A stretch of DNA of 64,000 nt from Chloroflexota bacterium (GTDB taxonomy: Bacteria > Chloroflexota > UBA11872 > VXNJ01): assembly GCA_965261345.1 (NCBI GenBank), contig OZ253449.1, positions 1,728,001-1,792,000 of the forward strand. The letters are read 5' to 3'. Under the pieces are notes generated by a model, which had not been told where the DNA came from, did no database searches, and saw only the letters and a list, made by a program, of their open reading frames with translations. This document shows positions 1-64,000 of the stretch, piece by piece; the stretch's first letter is position 1, and each line of letters starts with the position of its first letter. The position numbers and the translations under genes are program-made.

Positions 1-676
1 CAACTTCTGCGATCCGATGCGCCATCGCCAGGTCCAACGCGAGCAGTTGCGGGTCGCCGGCAGGGCGGCCTTAGACATCCCTGCGGAGAGCCCGGTGATT
101 CTCATTTACACGCGATTTGCAGAGTTTCCGGTCGACTCCTACGCCGATCTGATTGCGGCGATTCTCGATCAGATTCCCACTTGCATGGTGCTGGTCCTAG
201 GCGACGGTCTGCGGCACGAGGACGATCGACTGCGTTTGGTTCTATCCGGTCGCGGTCTGGGCGGACGAGTCCTGCAGCTGGGCTGGGTCGAAGGGCATTG
301 GTTGTCGCCGGTCCTAGCCAGTTGCGACGTCGCCTGCATGCCGGCCCTGGCAACGGAGGCAAACGCTGCGGCCTGCCCGGCCCGATTCGTAGACCTCCTG
401 GTGGCCGGCCTGCCGATAGTGGCCCACGATGTCGGCGAAGCCGGGACCTACGTGATGCCGGGGCGCAACGGTCGGCTGTTACCGGCTGGCAGCGATCCTC
501 AGCGACTGGCCGGGGCGGTCGCGCAACTGCTCGCCGATCCGCGCGAACGCGACGTGATGTACTATTCGCGGACGCGGATAGAGGGCGATTTGGCGCCCCG
601 CCGGGCGGCATTGGCGCTGGAGGGGATCTACGCCCAGGCCAAAGCCCGCCGGGTTGGAGCCCTGCCCGATTCTTAA
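1..676 (+). CDS. Glycosyltransferase family 4 (GT-B), probably 5'-truncated by the window edge
   Basis: C-terminal GT-B features: CDVACMP, AGLPIVAHDVG, PGRNGRL, LAGAVAQLLADP. Confidence 0.75.
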   Translation, partial: NFCDPMRHRQVQREQLRVAGRAALDIPAESPVILIYTRFAEFPVDSYADLIAAILDQIPTCMVLVLGDGLRHEDDRLRLVLSGRGLGGRVLQLGWVEGHWLSPVLASCDVACMPALATEANAAACPARFVDLLVAGLPIVAHDVGEAGTYVMPGRNGRLLPAGSDPQRLAGAVAQLLADPRERDVMYYSRTRIEGDLAPRRAALALEGIYAQAKARRVGALPDS

Positions 677-748
677 CCGGGATCGGTACCAACTGGCATG
701 ATCTCCCCTACCGCCCGGGGGTGGACCGACCGTCCCGCGGGTGGTGGG

Positions 749-2056
749 TCAAACGGCGGTTTGACCGGTCGGCGCCTCAGGCCCTGGGGACTCGGTTGCA
801 GCGCCCGCTATCTCCGGCTCGGCAGCGGGAGAGGGCTGCGGTGTCGGGGTCGGTTTGGTCGTTACCGTCACCGTAACGACGCTGGGTTCGATCGATAGCA
901 CTTCGACCCGGGCCGGGGCGCTGACCATTGGCGTGAGGATGTATACACCTTCCGAGGGTGCCGGGCCCAGTTCGACGCGGGTTGAAACATCGCGCGGGGT
1001 CAGCCCGAACACCGCCACACTCAAGCCTTCCAGTACGAGATTGGCCACCGGTGGCGAGATTTGGGCCAGATACTGTGGCGGCAGGTCGAGTTCGATCACA
1101 TCGGCCAGGGCGACCGCCGAAACGATCGGGTCGACGTCCACAGTCACCCGGAAGCGTTGCTCCGGGTTGACCAGCTGGACCCCTTCCGGGGGCACCAATC
1201 CGGCCTCGGTGACCGCGGTCTGGCGTTGGCCGCGGATTATTACGGTCTCGGTAAAGACCGATTCGATCTGTGCCACTGCGTCGGGCAGCCCCGAAATCTC
1301 GGTGGTGGCCGGTACAACGTCGGTGGCCACGACCGCGAATCCGGGTAACGGACTTCCCAACGTGGCGATTGCCACGGGCACTGATTTGATGATTGTCGAT
1401 TGCGAAACCGGAGCGCTAACCGAGTAGAGGCTGGGCTCAAATTCAAGATTGGGAATTTCCCGGCCCTGCACGTCAAGCGCCCGCGGGACCAACTGCACCG
1501 CCTGCGCTTGATCGATTCCGCTGGCGATAAGTTGCACCTGCACCCGGTCGATTGCCGCAACCGCCGGCTCGGGCCCGGTGATCTGGGTCAGCGGAGGTTC
1601 GACCCTAATCCGATCAAGGTCAATGGAAAAACCGGCGGCCGGAGGGTTGTCGATAACCAACTCAACCGGTCGCGTCCGGGTCACAATGGCAGTTAGCGAA
1701 ATCGGCACGCTGGCCGGACGTACGTCAACCACCTCGACCGAATCGGCGGCGGTCACAATCAAATTGACTGCGATCAGGTGGTTGCCCGGACCGAGTTCGT
1801 CCATGTGCAATTGGGCGGTCAAGTTGCGCACCGTGACCTGGTCAAGGTCGTCTCGCAGTCCCTGCAGGACCACGTCGACCGGGAGCGGATCCAGGGTGGG
1901 TATCAGATTGGGGCCGAGGCCGACTAGATCGACTGGTATGTTGGACACGGCGAAGTTGGTAATCCGCGGATTCTGCTCGAGGGTGACGCCGATCCAGACC
2001 GCGAACCCGAACGCGATTGCCGCCCAAAAACGCCAATTGGCCCCGCCCCGAAACAG
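749..2056 (-). CDS. cdaR: CdaR/YbbR-like regulator of diadenylate cyclase; start probably non-canonical (CTG 2056 or ATC 2104)
   Basis: Repeated YbbR-like units (VEPPLTQITGP, VVPATTEISG, ISPPVANLVLEG); directly downstream of cdaA; in-frame TM segment NWRFWAAIAFGFAVWIGV lies upstream of the track's GTG at 1948. Confidence 0.8.
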   Translation of the reverse strand: MFRGGANWRFWAAIAFGFAVWIGVTLEQNPRITNFAVSNIPVDLVGLGPNLIPTLDPLPVDVVLQGLRDDLDQVTVRNLTAQLHMDELGPGNHLIAVNLIVTAADSVEVVDVRPASVPISLTAIVTRTRPVELVIDNPPAAGFSIDLDRIRVEPPLTQITGPEPAVAAIDRVQVQLIASGIDQAQAVQLVPRALDVQGREIPNLEFEPSLYSVSAPVSQSTIIKSVPVAIATLGSPLPGFAVVATDVVPATTEISGLPDAVAQIESVFTETVIIRGQRQTAVTEAGLVPPEGVQLVNPEQRFRVTVDVDPIVSAVALADVIELDLPPQYLAQISPPVANLVLEGLSVAVFGLTPRDVSTRVELGPAPSEGVYILTPMVSAPARVEVLSIEPSVVTVTVTTKPTPTPQPSPAAEPEIAGAATESPGPEAPTGQTAV

Positions 2057-2093
2057 GCGTCGGGCACGCCAACGCGCCCGTCTCGACGATCGC

Positions 2094-2933
2094 CTACCGC
2101 TGATTGCGGACCAGCCAGGAAGGTCTGTGGATCCAGCGCCGCCGGCGCTGGATCCGGGAGGGCGCCAGTATGGCCTGCAGGCGTCGGCGCAGTTGTTCTT
2201 CGGTTAAATGTTGGGCTAATTTGCCGTCCGCGGCCAACGCGATTCCGCCGGTTTCCTCGGAAACCACCACCGCGACGGCGTCGGTGACCTCGGTGATCCC
2301 CAGGGCGGCGCGATGCCGAGATCCAAGATGGCGGGCGCTGGTTGACTCGGCGGTCATCGGCAAAATTGAACCGGCCGACAGGACGGTGCGGCCGCGGATG
2401 ATTACCGCCAGGTCGTGCAGTTCCGAATTGGGAAAGAATATCGACAGCAAAAGGGCGGCCGATAGCCGTCCGCCGATCTCGGTGCCGGTGCCGGCATAGT
2501 CGGCCAGTCCGACGTCGCGTTCAATCACTACTAGGCCACCCCACGAACGGCGCGAAAGCTCGGATGCGGTCCGCGTTATCGCGGCGATCGTCTGCTCGTC
2601 CTCCCACGCGCCAAAATGCCAGGCAAACCCCAATGTGGTGCTGGATCGCCCCAATCGCTCAAGGACCCGCCTGATCTCGGGCGCGAATACCACCGCAACC
2701 ATCAAAATCAACGAAGGCGCGGCATTGGCCAACCAGGTGGTAAGCGGGAACTGGAAGAAAACCCCCATCACGAACAGGAGTAGCACCAGGACCAGCACCC
2801 CGCGCAGCAGGATGTCGGCCAGGGTGTTTTGAAATACCGATAGACCTATGTAGATGACCAGCGAGACAATGACGATCTGCAGTAGTGCGAAAAGATTGAA
2901 TTCGCCCGCCAGATAGGTCACCTGATCGATCAT
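2094..2933 (-). CDS. cdaA: Membrane-bound diadenylate cyclase CdaA/DacA
   Basis: Three N-terminal TM helices, VFAPEIRRVLERLG, LHDLAVII (DGA-equivalent), GSRHRAALGITE, VVVSEETG. Confidence 0.92.
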   Translation of the reverse strand: MIDQVTYLAGEFNLFALLQIVIVSLVIYIGLSVFQNTLADILLRGVLVLVLLLFVMGVFFQFPLTTWLANAAPSLILMVAVVFAPEIRRVLERLGRSSTTLGFAWHFGAWEDEQTIAAITRTASELSRRSWGGLVVIERDVGLADYAGTGTEIGGRLSAALLLSIFFPNSELHDLAVIIRGRTVLSAGSILPMTAESTSARHLGSRHRAALGITEVTDAVAVVVSEETGGIALAADGKLAQHLTEEQLRRRLQAILAPSRIQRRRRWIHRPSWLVRNQR

Positions 2934-2951
2934 GCCGCCGGTGCGCCCGCC

Positions 2952-3920
2952 CTATCGCGTAAAAACATCCAAACCAGCCAATCCGCTGGGACCGCGAACA
3001 ATGTGCACCAGCAGTGATTTCTGGGCATGCAGACGGTTCTCAGCCTGATCAAACACTACCGATTGCGGGCCGTCGAGTACCGCATTGGTAACTTCCTCGC
3101 CGCGGTGGGCGGGCAAGCAATGCATAAAAATCGCCCCCGGTGCGGCCATCGCCAATACCCCAGTATCAACTTGGTAGGGGGCAAATACCTTGCGTCGGGT
3201 TTCGGTTTCGGCCTCCAGGCCCATCGAAATCCAAGCGTCGGTGTAGACCACCTTACTTCCGGATAGGGCCTCGCCCAGGCATTCCGTAACGTGTACCTTC
3301 CCGCCTGCCGCCCGGGCGGCGTCCACAATCTGGGCGTTGGGCTCATAGCCAGCCGGACACGCCAAGCGCAGGTCAAGGCCGACCAGCGGAGCCGCCTCGA
3401 CCAACGAGTTGGCAACGTTGAAGCCGTCGCCCACGTAAGTTACCGGTAGCCCATCGAGCCGGCCGAACCGTTCCCTCATGGTTTGCAGATCGGCAATGAC
3501 CTGGCACGGATGCGAGCGGTCCGAGAGGCCGTTAATGACTGGAGCCCGGCAGGCAAGCGCCAGCGCCTGCAGGGTCGAATGCTCGATAACCCTGGCCATG
3601 ATTGCATCCACCCACCGCTCCAGGTTGTGGCCAACGTCGGCGATCGATTCGCGCACTCCCATTTGCATGTGCTCCTGGCCCAGGTCAATGCAGACCCCAC
3701 CTAGGTGGGTCATCCCGACCTGAAAGGTAGTCCGAGTTCGCAACGATGGATGCTCAAAGATCAGCGCTAGGGAGCGCGATTCGAGCAGGCGGTGGGGCAC
3801 GTCCGCCCGCTGGGCGCGCTTTAACAGGTCGGCGCCATCGAGCAGCATCTGTAGCTGTTGTGCGCTGATGTCGGCGATGTTGAGGAAATCACTACCTTTT
3901 AGATGTCGCGGTGTAGCCAT
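2952..3920 (-). CDS. argF: Ornithine carbamoyltransferase
   Basis: PSLRTR, HPCQ, DAWISMG, HCLP, QAENR motifs; ATG 3920 preferred over the track's longer start. Confidence 0.93.
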   Translation of the reverse strand: MATPRHLKGSDFLNIADISAQQLQMLLDGADLLKRAQRADVPHRLLESRSLALIFEHPSLRTRTTFQVGMTHLGGVCIDLGQEHMQMGVRESIADVGHNLERWVDAIMARVIEHSTLQALALACRAPVINGLSDRSHPCQVIADLQTMRERFGRLDGLPVTYVGDGFNVANSLVEAAPLVGLDLRLACPAGYEPNAQIVDAARAAGGKVHVTECLGEALSGSKVVYTDAWISMGLEAETETRRKVFAPYQVDTGVLAMAAPGAIFMHCLPAHRGEEVTNAVLDGPQSVVFDQAENRLHAQKSLLVHIVRGPSGLAGLDVFTR

Positions 3921-4078
3921 TTCCCAAGTTCCATAGTCATCCGGCGCTATTCGCATGTTTGCGGTTTTTATTTTCCAATATTGTTTGCGTAGACAATCTG
4001 CCGCCGCTAGCGGTAGGTCTATTTGAACGCAAAGCGGCCGGGGCCGACCCCACCTTCTAGTAATCGATTGCACTTGCC

Positions 4079-4354
4079 ATGGAATTTAAGGATTTGTTGC
4101 TGCAGATCCCGCCCTGGGTCTATCTCGGGATAACCCTGGCGCTGATGGTTTCGCTGCTCTTCTACGCGCTGCTTGGACATCGCCAGCGCTCGCCGTTGCT
4201 GTACCTGCCGGCCGGATTGGCAGGGTTCTTCGTCGGCAATTGGGCCGGCAACGCCATCGGCTTGGCAACCCTCCAACTCGGTGACATCCAGGCACTGGCG
4301 GCGATCGCCGGATCGCTCCTGATTTTGATCCTGGTGCACCTGATAGTCGCTTGA
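4079..4354 (+). CDS. Small three-TM membrane protein, resembles GlsB/YeaQ/YmgE-type proteins
   Basis: 91 aa hydrophobic ORF with GLAGFFVGNW and AIAGSLLILI patterns. Confidence 0.55.
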   Translation: MEFKDLLLQIPPWVYLGITLALMVSLLFYALLGHRQRSPLLYLPAGLAGFFVGNWAGNAIGLATLQLGDIQALAAIAGSLLILILVHLIVA

Positions 4355-4455
4355 GTCCCGGTCGGCCGCTGCCGTCGACCTGCTAAACCGCGCCGGTTCC
4401 TGTAACCTTGGCAGGTAGCCGAACATTTCTGGCTAGTTGTGAGTCTTAAAGCGCA

Positions 4456-4566
4456 ATGGGCAAATTCCTCTTCTCGCTTTTGGTCGCGCTGGTCTTCGGT
4501 GCCGCCTACCGGATCCTGCGCGACGACGCCGACGCGCGGCTAGCGGTCATGGTCCGGCCACGCTAA
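4456..4566 (+). CDS. Putative 36-aa single-TM microprotein
   Basis: ATG..TAA, MGKFLFSLLVALVFGAAYRILRDDADARLAVMVRPR; below the ORF-track cutoff; fills the gap before alaS. Confidence 0.45.
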   Translation: MGKFLFSLLVALVFGAAYRILRDDADARLAVMVRPR

Positions 4567-4643
4567 CCCGCCACGGCGGGATTGGTTCCTGCCGTAGCCT
4601 GAGCGGGCGCGGCTAGGCGGACCCAGTTGGCAAGGCACCCGAT

Positions 4644-7283
4644 TTGACCTATCCGGCCGATGCGGTGCGCGGGCTGTTTCTCGATTTTTTCAGCGAGCGC
4701 GATCACCTGGTCCTACCCAGCTCGTCGCTGGTGCCGACCGGTGATTCGAGCGTGCTCTTCACCTCGGCCGGAATGCAGCAATTTAAGCGCTATTACTCGG
4801 GTGCGGCGGTCCCGCCGCGACGACGACTTGCAACTTCACAGAAGTGCTTTCGGACCTCGGATATCGAATCGGTCGGCGATGCATCGCATCTGACCTTTTT
4901 TGAAATGCTGGGCAACTTTGCATTCGGTGATTACTTCAAACGCGAGTCGATCCTGTGGGCCTACCAGTTGCTAACCGAGAGGGTGGGGCTGGACCCGGAG
5001 CGGATCTGGATCACCTGTTTTGGCGGCGAGGGCAACCTGCCGCGTGACCTTGAGTCCTATCGGATCTGGCGCGATGAGATCGGGATCCCGGAGGAGCGGA
5101 TCGAATTTCATGGCCGCTCCGAAAATTTCTGGGGCCCCACCGGCGACAGCGGCCCCTGCGGCCCCGATACCGAGATTCACTACCGTCTGCGCCCTCCCCC
5201 GGACGGCCTGGCCGAAACCGGCACCACCACCACCGCCGGTGACCGATTCATCGAGCTTTGGAACCTGGTTTTTAATCAATTCGAGCAGGACGCCGAAGGC
5301 CGCCTGCACGATCTGCCAAGCCACGGCGTCGACACCGGTGCCGGTTTCGAGCGTTGGGTCGTGCTCATGCAGGACAAGCGCTCGGTCTACGAGACCGACC
5401 TCTATTTAGACATCGTCAGGGAAGCGACTGCGGTGCTGCGGCCCGACCGGAAAAATCATGACCACGTTCGGGCGCTCCGCACGGTTGCCGAACATGCTCG
5501 GGCGCTAACTTTTTTGATCGCCGACGGTGTGCTTCCCTCCAACGACGGACGCGGCTTCGTGCTTCGCCGATTGCTGCGACGCGCGGTTGGAGCCGCCCGG
5601 GGCATTGGCGCCAGCGAGCCGCTGATGGCCGGGGTGTGCCTGGCCGCGATCGAAACCATGCAGGGGGTCTATCCCGAGGTTGGCGAGCGCTCCGAGCAGA
5701 TTCTGGCAGTGGTGGCCGATGAGGAAGACCGTTTCGCAGCAACCCTGCGGGGGGCGATCGGCTATCTTGATCGGCGGGTAGTCGGTCAAACCAAATCCGG
5801 GCGAATCAACGGTAGTCTGGCGTTTTGGCTCCACGACACGCTGGGTCTGACCATCGAGAACCTAAAGTCCGCCGCCGCCGCCCGAGACCTGACCGTCGAT
5901 GAGGCGGGATTTGAAAAGGCCCTGGCCGAGCGGCAGCAGCGGTCGCGGGAGAGTGCGCGATCGGGCCTGCAGCTGCCGGGCGGATTGCCGTCAAGTCGTT
6001 TTTCGGGTTATCAATCCCTGATTGCCGAGCAGTCTCGGATCGAGGCAATATTTGTCGAGGGCAAGCCGGTCGACGATATCCGGGCGCCGCGCGAGGGCCT
6101 GCTGGTGCTCTCGGCGACCCCCTTCTATGCCGAGGCCGGCGGGCAGGTCGGCGACACCGGCGAAATATTTGACGGATTCGCCCGGGCCGAGGTCGGTGAC
6201 ACGCAGAAAAACCCGGAAGGGACGATTTTCCACAGGGCGGCAATGACCGGTGGCGGCTTTGCGGTGGGCCAATCGGTATCCGCCCGGGTCAATGGCGATC
6301 GGCGCCTTGCGATTTGCCGCAACCATACCGCCACCCATCTGCTCCATTTAGCCCTGCGTCAGGTGCTGGGCGAGCACGCCCGCCAGGCCGGGTCGCTGGT
6401 GGCCGAAGACCATTTGCGATTCGATTTCAAATTCGATGCGGCATTGAGCCCGGACCAACTGAGCACGGTCGAACAGCTGGTCAACGAAGCGGCGCTGGCC
6501 GGTCTGCCGGTTAAGACTCAAATCACCGAGGTCCAGGCGGCGGTCGCCCAGGGGGCCATGGCCCTGTTCGGCGAAACGTACGGTGAAGCGGTGCGGATGG
6601 TCCAGATCGGCCGCGATTCGCTGGAGCTGTGCGGTGGCACCCATCTTGCCAATACCGCCAATCTGGGGCTCTTGCATGTGACCGGGCAGGCTAATGTGGG
6701 CTCGGGATTGCGCCGCATCGAGGCGGTTACCGGCCGGGCTGCGGCCGCACAGCTGCGTCTTGCCAGCGACCGGTTGATGGCGATCGCCAGGCAATTGGAT
6801 GCAAATCCGACCGATCTGCCCGACGCTGCCCGGCGATTGCTTAACGAGCGCACCGAGCTGACTCGGCAGAACCTGCGCTTACGTGAGCTGCGGGCGGCAA
6901 ATATTGCTGAGGCGCTGTTGGCCAGCAAGCCGGAAATGATTGGCTCAACCAGGGTATTGGGCGGCAACGTCGAAACCGATGAACTCACCTCGCTAGCTGA
7001 AATCTCCAGCGCCCTCAAGTCGCGGATGGGCCGCGATTGCGCATTCCTGGTAACCGGGCTCAACGATGGAAGCGCGCAGGTCTTGGCGGCCGCCTCCAGC
7101 GGTGCCGTCAGCGCCGGGGCCGACGCCTCCGCGGCGATCCGTGCAGCAGCGCGGCAACTGGGCGGCGGCGGCGGCGGCAATCGCAGCCAGGCGCGCGGCG
7201 GCGGGCCCAAGCCGGAGGGTACCGCGGCGGCCCTGGTGGCCGGCCTGCAAGTCCTGCGAGAGCAATTGCAGCGATCCGGCTGA
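4644..7283 (+). CDS. alaS: Alanine--tRNA ligase
   Basis: LFTSAGMQQFK, HLTFFEMLGNF, TPFYAEAGGQVGD, HTATHLL, ELCGGTH, C-terminal GGGGG (C-Ala domain); TTG start. Confidence 0.98.
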   Translation: MTYPADAVRGLFLDFFSERDHLVLPSSSLVPTGDSSVLFTSAGMQQFKRYYSGAAVPPRRRLATSQKCFRTSDIESVGDASHLTFFEMLGNFAFGDYFKRESILWAYQLLTERVGLDPERIWITCFGGEGNLPRDLESYRIWRDEIGIPEERIEFHGRSENFWGPTGDSGPCGPDTEIHYRLRPPPDGLAETGTTTTAGDRFIELWNLVFNQFEQDAEGRLHDLPSHGVDTGAGFERWVVLMQDKRSVYETDLYLDIVREATAVLRPDRKNHDHVRALRTVAEHARALTFLIADGVLPSNDGRGFVLRRLLRRAVGAARGIGASEPLMAGVCLAAIETMQGVYPEVGERSEQILAVVADEEDRFAATLRGAIGYLDRRVVGQTKSGRINGSLAFWLHDTLGLTIENLKSAAAARDLTVDEAGFEKALAERQQRSRESARSGLQLPGGLPSSRFSGYQSLIAEQSRIEAIFVEGKPVDDIRAPREGLLVLSATPFYAEAGGQVGDTGEIFDGFARAEVGDTQKNPEGTIFHRAAMTGGGFAVGQSVSARVNGDRRLAICRNHTATHLLHLALRQVLGEHARQAGSLVAEDHLRFDFKFDAALSPDQLSTVEQLVNEAALAGLPVKTQITEVQAAVAQGAMALFGETYGEAVRMVQIGRDSLELCGGTHLANTANLGLLHVTGQANVGSGLRRIEAVTGRAAAAQLRLASDRLMAIARQLDANPTDLPDAARRLLNERTELTRQNLRLRELRAANIAEALLASKPEMIGSTRVLGGNVETDELTSLAEISSALKSRMGRDCAFLVTGLNDGSAQVLAAASSGAVSAGADASAAIRAAARQLGGGGGGNRSQARGGGPKPEGTAAALVAGLQVLREQLQRSG

Positions 7284-7294
7284 GCGGTCAGCCA

Positions 7295-8980
7295 ATGACC
7301 CCTAAATCGCAGCCCGATCGAACCTTGCCCCGGGTCCGGTTGGAGATCGCTCCCGATTTGGAAATTGAGGCCGCGCTAGCCAAGATTCGATCCAGTCCGG
7401 GGCCGCATACGCTGGTGATCGGTTCGTGGGGATCGGCCCTGGCCCGACCAGTCGAATTGAAACGCCTGGCGGTGTTGGCGGTCCGCCTGCAACTTGACAT
7501 TGAGATCGAATCGCCTGACCGTCAGGTGATTGAATTGGCCGGGCGAGAGGGGTTCGCCGCCCGCCTAAATACCCCGCCGGGCTTTGCCGCCCTGGGGCCT
7601 TTGTGGCGAACATATGCACTCCTGACGAATCAAGCCGGGCGCTGGGGGCAGTCGCGCTTGACCCTATGGATCGGAGGTCCGATCGCGCTGTTGGCGGTTA
7701 TATCGGCTGGTGTGGCAATGTTTTGGCTGGCGCTTTACCCCAGCGCCCGGGTCGAGCTGGAACTTGAGCAATTCACGCCGGAACTGGAGTTGGTAGCCTA
7801 CGCCAATCCGAGCTTTAGCGCCATCAACCCGCGCCAGAATCTGGTGCCCGGCAGGATCATCTCCAGCGCGGTTAGCGGCTCGATCCCAGTCGTCGGGCGA
7901 GGCGCCCGTGAAGTTGCCAGCAGCCGCGCCGCCGGAGCGGTCCTGGTGGTCAATTTGACCGAGCAGGTCCTGGAGATCCCGCGCGGCACGGTCGTTACCG
8001 GACCGGCTGACCAACGCTTCGTGTTCGACACCTCGTTGGCCCTACCCTCGCAGGCCGACCTGGGGGCACTGCTTGACCCGGCCGACCCGCCAGAGCAGCC
8101 TGTCGAAGACGCGACTCCCACCCCGGTACCCGAGCTGACCCCGGTCCCGAGCTCGCTTGAACTGGCCCTGTTAGGGGTTGAAATATTGCCGGAATATCCA
8201 TTTGGTCGCGCCGTTTCGGAAACGCCGCAGGTGGTCGTTGACCAAGCTGGTATGCGGGTGGGAATCAGGGCCGAAACCGGCGGGCCGGAGGGAAATCTCC
8301 CGGCCGGGTCCGAATTGCGGGCGATCGGCCCCTTCGGCGGACTCGTCCGGATCGCGCAACTGGAGGATTTTGCCGGCGGCAGTCGCGAGGATGAGCGTTT
8401 TGTGACCGATGCCGATCGCCAGGCTGCGCTTGGCGAACTTGTTGCGCGATTGCGGGAAATGGCCCAAGGCAATCTGCTCGAGCAAATCCGCCCCGGCCAA
8501 TATGGCCAGGTTCTGCCCGATTCGCAGCTACGGCCCGAGTTCAACTCAACCTACCTTGCGACCGTTGGCGCAAACGGTGAGACCGAGAGCTCATACCAGG
8601 TCGACCTAACCCTGCAAGCTACGGTTTTTGAACGCGCCGACCTTGAGCAGCTTGCCTTCCTATTGCTGACCGGGGCCGAGACCGGGCGGCCGGTCTATCG
8701 CCTGCTGCCCGGCAGCCTGCGGGTGGGCGAACCGATACTCTCGGCCACTCTGGGCAACACCGTTACCATGCATTTCTCGGCCGGAGCGGGCCTGGAACGG
8801 CAGGTCGACCCAGACGAGGTCCGCGACAATATCGCCGGCAAGGAATATGGCGCGGCCAAATCCTACCTAGACCGGATCGAGGGGGTGTCGGCCTCAGACC
8901 TGCATATCTTCTCGCCGTTGGGGTCGGTCGTAACCTTTCTTACCCCCCGCATCAGCGTTGAAATCCGGCGTGGCCAGTGA
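7295..8980 (+). CDS. Membrane-anchored baseplate J/gp47-like domain protein
   Basis: One TM (IALLAVISAGVAMFWLAL) followed by AAGAVLVVN..IPRGTVV, IRAETGGPEGNLPAG and FAGG..FVTDAD segments resembling baseplate-J-like folds; ATG 7295. Confidence 0.6.
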   Translation: MTPKSQPDRTLPRVRLEIAPDLEIEAALAKIRSSPGPHTLVIGSWGSALARPVELKRLAVLAVRLQLDIEIESPDRQVIELAGREGFAARLNTPPGFAALGPLWRTYALLTNQAGRWGQSRLTLWIGGPIALLAVISAGVAMFWLALYPSARVELELEQFTPELELVAYANPSFSAINPRQNLVPGRIISSAVSGSIPVVGRGAREVASSRAAGAVLVVNLTEQVLEIPRGTVVTGPADQRFVFDTSLALPSQADLGALLDPADPPEQPVEDATPTPVPELTPVPSSLELALLGVEILPEYPFGRAVSETPQVVVDQAGMRVGIRAETGGPEGNLPAGSELRAIGPFGGLVRIAQLEDFAGGSREDERFVTDADRQAALGELVARLREMAQGNLLEQIRPGQYGQVLPDSQLRPEFNSTYLATVGANGETESSYQVDLTLQATVFERADLEQLAFLLLTGAETGRPVYRLLPGSLRVGEPILSATLGNTVTMHFSAGAGLERQVDPDEVRDNIAGKEYGAAKSYLDRIEGVSASDLHIFSPLGSVVTFLTPRISVEIRRGQ

Positions 8981-9387
8981 ACAGGCAGGGAATGGGACCG
9001 ATCGTGGCCCTCGATATCTCGGGCAACCGGATTGGAATCGCCCGCTGTGATCCTACCGGCACCCTGGTCTCCCCCCAGGGCGTGATCGATCGCCGCACCG
9101 GGAGTGGTGGGCGCTGGGAGCTGGCCAAGGCTCTGGACGAACAGCGGGCTGGGCTACTGCTGATAGGACTGCCGCTGGGGCGGGATGGCGCGACCACCGT
9201 CCAATCCGATCGAATCAGGGCGATGGCCGCCGATCTGTTGGCCGGCCGATCCGAACCGATCGAGTATTTCGATGAGAGCTTTACGACGGCCGAGAGCATT
9301 CATCGATACGGCCGGAATGCTTCCGACGCGCACGCCGCGGTCGTAATGTTGGAACACTTCCTGCTGCGTCGCCGGGATCGCCGGTGA
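8977..9387 (+). CDS. ruvX: Pre-16S rRNA nuclease / putative resolvase RuvX (YqgF)
   Basis: ALDISGNRIGIARCD, IGLP, DESFTT, DAHAAVVML; alaS-ruvX-mltG context. Confidence 0.9.
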   Translation: MNRQGMGPIVALDISGNRIGIARCDPTGTLVSPQGVIDRRTGSGGRWELAKALDEQRAGLLLIGLPLGRDGATTVQSDRIRAMAADLLAGRSEPIEYFDESFTTAESIHRYGRNASDAHAAVVMLEHFLLRRRDRR

Positions 9388-10424
9388 ATTGGCTGCGTCC
9401 CCTGCAGATCGCCCTGCTTGGCATCATCGCGCTGGTGTTGGCGGTCTACCTGGCCTATTCGGCCGCCAGTCTGCTGGCCCGACCGCCGGCCGCCAGCGCT
9501 GACTATTCCGTACTTTTTACGGTCGAACCGGGAGCATCGGTGGCCGAGATTGGCGGCGAGCTGCGGGAGGAAAGGCTAATCCTCTCCGACCTGGTTTTTC
9601 GTCTGGCGCTGGAGCGGCGCGGTTCGGGAAACAGCCTTCAACCTGGCCAGTACCTTTTAAGGTCGAGCATGTCGATGGATCAGATCATCGATGAACTCCA
9701 GCGCGGCCAGGTGTCCGACCGGGTGGTCCGGGTCATCGAGGGATGGCGGTCGGAACAGATCGCCGACTATCTGGAAGCCGGAGCGGTATTTGAGCGTGAC
9801 GAATTTCTGGACCTCGTTAACTCGGGATCAGCCCAGTTCCAGCATGACTTCCTGCCCGATCCGGGCAGCGGCGCCAGCTTGGAAGGCTACCTGTTTCCCG
9901 ATACCTATTTCGTTGGCGCCCAGACCACCGCGCGCGAGTTCATTGACGGGATGCTAGACCGTTTTGGCCAGATCTACGGACCGCAGGAACGTCAAGGCGC
10001 CGTCGTCCTGGGCCTTAGCGACCACCAGGTGATAACCCTGGCCTCGATAGTGGAGCGCGAAGCCCAGCTCGACGAGGAACGCCCGCTCATTGCCAGCGTT
10101 TATCTGAACCGATTGGCCCAGGGCTGGCCACTGCAGGCAGATCCGACCGTCCAGTACGCGCTCGGCCAGATTGGAGACGGATCCTGGTGGAAAGGCGGCC
10201 TGACGATCTCGGATCTGGGCTTCCGCTCCCCCTACAACTCCTACGTGAATCTGGGCCTGCCGCCGGGACCGATCGCCAACCCTGGGGCGGCCTCGATCCG
10301 CGCGGTGCTGGAACCGGCCCAAACCGAGTTCATGTTTTTTGTCGCCCGTGGTGACGGATCGCACGCCTTTGCCGTAACGGCCGAGGAACATCAGCAAAAT
10401 GTAAACAGGTTTCAGTCAGGCTAA
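9384..10424 (+). CDS. mltG: Endolytic transglycosylase MltG
   Basis: LEGYLFPDTY, ASIVERE (catalytic Glu), LQADPTVQY, SPYNSY..GLPPGPIANPG. Confidence 0.95.
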   Translation: MNWLRPLQIALLGIIALVLAVYLAYSAASLLARPPAASADYSVLFTVEPGASVAEIGGELREERLILSDLVFRLALERRGSGNSLQPGQYLLRSSMSMDQIIDELQRGQVSDRVVRVIEGWRSEQIADYLEAGAVFERDEFLDLVNSGSAQFQHDFLPDPGSGASLEGYLFPDTYFVGAQTTAREFIDGMLDRFGQIYGPQERQGAVVLGLSDHQVITLASIVEREAQLDEERPLIASVYLNRLAQGWPLQADPTVQYALGQIGDGSWWKGGLTISDLGFRSPYNSYVNLGLPPGPIANPGAASIRAVLEPAQTEFMFFVARGDGSHAFAVTAEEHQQNVNRFQSG

Positions 10425-10430
10425 CCCTTA

Positions 10431-11489
10431 ATGCGTACCACCCTCGCGCGCTGCCTCCGGCTCGATGCCGCCCTATCGGGCCGCGGCCTGGATGGCCTGC
10501 TGGTCAGCGCCGCCCCCAACCGTCGTTATCTTTCAGGTTTCACCGGATCGGCCGGTGCCCTGCTTCTCGGCAGTGGCCGGCGCGAACTTTTCACCGACGG
10601 TCGCTACCAGGTTCAATCCCGGCTGGAAGCCGAAGGGTTTCAAGTTCGGATTGGATCCGGCGACCCGGCCCTGGCGGCGGTCGAATACGCCGCCGCCGCC
10701 GGAATGGCGAGGGTGGGTTTTGACGATCTTGAAGTCCCGGTGCGCCGATACCACCGGATGCGGCAAACCAAAGGAATCGAGCTTGAAACCGCCGGTGGGT
10801 TGGTGGAGGAATTGCGGCTGGTAAAGGACGACACGGAAATGGTGGCGCTGCGCCGGGCAATCGCCATAGCCGATGACGTTATGGCCATTGCCGCCGAGAG
10901 CATCCAACCCGGGGTGAGCGAACGCGCGGTCGCGGCGCGGCTTGAAGCCGGATTCCTGGCCGCCGGGGCCGACAAGGTCGGGTTCGATTTAATCGTGGCG
11001 GCCGGGCCGAATTCGGCAAAACCGCACCATTTCCCGTCGGTCTACGAAATTTCTGCCGGTGACGCGGTCGTGGTCGACATGGGCGCGCTCGTTAACGGAT
11101 ACCATTCCGACATTACCCGGACGTTTTGCGCTGGCGAACCCAGCGCCCGCTTCAATGAAATCTACGCTACTGTGCTAGCCGCCAATCGCGCTGGGATCGA
11201 TGCCGCCCGCCCCGGCGCCAGCGGCAAACAGGTCGATGCCGCCGCCCGCGCGGTGATTGCGGCGGCCGGATTTGGCGAGAACTTCGGGCACGGCTTGGGT
11301 CATGGGGTGGGACTTGAAATCCACGAGGCCCCGCGCCTGGCGATGACCTCTGACCATCTCCTGCAAGCGGGCATGGTGCACTCGATCGAACCGGGAATAT
11401 ACTTGCCCGGTTGGGGCGGGATCCGCATCGAGGACCTGATTTTGGTACGGTCCGGCGAACCCGAAATTCTCTCTTCCTATCCCCGCTAA
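10431..11489 (+). CDS. Xaa-Pro aminopeptidase (M24B)
   Basis: YLSGFTGS, TDGRY, DMGA..GYHSDITRT, GHGLGHGVGLEIHE, IEPGIY, GIRIED. Confidence 0.93.
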   Translation: MRTTLARCLRLDAALSGRGLDGLLVSAAPNRRYLSGFTGSAGALLLGSGRRELFTDGRYQVQSRLEAEGFQVRIGSGDPALAAVEYAAAAGMARVGFDDLEVPVRRYHRMRQTKGIELETAGGLVEELRLVKDDTEMVALRRAIAIADDVMAIAAESIQPGVSERAVAARLEAGFLAAGADKVGFDLIVAAGPNSAKPHHFPSVYEISAGDAVVVDMGALVNGYHSDITRTFCAGEPSARFNEIYATVLAANRAGIDAARPGASGKQVDAAARAVIAAAGFGENFGHGLGHGVGLEIHEAPRLAMTSDHLLQAGMVHSIEPGIYLPGWGGIRIEDLILVRSGEPEILSSYPR

Positions 11490-11510
11490 ATACTCTTTGG
11501 AGCGCTAAGC

Positions 11511-12074
11511 ATGCTATCGGCCAACGAAGTGCGGAACGGCATGATCTTGGACATGGACGGGGACCGAATGCAGGTTATTGAAGCCCGCCACCAGAAGATC
11601 GGCCGCGGCGGGGCCAAGCTGAACGTGCGCCTGCGCAACCTGGCCACCGGATCGACGACCGACCGCTCGTTTCCGGCCACCCGGCGCTTTGCCCGCATCC
11701 GCACCGCGACCCGACCGGTCCAATACTTGTATTCGGATGGGATGGGCTACCACTTCATGGACATGGAGAGCTATGACGAGGTTGTCTTGAGCAAAGAGAT
11801 GCTGGGTCCGAACGTCAACTACCTGGTGCCCGAGCTGATGATCGATCTGACCACCGATGGCGACGCGGTGCTCTCCTTTCAGCTACCGTCCACGGTTCAG
11901 CTCAAAATCGTGGCCTCCGACCCCGGTCACCGCGGCGATACCGCGACCGGGTCGACCAAGCCGGCCCAACTGGAAACCGGCTTGACCGTCCAGGTCCCGC
12001 TATTTATCAGCTCCGGTGAGGTGGTTGTCATATCCACGTCCAGCGGCCAATATGTTGAGCGGGCCCGCAAATGA
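11511..12074 (+). CDS. efp: Elongation factor P
   Basis: QYLYSDG, GDTATG..KPAQLETG..VQVPLFI; tip loop KIGRGGA. Confidence 0.95.
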   Translation: MLSANEVRNGMILDMDGDRMQVIEARHQKIGRGGAKLNVRLRNLATGSTTDRSFPATRRFARIRTATRPVQYLYSDGMGYHFMDMESYDEVVLSKEMLGPNVNYLVPELMIDLTTDGDAVLSFQLPSTVQLKIVASDPGHRGDTATGSTKPAQLETGLTVQVPLFISSGEVVVISTSSGQYVERARK

Positions 12075-12511
12075 ACACCCGAGTCCGCCGAGCCGACTGG
12101 AATCGATTGCTCGATGAAGCCCTCCCGGCAATTCTCGAATCAGTCGCCGGAACCGATGTCGAAGAGGTCACGGTCAACTCGTCGCGGGCCTCGATTCGAG
12201 TGCGCCTGCAACCGGAACCGGCAATATCGGTCAACGGCCAGCCGGATCCGCAATCTGAAGATCAACCGGCCTTTACCGCAATCACCGCGCGCAATGTCGG
12301 GGTGTTTCGCCGGGCTGAATCCGGCGACGACGAACCGGCCGCCCGGGTTGGCGAGCCGGTTGAGGCTGGCCAGGCAATCGGATTCGTCGATACGTTAAAT
12401 CATTACCATCCAGTGGAAGCGGCAAAGGCCGGCGAATTGATCGGTTTCTACGTCGAGGATGGCGCCCTGGTCGAATACGGCCAGCAGCTGGCCCGCATCG
12501 ACTCGAGTTAA
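12071..12511 (+). CDS. Biotin-carboxyl-carrier-like (AccB-like) protein lacking the biotinylated Lys
   Basis: ITARNVGVFRR, VGEPVEAGQAIG, VEDGALVEYGQQL match the BCCP fold; EAMK position reads DTLN; ATGA overlap with efp. Confidence 0.75.
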   Translation: MNTRVRRADWNRLLDEALPAILESVAGTDVEEVTVNSSRASIRVRLQPEPAISVNGQPDPQSEDQPAFTAITARNVGVFRRAESGDDEPAARVGEPVEAGQAIGFVDTLNHYHPVEAAKAGELIGFYVEDGALVEYGQQLARIDSS

Positions 12512-13446
12512 CCGCTGTTGGCCCTTCCCGCCCGGCGGAGGTTAATCAGCGCCCGCAGCCGGCCCGCCAATCGTTCGAAATGTTCCTCCCATACGACCAA
12601 GAGTTGGGCGGCGGTAAAGATCGACGAATATGTGCCCACCACGATCCCAATTAGCAGCGCCATTACGAATTCGGCGATCGTAGGCCCTCCCAGCAGCAGC
12701 AGCGCGACCAGTACGAACACCGCCGTAAGCGAGGTATTAAGCGAGCGGTCAAGCGATTGATTTAGCGAATAGTTAACGATTCGAGAGTATTGGGTCCCGC
12801 GATAGCGCGACTGGTTCTCGCGAATCCGATCAAATACCACGATCGTGTCGTGGACTGAAAAACCGGCAACCGTGAGGGCGGCGGTAACGAACATCGAATC
12901 GACCTGCACGCCAGCCGTCTGGCCCAGGATCGTGAAGGCCCCGAGCAGGATCAGGACGTCGTGGACCAGGGTTACGACCGCGACGAGCCCGTAGCGGAAC
13001 GAATTGGCGATGCTGCGAAAACTCCAGGTCAGGTAGAGCAAGATCGCCAGCGAGGCCCCGGCTACTGCCAGCACCGCGTTGCGGGTCAGCTCCTCGCCCA
13101 CCACCGGCCCGACGAAGTCGAATGAGATCAGGTCGAATTCCGGGTAGGCCTCCGCCAGGGTCGCCTCCAACCGGTCCTTCTGCTCCGGATCCAGCTCGGC
13201 GGTGCGGATCAGATAGGTCGAGCCATCCGAGGCCTGCACCTTAGCTCCCGGTATCCGGACCGCCTGCAGCCGCGCCTCGACCGCCGTACGTTGATCGTGG
13301 ACTCCGAGTTCGACCCGTGCCAGGCTGCCGGAGGTAAAGTCGATCCCCAGACTGATGCCGATTGTCAGCAGCAGCAGCAGTGCACCCGCCATCAGCAGGG
13401 CCGAGAAGCCCAGCAGGTACCGGCGCGGACCGATCAGTGGAAACAT
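12508..13446 (-). CDS. secF: Protein translocase subunit SecF
   Basis: LGIDFTSG, VGPVVG, HDVLI, GFSVHDTIVVFDRIRE, GTYSSIF. Confidence 0.96.
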   Translation of the reverse strand: MFPLIGPRRYLLGFSALLMAGALLLLLTIGISLGIDFTSGSLARVELGVHDQRTAVEARLQAVRIPGAKVQASDGSTYLIRTAELDPEQKDRLEATLAEAYPEFDLISFDFVGPVVGEELTRNAVLAVAGASLAILLYLTWSFRSIANSFRYGLVAVVTLVHDVLILLGAFTILGQTAGVQVDSMFVTAALTVAGFSVHDTIVVFDRIRENQSRYRGTQYSRIVNYSLNQSLDRSLNTSLTAVFVLVALLLLGGPTIAEFVMALLIGIVVGTYSSIFTAAQLLVVWEEHFERLAGRLRALINLRRAGRANSG

Positions 13447-13450
13447 CTCC

Positions 13451-14767
13451 CTAGCCGCGCCGAATTGGTCGGGCCACTTTGACCCCGAATAGCCGGGCCG
13501 GATCCCAGGCGCGGGCCCGGACCAGCAGCAGCAGGATGGTGCGCGATACCGAAATTGCCGAAAACATCGAAATGAGGACCCCGATCCCCAGCGTGAGCGC
13601 GAAACCCTTCACCAGCCCGCTGCCAAAGTACCAGAGCACCGTGCAGGTAATTAGAGTGGCGATGTTGGAGTCGCGGATTGAGGACCAGGCCCGGCGGAAG
13701 CCGATGTGAATTGCGCGATTAAGCGAAACCCCGTTGCGCAGTTCCTCGCGGCTGCGCTCGAAGATGAGGATGTTGGCGTCAACGGCCATCCCGATCGAAA
13801 GGATAAAACCGGCAATTCCAGCCAGAGTCAGGGTGACCGGGATCAGCTTGAAAACTGCAAACACCAGCAGTGCGTAGATGACCAGCGCAAGCGTCGCAAC
13901 CACTCCGGGCAGGCGGTAATAGGCAACCATAAATACCGCCACCATGACGAACCCGATCAATCCGGCGCGGATGCTCTTTTCGAGCGATTCGGCTCCCAAG
14001 GTCGGCCCCACCGAAATGTTGCGAATCACCTTCAGCGGAACCGGCAGGGCGCCGTAGCGCAGCTGGATGACCACGTTGCGGGCTTCCTCGATGCTGTCGA
14101 ACCCCTCGATCGTGCCGCTGCCGTCAATGCGCCCGTTAATCACCGCCGAGTTGATTACCACGCCGTCGACCAGGATCGAGAGAAACTGCCCGATGTTGGC
14201 GCCGGTGTAGTCGGCAAATGACTCGGTGCCCGACGAATTTAGATCGAAGTTGACCAGCCCGTTTCCGATCTGATCGTAAGCCAGGTCGGCCCCGGCCAGA
14301 TCGGACCCGGTAATTACGACCTCGAACGGGCTTTCGGCCGGCTCGACCGTGGTTCCCAACTCCAGGAATTGTCCGCCGGTGCCGATGATATCCAGACGCC
14401 CGGTCTGCCGAAATAGGGCGATCGCCTCGTCGGGATCCTCGATCCCCGGCAGTTCCACGATCACCCGGTCGGATCCTTCGAGCTGGACCTGCGGCTCGGC
14501 CACTCCGAGGGCGTTGACCCGGTTCTCCAGAATCTGGCGGACCGCCTCCATCGCACCTTCGTCAACCGTCTGTCCATCGGCCGGGTCGGCCTGGAAGGCC
14601 ACGTGCAGTCCACCCTGTAAATCTAGGCCCTGGCGGAATTCAAGTCTGCCCAGATCCCGGCCGCCAATCTCGATGCCAAGACCCGGTGTGTCGGGCACGT
14701 CGATATAGATCGCGACCGCCACCAGCGCGAGGATGCTGGCCGCAAGTACTAATAGACGCCTGCGCAA
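13451..14767 (-). CDS. secD: Protein translocase subunit SecD
   Basis: GLDLQGG, RVNALGVAEP, IVELPG, GALPVPL, LSIGMAVDANILIFER. Confidence 0.96.
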   Translation of the reverse strand: MRRRLLVLAASILALVAVAIYIDVPDTPGLGIEIGGRDLGRLEFRQGLDLQGGLHVAFQADPADGQTVDEGAMEAVRQILENRVNALGVAEPQVQLEGSDRVIVELPGIEDPDEAIALFRQTGRLDIIGTGGQFLELGTTVEPAESPFEVVITGSDLAGADLAYDQIGNGLVNFDLNSSGTESFADYTGANIGQFLSILVDGVVINSAVINGRIDGSGTIEGFDSIEEARNVVIQLRYGALPVPLKVIRNISVGPTLGAESLEKSIRAGLIGFVMVAVFMVAYYRLPGVVATLALVIYALLVFAVFKLIPVTLTLAGIAGFILSIGMAVDANILIFERSREELRNGVSLNRAIHIGFRRAWSSIRDSNIATLITCTVLWYFGSGLVKGFALTLGIGVLISMFSAISVSRTILLLLVRARAWDPARLFGVKVARPIRRG

Positions 14768-14897
14768 TAGGTTTCGCTAGCCGGTTTCCGGGGCCGAGAA
14801 GATTCTGGCCAAGCACAATTGGCCAATGGGCATTATCAGTTAGCGATTGGCAAAGTGGCTAGATTTGGGCTGCCGACCGGGAAGTGCGCGAATTAGC

Positions 14898-15539
14898 CTG
14901 TTTGCCGACCGCTGCGATGCCGGCACCCGACTGGGGGTCAAGCTACGGCGACAAGGCATCCGATCGGGATTGCTGTTTGGAATCCTGCGCGGCGGACTGG
15001 TTGTAGCGCGGTCGGCCGGTGCTGAACTTGAATTGCCAGCCCACGGATTGGCGGTTCTAAAAATCCGCGCACCGCGGCAGGACGAGCTGGCCATCGGTGC
15101 GGTCACTGCAACCGGTCCGACCTATATCAATCAATCGTCCATTGACCGGCTTCGGGTGAAACGCCAATACCTGGATGCCGAGCTGGCCGATCGCCAACGG
15201 GCGGCCCAAGAGCTGCAGCAGCAATTCGGCGTGCTCGATCCGGGAGCGATCGCGGCCGCTGATTCGGTGGTGGTAATCGACGACGGCTTAGCGACCGGGG
15301 CCACCGCGATCGCGGCCGCGGCCTGCCTTTCCCGGTTGGGCGGGAAGGAATTGATCATCGCCGCCCCGGTTGCCCCTCCGTCGACCGTGCGGCTTCTGCT
15401 GGCGGCGGGGTTTGATCGCGCGGTCTGCCTGCGCACGCCGGCCGATTTCTATGCCGTGGGACAGTTCTATGCGCAGTTTTTGCCGGTGGGACAAGCACAA
15501 TTGAGGGAATTGGCAATCGGGCCAAAACACCTTCCGTAG
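14898..15539 (+). CDS. Phosphoribosyltransferase-family protein; start uncertain (CTG 14898 or TTG 14847)
   Basis: FADR.DAG N-terminus, LRGG, ELAIGAV, VVVIDDGLATG PRPP loop, AVGQFY. Confidence 0.8.
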   Translation: MFADRCDAGTRLGVKLRRQGIRSGLLFGILRGGLVVARSAGAELELPAHGLAVLKIRAPRQDELAIGAVTATGPTYINQSSIDRLRVKRQYLDAELADRQRAAQELQQQFGVLDPGAIAAADSVVVIDDGLATGATAIAAAACLSRLGGKELIIAAPVAPPSTVRLLLAAGFDRAVCLRTPADFYAVGQFYAQFLPVGQAQLRELAIGPKHLP

Positions 15540-15584
15540 GGGAACCCGCCAGCTCTTGGGCGGCGCAGCAAAGGTAGAGATGGA

Positions 15585-16424
15585 ATGAAATTTGGCAGTG
15601 GCGATCATCGCTTTGAACTGGTGCCCGGTTGGCCGCAGCGCCCTCCCGACCTCAATCTCGGCTGGATCGGCGGGATCGGGGTTACCAGCAGTGGGCGGGC
15701 CTACGTCTACAACCGCGGCGATTACCCGATGGCGGTATTTGACGCCGAATCGGGGGAATTTATCAAGGTGTGGGACGAACCACGGTTCGTGCATGCCCAC
15801 GGGGTCTGGGTCGACGAGGGTGACCGGCTCTGGCTAACCGACCAGAAGGCGCATGTGATCTGGGTGTGTGACGAAGACGGGCAGATCCTCGATCACATTG
15901 GCAACGAGGGTCAAAAAGGTGCCGCCGACGGTGACCCGTTCAACGAGCCCACCGACATCGCCCTGGCCGGTGACCTTGGCTACTTCGTGTCCGACGGTTA
16001 CGGCAACAGTCACATTCACCACATCGCGCCGGACCATTCGCTGGTTACCACCTGGGGCGGGCGCGGTAACGGTCCGGGACAGTTCAACCTGCCGCACTGC
16101 GTCCATTACGACTCGCGCGGACGGGTCTGGGTTGCCGATCGCGAGAACAACCGCATCCAGTTGTTTGACACCGCCGGCAATCACCTGGAAACCTGGACCG
16201 GTTTCCTTCGCCCGGCCGACTTTGTCACCGCCGGCCCCGATCTGGTTTACGTTTGCGAACTGGGCGGAAGGATAGCGGTCCTAGACCTCGATGGCGGCAT
16301 CGTCGAGCGCTTCGATCTGCCCGATCCGCGCGCCCCGCACGGCATTTGGCTGGATAAGGCTGGCAACCTCTACGTGGTCGAGGTGCAGGCCGATAACAAG
16401 CTCTACAAGCTGGCGCGCTGTTAG
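15585..16424 (+). CDS. NHL-repeat beta-propeller, peptidyl-alpha-hydroxyglycine alpha-amidating lyase-like
   Basis: FNEPTDIA, VSDGYGN, GPGQFNLPH, VADRENNRIQLF, PHGIW repeats. Confidence 0.85.
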   Translation: MKFGSGDHRFELVPGWPQRPPDLNLGWIGGIGVTSSGRAYVYNRGDYPMAVFDAESGEFIKVWDEPRFVHAHGVWVDEGDRLWLTDQKAHVIWVCDEDGQILDHIGNEGQKGAADGDPFNEPTDIALAGDLGYFVSDGYGNSHIHHIAPDHSLVTTWGGRGNGPGQFNLPHCVHYDSRGRVWVADRENNRIQLFDTAGNHLETWTGFLRPADFVTAGPDLVYVCELGGRIAVLDLDGGIVERFDLPDPRAPHGIWLDKAGNLYVVEVQADNKLYKLARC

Positions 16425-17017
16425 GCCGCCGCCGGCCCGGAGATTGATCGGTATAGCCGGCCGAGGCGCGCCTGGGCGGCCACCAGTCCGAGCGGTTCCC
16501 GCCCGGACCCGCGCAGCGCCTTGACCGCCTGAGCCAACTGGCGCCGGCGGGTTTCCCCCTCACAAACGACCAGGATGCTCAGATCAGTCACCGCGCTCAA
16601 GGCGAGGGCATCGGCCGAGTCGGCTAGGTTGCCAGTTAGCAGCACCACGACGCCGGTCTCTCCGGCCCTGGCGATCCAATCACCAAGTTGGCGGCCGGCG
16701 ATGGTGGCCGGAGAAAGCAGGCCGGCATAAATTGGGAGCTCCTGACCGTCGAGAGCTTTCGGCGGTCCCGCGGCTAGGACATGGGCGAGGCTCTCGGCCC
16801 CGCCCGAGAGCGAACCGGCCAATCCGGTTGGCACTGACGCGGCCTCAATGAGCATCGTGCCATGACCGGATTCGGCCAGCGCCCGGCAGAGGTTTAGGGC
16901 TACCGAACCGGCGTCGGCGGCCGGTCCGGGGGCGGCGACCAGGACCACCCCCTGCGCGCTACCCAGGGCCGCCAGCACCCGGGCCCGCAGCTGACTCAGC
17001 TCGAATTGGGCGTCCAT
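16421..17017 (-). CDS. Degenerate CpsD/CapB-like BY-kinase domain
   Basis: VALNLCRALAESG, SADALALSAVTDLSILVV..GETRR, PLGLV resemble the CpsD fold; no GK[ST] Walker A. Confidence 0.6.
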   Translation of the reverse strand: MDAQFELSQLRARVLAALGSAQGVVLVAAPGPAADAGSVALNLCRALAESGHGTMLIEAASVPTGLAGSLSGGAESLAHVLAAGPPKALDGQELPIYAGLLSPATIAGRQLGDWIARAGETGVVVLLTGNLADSADALALSAVTDLSILVVCEGETRRRQLAQAVKALRGSGREPLGLVAAQARLGRLYRSISGPAAA

Positions 17018-17020
17018 GCT

Positions 17021-17701
17021 TTAAGCGGTGTCCAGCCGGGCCAGCAGCGGCAACTCGCCGCGGTCGGGAAGGCGATCAAGGTAGAGCCGATCACGCCGCG
17101 CCGCTCCCACGATGGCAACCAGGAGCGATCCCAGAAATGCGATCGCGGTGACCAATCCGACCGCGATCGCCTCGGCCAGGGCGGCCTCCAGATCAAGCCG
17201 CGAATCCAGGTCGATAACTGCCAGATGGGCGATTTCGGCAATCGCCGGCAGCAGGATGTGAGCGTCGCTGCCGAGTGCCTCGGCCGCGGCCTGGGCGGCC
17301 AGCCGGGCGGTCTGCTGGTCATGGGACCGCGCGTAAAAAGTGAGTCCGCGATGGGTGCGTTCAGCGCTAAGCAATGCACCAAACGATTCAGCGTCGAGGT
17401 GTATGTCGTACTCACTGACAATGCGGTCACTGGCCAGCCGGGCAAAGGATGATCCGATCACCAGCTGCTCGAGATCATCCATTAGGTAATCGATCGCCAC
17501 GGTGCGCGAGATTTCGACATCGTAGGCAGGTGCCTGCGCGCCGTCGGGGACCTTGAAGCTGACCAGGATCTGGGCCCGGCCAATGTAGTCGGGTGGGTTC
17601 AGCATCGCCCAGGCCAGACTAATAGCCAAGGCGGCAAGGGTGACCAACCCGACGGCCAGGCGATTGCGCCGAAGAATTGCCAGCAGGCTGTCAGCGTACA
17701 C
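17021..17701 (-). CDS. Wzz/CpsC-like chain-length regulator
   Basis: LAILRRNR + TM + P.Y...AQILV N-terminus and second C-terminal TM; GTG 17701 overlaps the upstream GT stop. Confidence 0.65.
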   Translation of the reverse strand: MYADSLLAILRRNRLAVGLVTLAALAISLAWAMLNPPDYIGRAQILVSFKVPDGAQAPAYDVEISRTVAIDYLMDDLEQLVIGSSFARLASDRIVSEYDIHLDAESFGALLSAERTHRGLTFYARSHDQQTARLAAQAAAEALGSDAHILLPAIAEIAHLAVIDLDSRLDLEAALAEAIAVGLVTAIAFLGSLLVAIVGAARRDRLYLDRLPDRGELPLLARLDTA

Positions 17702-18860
17702 GATTGACCTTAGGTTGTTTGGTTGGGGCGCGACCGAGATCGTGCGACCAGGTCCCCAAATTATTGATGTAGGCGGAGAGTTCGCTGGCAAATCGCGCCA
17801 CTGAAAACTTTTGCGCGTGGTCAACCAGGGTGCCTGGATCAAACGACCCGGCATCGAATTTCTCCAGCGTGGCAATCAGCGAGGGCGCCGTGGGCTGGTC
17901 GAAAAAGACGCCGGTGCGATCCGGCAGCACCGTTTCCAGGGCGCCCCCGCCGGCGAAGGCGATCACCGGCCGACCGGCCGCCTGGGCCTCGACCGGTACG
18001 AGGCCGAAGTCCTCTTCACCGGGAAAGATCACCGCCCGGCAGCGGGCCAGCTCATGGGCAAGACGCTGCTCGCTGACCCGCCCTGCAAATTCAATCGTGG
18101 GACCGGAAATGGATCGCAGATCTGGTTCGGCCCGCCCGGCGCCCAGAATTTTGAGTCTGAGTTTGAGCGCGTTGCAGGCGCGGATCGCCACGTCTATCCG
18201 TTTGTAGGGCGCAAGTCGGGAAACGAGCAGCAGGTGATCGCCGATTTCGGCCGCCGGGGCCGGTGCGAACTGCTCGGTGCGCACTGGTGGATAGATGATG
18301 TCGGAGCGGCGCCCGTAGTACCGCCTGATGCGCTCGGCCACGCACCTGGAGATGGCAATGAAATAATCGGTTCGATCGGCCATCATCTTGTCCAATCGAC
18401 GCAGACCCTCCAATCCCAGGCGGACCGCACCATCAAGGGCCCTGGGATAGTCGCGCTCGGCGGCCAGGTAGCGTTGCGAATCCCAAAGATAACGCGGCGG
18501 GGTCAGGCAGTAACAGACGTGAGTGGTATTGCCATTGGTGGGGATCCAGCGACAGAATCCCGAGGCGTTGGAAATGATTACATCGGCGTCGCTTATCCAC
18601 CAGCGGGCAAAAGTGGCCGCATAAGCTGGCAAATAGCGGCGGTGGTGGCTAAATACCGCCGGCAGGACCTGCATCAATGAGGTGCGCACGTCCAGCGACG
18701 CAAATTCTTCGTCAAGGGCGTCCGGGTCAAATATCGACGTGTAGATTGGCGAATCGGGCCACAATCGGGCCATTTCAAGCAGCGCCCGCTCGGCCCCACC
18801 CATCTGGTTTAGCCAGTCGTGGACCAGGGCAACCCGGGGCCGGTGGTTGGATCGGGCCAT
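17691..18860 (-). CDS. Glycosyltransferase family 4
   Basis: VALVHDWLNQMGGAE, IIYPPV, SRLAPYKR, EDFGLVPVEAQAAG. Confidence 0.92.
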   Translation of the reverse strand: MARSNHRPRVALVHDWLNQMGGAERALLEMARLWPDSPIYTSIFDPDALDEEFASLDVRTSLMQVLPAVFSHHRRYLPAYAATFARWWISDADVIISNASGFCRWIPTNGNTTHVCYCLTPPRYLWDSQRYLAAERDYPRALDGAVRLGLEGLRRLDKMMADRTDYFIAISRCVAERIRRYYGRRSDIIYPPVRTEQFAPAPAAEIGDHLLLVSRLAPYKRIDVAIRACNALKLRLKILGAGRAEPDLRSISGPTIEFAGRVSEQRLAHELARCRAVIFPGEEDFGLVPVEAQAAGRPVIAFAGGGALETVLPDRTGVFFDQPTAPSLIATLEKFDAGSFDPGTLVDHAQKFSVARFASELSAYINNLGTWSHDLGRAPTKQPKVNRVR

Positions 18861-20332
18861 CAGTAGGCCCCCTCCCCTTTGAGCACCGCCGGAATCGTGC
18901 GCAGCAGGATTTTGAGGTCGAGACCCGGCGACCAGTGTCCTACGTAATAGGTGTCGAGCATGATCATTTCCTCAAAGCCCAAGTTCGAGCGTCCGCTGAC
19001 CTGCCAGAGTCCGGTAATCCCTGGTGCGGCCAGCAGACGGTTGAAGGCAAATTCATCGTATGCGAGCACTTCGTCGGGGATCTGCGCGCGCGGCCCCACC
19101 AGGCTCATCTCCCCCCGCAACACGTTAAGCAGTTGCGGCAGTTCGTCCAGCGAGGTCTTGCGCAGCCAGCGCCCGACCCGGGTGACCCGCGGATCGTGGC
19201 GTGGTTTGAAGAGAGCCTGATTGCGAGCCTCGGGGAATACGTCGTAACGCGCCTGCGGGGCTCCCTGGACCATCGAACGGAACTTTAGCATCCGGAACAT
19301 CTCCCGACCGCGACCCACCCGCTGCTGTCCAAAGAGCGCCGGGCCGGCCGAGTCGAGCCGTATGGCGATCGCGGTCGCGGCCAGGACTGGGCTAAGCAGC
19401 ACCAGTGCGGTCGCGGCCAGGGCGATATCTAGACCGCGCTTTAGGGCCGCGTTGAATCCGGTTATCTGGTTCCGCGATATCGTAAGCAACGGAATTCCGG
19501 CCACCGCTTCGGTCCTGACCTGCCCCGCCTGGAGGGCCAACAAGTCGGGTACCAGGGTGAATCTGAGCACGCGTCGACGGCAAATTTCGATCAGTTCGTT
19601 AACGTGCGAACTATCTTCCAGCGGTAGGGCGATTACCAAACGATCGGCCGCATGGGCATCCAACACGGCCTCGATCGATGCCAGCCCGCCGAGCCGGTCA
19701 AAGCGGCCGAAATTGCGCGGATTATCTTCGGAATGATCGACGAAACCGACCATTACCATGCCGGCGCCGGCGTTTCCGCGGATCTGCTGCATGAGCATCT
19801 TGGCCAGGGTTCCGCGCCCGATCACGATCACCCGCTCGCAACCGATGCCGCGTCGAAAGCGGGATACGTACCAGCGGTGCACCAGCAGTCGCAGCAGCGC
19901 CACGATCAGCACCGTGGCCACCCCGAGATAGGCGAACATGAGTCGCGACGAAGGAGGGAAGGCCTCGCGCACCAGGTAGGAGGCAACGATCACCGCCGCC
20001 TCTGCCAGCAATCCGGCCAGGATGATCTTGCCGATCTGGTCCAACCAGGAACTTAGCGCCGCCCGGCGGTAGAGACCAAAGGCTGCCAGCGCGGCCAGCA
20101 TGGCACCTCCGAATACGAGCCCGACGAGGCCGAAATCGATTAGCGGAACATACAACCCGGGGGAAATCGCCCCGCCGAGTTCCAACTCGTAGCGCAGGCC
20201 GAAAGCCAGTAGCCAGGCTATCGCCACCGCGGACAGGTCCAGTCCCGGCAGCATCTTCTGGCGCCGCAGCAGACGGCGCTCAATATGGGCCGGCCCGCGG
20301 CCACCGTCGGTGCCCGGTGACGTCGGAATCAG
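18860..20332 (-). CDS. Polyprenyl-phosphate sugar phosphotransferase (WcaJ/CpsE-type priming transferase); start uncertain (CTG 20332 or ATG 20254)
   Basis: [54 protein letters not shown]. Confidence 0.92.
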
Positions 20333-21474
20333 GTCTCCAGGGCCCGTTGGTAGGCCAACAGCGCCCCCTGCGCGGTTTTCTGCCAGGTAAAGCGCCGGGC
20401 CTGGAGTGGGCCCTGTGCTCGTAGGGTTGCGGCGGTCGACGGGTCGTTGCAAATCTGGACTAGGGCGGCGGTAATTGAATCAATGTTATTGGGGTCAAAT
20501 AGGATTCCGGCGTTGCCCAAAACCTCGGGCAGGGACGAGGAATTGGCCGCCGCAACCGGGGTCCCGCAGGCTAAGGCTTCCAAGACCGGCAGTCCGAACC
20601 CCTCGTAGATGGACGGATAGACGAACGCTTCGGCGGCCGAATACCACATCTGCTTTTCATGTTCGGCAACATACCCCGGGACGATGACCCGATCGGCGAC
20701 GCCGGCGTTACGGGCAAGCGCGCTCAGATCGATATCGCCCCATCCGCGGCCGCCGGCGAGCACCAGCCAACCCGGGTAGCCCTGCCGGCGCATCCGGGCA
20801 AAGGCCGAAATCAGGCGGGCCAGGTTCTTGCGCGGTTCGATGGTTCCCAGGAACAGCAGGAAACGCTCAGGCAGCTCCCGATCGCGCCTAAAACGGGCCA
20901 GTTCCGCCGGGTCGCTAACTTCCGCGAGGCCGTCCGCCAATCCCGGATAGGCAACTATTAGGCGCTCGTTGCCGATTCCAAAATGGGTGGCGACGTCCTT
21001 CCCGGTGGCCCGTGAGTCGACCAGGATTGCCGATGCCCGCCTGGCCGACCGGGCGCACGCGACTCTCAGGTAGGCGCGGCGTCTCCAGGGATGGGCATGC
21101 GGCGTGGCGATAAACGAAAGATCGTGGATGGTAAGTACCTGCCGACAGCGAGATAGCTGCGGGGAGACGTTGAGCAGACCGTGCAGGATCTGGACGCCGG
21201 CTCTATTTGCCGCCAGTGGCAGACCGGTTTGCTCCCATCCGATCCGCAGCCAGGGTTGGCTGCCGGGAAAAGGCGAGCGGATGAGTCTGGCTGAGCCGAG
21301 TTCGGGCAGGATCCGGGCGTCAAAGTCGGTGTTGCAGAAAACGACGTAATCATGTTCATCCGAATGCCCGCCGAGCAGTTGGGCGATCAGATTGCGGGCA
21401 TAGACGCTGACGCCGGCGTTGCGGTAGCCTTCGTTCGAATGCATGCAGGTGGCGTCGAGCCCGATTACTGCCAA
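20329..21474 (-). CDS. Glycosyltransferase family 4
   Basis: TIHDLSF, GTIEPRKN, YPSIYEGFGLPVLEALACG. Confidence 0.93.
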   Translation of the reverse strand: MAVIGLDATCMHSNEGYRNAGVSVYARNLIAQLLGGHSDEHDYVVFCNTDFDARILPELGSARLIRSPFPGSQPWLRIGWEQTGLPLAANRAGVQILHGLLNVSPQLSRCRQVLTIHDLSFIATPHAHPWRRRAYLRVACARSARRASAILVDSRATGKDVATHFGIGNERLIVAYPGLADGLAEVSDPAELARFRRDRELPERFLLFLGTIEPRKNLARLISAFARMRRQGYPGWLVLAGGRGWGDIDLSALARNAGVADRVIVPGYVAEHEKQMWYSAAEAFVYPSIYEGFGLPVLEALACGTPVAAANSSSLPEVLGNAGILFDPNNIDSITAALVQICNDPSTAATLRAQGPLQARRFTWQKTAQGALLAYQRALET

Positions 21475-21524
21475 TGGCGAACGCGGTTGGCTCGGACCCG
21501 GGCCAATGGGTTTGCGGGAATGGC

Positions 21525-21555
21525 AAAGAGGCTGGGGTTATTGGCCCCAGCCTCT
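21525..21555 (-). terminator. Probable intrinsic terminator of the sugar ABC operon
   Basis: 11-bp stem AGAGGCTGGGG/CCCCAGCCTCT with 7-nt loop and a short T run on the minus strand, 30 nt after the ATPase stop. Confidence 0.65.
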
Positions 21556-21584
21556 GTTAAGAGCGTTGGTTAACGCCTATCTGC

Positions 21585-22712
<1,128 letters not shown>

Positions 22713-22938
22713 AAGCGATCAACACCCTTTCTGTCCGACGCATTAGCCGTCGGACCTTGTTGGATCGGAAACGCCCAGGGCAGACTACCGATCCGGCAAA
22801 ACCAGAACTGTTCGGCAAAAACCGTGCCTTGCCAGCAGAGGCGATTACTCACCCCTTAGCAATTAGCTTAAACCAGCAAGGATCTGGACCGGGCCCACAA
22901 ACCAATCCCGGCCCGGCCGATGCTTGCCTCGGTTCGCT

Positions 22939-23775
22939 TCAGCCGGTCACCGCCCCGGCGGTCAAACCGGCCGCCATCCGGCGTTGCACCAGCAACGCAA
23001 ATATCATCACCGGCAGCACCACCATGGTCCCGGCGGCATGCAGTTCGCCCCAGGAGACCTGCTCGACCCCGACGAAGTTGAAGACGCTGATCGGGGCGGT
23101 ACGGGCGGTGGCGCCGGCCAGTGAGAAGGCGAATAGAAATTCGTTCCAGGAAAAAATAAGCAGCAGGATGGCGGTGGCGGCAATTCCCGGGGCGGCCAAC
23201 GGGAGGACGATCCGCACGATCAATTGCGCCCTGGTGCAGCCGTCGACTAAGGCGGCCTCTTCCAGTTCCAACGGAATTTCGGCGATGAATTCGCGCAGCA
23301 TCCATACCGCGATCGAAAGATTGAGTTGCACGTAGACCAGGATCAGGCCGTGCAATGTGTCCATGAGCCCAAAGCGGGTCCAGAGGAAAAAGAATGGCAG
23401 CAGCATCGCGATTGGGGGGATCGCTCGCGGCAGCAGCAGAAACAGGCTAAATGCCCGCTTGCCACGGAAGTTGTAACGGGCCAGCACGTAACCGGCCGGG
23501 ATCGAGACCACCAGGGCGACGATCACCGAACCGATTGAGACAATGATCGAATTGACGAAAAACCGGGTAAACGGCTGCTGGGTGCCGGCGATGACATGGC
23601 CGTAGTGTTCAAACGTGGGGGCGAAGTTGATCAACTTGGGAACCAGCGTGAACGCGTCGGTCTGGTGTTTGATCGAGGTAATTAGCACCAGGTACATCGG
23701 CAGAACCGCCCATACGAACACGACCAGCAGGCCAAAGTAGACCAGGCCATCGACGATTCGGCGTCGGGTTCGCAT
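22939..23775 (-). CDS. Carbohydrate ABC transporter permease (MalG-like)
   Basis: EAA loop ELEEAALVDG, WNEFLFA, C-terminal GLTAGAVTG. Confidence 0.93.
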   Translation of the reverse strand: MRTRRRIVDGLVYFGLLVVFVWAVLPMYLVLITSIKHQTDAFTLVPKLINFAPTFEHYGHVIAGTQQPFTRFFVNSIIVSIGSVIVALVVSIPAGYVLARYNFRGKRAFSLFLLLPRAIPPIAMLLPFFFLWTRFGLMDTLHGLILVYVQLNLSIAVWMLREFIAEIPLELEEAALVDGCTRAQLIVRIVLPLAAPGIAATAILLLIFSWNEFLFAFSLAGATARTAPISVFNFVGVEQVSWGELHAAGTMVVLPVMIFALLVQRRMAAGLTAGAVTG

Positions 23776-23795
23776 CTAACCGTTAGATTTCATGG

Positions 23796-24686
23796 TCAGT
23801 AGCCCGCCCCGCGGCTGGCGCTCAGGGCTCGCGTGAATGCGGCGATGATGACGATCGAAAACATCGTCATCGCCAGTCCGGTGGCTGCCGCACCGCCGAA
23901 GTTCGAATACGAAAACATCGTCTCGTAGATGTAGATCGGCAGGGTCATCGTAACCCGTCCGGGTCCGCCCTGGGTCATTACGTAGATCATGTCGAAGGTG
24001 CGGAACGCATCGAGCATGCGCAGCATACCTGCAACCAGCAGCACCGGCATGATCATCGGCAGGACCACGAAGCGGAACCTTTGCCAGGCGTTGGCGCCGT
24101 CGATGTGCGAGGCCTCCAGCGGTTCGACCGGGACCGAGAGCAGGCCGGCGAAAATGATGATCGTAACAAACGGGGTCCAGTGCCAGATATCGACTAGCAC
24201 CACCCCTAGGATGGCCATATTCACGTCGCTTAGGATTGCCACCCGGCCCAGGCCGAAAGTGTCAAACAGAAAGCCGGCCAGGCCCCAGTTGGGGTCGTAT
24301 ATGAGGGTCTTGAAGGTGAGGGCCGAGACCACCGGGGTCATGACCATCGGCAAAAGCAGGGCCACCCGGAAAAAACTGCTGCCGCGCAATCGGCGGGTGA
24401 GCATGATGGCGATCAGCAGGCCCAGCAGCATCTGGGCGGTCACCGAACCGAAGGTAAATGTTGCCGAACGGACCACCGCGTTCGTGAAGTTGGCGTCGCC
24501 GAGCAGAAAGTCGAAATTGCTGAGCCCGATCCAACGCGGATCCTCGATCCCGCCGCGCCAAAAAGCAAACGCCAGGAAGAGATTTAGCAGCATCGGGGAA
24601 ACTGTTAGCACGATCAGCACCAACAGGGCTGGTGAGAGTCCGATGCCAAGCGATATAGACCGTCCGCCGATCTTGGGCAGAGCCAT
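23796..24686 (-). CDS. Carbohydrate ABC transporter permease (MalF-like)
   Basis: WIGLSNF, DIWHWTPF, EASHIDGA, FD.IYVMTQGGPG. Confidence 0.93.
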   Translation of the reverse strand: MALPKIGGRSISLGIGLSPALLVLIVLTVSPMLLNLFLAFAFWRGGIEDPRWIGLSNFDFLLGDANFTNAVVRSATFTFGSVTAQMLLGLLIAIMLTRRLRGSSFFRVALLLPMVMTPVVSALTFKTLIYDPNWGLAGFLFDTFGLGRVAILSDVNMAILGVVLVDIWHWTPFVTIIIFAGLLSVPVEPLEASHIDGANAWQRFRFVVLPMIMPVLLVAGMLRMLDAFRTFDMIYVMTQGGPGRVTMTLPIYIYETMFSYSNFGGAAATGLAMTMFSIVIIAAFTRALSASRGAGY

Positions 24687-24768
24687 GGGTACTAGGCGAT
24701 TCCGGCCGGCGGCGCGCTAGCGGGCACCCAGATTTCCCAAGTCCAAGCGGCGCAATTTTTGAAGCGCG

Positions 24769-24796
24769 GCGCCCGACCGCGATCGCGGTCGGGCGC
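24769..24796. repeat. Perfect 28-bp palindrome between the solute-binding protein and first permease genes
   Basis: GCGCCCGACCGCGA|TCGCGGTCGGGCGC. Confidence 0.8.
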
Positions 24797-24811
24797 TATT
24801 GCCAAGGCGAT

Positions 24812-26299
24812 TTATGAGTAGTAACCAGCACCCTCTAGTAGGTTGGTTACCGCGGCGGCCGAGGCCGCGCTGCCATCTTCGACCGATTTCTCGCCGGCGA
24901 TCATCGAGGACACCTCGATTCCCTGGATCCGCAGGATGTCCTGCGCCTCGGGGATCGGGCGCCCGTTGACCGAAGTTACCAGGTAATCGGGCCGGGCGGT
25001 GGAGATGCCGTGTCCAAAGACGACCGGCCACTGGCCGAAGTTCTTGGAATTGACAACGTCCTGCCAGACCTTCTGCTGGGTCACCCAGTTGCGAGCAGTT
25101 ACCCAGCGCAGCAGGGCAAAGCGCAGGGCGGTCAGCTTGGAGCTGGCCCATTGCATGTAGAGCCAGGCCGGATCCTTGCGTTCGGAGAAGTTGTTCATGC
25201 AGACCGTCCAGGTCCAGAACCCATGTTCGCCCTTCTCACCCGGATTGACGCCCGGCAGGTAGGTCACTCCGACCTTGCCCACGATCGAGGACGTATCGGG
25301 GTTTTCAAATGCCGGGGTGAACCCGAAGGTATCGGGCAACATGCCCGAGATCCCACCGGAGAAGTCTTCGAGGACATCCCGCCAGATCTTGGTTGAAGAC
25401 CCCGGCGGACCGTACTTGGTTACCAGGTCGACGTACTTCTGGGTTCCGGCAATGCTCTCGGGCGAATCGACGATGGATTCCCAGCTATCGCTGAGGTAAC
25501 CGCCGCCATAGGTATACGGAAATGCCGGGTACATGATCTGCAGGAACCCGCCGCGCAGCGAGATCCCGTAGAAATTGTTATCCGGATCGTTGAGCCTGGC
25601 CGCCGTTTCCTCCAGCTCGTCCATGGTGGTCGGCAGGTCGGTGATTCCCTTTTCCTCGAAAATGTCGGCTCGGTAGAAAGTGCCGTGCGAGACTGCGTCG
25701 AACGGGAGCGCGCCAATTTCGCTGCCCGCGGTTACCGCCCCGCGGACTGAGGGGTGAACATCTTCCCAGTCATACCACTCAATGTCGGTGTAGGCGGGGT
25801 CGTTGAGGTATCCGCTCAGATCCTGGATCAGACCGCCGTCCAGCCAACGCGGGATGTTGAAGGCGGCCGACCAGAACAGGTCGTAGTTGGTCGAACGCGA
25901 GGTGAGTTCAAGGTTGGTCTTGTCAAACAGCTGGGTCTCGCCGAGCAGCTCGTAATTTAGCTTGATCCCGGTTAGCTCCTCAAACTCCTCGGAAAGGCCC
26001 TGCTGCCAGGCGGTGACAAATCCGTTGACGCCAAGAATGTTGATCTGCGATCCCGCATATCGCGTCCAGTCAAGCGATGCCGCCTCGTAGGAGACGTCAG
26101 CCGAACCCTCGACCGCCCGGGCGGCCTCGACCTCGACTAGCTGGGTGACAATCTTTTCAACTTCAATCGTCGTTACTTTTTCAACCTCGACGGTAACGAT
26201 CTTTTCGACGGTTTCGCCGCAGGCGGCCAGGATCGCGGCCGCGCCAGCAGCGAGCCCGGCACCAAGAAATCGTCGTCGGCTAATTGCTGACCTGTCCAC
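24812..26299 (-). CDS. Sugar ABC solute-binding lipoprotein (family 1), Tat-exported
   Basis: SRRRFL Tat motif, LAAC lipobox, VEKIVTVEVEKV repeats, FEELTGI, FYRADIF, PTT.DEL. Confidence 0.9.
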   Translation of the reverse strand: MDRSAISRRRFLGAGLAAGAAAILAACGETVEKIVTVEVEKVTTIEVEKIVTQLVEVEAARAVEGSADVSYEAASLDWTRYAGSQINILGVNGFVTAWQQGLSEEFEELTGIKLNYELLGETQLFDKTNLELTSRSTNYDLFWSAAFNIPRWLDGGLIQDLSGYLNDPAYTDIEWYDWEDVHPSVRGAVTAGSEIGALPFDAVSHGTFYRADIFEEKGITDLPTTMDELEETAARLNDPDNNFYGISLRGGFLQIMYPAFPYTYGGGYLSDSWESIVDSPESIAGTQKYVDLVTKYGPPGSSTKIWRDVLEDFSGGISGMLPDTFGFTPAFENPDTSSIVGKVGVTYLPGVNPGEKGEHGFWTWTVCMNNFSERKDPAWLYMQWASSKLTALRFALLRWVTARNWVTQQKVWQDVVNSKNFGQWPVVFGHGISTARPDYLVTSVNGRPIPEAQDILRIQGIEVSSMIAGEKSVEDGSAASAAAVTNLLEGAGYYS

Positions 26300-26549
26300 A
26301 CAGAACCCCCATATACGCAGAATTCAAGTAACCCCAGCAGCCATTCTATTTTCAAAAAAGGGGCGAATCGGTCAATTGACGCAGTGCCTGATCGGTAGGC
26401 GGCGGGCAATTTCCGGGCGGCCGGAAAATTGCGTACCGCGACTGCGCCCAAGCTGCCGATCAGCGCGTTACCAATTCGGCGGGCGGGCCGAATAGCCTTA
26501 AATTGACTAGGCCAATCTGGACAACTTTGGCTGATCTTCGGTTGAACAT

Positions 26550-27011
26550 TTGAGGTTCCAGCGCATGGTTGATCACTTCCTGGTGGAAGCTGGCAAACTG
26601 GGCGGCGGCGGCCACCCGGAGCGCGGCGGTGAGTTGGCCGAGCAACTGGCCGGGCTAAGGCTACTAGGTTACGGGGCGGTGCTAACCCTGACCCAGCAGC
26701 CGCTTGATCCCGCGGCGCTGGCCGCGGCCGGACTTACGGGCCTGCATTTACCGATTGTCAATTCGGCCGCACCTACACGCGGCCAGGTCGACCAAGCCGT
26801 CCAATTCGTTAGCGGGTGCAACCGCCGTAACAAGGCGGTATTCGTGCATTGTTTTGCCGGATACGGCAGGACCGGAGTGGTGTTGGCGGCGATATTGATC
26901 GGCAATGGAAACACAGTTGCCGATGCCGTGGCGCGGGTTCGCAACCTTCGGCCCGGATCGATCGAATCGGCCGCGCAGATGGAGTTTCTGGTTTCGCTAG
27001 CGGCGTCCTAA
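26550..27011 (+). CDS. Dual-specificity/tyrosine protein phosphatase
   Basis: CX5R motif VHCFAGYGRTG; RPGSIES..Q. Confidence 0.88.
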   Translation: MRFQRMVDHFLVEAGKLGGGGHPERGGELAEQLAGLRLLGYGAVLTLTQQPLDPAALAAAGLTGLHLPIVNSAAPTRGQVDQAVQFVSGCNRRNKAVFVHCFAGYGRTGVVLAAILIGNGNTVADAVARVRNLRPGSIESAAQMEFLVSLAAS

Positions 27012-27214
27012 AGACCGGCCGCCGCGCCACCATTTAACGATCGGTAATTTCCGATCGATTCTGGCGTGAACGGCGTTTTGGTCCCCGCGGGAAGCTCGCG
27101 GCCCGGCCGCCTCCGGCCGGCCGTTTCAAATCGGTGGCCGAACTTGCCGCCGGTTGCTGGCAACCGCGAGAACCGAGCAGCAGCCGCGGCGCGTCGGGTT
27201 CGCGCGGGCGCTGG

Positions 27215-28000
27215 TTATTTGGCCACGAAGATCGGATGCTCGATCGGCAAATCGTTCTGCCGCGACCACTCGTGCCACGAGCCGAAGTAGTTGCGGAAAT
27301 TGGAATAGCCAGCGCGCTGCAGCCCGACGTAGCCGCAGGCCGAACGAGCTCCGCCATTGCAATAGACGATCACTTCCTTGTCTCGGCTGATCTCCCGATG
27401 GGAAAATTCGGCCGCGATTTCGCGTTCGGTGCGCATTCGGCCGTCGGGACCGATCAGCATCTCCCAGTTCATCCAGATTGCGCCCGGTATGTGGCCGTGG
27501 CGGGGATTGTCCCGCGAATCGGTTCCGTCGTATTCGTCGATCGTGCGCATGTCTATGACCTGCGTTGCGCCGCTTTTTATCCGCTCGCGGATGTAATCGG
27601 CAGTGGCCAGAACCTGCTGGCGCGGATTGGGCGAGAGATTTCCGCCGCCGGGCAGCGGCCGGTGTTCGACCTCAATCAGCTTGCCGAAATCTGCCCAATT
27701 TCGGTATCCGCCATCAAGAATGAAGGCCCGGCGGTGCCCCAAATAGTCGAGCATCCAATAGGCCCGGCAGGCGGCATAACCGGTAAACGCCTGATAGAGC
27801 ACCACGGTCGTGTCGTTGTCAACGCCGGCCGATCGAAACATTTCAACCAAAGTGCGAGTCGCAGTGACGCGTTGCTCTTCGTTTCGGATTATGGGGTGGT
27901 AGGCGCTCACGTTTAGGTTGACCGCATCGGGGACGTGGCCGCGGGCATAATCCTCGGGCGAACGCAGGTCCAGGATCGCCAACTTGCGATCGGTTTCCAT
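27215..28000 (-). CDS. Tandem-domain rhodanese / sulfurtransferase (SseA-like)
   Basis: GHVPDA, LDGG, GHIPGA, active loop YCNGGARS, YFGSWHEW; ATG 28000. Confidence 0.9.
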   Translation of the reverse strand: METDRKLAILDLRSPEDYARGHVPDAVNLNVSAYHPIIRNEEQRVTATRTLVEMFRSAGVDNDTTVVLYQAFTGYAACRAYWMLDYLGHRRAFILDGGYRNWADFGKLIEVEHRPLPGGGNLSPNPRQQVLATADYIRERIKSGATQVIDMRTIDEYDGTDSRDNPRHGHIPGAIWMNWEMLIGPDGRMRTEREIAAEFSHREISRDKEVIVYCNGGARSACGYVGLQRAGYSNFRNYFGSWHEWSRQNDLPIEHPIFVAK

Positions 28001-28117
28001 CCAAATAGTCAATTCATCAGGTTGACATAACATTAGTTTGCCGACATCCAGAGCGATTAAGGTTAGGGGCCAATGATTAGCGCAACATTGTATGAACGTG
28101 GCCCCCTCCGGTAGGCT

Positions 28118-28834
28118 TTGAATCTGATCGCCGATGACCGCCCCGCGGTCCTTGCCGCAGTCTGCCTGGATGGATTTGGCACCCTTTTCCACCTGGGCGA
28201 TGGATCGCCCGCCCGGGCCGTGGCGCGACGGCTGGGCGAGCTTGGATATTCCGGCGGAGTTGAGCCGGTGGCCGCCGGACTGCGGCTGGAGTATCCGTAC
28301 TACCGCGCCCGCCACAAATTCGTCGCCACCCCGCGGCAGCTGGAGTTGCTGCAGGCCGAATGCGGCCAGATCGTAATCGATCAGTTGGGCCCATCCGGTG
28401 CCGGCTTGGCCGCGCCGGCGGTTGGCCGGGCGATCGCTCAAGCATTTCCGCCGAGGCTTTATCCGGAATCGATTGCGGCCATAAGCAGGATCAAAGCGGC
28501 CGGTTTGGAGGTCGGTGTGGTTTCCAATTTCAGCTACCTGTTGATCGCAACGTTGCGGCAATTGGGGATCGCCGAAATGTTTGATTTCGTGGTTGTGTCA
28601 GCGCTTTGCAATTTCGCCAAACCCGACCCCCAGATCTTTGCGATTGCCGCCCGCAAGGCCGGTTGCCAACAATCGCGGATGGCTCACATTGGGAATTCCC
28701 ACGCAGAGGATTACCTAGGCGCCCGGGCCGCCGGGTTCTCGGCGGTCCTGCTGGAACGTTCCGGGCCAGAACACGTCGGCGAGCAGATTGCCAGCGCCGG
28801 CGACCTGCTCTCGGCGCTAGATCTTTTGCTCTAG
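28118..28834 (+). CDS. HAD-superfamily hydrolase (subfamily IA)
   Basis: LDGFGTL, VVSN, KPDPQIF, HIGNS...DY.GA..AG. Confidence 0.85.
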   Translation: MNLIADDRPAVLAAVCLDGFGTLFHLGDGSPARAVARRLGELGYSGGVEPVAAGLRLEYPYYRARHKFVATPRQLELLQAECGQIVIDQLGPSGAGLAAPAVGRAIAQAFPPRLYPESIAAISRIKAAGLEVGVVSNFSYLLIATLRQLGIAEMFDFVVVSALCNFAKPDPQIFAIAARKAGCQQSRMAHIGNSHAEDYLGARAAGFSAVLLERSGPEHVGEQIASAGDLLSALDLLL

Positions 28835-28875
28835 GTTCAAGCCGCCCGCCCCAGCCCCGCCGGGACCCTGGGGGT

Positions 28876-29325
28876 TTAGCCCGGAATCGAATTTAGGGTT
28901 TCGATCAGGCGAAGGCCGGCCTCGGCCGCCTGATAGCCGCGGTTGGTCTCATCGCCGCGGGTGCGTTCGCGAGCCTGTTGTTCGTTTTCAAGGGTCAGCA
29001 CGCCGAAGATCACCGGAACTCCGCTGTCGAGCCCGGCCTGCATTATTCCGCGCGCGCACTCACCGGCCACGTAGTCAAAGTGCGGAGTGTCCGAGCGAAT
29101 AATGCAGCCCAGCGAGATCACCGCAGCGTAGCGGCCCGAGGCCGCCAACGTCTTGGCCAGCAGCGGTAGTTCGAACGCCCCCGGAGCGTAAAAAACGGCG
29201 GTATCGGCCAATTCCGGTCCCGACCGCCAATTTTCAATTGCCGCCAGCGCCCCCGCTAGCAACTCCTCAGTAAATTGCCGGTGGTAGGCAGAAACTGCGA
29301 TCGCGATCCCCGCCGGCGTTCTCAT
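28876..29325 (-). CDS. ribH: 6,7-dimethyl-8-ribityllumazine synthase
   Basis: PGAFELP, LGCIIRSDTPHFDYV, PVIFGVLT. Confidence 0.95.
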   Translation of the reverse strand: MRTPAGIAIAVSAYHRQFTEELLAGALAAIENWRSGPELADTAVFYAPGAFELPLLAKTLAASGRYAAVISLGCIIRSDTPHFDYVAGECARGIMQAGLDSGVPVIFGVLTLENEQQARERTRGDETNRGYQAAEAGLRLIETLNSIPG

Positions 29326-29326
29326 C

Positions 29327-30532
29327 CTAGGGTGACTGGGTCAGGTGGAGGTCGTGCCCCAGGCGGTTTTTCTTGGTGGCCATATACACCGCATTGTGTT
29401 CGTTGGGTTCTATCTGCAACGGGACCTGCTCAACGATCTCCAATCCGTAGCCGGCGATCTCCGCGCGCTTGCGGGGGTTGTTGGTTAGCAACAGGAGCTT
29501 GGTAACTCCAAGTTCGGCCAGGATCTGGGCGCCGATCCCATAGTCGCGTTCATCGGGCGCAAACCCGAGGGCGATATTGGCATCGACGGTGTCGAGACCG
29601 TCATGCTGCTGGAGCGCATAGGCTTGCAGCTTGTTGGCCAGGCCGATCCCGCGACCCTCCTGGCGCATGTAGAGGATCACCCCGCGGCCTTCGCTGGCTA
29701 CCCGTCGCAGCGCGGTCTTGAGCTGGGGTCCGCAATCGCAGCGCAGCGACTCGAATACGTCTCCGGTCAAGCATTCGTCATGAACCCGGACCAGGGTCGG
29801 TTCGCCCGGCCGGATCTGGCCGATCACCATCGCCAAATGATCGTCGCCGGTGACCGAATCGCGGAACGCGGTTGCCGTAAACGTCCCCCAGGGCGTCTGG
29901 ATCTGGGCCGACGCCAACCGCTCGATGAGCTTTTCGGACTTGCGCCGGTGGGCGATCAGCGAAGTTACCGAAATGATGGGAATCCCGCGCTCAACAGCTA
30001 TTTCGGCGGCCGCCTCGGCGCTCAAATCCAACCCTTGCTCATCGAGCAGTTGTCCGATCAGGGCGACCGGTTCGATTCCGCCTAGGGAGGCCAGATCGGT
30101 GGCCGCTTCCGGCAGTCCCGGGCGCCGCAGCACGCCGCCCTCAAACGCGCGCAGCGGGCGAATCAGGCCTGGTTTATTCAGCTGTCCCGGCCTGGTGCTG
30201 CTCGACCCCAGGGCGCGCACCGTGGCGGCTTGACCAGGGAGTGAGTGCGGGCTGGGTGCAATCAGGTCGACGGTTTCACAGAAGGCAGGGGCCGAACTGA
30301 TGCCCGCCCCCGGGGACAGTTCAAGCGCGATCCCCAGGCGCTCGAGCACAGCGGGCTTGGCGGCTACGAAAACGCCGCCGGAAGCCCGGTTCAGCGCCAG
30401 CAGCTCGGTGGCGGTCACGACCCGCGCGGCGATTGCCAGGTTGGCCGAATGCTCGCCCGGACCCGCCCTGGTGATCATGACCGGGTCGCCGGCGGCGAAG
30501 CGCCGGGCGGCCGCGGTAATGGAATTACCCAA
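29327..30532 (-). CDS. ribBA: RibBA fusion: intact GTP cyclohydrolase II plus degenerate DHBP-synthase domain
   Basis: RVHDECLTGD..SLRCDCG, QEGRGIGL, LTNNP; N-domain keeps GGVLRRPG..EA..DL but lacks the acidic loop. Confidence 0.9.
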   Translation of the reverse strand: MGNSITAAARRFAAGDPVMITRAGPGEHSANLAIAARVVTATELLALNRASGGVFVAAKPAVLERLGIALELSPGAGISSAPAFCETVDLIAPSPHSLPGQAATVRALGSSSTRPGQLNKPGLIRPLRAFEGGVLRRPGLPEAATDLASLGGIEPVALIGQLLDEQGLDLSAEAAAEIAVERGIPIISVTSLIAHRRKSEKLIERLASAQIQTPWGTFTATAFRDSVTGDDHLAMVIGQIRPGEPTLVRVHDECLTGDVFESLRCDCGPQLKTALRRVASEGRGVILYMRQEGRGIGLANKLQAYALQQHDGLDTVDANIALGFAPDERDYGIGAQILAELGVTKLLLLTNNPRKRAEIAGYGLEIVEQVPLQIEPNEHNAVYMATKKNRLGHDLHLTQSP

Positions 30533-31127
30533 TTTGAACCTCGGTCGAGAAGACTAGGCTGGAAACATATTTGGCCAAAATATCGGTTTCCAAATTGCAT
30601 CGATCTCCGACTGCCAGGCCGCCAAAGGTCGTAACGTGCAGGGTATGCGGGATTAGCGCAATCTTAAATTGACCGGCGTCCACTCCGGCCACCGTAAGAC
30701 TGGCACCGTCCAGGGTGACATAGCCTTTCTCGACGATTTGCCCGGCGTAGCCCACCGGGTTGGCAAATGCGTAGAGAAGTCCGCCGCCGTCGCCCTCAAT
30801 CTTTACCAGCTCAACTGTGCAGTCGACGTGGCCCTGCACGAAATGTCCGCCCAGTCGCCCATTGGCAGGCATCGCCCGCTCCAGATTTACCAGGTTGCTA
30901 TGCGTCAGCTGGCCAAGGTTGGTGCGCCGCAGGGTTTCGGGCACCGCCTCGACTGAAAAATTTCGCTCGCTAAATTCCACCACCGTAAGGCAGGCTCCGT
31001 TTATCGACACGCTGTCGCCGACCGCCAACTGCCCACCAAAACTGGCCCCGATGGTCAGGTGGACCAGACCGGAGCCGGCGCGAACGTCGAGCACCGGGCC
31101 CATTTCCTCAACCAGGCCGGTAAACAT
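30525..31127 (-). CDS. ribE: Riboflavin synthase alpha chain
   Basis: MFTGLVEE, GDSVSINGACLTV, VNLERA, GGHFVQGHVD. Confidence 0.96.
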   Translation of the reverse strand: MFTGLVEEMGPVLDVRAGSGLVHLTIGASFGGQLAVGDSVSINGACLTVVEFSERNFSVEAVPETLRRTNLGQLTHSNLVNLERAMPANGRLGGHFVQGHVDCTVELVKIEGDGGGLLYAFANPVGYAGQIVEKGYVTLDGASLTVAGVDAGQFKIALIPHTLHVTTFGGLAVGDRCNLETDILAKYVSSLVFSTEVQIG

Positions 31128-31135
31128 TGGCGATT

Positions 31136-32230
31136 TTAGGAGTCGTTAATTCGCGTCGGCCGGGCCCTGATCCAGAGATCGTCCCCGGCCCGACCCGATT
31201 GAAGGAATTCGAGATCACCCATTGGCGAATCGCCGATCGGCAATTCGCCGATCGGGTTGGGCGCCAAGGGGTCGCCGACCAGGCGCGGGCACAGAAATAT
31301 CTCGACTTCGTCAATTGCGCCGGCGGCCCAGTACGAGGTGAGCACCGCCTGGCCGCCCTCCAGCAGGACCTGACCGATTCCGAGCTCGCCCAGATGCGCC
31401 AGCGTGCTGCTCACGGACTGGCCGGGGTCGGCGGGTAATTGCTGGACCCGGCAGCCGGCTGCCTCCAGGGCGGCGATTTTTCGGGGATCGGCGCCGATCC
31501 CGGCGATGACCAGGGTCGAGCCGGATTGTCTTAGCATCGCTGCCTGCGGCGTGAGCCGAGCCCGCCGGTCCAATACCACCCGCAACGGCTGCTCCCGCAC
31601 ATGTATTCCGGCTCGAACCGTCAGACGCGGGTCATCGGCCAGCGCGGTTCCTGATCCGATCATTACGGCGTCAACCTCAGAGCGCCGTTGGTGCACCAAG
31701 CGGAGCGATTGCTGCGAGCTCAAATAGCCCGCCCGCCCGCCGGCCAGGGCAATCCGGCCGTCTAGCGACATCGCCCACTTGGCAATAACGTAGGGACGCC
31801 CGGCGGACGCCTGGCGTAGATAGCCTTTGAGTCCGTCGCGGGCAGATTCGCAATCGATATCCGGGAAAACCTCGATTCCGGCCGCCCGCAATTGTTCGAT
31901 TCCGTCGCCGACCAGCGGGTTGGGGTCACGGCAGGCGAAGAAGCAGCGGGCGATGCCGGAGGCAATGATGGCCTCGGTGCAGGGCGGCGTTTGACCATGG
32001 TGGGCGCATGGTTGGAGGGTCGAGTAGAGGTCGGCGCCGCGCGCGAGGGCGCCGGCCTGCTCGAGAGCTTGCGGCTCGGCGTGCGGACCATTTCTGAGGG
32101 CGGTGGCCGAACTGCCGACGATCTGGCCGGCGCGGACCACCAATGCACCAACGGCTGGACGCGGCGAAACCCGGCCCAGACTTTGCCGCCCGATGGCGGC
32201 AGCGATGTTTAGGTAGTCAACCGGCTGCAA
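31136..32230 (-). CDS. ribD: Bifunctional pyrimidine deaminase/reductase RibD; start approximate (TTG 32230)
   Basis: HAE, PCAHHGQTPPC, DPNP, KWAMSLDG, DDPRLTVR, LEGG. Confidence 0.93.
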   Translation of the reverse strand: MQPVDYLNIAAAIGRQSLGRVSPRPAVGALVVRAGQIVGSSATALRNGPHAEPQALEQAGALARGADLYSTLQPCAHHGQTPPCTEAIIASGIARCFFACRDPNPLVGDGIEQLRAAGIEVFPDIDCESARDGLKGYLRQASAGRPYVIAKWAMSLDGRIALAGGRAGYLSSQQSLRLVHQRRSEVDAVMIGSGTALADDPRLTVRAGIHVREQPLRVVLDRRARLTPQAAMLRQSGSTLVIAGIGADPRKIAALEAAGCRVQQLPADPGQSVSSTLAHLGELGIGQVLLEGGQAVLTSYWAAGAIDEVEIFLCPRLVGDPLAPNPIGELPIGDSPMGDLEFLQSGRAGDDLWIRARPTRINDS

Positions 32231-32328
32231 ATTGCAATTTGTTCCACTGGCCGCAGCAATGCGTCCAGCGGCCAATATCATCATCGCAGACGCTTTCCAA
32301 CCGAAGTATCCTGATCCCCCCAGCCCGC

Positions 32329-33009
32329 ATGACAGCCCCCGGTCAATCACCCGAGCCAACCCGACCACCGGTGTTGGGCCTTACCGGCAATATTGCCACC
32401 GGAAAGTCGTTGGTGGCGGCCCATCTGCGCGATCTGGGGGCGATCGTTATCGATTCCGATCTAGTCGTTCGGCGGCTCTATCGGCGGACCGACCCGGTCG
32501 CCCGGGCGGTCGCCGCCCGATTCGGCCCCCACCTGTTGGGGCCTGCCGGGATCGACCGACAGGCGTTGGGCCAGATGGTTTTCGGTAACTCCGAGGCGCT
32601 GACCGATCTGGAGGCGATAGTTCATCCCGCGGTGATCGCAGAAGTTGCCGGGGCGATTGCGCGTGCGCCGGCGGGCCAGCCGCACGTTATCGAGGCGATT
32701 AAATTGGCAGAAAGTGGCAACGCCCTTTTGCTGGATGAGCTCTGGGTCTTAGACAGCCCGCGGACGGCCCAGATTGGGCGATTGGTCAGTTCGCGCGGTC
32801 TCTCCCGGGAGCAGGTCCGCCTGCGGATCGATTCCCAGTCCTCGGCTGAAGACAAGCTTGCGCTGTTCGCGCGGCGGCGCCCCGGCACCAGGGCCCGCCT
32901 GATAGAAAATGCCGGTTCAAGGCAGTCGCTTTTGGCTCTGGTCGGGCGGTCCTGGTGGAATTTTCTGTCAGCTCGTGGCGGGGCAGAACTGGGCCGCATT
33001 CAATCCTGA
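32329..33009 (+). CDS. coaE: Dephospho-CoA kinase
   Basis: GLTGNIATGKS, IDSD, IDRQALGQMVF, LEAIVHP; ATG 32329. Confidence 0.92.
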   Translation: MTAPGQSPEPTRPPVLGLTGNIATGKSLVAAHLRDLGAIVIDSDLVVRRLYRRTDPVARAVAARFGPHLLGPAGIDRQALGQMVFGNSEALTDLEAIVHPAVIAEVAGAIARAPAGQPHVIEAIKLAESGNALLLDELWVLDSPRTAQIGRLVSSRGLSREQVRLRIDSQSSAEDKLALFARRRPGTRARLIENAGSRQSLLALVGRSWWNFLSARGGAELGRIQS

Positions 33010-34491
33010 TGCCGGTCCCTGGGCGAGGGTTGCGTAAGCGGCTTCGACCGCCGGTTGATGGTCGCCGACGACCAGGCTGACCCGCGTCCCGGAAATTCCG
33101 ATCAAGGCCGCCTTGGGACCGCCCTGCCAGATTGCCTCAGTTGGCGACACCACCTCGAAGCGGCCCTCGCCATACGCGTGATCTAGTCTGTTTTGGCTGA
33201 CGAAATCCAACATGGTGTGGTGGAAATCAGCGGCCGCCCGGGGGTCGGCGAACGCGGTCCGCAGAAGCAGCGCCGAATTTTGCCCGTTGCCAATCAACAC
33301 CAGGTGATCGTCCAACCAACCGATTGGTCCTGGCGTTCGCGAACCGCTGCGATTTGCAAACAAAACGCCGAGCGCGAATTGCCCCAGCGCGCCCTCGCCG
33401 GTTACCTGCCAGCAGGGTATTTCGGGGTCGCCGAAGTCGGCCAGATCGGAATCTGGTGCAATTTCCTGCCAGTCCCCCTGGCCAGTCGCCAGTAGCTGGG
33501 CGATTTGGGCAGTGCTCTGGGGCACCCGTTGGGGTTCGTAAAGGGCGTTGAGTGCTTCAATCCCGCCCCGCCCTAGGACCGCCAGTACGAATTGCGCACC
33601 GGTCTCATACGGGTAGATGAGCACGCTCTGCACGTATTGGCCGGCCCGGTCGAGCGGACCAGGCGGTGGGACCGGCGCGGCGAGCAGATCGGCAAGCTCG
33701 ACGAGTTGGGTAGCTGCCACGAGGCCGAAAACCGAGGCTTCGCCTTCAATGAGGGCCGAAAGTGCAAGTTGCCGATCGAATTGGAGCAACGGGATGGAGT
33801 TGGACAGGGTTGAAATGTCGAAATTGGATTGCTGCAGCGCGTGCACATACTCATGGGTGATGGTCAATAGGATCTGGGCCTCACGCGCCGGATCGGCAGA
33901 CTCAACGAGGTAGAGACGATCATCATCGGAAACATAAAACCCAAGGAGTTGCGCCGGAACCTGCTCGAGATAGACGTCGTCGAGCGATCGGCCGGGGGCC
34001 AGCACCCCCAGTGCCTGAAGGACCTGGTCGCGACTGACGACCTCGCCGGGGTCCTGCTCGGAAAGGTACGAGTTCACCAACTCGGTCGCCTCCTCCACCG
34101 TCACCACTAACGGCACCGGAGGGTTGCGTGAAAGTCCGCGCACGCTCTCGGCGGCCGCAACCGCAAGCAGGTAATTTCCAGACACCATCTGTTCGAAGTC
34201 ACTCGGCTCGGGTTCGCCCACGGCAGGGATGACCGTCGGCGTGGGTTCGGCGCCTCCCAGGACGGCCGTAGCGGTTGGCGCGTCCTCCAGCCGGTTCCCT
34301 GCCGGACCGGGTTCGGCCTCCTCAGGGATGACCGTCGGCGTCGGACCGACTTTGGTCGGCGCGGCAGCTGTCGCAATTGACGGCGGCGATTGCCCGGCAT
34401 CTTGGCAGCCGGCCAGCAGCAGCATCAGGAGGAGTGCCAGGCAGGCTGTCAATCGCGATAAGCACGGGGCCCGAACTGCAATCGGGGCGAT
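32968..34491 (-). CDS. Secreted lipoprotein with HExxH zinc-metallopeptidase-like motif; start ATC 34491 or TTG 34452
   Basis: LLAGC lipobox, Pro/Thr linker, GFY, THEYVHALQ, ALIEGEA, YPY..G..FV, P.ST. Confidence 0.7.
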   Translation of the reverse strand: MAPIAVRAPCLSRLTACLALLLMLLLAGCQDAGQSPPSIATAAAPTKVGPTPTVIPEEAEPGPAGNRLEDAPTATAVLGGAEPTPTVIPAVGEPEPSDFEQMVSGNYLLAVAAAESVRGLSRNPPVPLVVTVEEATELVNSYLSEQDPGEVVSRDQVLQALGVLAPGRSLDDVYLEQVPAQLLGFYVSDDDRLYLVESADPAREAQILLTITHEYVHALQQSNFDISTLSNSIPLLQFDRQLALSALIEGEASVFGLVAATQLVELADLLAAPVPPPGPLDRAGQYVQSVLIYPYETGAQFVLAVLGRGGIEALNALYEPQRVPQSTAQIAQLLATGQGDWQEIAPDSDLADFGDPEIPCWQVTGEGALGQFALGVLFANRSGSRTPGPIGWLDDHLVLIGNGQNSALLLRTAFADPRAAADFHHTMLDFVSQNRLDHAYGEGRFEVVSPTEAIWQGGPKAALIGISGTRVSLVVGDHQPAVEAAYATLAQGPASGLNAAQFCPATS

Positions 34492-34611
34492 GACTCACCT
34501 CCAAGCCGGGCAGCGCGATAGCGGGAAATTATCGTAGGTGAGGCGGGCCGGTTTCCGGGGTTGGAAACCGGCGGTAACCTGGTTGAAATGCAAGCTGAAG
34601 CGCAGGTTTAG

Positions 34612-35313
34612 ATGACGTTCATGGATGCCTTTTCACGATCACATTCGCCCGATGGGGATCAGGCGGCCGACCTGGCGGGAGTGCGTGACCAATTGCTGCG
34701 GGCCGGGTTTGATGACCTGGTGCCGTCCGCGCTGCTGGACGCGCCGGCCGGCCTTGCCTATCGCCCGCAGGCCTGCGCCGCCCTCAACTGCCTGCTAAGC
34801 GCGCAGCGTATCGCCAATGCCCTCCAAAACGGGACCGACCGTGAAAAAACTCAGGCCGACGCGCTGGCTTTGTTAGTCCTTCTCGACCGCGCCCTCGATG
34901 CGGCCGGCCACTGGGTCGCGCTGGCAACCGAGCGATCGCAGCGGCGAGGAGCCTCTACTCTGGGGGACCCAAAGTTGACGGCTCGCCTCAGCCTGCTCGA
35001 CGCCGAAGCGGGGCGGACGGTGTCGCGATCCACGGAATGGATTTCGCAGGTCCGGTCAACCACCCGCGCCGCCCTGGAGGGCCGGCCGCCAACTTTCGGC
35101 TATGCGGGCGATCGGCTACAAATACGCCCCAGCCCGCCGTCTGGCCCGGGCGTCCGGTCGGTCAAAGCTGCGCTTGCATCGGTGCCGATCGGCCAGCTCG
35201 CCGGGCAGTGGACCGATCGGCTGGCGCAGGTACTGGCGGCAGTTCTCCGTTGCGGGGCGGAGCGGGTCGCCAGTCCACGTGGCCGCGCGGAGCTGGAATT
35301 TGACTGGGACTGA
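34612..35313 (+). CDS. Hypothetical, mostly helical protein
   Basis: 233-aa ATG ORF filling the gap before rplS; no clear motif. Confidence 0.5.
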
Positions 35314-35410
35314 AAGCCCCGCCGTCTCCAAATCATTTAAAATTTTCACTAGCCGCTTACAGTACGCCGCAGACCTCTACCCGCCTCTACTACCCGCCTT
35401 AGCTATTGCC

Positions 35411-35764
35411 ATGCCTTCGATCATTGCCGACTTAGACCGAGAGCTGCTGCGTGCCGATATTCCGGATTTCGGGGTGGGCGACACGGTTCGCGTGCACAGC
35501 CTCGTCCGCGAAGGGCAACGCGAGCGCATCCAAGCCTTCGAGGGCGTGGTGATCAAGCGCCGCGGTGGCGGCCTCCAGGAGACGTTTACGGTTCGCCGAA
35601 TCTCCCATGCGGGAATAGGCGTCGAACGCTGTTTTCACCTGCATTCCCCGGTCATTGACCACCTCGATGTGGTGCGCCGTGGCCGGGTGCGACGGGCGAA
35701 ACTCTACTACTTGCGCGAACGCAAGGGCCGTGCCGCGCGGGTCCGCGAAGCTACTCGCCGCTGA
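35411..35764 (+). CDS. rplS: 50S ribosomal protein L19
   Basis: [43 protein letters not shown]; ATG 35411. Confidence 0.97.
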
Positions 35765-35820
35765 TTGAAGATCTCCCAATTCAATTGAAAATTTGCCGGT
35801 AGCCGCGCGGGGCTAGTCGT

Positions 35821-36513
35821 TTGCCCCAGCCCACCGACGGGTGGATCGAATTGTCCGCTTCCCTGGCACCGCCGAACTTTGAGCGCCAATTGCTGGCCCG
35901 GGGAATCTCGCTCATTGCCGGGATCGATGAAGTCGGCCGCGGCGCCCTGGCCGGTCCGGTCTGTGCCGGCGCGGTGCTGTTAAACGCCCCGACCATCCTC
36001 AGCCGCTCGAAATTTTCCGGGGTAAGGGATTCCAAGCTCGTTCCGCGCCACCGCCGCGGCCCGCTTAGCCGCAACATTTGGAACCGGGCGGTTGCGGTTT
36101 CGCTGGGCTGGGTGGAGGCCCGCGAAATAGACGAGATCGGGATTGCCGCGGCCGTCCGCCGGGCAATGATCCTGGCGCTCGCCCAGCTGCGCCCCAGGCC
36201 ACAGGCGCTAATTACCGATGCCGTCGCGCTACGCGGTCCGGCGGTACCCGAATTGTTCTTTAGCTTCCCCAAGGCCGATCGCGACACGCTGAGCGTGGGG
36301 GCCGCCTCGATCTGCGCCAAGGTCGCCCGCGACGCGCATATGCAGCGCCTGGAATCCATGTTCCCGGACTACGGCTTTGGGCAGAATGTCGGCTATGGCA
36401 CCAGCGACCACCTGGCCGCAATCGCCGCCTACGGTCCCAGCCGGGCGCATCGTCTCTCCTTCGGCCCCTGTCGACCAAGGCTCACTGATCTCTCCGTTGC
36501 CGGTCCCAACTAG
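35821..36513 (+). CDS. rnhB: Ribonuclease HII
   Basis: GIDEVGRGALAGPV, DSK, AASICAKVARD, GYGT, HRLSF. Confidence 0.95.
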   Translation: MPQPTDGWIELSASLAPPNFERQLLARGISLIAGIDEVGRGALAGPVCAGAVLLNAPTILSRSKFSGVRDSKLVPRHRRGPLSRNIWNRAVAVSLGWVEAREIDEIGIAAAVRRAMILALAQLRPRPQALITDAVALRGPAVPELFFSFPKADRDTLSVGAASICAKVARDAHMQRLESMFPDYGFGQNVGYGTSDHLAAIAAYGPSRAHRLSFGPCRPRLTDLSVAGPN

Positions 36514-36528
36514 ATTGCGGCCGGCCGT

Positions 36529-37125
36529 ATGGAACTGATCGCAGAGCTATCCGGCTGGGTTCTCTCGTGGGGCGAATCGCCGTTGAGTTGGGTGGCGCTG
36601 TTTCTGGTCTCATTCTGGGATTCCAGTTTCTTACCGGTTCCGCCCGACGCGCTGATGATCGTCCTGATCCTTGCCGATCCCAGGCTTGCGCTGCCGATCG
36701 CCGCCCTGGCTTCGATCGGATCATTGCTCGGTGCCGCGCTCGGCTACTGGATCGGGCTCAGGGGCGGCCGACCGCTGATTCACCGCCTAATCAACGAGCA
36801 GCGGCTTCGCTACGTGGAAATGAAATATCAGGAAAACGATATTTTGGCGATCATGCTTGCATGTTTTACCCCGTTACCGTACAAGGTTTTTGCGGTCGGG
36901 GCCGGTGTCTGCCAGATCAATTTCCGCCGCTTCATGCTGGTTTCGGCGGTAGGCCGGTCGACGCGATTTCTGGCGGTGGGACTGGCGTTGTTTTTTTTCG
37001 GCGACCAGATCCGCGAGCTGCTGGAAGACTACTCGGCGCCAATCGCGCTCGCCTTCCTGGTGATTTTTGCACTCGGGGTGTTCCTGATGCGTTGGATCTC
37101 CAACCGCGCCACCACGGCGGTTTAG
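36529..37125 (+). CDS. DedA/VTT (YqaA-like) membrane protein
   Basis: SSFLPVPPD, GSLLGA..GYWIG, FTPLPYKVF, GR..RF. Confidence 0.88.
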   Translation: MELIAELSGWVLSWGESPLSWVALFLVSFWDSSFLPVPPDALMIVLILADPRLALPIAALASIGSLLGAALGYWIGLRGGRPLIHRLINEQRLRYVEMKYQENDILAIMLACFTPLPYKVFAVGAGVCQINFRRFMLVSAVGRSTRFLAVGLALFFFGDQIRELLEDYSAPIALAFLVIFALGVFLMRWISNRATTAV

Positions 37126-37146
37126 CGGGAACCGGCCCGCCCGTAC

Positions 37147-38226
37147 TTAGAGCATCGGTAGCGGTTCGACCCGTTCGAGGTTCTTAACCGAGATCGCGGC
37201 CGCCAATTTGGAGCTTATCTGGCGGTAGGTGTCGACTAATCCATTGACGCCGAAGCGGGCAACCGGCCGCCCGTCGTCACCGCCCTGGCGAATTGTCGGG
37301 TCGAGCGGGAGTTCACCGAAGAAGGGGATCTCCATCAGCTCGGCGGCGCGCCGGGCTCCGCCGTGACCGAAGATCTCGATCCGCGAGCCATCGATTGGAT
37401 TTTGGAAGTACGACATGTTCTCGATCAGTCCAAGAATGTCGACGCTGAGGCGCTCGAACATTGCAATCGCCCGCCGCACGTCCTGCAAGGCCACTTCCTG
37501 GGGGGTCGAGACGATGACCGCTCCGGTCAGTGGAATCAGCTGCGCGAGCGAGAGCGAAGCATCGCCGGTACCTGGCGGAAGGTCGACTATCAGGTAATCG
37601 AGATCACCCCAGTCAACGTCGCCAATGAGCTGCTTGAGCGCCCCGGCGATCATTGGACCTCGCCAAATCACCGGGGTGTCGGGTTCGAGCATGAATCCCA
37701 ACGACATCAACTTGACGCCGAAGGATTCGATCGCCTGAATCTTGCCGCCGATCGCGGTCGGCGAAGCGTTAGCGCCCATCATCAATGGAATATTGGGGCC
37801 GTAGACGTCGGCGTCGAGCAATCCGACCGTGGCCCCCTGGTCGCGCAGGGCTACTGCCAGGTTGACCGCGGTGGTGCTTTTCCCGACTCCACCCTTACCC
37901 GATGCCACCGCCACCGCATTTTTGACGCCCGGCAAGGTGGAGGACGGCGTGGTGGAGCGCGATCCGACCTCGGCGGTCATCTCGATGTTGGCTCCGGCAA
38001 CCCAGCCCAAGCTGGCCAAGCCGGCCCGGACGCGGCTGTCAATCTCACCGCGCAGGGGGCAGGCCGGGGTGGTCAGGACCACCGTCAGCGACACGTCGTC
38101 GCCGGTCACCTTCACGTCACGAACCATGTTCAAGGTGACCAGATCTTTGTGGATTTCAGGGTCGTAGACGCCGCGCATGGCGTCGATGACCTGATCGACC
38201 CGTGATTGGTTGTCAGCGGCGGGCAT
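37147..38226 (-). CDS. mrp: Mrp/ApbC Fe-S cluster carrier ATPase
   Basis: N-terminal DPE..LTTPACP domain, ASGKGGVGKS, DADVYGP, WRGPM, DLPPGTGD, ENMS; ATG 38226. Confidence 0.95.
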   Translation of the reverse strand: MPAADNQSRVDQVIDAMRGVYDPEIHKDLVTLNMVRDVKVTGDDVSLTVVLTTPACPLRGEIDSRVRAGLASLGWVAGANIEMTAEVGSRSTTPSSTLPGVKNAVAVASGKGGVGKSTTAVNLAVALRDQGATVGLLDADVYGPNIPLMMGANASPTAIGGKIQAIESFGVKLMSLGFMLEPDTPVIWRGPMIAGALKQLIGDVDWGDLDYLIVDLPPGTGDASLSLAQLIPLTGAVIVSTPQEVALQDVRRAIAMFERLSVDILGLIENMSYFQNPIDGSRIEIFGHGGARRAAELMEIPFFGELPLDPTIRQGGDDGRPVARFGVNGLVDTYRQISSKLAAAISVKNLERVEPLPML

Positions 38227-38311
38227 GATTGTCAGCTCAGAATTTACAAGGTTTAGAAGAGGATATTCGATTTTATTGGGATGCCCGATAGCGGCGGGAT
38301 CGGATCGGGCG

Positions 38312-39094
38312 TTAGCCAATCGCCGCCGGAGGGGCGGAAAAAACCTGGCGAACCGTGCCGCTGGCGAATTCCGTCCGCCGGCCGTCAATTTCAAGCGCGA
38401 TTTTCCCTGCGGCCGTCAATTGGCATACGGTGCCGGTATACGAACGGCCGCCGGCCGCCAGTTGGATCCTTCGACCCAGGAGCGTGGATCGCTCGACCCA
38501 CTGATGATGCTGGTCGGCGGCCCCGGCGGGCAGCTCGGTCAGCAATTGGCCGAGCCGGCGGATCAACCGGGCACAGACATCGACGCGGTCGACCGGCCGG
38601 CCGAGCTGGTCGGCGGCCGAGGCGGCCGGGTAGGTCATTCCGGTCAGCCTGGCGGGGTCATTGTTGAGATTGGCGCCGATCCCGATCGCATGGCCGTCGC
38701 CGGCGCCTTCGATTAGGACGCCGCCGGCCTTGGCTCCCGCCAACATCACATCGTTGGGCCATTTAATACCCACTTCCCGGCAACCGACCGTCTCTAACGC
38801 CTGGCACAGGGCCAGACATCCGCAGCGGGCCAGGTCGGCCGCCGTGGCGCCGCTAAAGTGACCGGCGTAGGTCAGGGCGAGAGCCTGTCCGGGCGGCGTC
38901 TTCCAGGAAGCCCCGCGCCGTCCGCGTCCAGCTGACTGCGAGTCGGCAACTATTGCCAATTGACCTGAAAAGCCCTCGCGCAGACGCCCGAGCGCGACCT
39001 GGTTGGTCGAATCGACCCGCGACCTGTACACAATTTCGACTGGCAGATCGGCCAGTTGGCGGCCAAGCCGGCCGAAATCGAAGGCGCTGTCCAA
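38312..39094 (-). CDS. birA: Biotin--[acetyl-CoA-carboxylase] ligase without N-terminal HTH
   Basis: DSTN, QSAGRGRRG, KWPND, KAGGVL, GIGAN. Confidence 0.92.
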   Translation of the reverse strand: MDSAFDFGRLGRQLADLPVEIVYRSRVDSTNQVALGRLREGFSGQLAIVADSQSAGRGRRGASWKTPPGQALALTYAGHFSGATAADLARCGCLALCQALETVGCREVGIKWPNDVMLAGAKAGGVLIEGAGDGHAIGIGANLNNDPARLTGMTYPAASAADQLGRPVDRVDVCARLIRRLGQLLTELPAGAADQHHQWVERSTLLGRRIQLAAGGRSYTGTVCQLTAAGKIALEIDGRRTEFASGTVRQVFSAPPAAIG

Positions 39095-39118
39095 AAGCCT
39101 GCGGCCGACCCGCCGCGG

Positions 39119-39805
39119 TTAGCGGTAATCCCAGACTTGCTTTAGTTCCTCGACGGTCATCTGCGGTTTCATCTTCGCCAGGATTCCGCCTTCGCGCTTT
39201 CGCACCTGCTCGACCGCCGCCGGGACCTGGTCGATGATCTCGCGCGGGATCTTGGTGACCCCGTTGCGGTCGCCATGCAGGATATCGCCCGGGCTTATCC
39301 AACAACCGGAAACCTGCACCGGTTCATTTACCGCGACCGTGGCCAAATTCCCGTGCGACACGCAGGTCCCGGCGGCGAAGAATTGGACCCCGCCGATTTC
39401 GGCGATTTCCGAAAGATCCCTGATCGCCCCGTCGGTTACCACCGCGATTGCGCCCAGCGATTTGACCGACGTGGCGTACATTTCGCCCCATTGGGAGGCC
39501 CGGGCCGGCCGGTCAGAGACGTCCTTGAATACGCAGATGACCGGTTTGGGCGAGTCCTCGATGGCCTGGAACAGCTGGAATCGCAAGTCGGTGCCCGAGT
39601 CGGCACCGTCGTCCACGCTGCGGATCGTGCAGGTGACCGCGTAGCCGCAGACTGGGTCCATCTCGGGGAAGTAACAGCCGATCTCCGGCCCAAGGTAACC
39701 TTCGTGCCGGGGACGCACGTTTAGCGGTTCGATGGCGTTGCAGATCGTCGGGCTGTCGGTGCTCGCCAATTTGGCCAAGAGGCCGGCTGGTAGGGGTTCG
39801 ATCAT
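39119..39805 (-). CDS. RraA / HMG-CHA aldolase-like protein
   Basis: DSPTICNA, GYAVT, WGE, VTDGAIRD, PGDILHGDRNG. Confidence 0.85.
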   Translation of the reverse strand: MIEPLPAGLLAKLASTDSPTICNAIEPLNVRPRHEGYLGPEIGCYFPEMDPVCGYAVTCTIRSVDDGADSGTDLRFQLFQAIEDSPKPVICVFKDVSDRPARASQWGEMYATSVKSLGAIAVVTDGAIRDLSEIAEIGGVQFFAAGTCVSHGNLATVAVNEPVQVSGCWISPGDILHGDRNGVTKIPREIIDQVPAAVEQVRKREGGILAKMKPQMTVEELKQVWDYR

Positions 39806-39827
39806 TTTTGCTCCAATTGGTGCTTAA

Positions 39828-40712
39828 TTACCAATAATCCTCGGTAATGACTTGCGCGCCGCGCCCGGTCAGCAAATAGTCCAGCGGCTCCAGCGCCAAT
39901 TTGATATCGGTGATCATATCCGGATTGCCGCAGAGGTAGAAGGCGCTTTTGCCCGGCCCCAATCGGTCGCCCACGGCGGCCAGCTCCGATCTGGCCAGCT
40001 CGGGGGCCACGCGCCCGGTTGGATTGCATGCCAGCAGCAACCGGACGATGTCGTTGGCCCGGCCCCGCGAGAGATCGTCGGTAAAGTCGGGATCGCCGGT
40101 CGGACGCGAGACGGTCGGAATATAGGTCAGCCCCAATTCGGGGTCGGCGGCGAGGTCTTCCAGCTCCTGACGGTAGCCAAGTTCGCTGGCGTAGCTTACG
40201 CCGTGGATGACGGTCAGCCTGCGTTGCGGCCGGGTCCCCTGGTCTAGTTCGGCGCGCTGCTGGCGCGCCATTGCCACGAACGGTGCCAAGCCGGTCCCGG
40301 TGGCCACGCAGATTACTTCGTCCTCGGAGGTGCGCGGCAGGTCGAAGCGGCCGGCCGGCCCCATGTATAGCAGCTTGGCGCCGGGATTGCGGTGTTGCCA
40401 CATGGTCCCGGTGAAATAGCCCAGGCTCTTGCCGTCGGCGCCACCGTCGCGCACCAGGACAACGTAGAACTCAAGCTCGCTGCGATTCAATGGGGCCGAT
40501 GCAATCGAATACTGGCGTGGCCGCGGGTCATCTTCGGGTTGGTCCCAGAACGCCAGTTGGGCATATTGCCCGGGGCGAAATTTAAAGAATTGCTCGCCGT
40601 CACTGCGCGCGATCTTAAATATCGCCAGGTCCTCGCGGCCCACTTCCTCCCAGCTGGTAAGTTCGGCTTCCTGCATTCGTTCGCGCAGGTCGCGGCGTTG
40701 GCGGGCGGCCAT
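39828..40712 (-). CDS. Ferredoxin/flavodoxin--NADP reductase (Fpr-type)
   Basis: FRPGQY, RQYSIAS, ATGTGLAPF, YLCGNP, C-terminal EDYW. Confidence 0.88.
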   Translation of the reverse strand: MAARQRRDLRERMQEAELTSWEEVGREDLAIFKIARSDGEQFFKFRPGQYAQLAFWDQPEDDPRPRQYSIASAPLNRSELEFYVVLVRDGGADGKSLGYFTGTMWQHRNPGAKLLYMGPAGRFDLPRTSEDEVICVATGTGLAPFVAMARQQRAELDQGTRPQRRLTVIHGVSYASELGYRQELEDLAADPELGLTYIPTVSRPTGDPDFTDDLSRGRANDIVRLLLACNPTGRVAPELARSELAAVGDRLGPGKSAFYLCGNPDMITDIKLALEPLDYLLTGRGAQVITEDYW

Positions 40713-40714
40713 AT

Positions 40715-42121
40715 TTAAGCGGGAACTGAGCTGGAATTGACTTTTTCGGCCAGCGCTTCGGCTGGTTCAACCATGATTTCGGCCAGGGTGGGATGCAGGT
40801 GCGGGATGCGGGCAAAGTCGCCGACGGTCGCCCGGTAGTGCATCGCCACCACGGCCTCGTGGATCAGGTCGGGACCTTCGGGGCCCAGCACATGAACACC
40901 GAGGAGCTCACCGGTTCGGCCGTCGGCCACCATTTTGACCAGGCCCTTGTTCTGCCCCATGGTAAGGGCCTTGCCCTGGTCCTCGAACGATTCGGTTGCC
41001 ACGATGACCGATTCATAGCGCGCCCGCGCGGCCTTTTCGGTTAGTCCGACGGTGCCGACCGCCGGGTCGGTAAAAACCGCCTGCGGAACCACCCGCAGAT
41101 CAAACTGCTGCGGCGGCTTGCCGGCCACGTTGTCGCCGATGATCTGGCCCTGTTGGACTGCGGTGTGGACAACCTGCAGCGGTCCGACTTCGCGGCCGAT
41201 GCAATCGCCGGCGGCGTAAACGTTGGGGTTCGAGGTCTGCATGAAGGTGTTTACCAGGATCCAGCCGCGTTCGGTTTCCACCCCGGCCCGTTCCAGCCCC
41301 AGGCCGGCGATTGCGGGGCGCCGTCCCAGCGCCACCAGGATCTCGCTGGCCGAAAATCGCGCCGGACCGGCGCCGGTTTCGAGCTCGACCTGCTTGGCGC
41401 CGTCGGGCGAACGCGAAAACCGCGTGATACGAGTGCCGGTAACTATCCGTATGCCCTCGCGTTTCAGGTAAACGGCCAGTTGCCGGCCGATCGCCTCGTC
41501 TAGGCCCGAAAGCACGTGGTCGGAGCGCTGGACCACGGTGACCGCGACCCCCAGCCGCGAAAACAACTGGGCAAATTCAAGCGCCACCGCCCCGCCGCCG
41601 ATCACCAGCAGCGAGTCTGGCAGGGCATCGAGGGTCTGGGCCTGGTCGGAATCGATATAGCCGACCGCGGCCAGGCCCGGCAGCAGCGGAGTAGCGATCT
41701 CGGAACCGGTCGTTACCGCGAAGTAGTCGGCGCTAAGGACCCGGCCGTCGACCTGGATCGAACGCCGGTCGAGAAACGAACCCCGGCCCTTGATCATCTC
41801 CACGTTGGCCAGGTTTTCGGCCGAGACCTGGCGGTAGCTGGCAAACTCTTGCACCAGCGCGTCCTTGCGGGCCCTGACCGCCGGCCAGTCAATCGCCGGG
41901 GCCGAGCTGTTGATTCCCAATGAGGCCGCTTCACGCACCAGCTGGGCGATTTCGGCCGATCGCAGCAGGGTCTTGGTCGGCATGCAGCCACGCAGGATGC
42001 AAAGTCCGCCGAATCGGTCGGCGGCCTCGACTAGGGCGACTCGCAAACCGTTGGCGGACGCCGTGCTGGCCGCGTGATATCCCGCCGATCCGCCGCCAAT
42101 TACGATGAAGTCGTAATGCAG
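40715..42121 (-). CDS. Flavoprotein disulfide reductase (dihydrolipoyl dehydrogenase/MerA-like); CTG start
   Basis: YDFIVIGGGSAG upstream of the track start, GGLCILRGCMPTK redox disulfide, YAAGD, HPTLAE; no C-terminal Cys pair. Confidence 0.88.
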   Translation of the reverse strand: MHYDFIVIGGGSAGYHAASTASANGLRVALVEAADRFGGLCILRGCMPTKTLLRSAEIAQLVREAASLGINSSAPAIDWPAVRARKDALVQEFASYRQVSAENLANVEMIKGRGSFLDRRSIQVDGRVLSADYFAVTTGSEIATPLLPGLAAVGYIDSDQAQTLDALPDSLLVIGGGAVALEFAQLFSRLGVAVTVVQRSDHVLSGLDEAIGRQLAVYLKREGIRIVTGTRITRFSRSPDGAKQVELETGAGPARFSASEILVALGRRPAIAGLGLERAGVETERGWILVNTFMQTSNPNVYAAGDCIGREVGPLQVVHTAVQQGQIIGDNVAGKPPQQFDLRVVPQAVFTDPAVGTVGLTEKAARARYESVIVATESFEDQGKALTMGQNKGLVKMVADGRTGELLGVHVLGPEGPDLIHEAVVAMHYRATVGDFARIPHLHPTLAEIMVEPAEALAEKVNSSSVPA

Positions 42122-42389
42122 CTTGCCGGGCTCCTCGGTTCGCAGGCCAGCCAGTGGCCAGGATTTTGTTGCTGGATTATCCCCGGCGCGGGCCCCCCGG
42201 GACCGCCGACCCTAGACTTTTTTAGGGCGGCAATGGTGGGCGTCAATTCCGTTCAGGTCCAAAGCCCGGTCCCTGCAACTTCCAACGGCCCGCCCGGGCC
42301 GATCGCCAACGCGTGGCCTAATTGACCTCCAATCTCCCCGGGTCGCCCGGTTTTCCGATCGCCGTGCCGCGGCCCCGGCGTCGCCCGGT

Positions 42390-43637
42390 TTGATACCTTC
42401 GGCCAACCAATGGCGGGCGCCCTGGATGCGCAACGCGCTCTCGGTGGTGGTCGGCATGTTTGCCACCTTTTTCGGCTACTCGTTCTTTGTTCCATTCCTG
42501 GCACTCTACTTCCAGGAGCTTGGCCTGAGCGTTGCCGAGTCGGCCGCCTGGGCGGGTTACACCGGGTTCGGTCAGGGCTTGGGTTTTGCGATTTCAGCGC
42601 CCCTTTGGGGAATGCTGGCCGATCGCATCGGGCGCAAACCGATGGTGGTGCGGGCTATGATCGCCTCCTCCGGCGGGTTTCTGCTGATTCCGTTATTCCA
42701 CAATCCGGTGGCGGTGTTTGTAATCATCCTGGTGCGTGGTTTTCTGGCCGGACCGGGCACCGCCGCAATGGCGCTTATCTCGGCCTCTACCCCGCCCCGG
42801 CAGATGGCGATGGTGGTGGGTTGGATCGAGGCCGCGCAGGTACTGGGAATCAGCCTGGGGCTAGCCGCCGGGGCTATCCTGGCCGCCAGCATAGGGATTG
42901 CCAACACGTTCCTTTTCGCCGGTGCCTTCGGCGTGCTGGGCGCCACGGTCGTACTGTTTGGCGCACAAGAAAAATTCGAGCGGCCGGCCAAGTACAGCGC
43001 CGCGCCAACCCAGGGCCTGCCGGCCCGCTTTGTCGGAAGCCTAAAACAGGCTCGCTCCACCCTGAACCCCACGCTGGGCTTCGCCTTCCTGGCGATGGGC
43101 GGGGTCTGGATGTCGCAGCAGGGGGTCGGATACATATTCATCCTGCAGGTTCAAACCATGGCCGACCCGAGCGTGGTCGCTCTCTATTCCGGTTTTATGC
43201 AGAGCGCTTTTTCGGTGGCCATGTTCGTCGGTGTGCTGCTGGCCAACCGGGCTGGTCACCGCTGGGGATACCGCAAGGTCCTTTTCCTGGGCATTGTGGC
43301 TGCCTCGGTGCTTTTTATCCCGCAGGGTCTGACCGGACAGATCTGGGTCTTTGCCCTGGCCCGGGCGGTCCAGGGTTTTTGTACCGGGTTGGTATCTCCG
43401 CTTGCACGGGCGCTGGTGGCGCTGGCCTCCAAACCGGAGGATCGCGGCACCGTATTCGGGCTCTCGGGGGTGTTTTCCGGAATGGGTGGGGCGATCGGGC
43501 CGTTGTTGTTCGGTTCGCTGCTGGCGGTCAACCTGGGAGTCGGGCCGGCGATTGCCCTGGCGGCGGTCTGCTACCTGCCAGCCGTTGTGGCCATCAATTG
43601 GCGAGGCGAAATCGACGCCCTGGCCACCCGCGGTTAG
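42390..43637 (+). CDS. MFS transporter (DHA1/MdtG-like)
   Basis: WGMLADRIGRKPM motif A; about 12 hydrophobic segments. Confidence 0.88.
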   Translation: MIPSANQWRAPWMRNALSVVVGMFATFFGYSFFVPFLALYFQELGLSVAESAAWAGYTGFGQGLGFAISAPLWGMLADRIGRKPMVVRAMIASSGGFLLIPLFHNPVAVFVIILVRGFLAGPGTAAMALISASTPPRQMAMVVGWIEAAQVLGISLGLAAGAILAASIGIANTFLFAGAFGVLGATVVLFGAQEKFERPAKYSAAPTQGLPARFVGSLKQARSTLNPTLGFAFLAMGGVWMSQQGVGYIFILQVQTMADPSVVALYSGFMQSAFSVAMFVGVLLANRAGHRWGYRKVLFLGIVAASVLFIPQGLTGQIWVFALARAVQGFCTGLVSPLARALVALASKPEDRGTVFGLSGVFSGMGGAIGPLLFGSLLAVNLGVGPAIALAAVCYLPAVVAINWRGEIDALATRG

Positions 43638-43653
43638 CACCCCCCCCAACCCC

Positions 43654-44646
43654 CTAAGGGGCTTCTTCAGGTTCCTCCGGCCGGGCGTACCAGAATCGGC
43701 CGAATCGCCAATCTCGGCGGCGGGCCATGCCCTCGTCATCAACGGCGTTGGGGGCCGCGATCTCACGGGTGGCATCGACCGCCTGGCGCAATTGCGAGGA
43801 GAGGTAGTCGAGCAGATGCAGAGCCATCGCCTCAGCGGTGGCCGGTTCGACCGATGCCCCCATCGCGCGCTCGCCATGATGGGAGAGTACCAGGTGGCGA
43901 AGCTGCATCGCCAGTTCCGGTGACGTGCCTACTTCAGCACAGGCGCTAGCTACCCACGAATCGCAGATCGCAATGTGGCCGACCAGCGAGCCGGGCGCCG
44001 AATAGGCAAATTCGGTTCCGCGCGGGGTGAGTTCGACCAGTTTGCCCAAGTCGTGGAGGATGCACCCGGCGTATACGAGGTCGCGGTCCAGTTCCCGGTA
44101 TTGCTGGCAAAGGGTTGTGGCCAACGCCAACATTTCCAGCACGTGTTCGATCAACCCGCCCAGATAAGCGTGGTGGCGGCGCGAAGCGGCCGGCCACTGT
44201 TCGATTCCGGCCGCAACTTCGTCCCTTGCCAGCACCACACCGCAGACGGCCGCGATTTCCGGCGACGACTCGGCGATCCGGTCGATATAGCCGTCCAACT
44301 CGCCGAACATTTCCCGCCGATCGCGCGACGAAGTGACCACAAACTGATCGGCCACCGCCGGATCTTGAACCAATGCGATCGCCTCCAGCTTCAAGTTCAT
44401 TTGATCGCGGAAGGTATCGACCGACGCCCTGATCCCTACCGCTTTTCCGACCGGCAGTTCGAACGCCGTTTCCGGCGGCCTAAAGAAACGGGCCACGATG
44501 CTCAACTGGTCGGTGCCTTTGAGCTCGCCCTGCCAGTAGGGGTTGCCATTGCGGTCCTGTCGCCGCTCCGACCCGACCAGCAGCATGATTCCCTCGACCC
44601 TTCCACCCGATTGCATCTGGCCAACCTTTAAGCCATTGGCGCTCAT
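43654..44646 (-). CDS. OB-fold + HD-domain 3'-5' exoribonuclease YhaM-like
   Basis: HHAYLGGLIEH, LHDLGK, GHI, HLVLSHHG; N-terminal OB fold. Confidence 0.88.
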   Translation of the reverse strand: MSANGLKVGQMQSGGRVEGIMLLVGSERRQDRNGNPYWQGELKGTDQLSIVARFFRPPETAFELPVGKAVGIRASVDTFRDQMNLKLEAIALVQDPAVADQFVVTSSRDRREMFGELDGYIDRIAESSPEIAAVCGVVLARDEVAAGIEQWPAASRRHHAYLGGLIEHVLEMLALATTLCQQYRELDRDLVYAGCILHDLGKLVELTPRGTEFAYSAPGSLVGHIAICDSWVASACAEVGTSPELAMQLRHLVLSHHGERAMGASVEPATAEAMALHLLDYLSSQLRQAVDATREIAAPNAVDDEGMARRRDWRFGRFWYARPEEPEEAP

Positions 44647-45035
44647 CGCCGCCGCCAGCGGTCAATCCAGCCGGCCAACCGACCCGGCTCGGGGCGGTCG
44701 TCGATCGTGCGTCCTCGCCACATCTTGCCTCTTCTGCGCGAGCCGCCGCTCCGGCCGCGCCCGAGGGTGGAAACATAGGCGACAAAGATCATGAGTAAAC
44801 CGGCGGTCGCGCTTATCGGTACGATGAGCCGCATGAACGGAAACAGGGCCAGAAAAAGCGAGATCACTATCAAAACCGCGCCGGTGGTGGCCAGCTGCCG
44901 CGGGGATGAAATCCGATCGAGCACGAATCGACCCAGGCGGTCCAGTATGCCAACCGGCGGAGGTGTCCGTTCCGCCGATCCGCTGTCCCGCAGGATCTCG
45001 CGTACTTCATCTTCCCAGTCGCGCTTTTTGCCCAT
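44643..45035 (-). CDS. Small two-TM hypothetical protein
   Basis: MGKKRDWEDEVREIL, two TM helices, basic tail; ATGA overlap with the HD gene. Confidence 0.6.
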   Translation of the reverse strand: MGKKRDWEDEVREILRDSGSAERTPPPVGILDRLGRFVLDRISSPRQLATTGAVLIVISLFLALFPFMRLIVPISATAGLLMIFVAYVSTLGRGRSGGSRRRGKMWRGRTIDDRPEPGRLAGWIDRWRRR

Positions 45036-45126
45036 GTTCACCGAGCCTTATCGAGATTCCCGCCGAGGCGACCGACGGCCCCCCACTGTTTGGCGCGATT
45101 TTTGCACGCCACCGCGGCCGCCGATG

Positions 45127-46527
45127 CTATGCCACCGCGGCCGGAATGCGGCGGTGGTAATCGGTGGCCTGCTGGTAGGCGTGGGCGATACGTAGCACCA
45201 TCGCATCGGAGAACTTTGACCCCGAGATCATCACGCTGGTGGGCAGCCCCTGCTCGTCGAAACCCGAAGGGATTGCCAGCGATGGCTGATGGGTGGCATT
45301 GAAAACTCCGGTAATCGCATCCATGCGAAGGTATTCGGTGATCAGGTCGGGGTTGTCAGATCGGCCCGCGGTGGTGTAGTTGGTGGGGGTAATGATCGCG
45401 TCAAAATCATCGAAAAACCGCTCGGCTTCGATCGTCAGCTGACGCCGCCGGTCGACAAGCTCAAGGTACCGGCTGGCCGGTGCGGTCGACGATTCAAGCA
45501 GGCGGGCCCGAACGTCCGCGGCAAGCAACCCGAATCGCTCCTCATCGCGCATCAGCGTCCGGAGACTGTGCGGCGCCTCGATCGCCGTCAGCTGTCGGTT
45601 GGGCTCGACCGCCGGGGCCGCCCAGGGGACTGGCACCCGGGCGATGATCGCACCCATTGATTCCCAGATCGCAATCGCCCGTTCCACGTTCTGGACTATC
45701 GCATCGGGCAGATCGTCGAAGAAATGTTCGGTCGGGACCGCCAGGCGGCGGCCGGCCACACCCATCCCGATCCCGGCGGCAAAGTCGGGCGATCCGACGT
45801 CCACACTGTAGGGATCGCGCCGATCGTGCCCGGCGAGCGCCGAGAGCATGATTGCGCAATCATGCGCCGAGCGCGCCAGCGGCCCCACCACGCCCTGGGT
45901 CGGGGTCAGCGCCAAGGCGCCGAATTTTGGGACCAATCCAAAGGTCGGTTTGTGGCCGCAAATTCCGCAGTGCGCGGCCGGGGTGCGAATCGAACCGCCG
46001 GCGTCGCTGCCGGTGCCCCCAAAGGCCATCCCGCTGGCGACCGCGACCGCGGTTCCGCCCGAGGACCCTCCCGATACGCGGGCCGGATCCCAGGGATTGG
46101 CTGGAGTCCCGAAATGACGGTTGATATTGCTGGCGCCAAACCCTAGTTCGTGCATATTGGCAAAACCCAGGATTACCGCCCCGGCGGCCTTGATTTGCGC
46201 TACCGGGCTGGAGTCCTCCCTGGCCGGAGTCTTGTCCAGAACGATCGATCCGCCGCTGTAGGCGTAGCCGGCCATCGCTTGGTTGTCTTTGAAAACGACC
46301 GGAATGCCGTGCAGCGGACCGAGCTCGCAACCATCGGATAGCTGCCGATCGCGCTCGGACGCCTCGGCCAGGGCCGCTTCCGGGCGCAGGGTGATGAACG
46401 CGTTCTGATGGGCCGGCAGCGCCTGATAACGATCAAGGCAGGCAGTTGCCAGTTCGGTCGAGGAAATCTGGCGATTGCGGATCATCCGGCTTGCCCGGGC
46501 AATGCTCAGGAAGTAGATCTGGTTCAA
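45127..46527 (-). CDS. Amidase signature family protein
   Basis: GPLHGIPVVFKD, GGSSGG, GSDAGGSIR.PA, GHKPTFG; AGGAG SD before TTG. Confidence 0.92.
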   Translation of the reverse strand: MNQIYFLSIARASRMIRNRQISSTELATACLDRYQALPAHQNAFITLRPEAALAEASERDRQLSDGCELGPLHGIPVVFKDNQAMAGYAYSGGSIVLDKTPAREDSSPVAQIKAAGAVILGFANMHELGFGASNINRHFGTPANPWDPARVSGGSSGGTAVAVASGMAFGGTGSDAGGSIRTPAAHCGICGHKPTFGLVPKFGALALTPTQGVVGPLARSAHDCAIMLSALAGHDRRDPYSVDVGSPDFAAGIGMGVAGRRLAVPTEHFFDDLPDAIVQNVERAIAIWESMGAIIARVPVPWAAPAVEPNRQLTAIEAPHSLRTLMRDEERFGLLAADVRARLLESSTAPASRYLELVDRRRQLTIEAERFFDDFDAIITPTNYTTAGRSDNPDLITEYLRMDAITGVFNATHQPSLAIPSGFDEQGLPTSVMISGSKFSDAMVLRIAHAYQQATDYHRRIPAAVA

Positions 46528-46535
46528 GTTATCTC

Positions 46536-47936
46536 CTAGTCAAGGTGCGGTCGGGCCAGGTGCCATTCGGTCACATTCTGGAAGGCGTTGGCCGCCGCGA
46601 GCACTACGTCGTCGCGCCAGCGGGCTGCCGAAATCATCAAACCGATCGGCAATCGCTGGTGATCGAATCCACAGGGGACCGATATCGATGGCTGTCCGGT
46701 CTGGTCGAATATGCCGGTAAACGCCACGTCGCGCAGGTAACGCCGGGTGTCCGCGCCGTCGATCGGCCCGGCGGTGCGATGGCAGGTCGGGGTCAGCAAC
46801 AGGTCGTATTCGGAGAGCAGCAATTCGGATTCGCGGACGATGCGGGCGCGGCGATCGAGCATATCCTGGTAGTCGACCGCCGAAATCTGGGCCGCCGATC
46901 GGAGCCGGGCGCGTGAATCGGGCGAAACCGAATCGACGCGCCCGGGATCGGCCAACAGCTGCCGATGCACCCAGGCGGCCTCGGCCGGGACCATGGCGCT
47001 GTTATTGGCAAAAGCCGCTCCCGCCCAGGGGGTGGATACAGTCTGGACGGTGGCTCCAAGCCGGGCGAATTCGCCGATCGCCCGGTCGAACGCCGACTGC
47101 ACGTCAGGCGCAAGATCGGCAAAGTGGGGATCGTCGGGGACCGCAATTCGCCACGCGCTATCGAACCGGTCCAGCGAGTCCACGGTCGCCGGTCGGGGTC
47201 CGGGCGGGCAGTACGGATCGTGCGGGTCGTAGCCGGCAATTGCATCGAGCATGATCGCGCAGTCGCGGGCCGACCGGGCCATCGGCCCGGCGTGATCCAG
47301 GTTCACCGAGAGCGGGAAGACGCCGCGCTTGGAGACGAATCCGTAGGTGGGTTTGTGACCCGAAATTCCGCAAAGCGAAGCCGGCAGGCGAATGGATCCG
47401 CCGGTATCAGAGCCAAGCGCCAGCGGTGCGGCGCCGATCGCAACCGCCACCGCCGATCCCGACGACGACCCGCCGGGCACTCGATCGCGTTTCCACGGGT
47501 TGGGCGGCGTGCCAAAGTGCGGATTAACGCCGGTGACCCCGAAGGCGAATTCGTGCAGTACAGTCTTGCCCAGGATGATCGCCCCGGCTTCAATGAGGCG
47601 AGCGACAGCGTAGCTATCCTCGGTCGCCGGCGGGTCGTCAGCGCGGGTTGGCGAGGCGGCGGTAGTCACCATCCCGGCAATGTCGTAAAGATCCTTGGCG
47701 GCCACCACGATACCGCCCAGCGGTTTTTGAAGGTCCGAATCGGTCATCGCCGCCGCCCGGGCGAGCGCCGACTCCGACATCACGTCGAGCCAGGCGTTGG
47801 CGAACGCCGGCTGACCGGCTATGTGGTCAAGGTGCAATTGGACTAGCTCGACCGGAGAAATCCGGCTCCGCCGCAGCAAATCGCGCTGCTCGACAACGCC
47901 GGCAAACAAAATTGGATCGAGCATATTCACCGCCAC
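46536..47936 (-). CDS. Amidase signature family protein
   Basis: AKDLYD, GGSSSGS, GSDTGGSIR.PA, GHKPTYG. Confidence 0.92.
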   Translation of the reverse strand: MAVNMLDPILFAGVVEQRDLLRRSRISPVELVQLHLDHIAGQPAFANAWLDVMSESALARAAAMTDSDLQKPLGGIVVAAKDLYDIAGMVTTAASPTRADDPPATEDSYAVARLIEAGAIILGKTVLHEFAFGVTGVNPHFGTPPNPWKRDRVPGGSSSGSAVAVAIGAAPLALGSDTGGSIRLPASLCGISGHKPTYGFVSKRGVFPLSVNLDHAGPMARSARDCAIMLDAIAGYDPHDPYCPPGPRPATVDSLDRFDSAWRIAVPDDPHFADLAPDVQSAFDRAIGEFARLGATVQTVSTPWAGAAFANNSAMVPAEAAWVHRQLLADPGRVDSVSPDSRARLRSAAQISAVDYQDMLDRRARIVRESELLLSEYDLLLTPTCHRTAGPIDGADTRRYLRDVAFTGIFDQTGQPSISVPCGFDHQRLPIGLMISAARWRDDVVLAAANAFQNVTEWHLARPHLD

Positions 47937-47972
47937 GCAAGGGTATCGGCATTCTAGGAGTCAGTTGGTCCG

Positions 47973-48755
47973 ATGGCTGAATTAAACGGCCCACGCGCTG
48001 CGGCGGACCAGATTCGCTTGCATGTATTGCTGGCTCGCGCCGGGGCGGGGTCGCGTCGCGCCATGGAGGCGGCCATCCTGGCCGGCAGGGTTCGGGTCAA
48101 CGGCGTCCGGGTGCTGACCGGACGGATGGTCAATCCGCGAATGGACCTTATCGAATTGGATGGTCAAGCCGTTGGCGGGCGACCCGCGCGGCCGGTCTAT
48201 CTGCTGCTCAACAAGCCGCGCGGCGTAATAACGACGGCCCGCGACGAACGCGGGCGCGAGACCGTGCTAGATCTTGTCGATTGCCCCGAACGGGTGTTTC
48301 CGGTTGGCCGCCTGGACCGGCAGTCGGAAGGCCTGGTGCTGCTAACCAACGACGGTCCGCTGGCCAACCGATTGACCCATCCCCGCTACCAGCACCTGCG
48401 CCGTTATCAGGTGACGGTGGCGGGGACCCTGCGGCCGGGGGACCTGTACCGCCTGCGCAGCGGGATCGTCATCGGCGATCGGCGGACCTTGCCGGCCGAG
48501 GTCCGGGTTCGTGCGCGGTCGACTTCCCACACCGACCTGGACATGGTCTTGCGCGAGGGTCGCAATCGCCAAATCCGGCGGATGCTCGAATCCTGCGGGA
48601 AGCGAATCCTGCACCTGCGCCGGGTGGGGCTGGCCGGGTTGACCCTGGAGGGACTGGGGTCTGGACACTTTCGTTATCTGACCCGGCATGAGCGGACCGG
48701 ATTGCTCCGGATTGTCGGGTTGGACTGGTTCCCAAACCGGCACCACCCGGCTTGA
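47973..48755 (+). CDS. rRNA pseudouridine synthase (RluB/RsuA family)
   Basis: S4-like SRR, LNKPRG, PVGRLD..SEGL.LLTNDG, EGRNRQIRRM. Confidence 0.93.
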   Translation: MAELNGPRAAADQIRLHVLLARAGAGSRRAMEAAILAGRVRVNGVRVLTGRMVNPRMDLIELDGQAVGGRPARPVYLLLNKPRGVITTARDERGRETVLDLVDCPERVFPVGRLDRQSEGLVLLTNDGPLANRLTHPRYQHLRRYQVTVAGTLRPGDLYRLRSGIVIGDRRTLPAEVRVRARSTSHTDLDMVLREGRNRQIRRMLESCGKRILHLRRVGLAGLTLEGLGSGHFRYLTRHERTGLLRIVGLDWFPNRHHPA

Positions 48756-48757
48756 CG

Positions 48758-50782
48758 CTAGCTGGGAGCCCCCAGTACCGCGCGCAGCCGTAGCGGATCC
48801 GTTTCCGGCTGCTGGCACACGAATTGGCGGCAGACGTAGGCGGCCGGTCGACCGTTGACCGGCCCACGATCGGCCAGAAGCGGGACCGGAGAGTCCGACC
48901 CGACTGCGATCACCCGGTCGGCGCGCCAGTTTTGGCGCACCGCCGCGATCAACGCCCGGGTCAAGCAGTCCCCGGGGTCTCCCGCGATTGCAACCTGCTG
49001 GGCCTGCGGTTCCAGCCAGAGCATCGCCTGCAGCCACTTGGAAAATGCGGTTCCATGGCGAATGAAGGTTTCGCCCAGGCCCGGTATCGAGGCCGCGGCG
49101 CGCTCGCGCCAGACCGACTCGCCGGTGAGCCCCCAGATGCGCAGCATCAGGCGTGCCGCCATGGCGGCTCCAGAGGGAGTGGCATTGTCCTCGCGCCGCC
49201 GGGGGCGGACCACCAGGTCTGCCTGATCGTGGGCGGTGTCGCAGAGCCCGCCATCGGGATCGCCGAAACGCTCGATCATGGTTTCCGCCAAGGCGACGGC
49301 CCGATCGAACCAGCGATGGTCGAAATCGCTTTCATACAGGGTCAGCAGGGCGTCGGCCAATCCGGCGTAATCCTCGAGAAATCCGACTCCACTGGCCTGC
49401 CCGTCGGCCCAGGAATGCGAAAGGCGGTCATCTTGCAGTACTTGTTCAAGCAGGAACCGGGCGGCGCGTTGGGCTGCACCCAAGTAGGCCGGATCTGCGA
49501 GCGCGGCGCCGGCCTCGGCGAAGCTGGCCAGCATCATGGCGTTCCAGGAAGTTACCGCCTTGCGATCGGTGGCTGGCGGAACTCGGCGGGAGCGCGCGTC
49601 CAGCAGCACCCGGCGCGAGCGGTCAAGGAGCTCGGCCAGCTCACTTTCATCGAGTTGGCCGCGGTGAGTCCGAACCCCGCCTTCGGGCGGTTCGTGGAGG
49701 ATGTTGCGACCTTCAAAATTTCCGCCCAGGGTCACGTCGTAATAGCGGCAGAAATCCCCGGCATCTTCGCCCAGCAGCGACTCGACCTCGTCGAGATCCC
49801 ATACGTAGTACTTCCCTTCAACTCCCTCTGAATCGGCATCCTGGGCCGCGTAAAACCAGCCGTCGGACCCGGTCATTTCGGCCAGGATGTAGTCAAGGGT
49901 CTGCCGGGTAACTGACAGGTAGCGTGAATTCCCGGTCAGCTGCCAGGCGTGCAGGTAGCAACCGGCCAGCTGGGCGTTGTCGTAGAGCATTTTTTCAAAA
50001 TGCGGCACCAGCCAAACGGCGTCAACCGAGTAGCGGTGGAATCCACCGCGCAGTTGATCGAATATCCCGCCCCGAGCCATCTGGTCCAGCGAGCGCAGTG
50101 CGGTCGAACGCGCATCCTGGTCACCGCTCTGGGCCGAATAGCCAAGCAGGAAATCGATCGTCATCGCCATCGGGAATTTGGGATCGTCGCCCCAGCCGCC
50201 GTTTTCTAAATCGAAGCTGTTGCAGGCCGCCGCGGCGGCCTGGGCCAGCAGGTCGTTGGGCAAATCGGCCCCGCCCAGCTGCTCAAACTCACCCAGGCGA
50301 TCGAGCAGGCGGGCGGCTACGTCGTTTACCTCGCCGCGCCGTTCACGCCAGGAGGCGGCGATCTGTTCGAGCACCATCGCAAAGGAGGGCATCCCGTAGC
50401 GTGGCTGCGGGGGAAAGTAGGTCCCGCCAAAAAACGGCTCGCCGCTGGGTTTTAGAAATACACTCATCGGCCAACCGCCCTGCCCGGCGATGGCCATAAC
50501 CGCGTTCATGTAGATGGAGTCGACATCCGGGCGTTCTTCGCGATCGACCTTGATCGCGATGAAATCGGCGCCCAGCGCCGCCGCGATCGCCGGGTCCTCA
50601 AACGATTCGTGGGCCATAACGTGGCACCAGTGGCAGGCCGAATAACCAACGCTTAGAAAAATCGGCTTGTCCTGCGAAAGGGCGGCCGCGAATGCTTCCG
50701 GTCCCCATTCATACCAGGCGACCGGATTGTCGGCGTGCTGACGCAGATAGAGGCTTTTGGCGCGGGCGAGACGATTGGGCAC
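48758..50782 (-). CDS. Thioredoxin-domain protein YyaL/SSP411 family
   Basis: NRL...SLYL.QHADNPV.W, CHWCHVM, KVDREERPD, VPHFEKMLYDNA. Confidence 0.93.
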   Translation of the reverse strand: MPNRLARAKSLYLRQHADNPVAWYEWGPEAFAAALSQDKPIFLSVGYSACHWCHVMAHESFEDPAIAAALGADFIAIKVDREERPDVDSIYMNAVMAIAGQGGWPMSVFLKPSGEPFFGGTYFPPQPRYGMPSFAMVLEQIAASWRERRGEVNDVAARLLDRLGEFEQLGGADLPNDLLAQAAAAACNSFDLENGGWGDDPKFPMAMTIDFLLGYSAQSGDQDARSTALRSLDQMARGGIFDQLRGGFHRYSVDAVWLVPHFEKMLYDNAQLAGCYLHAWQLTGNSRYLSVTRQTLDYILAEMTGSDGWFYAAQDADSEGVEGKYYVWDLDEVESLLGEDAGDFCRYYDVTLGGNFEGRNILHEPPEGGVRTHRGQLDESELAELLDRSRRVLLDARSRRVPPATDRKAVTSWNAMMLASFAEAGAALADPAYLGAAQRAARFLLEQVLQDDRLSHSWADGQASGVGFLEDYAGLADALLTLYESDFDHRWFDRAVALAETMIERFGDPDGGLCDTAHDQADLVVRPRRREDNATPSGAAMAARLMLRIWGLTGESVWRERAAASIPGLGETFIRHGTAFSKWLQAMLWLEPQAQQVAIAGDPGDCLTRALIAAVRQNWRADRVIAVGSDSPVPLLADRGPVNGRPAAYVCRQFVCQQPETDPLRLRAVLGAPS

Positions 50783-50855
50783 TATTGGGTTTGGCCATTA
50801 ATTTGCATGATGGAAGAATTTACCGGGCCATGTACCAGACCCAGGGTGATCGGTT

Positions 50856-51593
50856 ATCTCATACTTTGACCCGCCCGGCGTTTACGACCAGGCGGTCTTT
50901 CCCGCCGCCGGCCCCCAGCGACCATTCGTGGCCGCCAATTTTGTGATTTCCGCCGACGGATCTGCGCGCAAGCCGGGACCGGCCTATCGGCATTTCTCAG
51001 GCCCCGTCGACCGCCGTTCTTTCCGCCGCCTGCGAATCCACTTTGATGCCATCCTGCGGGGGGCCCGGACGCTGGAGATCAACCCGATTCGGGATCTTGC
51101 CAATCCGGCGATTCGTCGGGCGCTGGACGAACGCGGCCGGCGGATGCCGGTGGTCGTAGCGGTTAGCAATTCCGGCCAGATTCCAGATGAGGCCGGGCTG
51201 ATCCGCGGCGCCGACCCGCAGTTGCCGCCAATCTTGTGCGTACCCGAGAATGCCAAGGTTTCAGCAACGGTTGCCCGGGCCTGCCGGGTATGGCGCTTTT
51301 CCGGGCCCCGCCTGGACCTTGCCCGGGTGCTTGAACGCCTCGGACGCCAATGCGGAGTGCAACGAGTTCTCTGCGAGGGTGGACCGACGCTCCTGCGTGG
51401 GCTGCTCGATCAGGGCCTGCTCGACGAATTGCTGCTCACGATTGCGCCCTGCCTGCTGGGCGACCCGGACAAACTGACGCTGTTGGGTGGGCAGCTCCCG
51501 TTCACACCGACGACGGTGCCCGACCTGGAGCTGATCGCAGTGCGGTCCGAGGCCGACGAAGTCTTTTTGCGTTACCGGGTCCGCGCCGGTTGA
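50856..51593 (+). CDS. RibD C-terminal / DHFR-like reductase; start uncertain (ATC 50856 or GTG 50928)
   Basis: RPFVAANFVISADG, DAILRGARTL, LCEGGPTL, LDELLLTIAP. Confidence 0.8.
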   Translation: MSYFDPPGVYDQAVFPAAGPQRPFVAANFVISADGSARKPGPAYRHFSGPVDRRSFRRLRIHFDAILRGARTLEINPIRDLANPAIRRALDERGRRMPVVVAVSNSGQIPDEAGLIRGADPQLPPILCVPENAKVSATVARACRVWRFSGPRLDLARVLERLGRQCGVQRVLCEGGPTLLRGLLDQGLLDELLLTIAPCLLGDPDKLTLLGGQLPFTPTTVPDLELIAVRSEADEVFLRYRVRAG

Positions 51594-51597
51594 CCGG

Positions 51598-52410
51598 TTA
51601 CGGGTCGGTTGACCCGAATCGCTCAAGCGCGTTGTCGTATATCACGCACCGCAGCACTGCCAGGTAAGTTAGCACCAGCACCGAAGCCAAGCTGGCCACA
51701 ACCTGGGCCAACACCCCGAGCACGCCTCCATCGGACGAGATAAGGGAGGTAAAGATCGTCGCGGCGATGCTTGCCATCCAGTACATGAAGATTTCAGCGC
51801 CGGTGGCGCGGGCCAGGCGGAGCGACTCGCGCAGCAGATCGCGCAGGTCGAATCCGGTATCAACCAGCAGCGGGACGAAGTAGAAGCTGACGAAAACGAA
51901 TGCGATAAAAACGCCAAGGCCAAGCATCGCGGCCAGGATTCCCAGGGTCGGCGTGATCTGTCCGGCCGCCCACGCCACTGCGGCGGCAAGGCCCAGCAAC
52001 GCCAGCCAGAGAAGCACGAAGAGCGCGATTTGCAGCGATCGCCGTTCGATCGCCGCCAACCCCGCGCGCAGGTCGACCCGGTCGCCGCGATAGGACGCCA
52101 AGGCGTTGTACGTTATTCCAACCTCCAGGACCAGTCCGATTACGAAAAGGGCAATCAGGATCAGCGCCATGGATTTGGCGTAATCACCCAGTTCGTCGAG
52201 CAGCAGTCCGCCCGCGCCTTGGTCGCCGCCGGCAATGGCCGGTACCGCGGGGGCGAGCACCTCAGAGAGTGCGAAGCTGATTACGGTGCCTACCAGCATC
52301 CAAACCACCAGGAATGGGTTGTCGGAAAAAATCCCGTAGGCGACCCGGGCAAACGACCAGAAGCTCCAGGGTATGTCCCCAGGGCGCCTAGACTCTAATT
52401 CGTCGTTCAA
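51598..52410 (-). CDS. Multi-TM hypothetical membrane protein
   Basis: 270 aa with about six hydrophobic segments. Confidence 0.65.
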   Translation of the reverse strand: MNDELESRRPGDIPWSFWSFARVAYGIFSDNPFLVVWMLVGTVISFALSEVLAPAVPAIAGGDQGAGGLLLDELGDYAKSMALILIALFVIGLVLEVGITYNALASYRGDRVDLRAGLAAIERRSLQIALFVLLWLALLGLAAAVAWAAGQITPTLGILAAMLGLGVFIAFVFVSFYFVPLLVDTGFDLRDLLRESLRLARATGAEIFMYWMASIAATIFTSLISSDGGVLGVLAQVVASLASVLVLTYLAVLRCVIYDNALERFGSTDP

Positions 52411-52456
52411 ATGTGGGTATGCTTCCGGCGGGCAGGTTGACGAAAAATTCTAGGTT

Positions 52457-52780
52457 TTGACAGAACTTTCGACAGTGCCGGATCATAACCCGTCAGCCGT
52501 TCGACTGGCTGCAAGCGACAACGTCGCCACCCTGGTGAGGCCGGCCAAAGCCGGCGAAACGGTGGCGGTGATCGATGCGCGCGCGCACCGCGTCGTGGCC
52601 CGCGAGGACATTCCGTTCGGTTTCAAGATCGCAATTTCACCGATCGGGACCGGCGAAATGGTGGTCAAGTACGGGTCTCCAATCGGGCAGGCCACCCGAC
52701 CGATCGATGCCGGCCAGCTGGTGCATGTCCACAATCTGGCCGGCCTCCGGGCCGGCGGCGACCATCGGCGGCCGGCCTGA
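52457..52780 (+). CDS. SAF-domain small subunit of a UxaA/SuyA-type lyase
   Basis: DNVAT, IPFGFKIA, VKYG.PIG, G..VHVHN. Confidence 0.88.
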   Translation: MTELSTVPDHNPSAVRLAASDNVATLVRPAKAGETVAVIDARAHRVVAREDIPFGFKIAISPIGTGEMVVKYGSPIGQATRPIDAGQLVHVHNLAGLRAGGDHRRPA

Positions 52781-53958
52781 GCGCCGAGTTTGCCGGGTTC
52801 GCCCGCCCCGATGGATCAGTGGGAACCCGCAATCACGTGCTGATCCTGCCCGGTGGTTGGGAGTGCCAGCAGATCGTGAACATGGTTGAGGGCACGGTAA
52901 CTCCCAACTCGCCCGATCTTGGCATCGGCCGGATCCGACCTGACCGCGAGACCATTACTCGGATGCAGACCGGTCTGGCGCTCAACCCCAACGTCTACGG
53001 GGTGATCGTGGTGGCTGGCCTGGGTGGCATAAATGATGAACTTCTAAACGGCCAACTGGCCGCTGACGTCTGCCGCGAGGCCGGAAAACCGTTTGAGATC
53101 GTAGAACACGACGGGTGGCAGGCAATTGCCCACGGCGGCCAGTTGGCCGCCCGAATGGTCCATGCCGCATCTGCCCTGCAGCGGATCACGGTTCCGGCCA
53201 GCGCTCTCACCGTGGGGGTCAAGTGCGGCGGCTCGGACCCGACCTCGGGCCTCGCCGGAAATCCCGCCGTGGGTCGGATGTTCGACCGCGTGGTGGAGGC
53301 GGGTGGCACCGCCTTGTTCTCCGAAACGACCGAGCTGATCGGCGCCGAGCACGAACTGGCCAAGCGCTGCGTTTCCGAGGCCGTGCGGACCGAGTTGCTT
53401 GACCTGATCTCCGCCCACGAACAAATGGGGCGCTCGGTCGGGCAGGACATCCGCTCCATTAATCCGGGGCCGGCCAACATCGAGGCGGGGATAAGCACGC
53501 TTGAAGAGAAAAGCTTGGGGGCGATTCACAAGGCTGGCAGCGCTCCCCTACAGGGTGTCCTTGACTGGGCTCAACGCCCCGCCGGGAAGGGCCTGTACTT
53601 CATGCACAGCTCAGCCAGCAGTTACAAAGTCGTCCTTCCCGGCATGGCCGGGGCCGGCTGCAACTTGGTCTTTTTCCAGTTTGGCGGCGGCGGATCGCGG
53701 CGGCGGACCCTTACCGGCGGTGAGGGCATTGTGGCGCCGCAGGTCTGGGTGACCGGCAACCCGCGCACCGCTCAAAATATTCCCGATGGAATTGACTTTT
53801 CGGCCGGCGGGGCGATCATCGCCGGCCGAAAAGTCGCTGAGCTGGGCGATGAATTGTTCGAGCTGGTGCTCTCAATCGCCTCCGGGCAGCTGGCGCGGAC
53901 TGAAATGCTCCGCTTTTTCGATCCGGTGCAATATCACCTCCCCGGCCCCAACTTTTAA
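52777..53958 (+). CDS. UxaA/GarD/SuyB-type dehydratase or lyase large subunit; CTG start overlapping the upstream TGA
   Basis: FAGFARPDGSVGTRN, NPNV, KCGGSD..SG..GNP..G, SETTE, STLEEKSLG. Confidence 0.85.
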   Translation: MSAEFAGFARPDGSVGTRNHVLILPGGWECQQIVNMVEGTVTPNSPDLGIGRIRPDRETITRMQTGLALNPNVYGVIVVAGLGGINDELLNGQLAADVCREAGKPFEIVEHDGWQAIAHGGQLAARMVHAASALQRITVPASALTVGVKCGGSDPTSGLAGNPAVGRMFDRVVEAGGTALFSETTELIGAEHELAKRCVSEAVRTELLDLISAHEQMGRSVGQDIRSINPGPANIEAGISTLEEKSLGAIHKAGSAPLQGVLDWAQRPAGKGLYFMHSSASSYKVVLPGMAGAGCNLVFFQFGGGGSRRRTLTGGEGIVAPQVWVTGNPRTAQNIPDGIDFSAGGAIIAGRKVAELGDELFELVLSIASGQLARTEMLRFFDPVQYHLPGPNF

Positions 53959-55508
53959 GGGCCGGCGCAGCAATATTCCAATTGGCCGAGCGCGCCATCG
54001 CCGGCCCGGAGGCTCGCTGCCGCGTGGGGAACCAGGTCGGGTAGGTCGGCCGCGATAACTCCAAGCGGACCGATCCGGGCCAGGGCCAGCTGCCCGCTGC
54101 GGGCATGCAGGTAGGAGCCGAGCCGAGCCGCATCCCAGGTTGAACGGCCCTGGGCCAGCAGGCCGGCGATGATTCCGGTCAGCACGTCACCGGATCCGGC
54201 GGTGGCCAGCGCCGGGCAGATCAGTGGGATGATGCAGTAATGCCCATCCGGCCGGGCAATGATCGTGCCGGCGCCCTTGAGCACAACCACCGCACCCGAC
54301 CGGGCGGCGGCGGTGCGGGCGGATCCCAGTCGGTCGGCATTGACCCGATCAACTGCGATCGCTAGCAACCGGGCCATCTCGCCGGGGTGTGGGGTCAGTA
54401 CCATCGGGCAATCCGGGCTGGCGATCGGCGCCGCACCCGTCAGCGGGGCGACGAGGGTCAGCCCGTCGGCATCGAGCACCAGCGGCTGGCGGCGAACTCG
54501 GTTGCCCAGCAGCCCGGTTAGGAATCGGCGGGGGCCGCTTCCCAGCGACAGCCCAGGACCGACCGCCAGGGCACTGGCGCGCGCGAGCAAGCCGCCAATT
54601 TCAATGACGGCCTGCTCGCTGATGGAGCCGTCGGACCCGGGCAGCAGTGTGTAGGTGGGCCCGGCCATCCGGGCCGCGGTGGCGGCCACGACCGGCTCGA
54701 TCGCGGCCAGTTCGACGTACCCGGCGCCCGCCCGCTGCGCCCCGGCGCAGACCAGGCCGGCTGCTCCACGATATTGCCGCGATCCCGATATTGCCACCAC
54801 CCGGCCGAAGGTCCCCTTATGACCGTCCGGCGGCCGTGCCGGCAAAAGCGCCAGGGCGTCCGCGTCGGTCAACGCCATGCCCTCGCCGACCGATCCGAGG
54901 CCGATGTCGGTGTCAACTATTCGACCGGCGTTGGGGCGGGCCGGAAATTGAAGGACTCCCAGTTTGCACGGTCCGGCGGCAATTGTCAGATCGGCGGTGA
55001 AGGCCTCTGGGTCACTCTCGCCGGTCTGGGCGCAGACTCCCGACGGCTGGTCGATGGCGATGCGATAGGCGGTTGAACCGGCGACCGCGGCTAGGATTTT
55101 TTGCACCGGCCCGCGCAGCGGCGGGGCCGACCCGATCCCCAGCAGGCCGTCCAATATGAAGTCGCAACCGACGGCCAGGTCGCCGGCCCGAGCGGCATCT
55201 TCAGCGTAGGTAGCGCCCGGGATTTCGCCGGCCAACCGGATCGCCTGCGGGTTGGGGCGCGAACAGAGCAGGTCCACCCGACAGCCGCGCGCGGCCAGCC
55301 GGCGCGCCACAATCAGGCCGTCACCGCCGTTGGATCCCGGACCGATCAGGCAAAGGACGCGCCGCCCGGGCAGGTCCGGCCGATTCCGCATGATGGCGCC
55401 AAAGATTGCCGCACCGGCCCGCTCCATCAGCGCCGTCGCGGTCGTTCCGGTGGCCAGCGCCGACCCTTCAGCGGTGCGCATCTCGGCCACCGTGCAGACC
55501 GCGGTCAC
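53955..55508 (-). CDS. nnr: Bifunctional NAD(P)HX epimerase/dehydratase
   Basis: LMERAG, GSNGGDG, D.PSG, HKGTFG, LDADGL, LTPHPGEM, LATAGSGDVL. Confidence 0.93.
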   Translation of the reverse strand: MTAVCTVAEMRTAEGSALATGTTATALMERAGAAIFGAIMRNRPDLPGRRVLCLIGPGSNGGDGLIVARRLAARGCRVDLLCSRPNPQAIRLAGEIPGATYAEDAARAGDLAVGCDFILDGLLGIGSAPPLRGPVQKILAAVAGSTAYRIAIDQPSGVCAQTGESDPEAFTADLTIAAGPCKLGVLQFPARPNAGRIVDTDIGLGSVGEGMALTDADALALLPARPPDGHKGTFGRVVAISGSRQYRGAAGLVCAGAQRAGAGYVELAAIEPVVAATAARMAGPTYTLLPGSDGSISEQAVIEIGGLLARASALAVGPGLSLGSGPRRFLTGLLGNRVRRQPLVLDADGLTLVAPLTGAAPIASPDCPMVLTPHPGEMARLLAIAVDRVNADRLGSARTAAARSGAVVVLKGAGTIIARPDGHYCIIPLICPALATAGSGDVLTGIIAGLLAQGRSTWDAARLGSYLHARSGQLALARIGPLGVIAADLPDLVPHAAASLRAGDGALGQLEYCCAGP

Positions 55509-55891
55509 GGGCCGACCCCGGAGGTGATGCCCACCACTTGGGCGATTGCCAACTTGTCGGTGTGGGTCATGCTGACCTCGAGGACCGTAATTCCGAGCAC
55601 CTGGGCCCGCCGCTTGGCCGCGCCGTGCAGACGCACCAAGGGTTTGCCGCGATCGTCGCTGTATATTTCCATTTCCGGGAAATAGATTCCTCTTAGGCCT
55701 GTGCCGAGGGCCTTGGAGATCGCCTCCTTGGCGGCGAATCGGGCGGCCAGTTCGGGAACCCGGCCACGACAGTATTCGACTTCGGCAACGGTAAAGATCT
55801 TGCGCAGGAAGCGCCCCTGATGCCGTTCCAACAGTGCTCCGACGCGCTTGATTTCCACTGCATCAATCCCGGCCACCAAACTCAACGTCAC
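55505..55891 (-). CDS. acpS: Holo-[acyl-carrier-protein] synthase
   Basis: GIDAVEI.R, ARFAAKEA..KALGTG, GKP, SMTH. Confidence 0.94.
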   Translation of the reverse strand: MTLSLVAGIDAVEIKRVGALLERHQGRFLRKIFTVAEVEYCRGRVPELAARFAAKEAISKALGTGLRGIYFPEMEIYSDDRGKPLVRLHGAAKRRAQVLGITVLEVSMTHTDKLAIAQVVGITSGVGP

Positions 55892-56161
55892 CTAGGCGAC
55901 GATCGCAAAGCCTGAGTATTCGCGTGGGTGCAGGTCGACCGAGCCAACCTGCGCGACCAGGGCCAGGGTCGGGCCCTGCCGGGCCCGACGTTCGAGCCGG
56001 TCAAGGTCGCAATCGCGCCCACAGGCCGTGATTTCGACCGTCCCGTCGGGCAGGTTCCGTACGAATCCGCTCAGCCCCAGGGCGCGTGCACGAGTCTGGA
56101 TAAACTGGCGATAACCGACCTGTTGGACCCGCCCCGAAACTACGAATTTTCGAGTTGTCAA
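55892..56161 (-). CDS. acyP: Acylphosphatase
   Basis: SGRVQQVGYR, GFVRNLPDGTVE, GP..A.V; TTG 56161. Confidence 0.88.
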   Translation of the reverse strand: MTTRKFVVSGRVQQVGYRQFIQTRARALGLSGFVRNLPDGTVEITACGRDCDLDRLERRARQGPTLALVAQVGSVDLHPREYSGFAIVA

Positions 56162-56171
56162 TGGTATCGAG

Positions 56172-57230
56172 CTATTCGCCCAGGCCCAGGGGCAACTGGC
56201 CCGATTCATTTCGCCGGCGGATGTTTGACGGTTCGATTCCCATGTGTTCGAACGCCCGCCGGGTGGCCATCCGACCGCGCGGAGTGCGGGCCAGGTATCC
56301 GATCTGCAACAGGTAGGGTTCGTGGTAATCCTCGATCGTGGCGGTGTCCTCTGATAGCGACGCCGCAATCGTGCCGACCCCGACCGGCCCGCCGTCATAT
56401 TTGCCGATGATGGTGGAAAGTATCCGGCGGTCCATCTCGTCTAGTCCCTGATGATCGATATCGAGCATGGCCAGGGCCTGGTCGGTCAGATCGGCGGTTA
56501 TCTTTCCGTCGCCAACTACCTGGCAATAGTCGCGGACCCGCCGAAGCAAGCGATTGCAGACTCGCGCGGTGCCCCGCGACCGGGTGGCGATCATTCCGGC
56601 CGCCGCCGAATCGATGGACACTCTGAGCAGGCGGGCCGAGCGGACTATGATCGATTCGCATTCGGCTGCAGAGTAATAGTCGAGTCGATAGGTCTCGCCG
56701 AAGCGGTCGCGCAAGGGCGCTGACAGCAGCCCCATACGGGTCGTCGCGCCGACCAGGGTGAACGGTTCGATCGCAATCCGATAGGTGCGCTGGGCGGCGC
56801 CCGATCCTCGGCCAGTCACTAGATCCAACTGGCCGTCCTCCATCGCCGGATAGAGGATTTCCTCCACCATCTTGGACAGGCGGTGGATCTCGTCAATGAA
56901 CAGGATGTCGCCGGTCCGCAGGCTGTTTAGCAGCGCCGCCAGGTCGCCGGGGCGTCCCAGAGCGGGGCCCGAGCTGACACGAATATTGGACTCGGTCTGG
57001 GTTGCGATGATGTAGGCCAGTGACGTTTTACCCAGCCCCGGTGGCCCCGCTAGGAGCACGTGGTCGGTGGTATCGCCGCGGCTGCGCGCGGCCCCTATGA
57101 GGATTTTTAGGCGCGTTTTGACCCGCGCCTGGCCGATGAATTCGTCGTCGTCTAGCGAACGCGGTCGCAGCGCCTGTTCGAACTGCTTGTCCGGGGCGTC
57201 CTGCTCGGGCGCAACTACCGAATCGGGCAT
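56172..57230 (-). CDS. ruvB: Holliday junction branch migration helicase RuvB
   Basis: LRP, GPPGLGKT, LFIDEIHR, LYPAMED, GATTR, RTPRGR. Confidence 0.97.
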   Translation of the reverse strand: MPDSVVAPEQDAPDKQFEQALRPRSLDDDEFIGQARVKTRLKILIGAARSRGDTTDHVLLAGPPGLGKTSLAYIIATQTESNIRVSSGPALGRPGDLAALLNSLRTGDILFIDEIHRLSKMVEEILYPAMEDGQLDLVTGRGSGAAQRTYRIAIEPFTLVGATTRMGLLSAPLRDRFGETYRLDYYSAAECESIIVRSARLLRVSIDSAAAGMIATRSRGTARVCNRLLRRVRDYCQVVGDGKITADLTDQALAMLDIDHQGLDEMDRRILSTIIGKYDGGPVGVGTIAASLSEDTATIEDYHEPYLLQIGYLARTPRGRMATRRAFEHMGIEPSNIRRRNESGQLPLGLGE

Positions 57231-57385
57231 GCCCCATCGATTGCAGCTAGCAGGCTAGATCCCCTTCATCGAACGCCGTCGCGATTCGCGGGCCTTTATC
57301 GACTTGCCCGGCATCAGCCGGTTGCGTCCCCTGGCCAATATCAATGCTATTTCAACCTAGGACGCCAACCAAGCGGTCGCCCAGG

Positions 57386-57976
57386 CTAGATTAGCGCCGC
57401 CAATGCGGCCCGTATTTGGTCCTCCACGCTCATCTCGGGCTCGACCCCGCGGGCGAGCGCGTCGGCGGCCGCGGCGCGCGAATATCCGAGACTTTCCAGC
57501 GCCGCCAGCGCCTCGTGCGAATCTGAATCCGGCACTCCGGCCGGCCGGATTCCGCCGAATTCGACCTCCGACAGCTTGCCCTTGAGGTCGACGACGATTC
57601 GCGAAGCGGCCCGCGCCCCAACTCCCGAGACCGTGCGCAAGGTCTTCTCGTCCTCGTTGTTTACGGCGGCCGCGATGCGCTGCGGCGAGAGCTCGGAAAT
57701 TATCCGCTGGCCCAACCGGGGCCCCACCCGGGGAACGGTCAGGAGGAACTCAAACACCTTGAGCTCGCCAACGTCGGCGAACCCGAAGAGCTCGGGGCCC
57801 GAACCGCCCATGATGAGATGGGTGGGGAATTCGAGTTCGTGCTTGGGTTCGGCTCTTTCCAGCAGGCGGCGGCTGGCGGCAATCCTCAGGGTGATTCCCA
57901 GACCTTTAACCGCCACCTCCAGAAATGAGTTCTCGGAGTCGCGGGAGAAGACCGTGCCTTGTACCCGGCGGATCAT
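57386..57976 (-). CDS. ruvA: Holliday junction branch migration protein RuvA
   Basis: LFGF, HhH motifs VPRVGPR and VSGVGAR, ALAALESLGY. Confidence 0.92.
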   Translation of the reverse strand: MIRRVQGTVFSRDSENSFLEVAVKGLGITLRIAASRRLLERAEPKHELEFPTHLIMGGSGPELFGFADVGELKVFEFLLTVPRVGPRLGQRIISELSPQRIAAAVNNEDEKTLRTVSGVGARAASRIVVDLKGKLSEVEFGGIRPAGVPDSDSHEALAALESLGYSRAAAADALARGVEPEMSVEDQIRAALAALI

Positions 57977-58470
57977 CCGACGCGGCGGCTCAGTCCGCGT
58001 TCGATGTCGCGGTTGTGGATGTGACAGATTGCCGCCGCCACCGCGTCGGCGGCGTGACTTGGTTCGATCAGGTACTCAACCCGCAGGATCGCCTTTAGCA
58101 GTTGTTGGACATCGGACTTGGAGGCGTTGCCGGACCCTGTCACCGCCGATTTGATTTCGGCCGGCGAGTACTCGGCCACCCGAAGCCCATGTTTCTTGGC
58201 GGCCAGAATAACCACCCCGCAGGCACAAAAGGTTGCCGACGCAGTTGTTACATTGCGGGCAAATGTCTGTCGTTCAAGCGCCAGGTCGGTTACCAGGTTG
58301 GCCCCCAGCAGCTCGTTTATGGCGGCGTCGATGGCCTCCAGGCGCGACCCCAGGTCGGCGCCGCGTGGCGGGCGCACCGCCCCGGCGGAAACGAGCCGCG
58401 GCTGACTGTCGCCACTGACCAAACCCCAGCCAAGATTGGCGGTTCCCGGGTCGATACCTAGCGTGAGCAT
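57973..58470 (-). CDS. ruvC: Crossover junction endodeoxyribonuclease RuvC
   Basis: LGIDPG, ALE, EYSP.EIK.AVTG.GNA.K, HAADA; ATG 58470. Confidence 0.94.
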   Translation of the reverse strand: MLTLGIDPGTANLGWGLVSGDSQPRLVSAGAVRPPRGADLGSRLEAIDAAINELLGANLVTDLALERQTFARNVTTASATFCACGVVILAAKKHGLRVAEYSPAEIKSAVTGSGNASKSDVQQLLKAILRVEYLIEPSHAADAVAAAICHIHNRDIERGLSRRVG

Positions 58471-58471
58471 C

Positions 58472-59224
58472 TCAACCGGCTGCGAAATCTGCCACCAGTT
58501 CATCGGAGAGCTCAAGGTTTGACTCGACCTTGCCAACGTCCTCAAGGTCCTCTAGGGCGTCGATGAGGCGGAGAACGGCGCTGGCGGCCCGATCGTCGAC
58601 GAGGATCGGATTGGTGGCCACGCGGACGATCTCAGCTTCTGTGATATCCAATCCGGAGGCGACCAATTCGGTGCGCACGCTGGCCAGATCGGCCGGTTGG
58701 GTCAGTACCAGGATGCTGCCATCATTCCGTTCAACATCCTCGGCCCCGGCTTCGACCGCATCGGCAAATACCTGATCGAAATCCAGCCCCTGATCGTCCA
58801 ACAGGATCTGCCCGCGGTTCTCAAAAAGCCAGGCAACCGATGCTGTGTCGGCCATCCGTCCGCCGCCCGATTCCAACGCGTTGCGGATTTGCGCAACCGA
58901 ACGGTTGCGGTTGTCGGTAATAACGTCGATTAGCAACGCTACCCCTCCTTGGGCATACCCAGCGTAGGTGATCTCCTCCATATTGGCGGCCTCGCCGCCG
59001 CCCGCTCCGCGAACGATCGCCCGCTCGATGTTGGCGTTGGGCATGTTTATGGATTTGGCCCGCTGAACCACCATCGCCAACCGGTTATTGCCGTCTATTG
59101 ACTCGCCGCCGGTGCGGGCCGCGATCATTATTTCGCGGGCCAATTTTGAAAACAGCTGGCCGCGTTTGGCGTCATTGGCGCCCTTTTTGCGCTTGATCGT
59201 CGACCATTTAGAGTGCCCAGACAT
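58472..59224 (-). CDS. YebC/PmpR family protein
   Basis: MSGHSKWSTIKRKK, TDNRNR, LEDLEDV. Confidence 0.95.
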   Translation of the reverse strand: MSGHSKWSTIKRKKGANDAKRGQLFSKLAREIMIAARTGGESIDGNNRLAMVVQRAKSINMPNANIERAIVRGAGGGEAANMEEITYAGYAQGGVALLIDVITDNRNRSVAQIRNALESGGGRMADTASVAWLFENRGQILLDDQGLDFDQVFADAVEAGAEDVERNDGSILVLTQPADLASVRTELVASGLDITEAEIVRVATNPILVDDRAASAVLRLIDALEDLEDVGKVESNLELSDELVADFAAG

Positions 59225-59331
59225 AACTGCCAATTGCTCCCGAAGCTAAAAAGTCGACATCCCTAATGCAAGTTTATGGCGGCCGCCAGTTGGCACAATT
59301 GGTCGATCGAAAAACGCGGAGGTAATGCGAA

Positions 59332-59871
59332 TTGAATGAATCGACGTTGCCGCTGCTGATCATCCTGCCGTCGGGCGCGCTGCTGGTGTACACCTTCGCC
59401 ACCTTGGCCAATCCGTTCGCCGCCCAGCGGCGCGGCGACCAGGTCTTCTACGTCCGATTGGGTTTCATGCAGCGGATACTGGTTCTGCGCTGGTACGTGC
59501 TGGCAATTTTGGCCATCAACAGCGTCGCCGCCCTGCCCGGCCTGGAAGCCCTCAATTCCAACCAATACGGCATCTATTCGTTCGTCATTCTGCTCGGAAC
59601 GATCCTGGTTCTGATGCTGCCGATGCGCTACGTATTTTTCAAGGAAGGGATGGCAATCGGCGCCGGCCGCCTGCGCCACTGGGCCGAATTTGAGTCCTAC
59701 AAATACACCTCCGCCGGGGCCAAACTCAATCCCGCGGCGGGCAAACGCGGCCAGATGCTCTACCTGAGCGATGTGCAGCGCCGCGCGCTGCATCCAACCC
59801 TGGAGCGATTCCTGGGTGACGGAAGAGGAGCGATCGCTCCTCGCACCCGCCAGCGCCGAACCCCTAATTAA
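59332..59871 (+). CDS. Hypothetical membrane protein (three TMs plus short soluble C-domain)
   Basis: GGAGG SD upstream, hydrophobic segments, EG......W.EF.SY tail. Confidence 0.6.
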   Translation: MNESTLPLLIILPSGALLVYTFATLANPFAAQRRGDQVFYVRLGFMQRILVLRWYVLAILAINSVAALPGLEALNSNQYGIYSFVILLGTILVLMLPMRYVFFKEGMAIGAGRLRHWAEFESYKYTSAGAKLNPAAGKRGQMLYLSDVQRRALHPTLERFLGDGRGAIAPRTRQRRTPN

Positions 59872-61478
59872 TGCGCCCGGCCGGCGCCCGATCCCTCGTC
59901 GATCTGCGAACAAATCGAGTGGGCTAGGCTGCGCATTCGTTCGACCGCCTGCGAGGTTACCTGGTCCGGATCGTAGCGGGCGCGCGTGAATTGATCGGCG
60001 GCGCTCTGGACCAGAGTGGTTTCGATTCCCAGTTGCGATACCAGGCGGGCGCCAAATTCGCGCGCGGTTTGATCTCCCAAACGGGTCAGATCGGCCCGTT
60101 CGGCGTGGGCGATTACCTGGTTGAAGGCCTGCCACAGCAGGTCCAGGTTGCTCTGCGGACGCCGCTGGCGGGTTGAGGTTCTGGTCTGATTGCGGGCGGC
60201 CAGCGAGGCGGTTGCCGCACGGGCCGCGGCCCGGCCCAGCACAAATGGCGCCAATGCCAATCCGGCCAGCAGCCGCCACAGGAACGCCAGCAACCGTGAA
60301 AGCAATTGGCGGTAGCGCGAATCCTTGCCCGGCCGGCCACTGGCAAACGAGCGCCGGTAGAGCCAAAAGAGCGCGGCCATCAGCAACACCGCGGCGAATA
60401 TGCCCTGAAGATAGACCAGCGTGATCGAGTCGATGCTCTGGCCAAACATCTGCATTTCGCCGCCCGCACTCTCGGATACGAGGGCATCGTCGACCCCGCT
60501 AAAGAGGAGTCCGAATAAGTAACTCCCCAGCGCCAGTGCCAGGAAGACCGGCAGCGTGACCAATTGCCAGATCAGCACCACGCCCTTGAGCAGGTAGCCA
60601 CCGAAGTACTCCATATTGGGAATTAGAAACACCGGCAGGAAGCTGGCCAGCAGCAGGCCCAGGCCGATGACCAGAGCGCTGGTGCGCAGCCAGACCGAAG
60701 CAATCGAATCCGAGACTTGGGTACCGGCTTCAGACCAGGTGGACAGATTGCGGGTGTATGAGACGTAGCTGAGGGTAATGAACATGAGCAGGTAGTAGGA
60801 GAAAAGCGCCGGAAGCTGCAGAAACGCTGGCACCAGCTGGGTATCCTTTCCGCCGATCGCCGCTGGCAACAGGATCAGTCCGGCGGCGATGATCGCGAGC
60901 ATGACCGCCGCCGCCAGTGCCGCGATCCGGATGTTATCGACCGCCTTGCCCCGATCAATCGTGAGCGCGCGCGCAGCCTGCCAGACATAGAACGCCGCGG
61001 TATCGCGGGGCGGCGGCTGCGAGTTTTCACGATAGCAGAGCGAATTAATTGAGGCGGCCATGCTGGCTGCGATCGCCCAGCTGGCCGAGAGCAACCCCAA
61101 TAACAACAGCGACTCGATTGAAAAGACCAGCCCCCCGAGGGCGCCCAGGATGGCCAGCGGATCGGTTCCGATGTCGAACCCGACGAAGGCGCCCGAAAGG
61201 ATTCGGATCACGGCCAACGTCGGCAGGGTGAAGGCCACCCAATCGCGCCAGGTAATCGGAGTCCTCACATCGCGATCGGCAATCGCGGTCATGTGCAGGC
61301 GCAGGCCGAATAGCGCGGTGGTGGCGATCGCCAGGGTCCAGGCAAAGACCGGCTGCCCGGTCAGCTGCCACGTTAAGAACGCGAAATTGAGCATGAAAAT
61401 GGCCGCCAACCCGGTCAGCAGGCCTGTCAGTATGTAGCGTTCAAGATGCCGGTCGGAGCCGGCGACCCCAGTTTGCAT
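59868..61478 (-). CDS. Multi-TM protein with C-terminal DUF4129-like domain
   Basis: About 10 TMs; C-terminal R...QTAREF..RL and FTRARY; third gene of a MoxR-DUF58 operon. Confidence 0.7.
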   Translation of the reverse strand: MQTGVAGSDRHLERYILTGLLTGLAAIFMLNFAFLTWQLTGQPVFAWTLAIATTALFGLRLHMTAIADRDVRTPITWRDWVAFTLPTLAVIRILSGAFVGFDIGTDPLAILGALGGLVFSIESLLLLGLLSASWAIAASMAASINSLCYRENSQPPPRDTAAFYVWQAARALTIDRGKAVDNIRIAALAAAVMLAIIAAGLILLPAAIGGKDTQLVPAFLQLPALFSYYLLMFITLSYVSYTRNLSTWSEAGTQVSDSIASVWLRTSALVIGLGLLLASFLPVFLIPNMEYFGGYLLKGVVLIWQLVTLPVFLALALGSYLFGLLFSGVDDALVSESAGGEMQMFGQSIDSITLVYLQGIFAAVLLMAALFWLYRRSFASGRPGKDSRYRQLLSRLLAFLWRLLAGLALAPFVLGRAAARAATASLAARNQTRTSTRQRRPQSNLDLLWQAFNQVIAHAERADLTRLGDQTAREFGARLVSQLGIETTLVQSAADQFTRARYDPDQVTSQAVERMRSLAHSICSQIDEGSGAGRAH

Positions 61479-62676
61479 AGTCCTCCCGGTCGGTGGCCGC
61501 GTAGGCGGTCAATTGAATCTGTTCGGCCCGGGCAACCGCGTCCCGGCAGTTCTCGGGGTCGGAATATATCACCACCACTTTGTGGCCCGATCGTTGCATT
61601 CTTTTCAGCATCGGCAGGTGGTCGGTGCGGCCGCCGGAGAAGAGCACGATGGTGGAGCCAAAGGTCAGTCTTGATATCTGCGCCCGCACCTGTTCGGCAA
61701 GGTCTCCGCGGGGCAGCATTGCCGATCGCGCCAGGACCTCGAGGACGAGCATGAGATGGCGTCGCCCCTGGCCGACCGGCGTCCCGGGATTGGCCAATTT
61801 GCGGCTGCGCATGGCGCGTTGGGCCTGCGGCCGCGAGAGCAGTTCGTTGCGATCTAGGCCGTTGACGATTAGGCCGACCGATTGGCGTTGCCCGATCAGG
61901 GCGTTGGCAAATGAAGCCGCGCCGGTGATTGAAAGCTCGCTGGCGTACTGCGCCCAGCTGGCCGAGTAGTCGTTCGGATTCAGGTCAACCACCAGCAACA
62001 CCTCGTGGCGGACGGCCGGTTGCAGTTGGCGCACCAGCAGCTGCCCGCGCGCCGCTGAGGCCTTCCAGTTGATCAGCCGCGGACTGTCACTGGAGGTGTA
62101 TTCGCGAACTCCGGCCACCCGCGTCGGATCCTCATAGAGCCGGATTGGAGAGCGCTGGGTACCCAGCGGCGAGGACGATGGCAATGCCAGCTCGGAAATT
62201 GGGATGATCCGCGGAAATACGTATTTGCGCTGTCCGGCCCTGACCTGACGCTGCTGGCGGTAGATGCCGAACACATCGCCGAAGGCAATGTCGAGTGGTC
62301 CCAGCAGATAGACGCCGCGCTGGCCGGCGGTGAGCTCGTAGGTGTAGGTTCGTTTGGATCGCGGCGGGAGGGCGATTGCGATGTTGAGCGGGTCGCGATG
62401 GCCCAGCTCGATCGGCAGCTGCTCCTGCAGATTCATCCAGGGAATCGGCACCCAGTTGCGGTTTTCGACCATCAGCTCGACGGTGGATTTTTCGCCCAGA
62501 AACGAGCGCTTTTGAAAAGTACGGGTCACCCCGATGCCGGCGCCGGCCAGTCGGATCCAGAGCAGATTGGCCGCGTACAACCCGATGAACAGATAGGCGA
62601 GCAGGAAGAACGCCGAGAGCCGCGAGGCCAGCGCCACCACCACCAAGGCGAGCGCCACCGTCGCGGCGGCGGCCAT
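61441..62676 (-). CDS. DUF58 domain protein
   Basis: RG.Y.LGP, D.FG, GVREY..SD..R.INWKASA. Confidence 0.88.
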   Translation of the reverse strand: MAAAATVALALVVVALASRLSAFFLLAYLFIGLYAANLLWIRLAGAGIGVTRTFQKRSFLGEKSTVELMVENRNWVPIPWMNLQEQLPIELGHRDPLNIAIALPPRSKRTYTYELTAGQRGVYLLGPLDIAFGDVFGIYRQQRQVRAGQRKYVFPRIIPISELALPSSSPLGTQRSPIRLYEDPTRVAGVREYTSSDSPRLINWKASAARGQLLVRQLQPAVRHEVLLVVDLNPNDYSASWAQYASELSITGAASFANALIGQRQSVGLIVNGLDRNELLSRPQAQRAMRSRKLANPGTPVGQGRRHLMLVLEVLARSAMLPRGDLAEQVRAQISRLTFGSTIVLFSGGRTDHLPMLKRMQRSGHKVVVIYSDPENCRDAVARAEQIQLTAYAATDREDYANWGRRLRPAS

Positions 62677-63635
62677 TATTCGGCGGCCATTGGCGCCAGA
62701 TCCACCGGTGCTGAGCCAAGCACCTGTTCGACCACATGACTGGCGGTCGTTCCGCGCACTATCGAATCGGGTTGCAGCAGAAGGCGGTGGGTGAGGATGT
62801 AGGGCGCGACCGCCTTCACATCGTCGGGGGCTACGAAGGATTCGCCGGCCAGAGCGGCTTGCGCCTGGCTGGCCTGGAATAGTGCCAGCGCCGCTCGAGT
62901 GCTGGCGCCGATCGCGACGGCGGGATGGTTGCGCAGCCGGGTTACCAGTTCGACGATGTAGACGGCCACCGATTGCTCGACATGGACCTCTCCGACCTGT
63001 CCCTGAAGAGCTAGTAGCTGATCGATTTCGGCCACTGGCGCCAGCGATTCGATCGGATGGCCTTGGCGTTGCCCGTAGAGGATTTCCACCTCTTCGGACT
63101 GGCTTGGATAGCCCAGGGCGGTGCGCATGAAGAATCGGTCGAGCTGCGCCTCGGGCAGCGGAAACGTGCCCTCGTATTCAACCGGATTCTGGGTCGCCAG
63201 CACCATGAACGGGTCGGGCAGGCGGCGGGTCTCCCCTTCGATCGAGATCTGGCCCTCGCCCATGCACTCGAGCATTGCCGCCTGGGTTCGGGGGGTGGCG
63301 CGGTTGACCTCGTCGGCCAACAGGATGTTGGTGAACACCGGTCCCGGACGGTAGTCGAAGCGCAGGCTGGCCGAATCAAAAACCGCCACGCCGGTTATGT
63401 CGTTGGGCAAAAGGTCGGGGGTAAATTGAATCCTTCTGAAGTCGCCGCCAAGGGATATCGCCAGCGCCCTGGCGAACATCGTCTTGCCGGTTCCGGGTAC
63501 GTCCTCTAGCAGTACGTGCCCGCGGCAGAGGAGCGCGATAAGTACTCTTTCAATCTCAGCCCTCTTGCCGATGATTACCTTGGCAACGTTGTCGCTAACA
63601 AGCTGCGTGAATTGCTGAAAATCTTGCGGATTCAA
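62676..63635 (-). CDS. MoxR-family AAA+ ATPase
   Basis: GHVLLEDVPGTGKT, RIQFTPDLLP, LADEVNRA, ATQNPVE, LPEAQLDRF. Confidence 0.96.
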   Translation of the reverse strand: MNPQDFQQFTQLVSDNVAKVIIGKRAEIERVLIALLCRGHVLLEDVPGTGKTMFARALAISLGGDFRRIQFTPDLLPNDITGVAVFDSASLRFDYRPGPVFTNILLADEVNRATPRTQAAMLECMGEGQISIEGETRRLPDPFMVLATQNPVEYEGTFPLPEAQLDRFFMRTALGYPSQSEEVEILYGQRQGHPIESLAPVAEIDQLLALQGQVGEVHVEQSVAVYIVELVTRLRNHPAVAIGASTRAALALFQASQAQAALAGESFVAPDDVKAVAPYILTHRLLLQPDSIVRGTTASHVVEQVLGSAPVDLAPMAAE

Positions 63636-63707
63636 AAGTGACTCATTCGGTTGCGCTCATCCCGGGCCGAAAAAGGTTCAACAAATGCCCTCCCGGACGC
63701 CCCGACG

Positions 63708-64000
63708 TTGACTGACAACCAGGCGTCTTCGTCGGCCGAGCGCCAACTCGAATGCGATCTTCTGATCGTCGGAACGGGTCTGGCGGGCCTGGTTACGGCA
63801 CTGGCGGCGGCACCGCATCTGCGAGTCCTCATTATCACCAAGTCGAGCGCCGACGAATCCAATACCTATTACGCCCAGGGCGGGATCGCCGCTGCGATCG
63901 GAGTCGATGATTCGCCCGAGCAGCACTACCGCGACACCATCAACGTCGGGGCTGAAATCTCCAACCGCTCGGCGGTCCGGGCATTGGTCGACAGCGCCCG
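63708..64000 (+). CDS. nadB: L-aspartate oxidase, 3'-truncated by the window edge
   Basis: TTG 63708 then DLLIVGTGLAGL and ITK...ESNTYYAQGGIAAA; absent from the ORF track. Confidence 0.85.
   Translation, partial: MTDNQASSSAERQLECDLLIVGTGLAGLVTALAAAPHLRVLIITKSSADESNTYYAQGGIAAAIGVDDSPEQHYRDTINVGAEISNRSAVRALVDSA

Follow-up and report, generated by a model that had tools for sequence, protein, structure and literature searches.

Probable initiation at near-cognate CTG and ATC codons in genes of an uncultured Chloroflexota lineage

The infC gene of E. coli starts with AUU, and four-nucleotide stop/start overlaps of the ATGA type are a familiar form of translational coupling. According to one study, AUA, AUC, AUU and CUG initiate at 1–2% of the AUG level in E. 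coli, TTG accounts for 4.35% of starts in model bacteria, and near-cognate codons account for about 0.05% of annotated starts, the last being an annotation-based figure that does not come from the pipeline used here (bioRxiv 10.1101/063800). CTG was put at less than 0.01% in annotated genes of Salmonella, E. coli and Bacillus (PMC5714196). Laboratory mutants with altered initiation fidelity were described for IF3 and for the 16S rRNA positions A790/G791/A792, G1338 and A1339 (PMC3082907 and PMC4611024). A search of our literature library on non-canonical starts in Chloroflexi found no description of the start-codon use of the lineage studied here.

The window, that is, the whole stretch of 64,000 nt that was analysed, belongs to a genome of one contig (2.39 Mb, 63% G+C), which was compared with uncultured Chloroflexota MAGs, the same-genus set including G006, G003, G002 and G005. 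It is likely, at a probability of about 0.7, that genes of this genome are translated from the near-cognate codons CTG and ATC, and elsewhere from ATA or ATT, by the ordinary initiator tRNA as in other bacteria. Judged from alignments and from where Pfam domains begin, coding constraint extends 5′ of every ATG, GTG or TTG in these genes, and a near-cognate codon occupies the start column of the orthologs or, in cdaR, the adjacent codon. Such starts (CTG, ATC and also ATA) are probably needed in at least three, and probably four, genes of the window and in four genes outside it. The codons are those of the near-cognate starts of translation table 11 (CTG, ATC, ATA, ATT), and here too they often stand behind a Shine-Dalgarno (SD)-like site. 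Their frequency would be higher in this genome (8 of 337 aligned genes, against the annotation-based figure of about 0.05%), which also differs in the involvement of the housekeeping genes cysS and rpe, in a CTG kept over four genera, and in an infC that starts with ATG. The window genes concerned and their neighbouring elements are as follows.

749..2056, minus strand (open frame 749..2203): cdaR, YbbR-domain protein (Pfam YbbR), read from CTG 2056, 37 nt after the cdaA stop
40715..42121, minus strand: pyridine nucleotide-disulfide oxidoreductase, dihydrolipoyl-dehydrogenase-like, read from CTG 42121..42119
42131..42136, minus strand: GAGGAG, SD-like by its sequence context, 9 nt 5′ of the reductase CTG 42121
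50856..51593, plus strand (open frame 50850..51593): RibD_C-family reductase, read from ATC 50856
52457..52780, plus strand: small (SAF) subunit of UxaA/altronate dehydratase (Pfam SAF), its TGA stop overlapping the CTG of the next gene
52777..53958, plus strand: UxaA large subunit, read from CTG 52777, with a CTGA stop/start overlap with the small subunit

In the stop-to-stop frame of the disulfide reductase (40715..42211, minus strand), Pfam Pyr_redox_2 begins at residue 33 and no canonical start occurs before TTG 42046 at codon 55, 22 codons past the start of the domain, so that the GxGxxG motif lies upstream of any canonical start. The start column reads CTG in all six loci of the genus, and outside the genus it reads ATG in five of six loci, the sixth carrying a GTG/TTG just upstream. 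Between the CTG and the first canonical codon, the differences from a sister genome at the three codon positions were 2/2/13, and an in-frame stop was found 2–5 codons 5′ of the candidate start in G004, G005 and G006. Three genomes of the genus carry a GTG six codons past the CTG, where NCBI placed the start (462 aa). The public calls within the genus have inconsistent and often truncated N-termini (422, 441, 462, 473, 496 and 510 aa), some of them lacking the cofactor-binding motif, which bears out the expectation of an earlier note on this DNA that gene callers would shorten such proteins.

In the RibD_C frame, two codons separate an in-frame TGA from ATC 50856. The first canonical start, GTG 50928, is reached only after 24 conserved codons, which include the stretch beginning FDPPGVYD, kept in four sister genomes. 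The ATC column reads ATG in G006, G003 and G005, and the upstream stretch differs from its relatives by 6/6/17, 5/5/14 and 8/7/14 at the three codon positions. Similarly, GD_AH_second starts at frame residue 103 of the UxaA large subunit, whose first canonical GTG 52819 is codon 110, seven residues later; the start column is ATG in all four relatives (G006, G003, G002, G005), with upstream differences of 4/4/9 and 4/3/9. The weakest accepted case is cdaR, in which a hydrophobic stretch, WRFWAAIAFGFAVWIGVTL, recognised by eye and not by a TM predictor, lies at most 36 codons 5′ of the first canonical GTG 1948. This N-terminal stretch is conserved among relatives, and the upstream sequence shows differences of 5/4/18 and 10/5/24. 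CTG 2056 has no SD, and the start of the relatives is the neighbouring codon and not the CTG column itself: G006 and G005 carry GTG/ATG one codon beside it, where the window reads TTT, and G002 is likewise without a canonical start at that place.

To these four genes, the only ones of the five for which the earlier note had claimed necessary sequence ahead of the first ATG, GTG or TTG that alignment could place, were added cases from the whole genome. A crude gene finder called 2064 genes, covering 84% of the genome, and the start column was tallied for the 337 genes aligned with three sister genomes, an ortholog comparison that the note had suggested. Near-cognate starts were found in 8 of them (2.4%), 6 of which also passed a stricter third-position filter. 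At first, every 10-column window holding 6 identities was flagged. The resulting 278 flags traced for the most part to upstream genes that overlap the frame and to G006 and G003, which are close to each other, and the rule was replaced by one under which a more distant ortholog had to show a canonical start; this gave 53 flags, to which the third-position filter was then applied, and the final list was curated by eye. The automated choice of a best start column mistook internal Met/Leu columns, and its 6/109 does not enter the tally. The filter-passing rows 1599196 and 1639106 (duplicates), 2034487, 1949953 and 1463726 were taken, without a family search, for transposase copies or fragments of genes and left out. 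In mltG, secF, ruvA and the genes at 17691..18971, 61441..63177 and 53955..55862, the open upstream stretch was an overlap with the upstream gene or a canonical start was present.

The four genes outside the window are cysS, rpe, a HIT gene and lgt, in which ATA and ATT would also serve. A sister-genome ATG, GTG or TTG aligns with the near-cognate column for rpe, HIT and cysS as well, and in cysS and rpe the Pfam domain starts 5′ of the first canonical codon. The differences by codon position in rpe were 7/6/19. The cysS CTG is common to 12 genomes of the genera g1, g2, g4 and g5, while the sister family f2 has TTG/GTG there in 9 of 9 loci, and in G003 an in-frame stop lies 2–5 codons 5′ of the candidate start. 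As a baseline, of 292 columns with an ordinary conserved Leu encoded by CTG in this genome, 46 have CTG in all four genomes. A canonical codon is available 9 codons downstream in HIT, 12 in lgt and 4 in coaD, and the Pfam matches of these genes do not require the upstream one; coaD, with ATA at the TTG column of its relatives, was left uncounted, as use of the TTG four codons on costs one Pfam position only.

That these genes instead start at the first downstream ATG, GTG or TTG, yielding N-terminally shortened proteins, or are decaying, would agree with the gene callers, which pick such starts (422–462 aa), and with the finding that the source genome alone has the changes in RibD_C, UxaA, rpe and HIT, four of the eight, as recent damage predicts. 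This reading is nonetheless improbable. A downstream start would remove the FAD-binding GxGxxG, the first 17 positions of the Ribul_P_3_epim profile and about 10 or more of tRNA-synt_1e; the upstream stretches evolve as coding sequence, and the CTG is conserved across genera. Apart from their starts the frames are intact, and both cysS and rpe occur in a single copy, as do lgt, cdaR, uxaA and the HIT gene.

A loss of start codons through base-calling or assembly errors is the least probable of the explanations considered. The assembly is imperfect, in that the contig of the best-matching run carries one inserted C at 43639 relative to the window; the changes at issue, however, are substitutions at start columns and not indels, and the CTG of the reductase, like that of cysS, is found again in other, independent genomes. 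A check for miscalls, of the kind proposed earlier, compared contigs of two runs, each belonging to a separate study, and met no other letter over 50178–54000, the second-study contig being identical across the RibD_C and UxaA sites, the two that this interval spans (cdaR 2056 lies outside). Contigs of runs X5 and X9 also span the sites, with at least 386 difference rows against the window. Among the runs listed as containing the stretch, none was an RNA run. Hardly more credible would be another form of recoding, by an out-of-frame start plus frameshift or by readthrough of the upstream stop. In-frame stops do occur just upstream, and no such device was found; the ATG nearest upstream of RibD_C, read by hand, is out of frame, eight unrelated genes would each require a device of their own, and relatives plainly carry ATG at the column.

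Under the favoured reading of near-cognate initiation with an ordinary tRNA, initiation at these codons would be weak but sufficient, helped by an SD-like site or by coupling to the upstream gene. An SD-like motif preceded 5 of the 8 near-cognate starts (reductase, RibD_C, cysS, rpe and HIT), compared with 192 of 832 confident canonical starts and 288 of 2910 internal codons. This count used five motifs, two of which were introduced once the cases were known; the three a-priori motifs give 3/8. Three of the eight genes overlap or closely follow the upstream gene, and coupling could assist them: UxaA through its CTGA, rpe through an ATAG that overlaps the upstream stop by 4 nt, and cdaR 37 nt past cdaA, whereas lgt has neither SD nor coupling. 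The UxaA and rpe overlaps resemble ATGA coupling in their length, and differ in that the overlapping start is near-cognate, the relatives having ATG at the UxaA start column. The earlier proposal that the best candidates are CTG or ATC codons with an SD site or a CTGA overlap thus agrees with the reductase (CTG with GAGGAG), RibD_C (ATC with an SD-like site) and UxaA (CTGA). SD enrichment as a genome-wide test of CTG starts was dropped, GGAGG preceding only about 27 of the 832 confident starts and SD use being weak.

Three other genes had been put forward as candidates.

14847..15539, plus strand: phosphoribosyltransferase, candidate starts TTG 14847, TTG 14865 and CTG 14898
20329..21474, minus strand: GT4 glycosyltransferase, ordinary TTG start
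32968..34452, minus strand (open frame 32968..34494): HExxH protein with lipobox, no Pfam family, candidate start TTG 34452

None of them adds weight to a relaxed-start reading. From TTG 34452, the HExxH lipoprotein, the fifth gene of the original list, begins MTACLALLLMLLLAGC, and its orthologs are less than 45% identical, with no start column placeable. Of the two further genes said to fit CTG while having alternatives, the phosphoribosyltransferase does have its CTG 14898 adjoining the ATG of relatives, with TTG 14847 and TTG 14865 available upstream; the transferase was rejected, as its TTG 21474 aligns with the GTG/ATG of G003, G002 and G005 and is canonical. TTG itself is very common, as had been noticed: it makes up 21% of 95 well-defined start columns in the source genome, the highest share, against 13–15% in sister genomes and the 4.35% of model bacteria, and canonical codons occupy about 94% or more of such columns. 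The lineage being rich in TTG and poor in SD, new single-base losses of ATG (to CTG, ATC or ATA) would therefore be tolerated and persist, and the near-cognate habit may belong to the whole family. The same pipeline gave about 1–2 comparable cases per genome in 203 genes (about 0.5–1%) of the sister genus g3, at half the divergence.

Inspection of the initiation machinery gave a largely ordinary picture. Besides the ATG of infC, the IF3 Arg/Tyr residues that we take to be its fidelity sites are unchanged, a C-terminal R-to-N difference of IF3 is common to many phyla, the initiator tRNA retains its three G-C pairs, and 16S G1338, A1339, A790, G791, G926 and the anti-SD are intact. The exception is 16S A792G, in the 790 loop: among genomes that have the region, 6 of 6 from the genus carry it, against 0 of 19 belonging to other genera of its family and order. 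Across the phylum sample, including two unpublished genomes, G286 and G164, G792 occurred in 5 of 177 Chloroflexota genomes with the region, all from this genus, the other 172 (103 genera) having A. The genus has 23 specific fixed 16S differences, at 10 of which the others share the E. coli base; 830/856 and 1051/1207 are presumably compensated stem pairs and 452, 1031, 1032 and 1432 presumably fall in variable regions, so 792 would be the only one of the 10 in a conserved loop. In a published structure (PMC5037330), A790 stacks on the start codon and the IF3 linker lies on h24 787–792, and mutations of A790, G791 and A792 were reported to affect IF3 function (PMC3082907). Position 98 of IF3, Q in the genus against H in 75 of 75 other sampled IF3s, falls by our own residue mapping inside a segment given as rRNA-binding for the structure of PMC5037330.

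A ribosome made less strict by A792G, possibly together with genus-specific IF3 changes, would discriminate less against non-AUG codons and let CTG and ATH starts accumulate. The confinement of A792G to the genus at an IF3-contacted loop, the Q at position 98 and the highest TTG share in the source genome are in its favour; it is still unlikely. The cysS CTG is also found in g4 and g5, which have A792 (g2 had no 16S match), so CTG initiation would predate A792G; g3, with A792, has its own cases, no excess being seen in the A792G genus; and A792G is a single evolutionary event, whose co-occurrence proves nothing. The narrower proposal that the genus is a natural initiation-fidelity mutant, in which A792G at the tip of helix 24, under the IF3 linker, weakens the rejection of CUG and AUH, is doubtful to a slightly greater degree; if true, it would explain the repeated loss of ATG to CTG, ATC or ATA and the TTG at a fifth of genes. 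Like the laboratory mutants, the genus carries a change at 792; in contrast to them, this change is natural, fixed and known from sequence alone, the other named sites are unchanged, and near-cognate starts also occur in relatives without A792G. The idea of low-stringency initiation is partly supported: it fits the CTG, ATC and ATA starts and the high TTG use, and finds no counterpart in IF3, the initiator tRNA or the anti-SD, which look ordinary; a sister genus has similar sporadic cases.

Gene finders restricted to ATG, GTG and TTG would mis-start these proteins, which would distort the annotation of an uncultured lineage, its domain counts and the reconstruction of its metabolism. Moreover, a CTG conserved on an essential tRNA synthetase over four genera would be clean comparative evidence for CTG as a selected bacterial start, and, if A792G alters start choice, the genus would offer a natural experiment on how the contact between IF3 and helix 24 sets initiation fidelity.

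The genome carrying the window (G000) is a single contig (C1) of 2.39 Mb with 63% G+C, and the relatives retrieved with its IF3 were titled uncultured Chloroflexota MAGs. Its genus (g1) includes six other genomes, with a median protein identity of about 70%, and belongs to family f1, which has a sister family (f2) within the same order. An earlier note had proposed relaxed initiation from five window genes with apparently needed coding sequence upstream of the first canonical start (ATG, GTG or TTG), and the comparison with relatives showed this observation to be real and beyond chance, with four of the five genes bearing it out. Near-cognate starts are here CTG, ATC, ATA and ATT, the last three being abbreviated ATH. 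The disulfide reductase was one of these genes:

Disulfide reductase open frame: 40715..42211, minus strand; Pyr_redox_2 match from residue 33

The first canonical codon of this frame was the TTG at 42046, codon 55, so a start there would lose the FAD-binding GxGxxG, as previously noted. Start-like codons ahead of codon 55, counted from the upstream stop, were three CTG and two ATH. Read from the CTG at 42121, preceded by GAGGAG 9 nt upstream, the protein would begin (M)HYDFIVIGGGSAG. This Leu codon was CTG in all six g1 loci, three of them presenting an in-frame stop five codons upstream, and the column was ATG in 5/6 loci of other genera, the remaining one having GTG/TTG a few codons upstream. 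The public protein calls in g1 had 422, 441, 462, 473, 496 and 510 residues, and those in other genera 468-481; moreover, the closest cluster, 96% identical, covered only 90% of the query, and the N-terminal Rossmann families are missing from its precomputed Pfam annotation. These calls bore out the expectation that gene callers shorten such proteins.

Similarly, in the RibD_C reductase only TCG GTT separates ATC 50856 from an in-frame TGA upstream, and the stretch FDPPGVYD...RPF, which contains the RP motif reported before and is kept in four sister genomes, lies upstream of the first canonical codon, GTG 50928. ATG was found exactly at the ATC column in G006, G003 and G005, and a few codons upstream in G002. 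In the UxaA large subunit, the Pfam domain starts 7 residues ahead of the first canonical GTG (52819), in agreement with the original reading; CTG 52777 overlaps the small-subunit TGA as CTGA, and its column was ATG in 4/4 relatives. For cdaR, the hydrophobic N-terminal stretch, recognised by eye, lies upstream of GTG 1948, but the relatives' start was a neighbouring codon and not CTG 2056 itself: G006 and G005 had GTG/ATG one codon after the conserved CTG, where G000 has TTT, G003 had an ATG further upstream, and in G002 a canonical start was likewise absent. CTG 2056, placed 37 nt past the cdaA stop, is the best candidate start in the weakest of the four cases. The HExxH lipoprotein and the PRTase are no more than possible cases. 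The GT4 (priming) transferase, also suggested as a CTG case, starts at an ordinary TTG.

Differences to sister genomes were counted by codon position (1/2/3) over the columns from the near-cognate codon to the first canonical one:

Disulfide reductase: 2/2/13
cdaR: 5/4/18 and 10/5/24
RibD_C reductase: 6/6/17, 5/5/14 and 8/7/14
UxaA large subunit: 4/4/9 and 4/3/9

Judged by these substitutions, the upstream stretches change as translated sequence does, and not as a non-coding leader under conservation or a different frame would.

The frequency of such starts was estimated after gene calling with a crude dicodon score (2064 genes). Syntenic regions of 446-480 kb were taken from G006, G003 and G002, and the N-terminal regions of 337 genes, 55 of them within the window, were aligned. 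A gene was flagged when an ortholog that was not too close had a canonical start 7 or more columns ahead of the gene's own first canonical codon and the intervening columns were 50% or more identical; the 53 flags were curated by eye. Among the 337 genes, 8 of G000 needed a near-cognate start, four in the window and four elsewhere:

rpe: genome position 1675155, ATA; 4-nt overlap with the upstream stop, Pfam start 17 residues ahead of the first ATG
HIT-family gene: genome position 1659417, CTG; column TTG/TTG/GTG in relatives
lgt: ATT 1883781 or CTG 1883787; 'IF.LIEIPW' kept in four genomes, with Ile as ATH in all four
cysS: genome position 1696225, CTG; Pfam tRNA-synt_1e start at least 9 residues ahead of the first ATG

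A stricter filter was passed by 6/8 genes; it required five or more third-position differences, and no fewer than at the other two positions combined. Five further rows passed it and were left out as presumed transposase copies or fragments. The ORFs at G000:C1:1599196-1600515 and 1639106-1640425 gave identical N-terminal alignments and are probably copies of one transposase.

The sister genomes presented cases of their own: cdaR, an ABC ATPase (CTG), an amidase (ATH) and lgt in G002; one ATH, one ACG and one CTG in G003; and a hydantoinase and a zinc-ribbon protein, both CTG, in G006. As a separate observation, the G002 infC (ortholog of gene 1796406_1796966) has AAG at a codon that is ATG in the other three genomes, with an ATH two codons upstream, reminiscent of E. 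coli infC, which starts at AUU. In one published survey, annotated model genomes use ATG at 81.8%, GTG at 13.8% and TTG at 4.35% of starts, which leaves about 0.05% for all others, and AUA, AUC, AUU and CUG initiate in E. coli at 1-2% of AUG (bioRxiv 10.1101/063800); another study gives CTG as under 0.01% of the starts annotated for Salmonella, E. coli and Bacillus (PMC5714196), these start frequencies being annotation-based and under-calling near-cognate starts, and the same-pipeline comparison made here being within the family only.

The cysS start column (G000:C1:1696225; loci L260-L285) was CTG in 12 genomes from four genera of the family (five g1, one g2, one g4 and five g5), with an in-frame stop one codon before it in two g5 genomes. 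The f2 loci had TTG or GTG there in 9/9, and in genus g3 an ATG was found two codons on, a position where G015 has ATH. Internal conserved Leu columns that are CTG in G000 were CTG in all four genus genomes in only 46/292. CTG is therefore retained as CTG where relatives keep a start codon, and this column offers the strongest comparative evidence for putative CTG starts.

Miscalled bases as the source of these codons, a concern raised at the outset, found no support for cysS or for the three window genes other than cdaR. The contig of the run that covers the region best showed no other letters over 40000-54000 and one inserted C at 43639, and a contig from a different study's run over 50178-54000, holding ATC 50856 and the UxaA CTG, showed zero differences; moreover, the reductase and cysS CTG codons recur in independent genomes. 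The extra C adjoins the stop of an MFS gene (43637) and marks a possible single-base assembly error in the window. Separately, at 49807-50740, a very conserved domain within gene 48758..50782 (minus strand), metagenome contig depth rose to 10-50x the flanking level, loose ends were many, and contigs of other organisms matched there too.

At E. coli position 792 the G000 16S rRNA (G000:C1:1008300-1008321, locus L199) carries G (A792G), the 790 loop reading GGATTAGGTACCC versus the near-universal GGATTAGATACCC. G792 was present in 6/6 g1 genomes with the region and in 0/19 belonging to other genera of this family and order. A wider sample covered 401 genomes of the phylum, 177 with the region; there it occurred in five, all g1, and A792 was found in 172/177 (103 other genera), or in 170 without G286 and G164, both marked unpublished. 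Of 23 16S differences fixed in and specific to the genus, 10 fall at sites where the others agree on the E. coli base; of these 10, we take 830/856 and 1051/1207 to be compensated stem pairs and all remaining sites but 792 to lie in variable regions, which would leave 792 as the sole difference in a conserved unpaired loop. A mismatch to the widely used 785F/806R amplicon primers is expected from A792G, and genus g1 may therefore be under-counted in V4 surveys. According to one structural study, the IF3 linker sits on h24 787-792, the C-domain of IF3 touches h24, and A790 is stacked on the start codon's first base (PMC5037330); another study reports initiation fidelity lowered by A790, G1338 and A1339 mutations (PMC4611024), and a third that IF3 function is affected by mutations at A790, G791 and A792 (PMC3082907). 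That A792G causes relaxed start-codon choice in g1 is nevertheless unlikely, because the cysS CTG is older than the change and g3 also has cases.

The broader proposal of low-stringency initiation stood in part. TTG starts proved as common as claimed, with 21% of 95 well-defined start columns in G000 (13-15% in sister genomes), and those of secD and the gene at 62676 (13451-14767 and 62676-63635) were kept in all five g1 genomes compared. The start codon varied among four genomes in 44/95 columns, and SD-like motifs preceded only 23% of confident starts. However, canonical codons held the great majority of start columns and the machinery looked ordinary: the IF3 gene is present with an ATG start and retains the Arg triplet and Tyr regarded as fidelity sites; the initiator tRNA (G000:C1:1009514-1009588), about 450 nt past the 16S 3′ end, has its three anticodon-stem G-C pairs intact; and the 16S anti-SD, G1338, A1339, A790, G791 and G926 are unchanged. 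The tRNA carries a U1:A72 pair at the site where a C1xA72 mismatch is the norm.

As a control, the same pipeline was applied to 400 kb of three g3 genomes (203 aligned genes, about 85% identity), leaving after curation about one case in G011, two in G013 and two in G017; canonical start turnover was 6/30 columns vs 44/95 in g1. In G011, conservation of a peroxiredoxin-like ORF (253194_253526; loci L200-L219) reaches an in-frame stop in all three g3 genomes, which could reflect a gene that is split or recoded. Comparative evidence lends good support to near-cognate initiation as the mechanism, and low-stringency initiation is offered as a hypothesis with one concrete candidate cause, 16S A792G. 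Since the divergence-scaled near-cognate rates of g3 and g1 look alike, the habit is read as family-wide rather than specific to this genome or genus.
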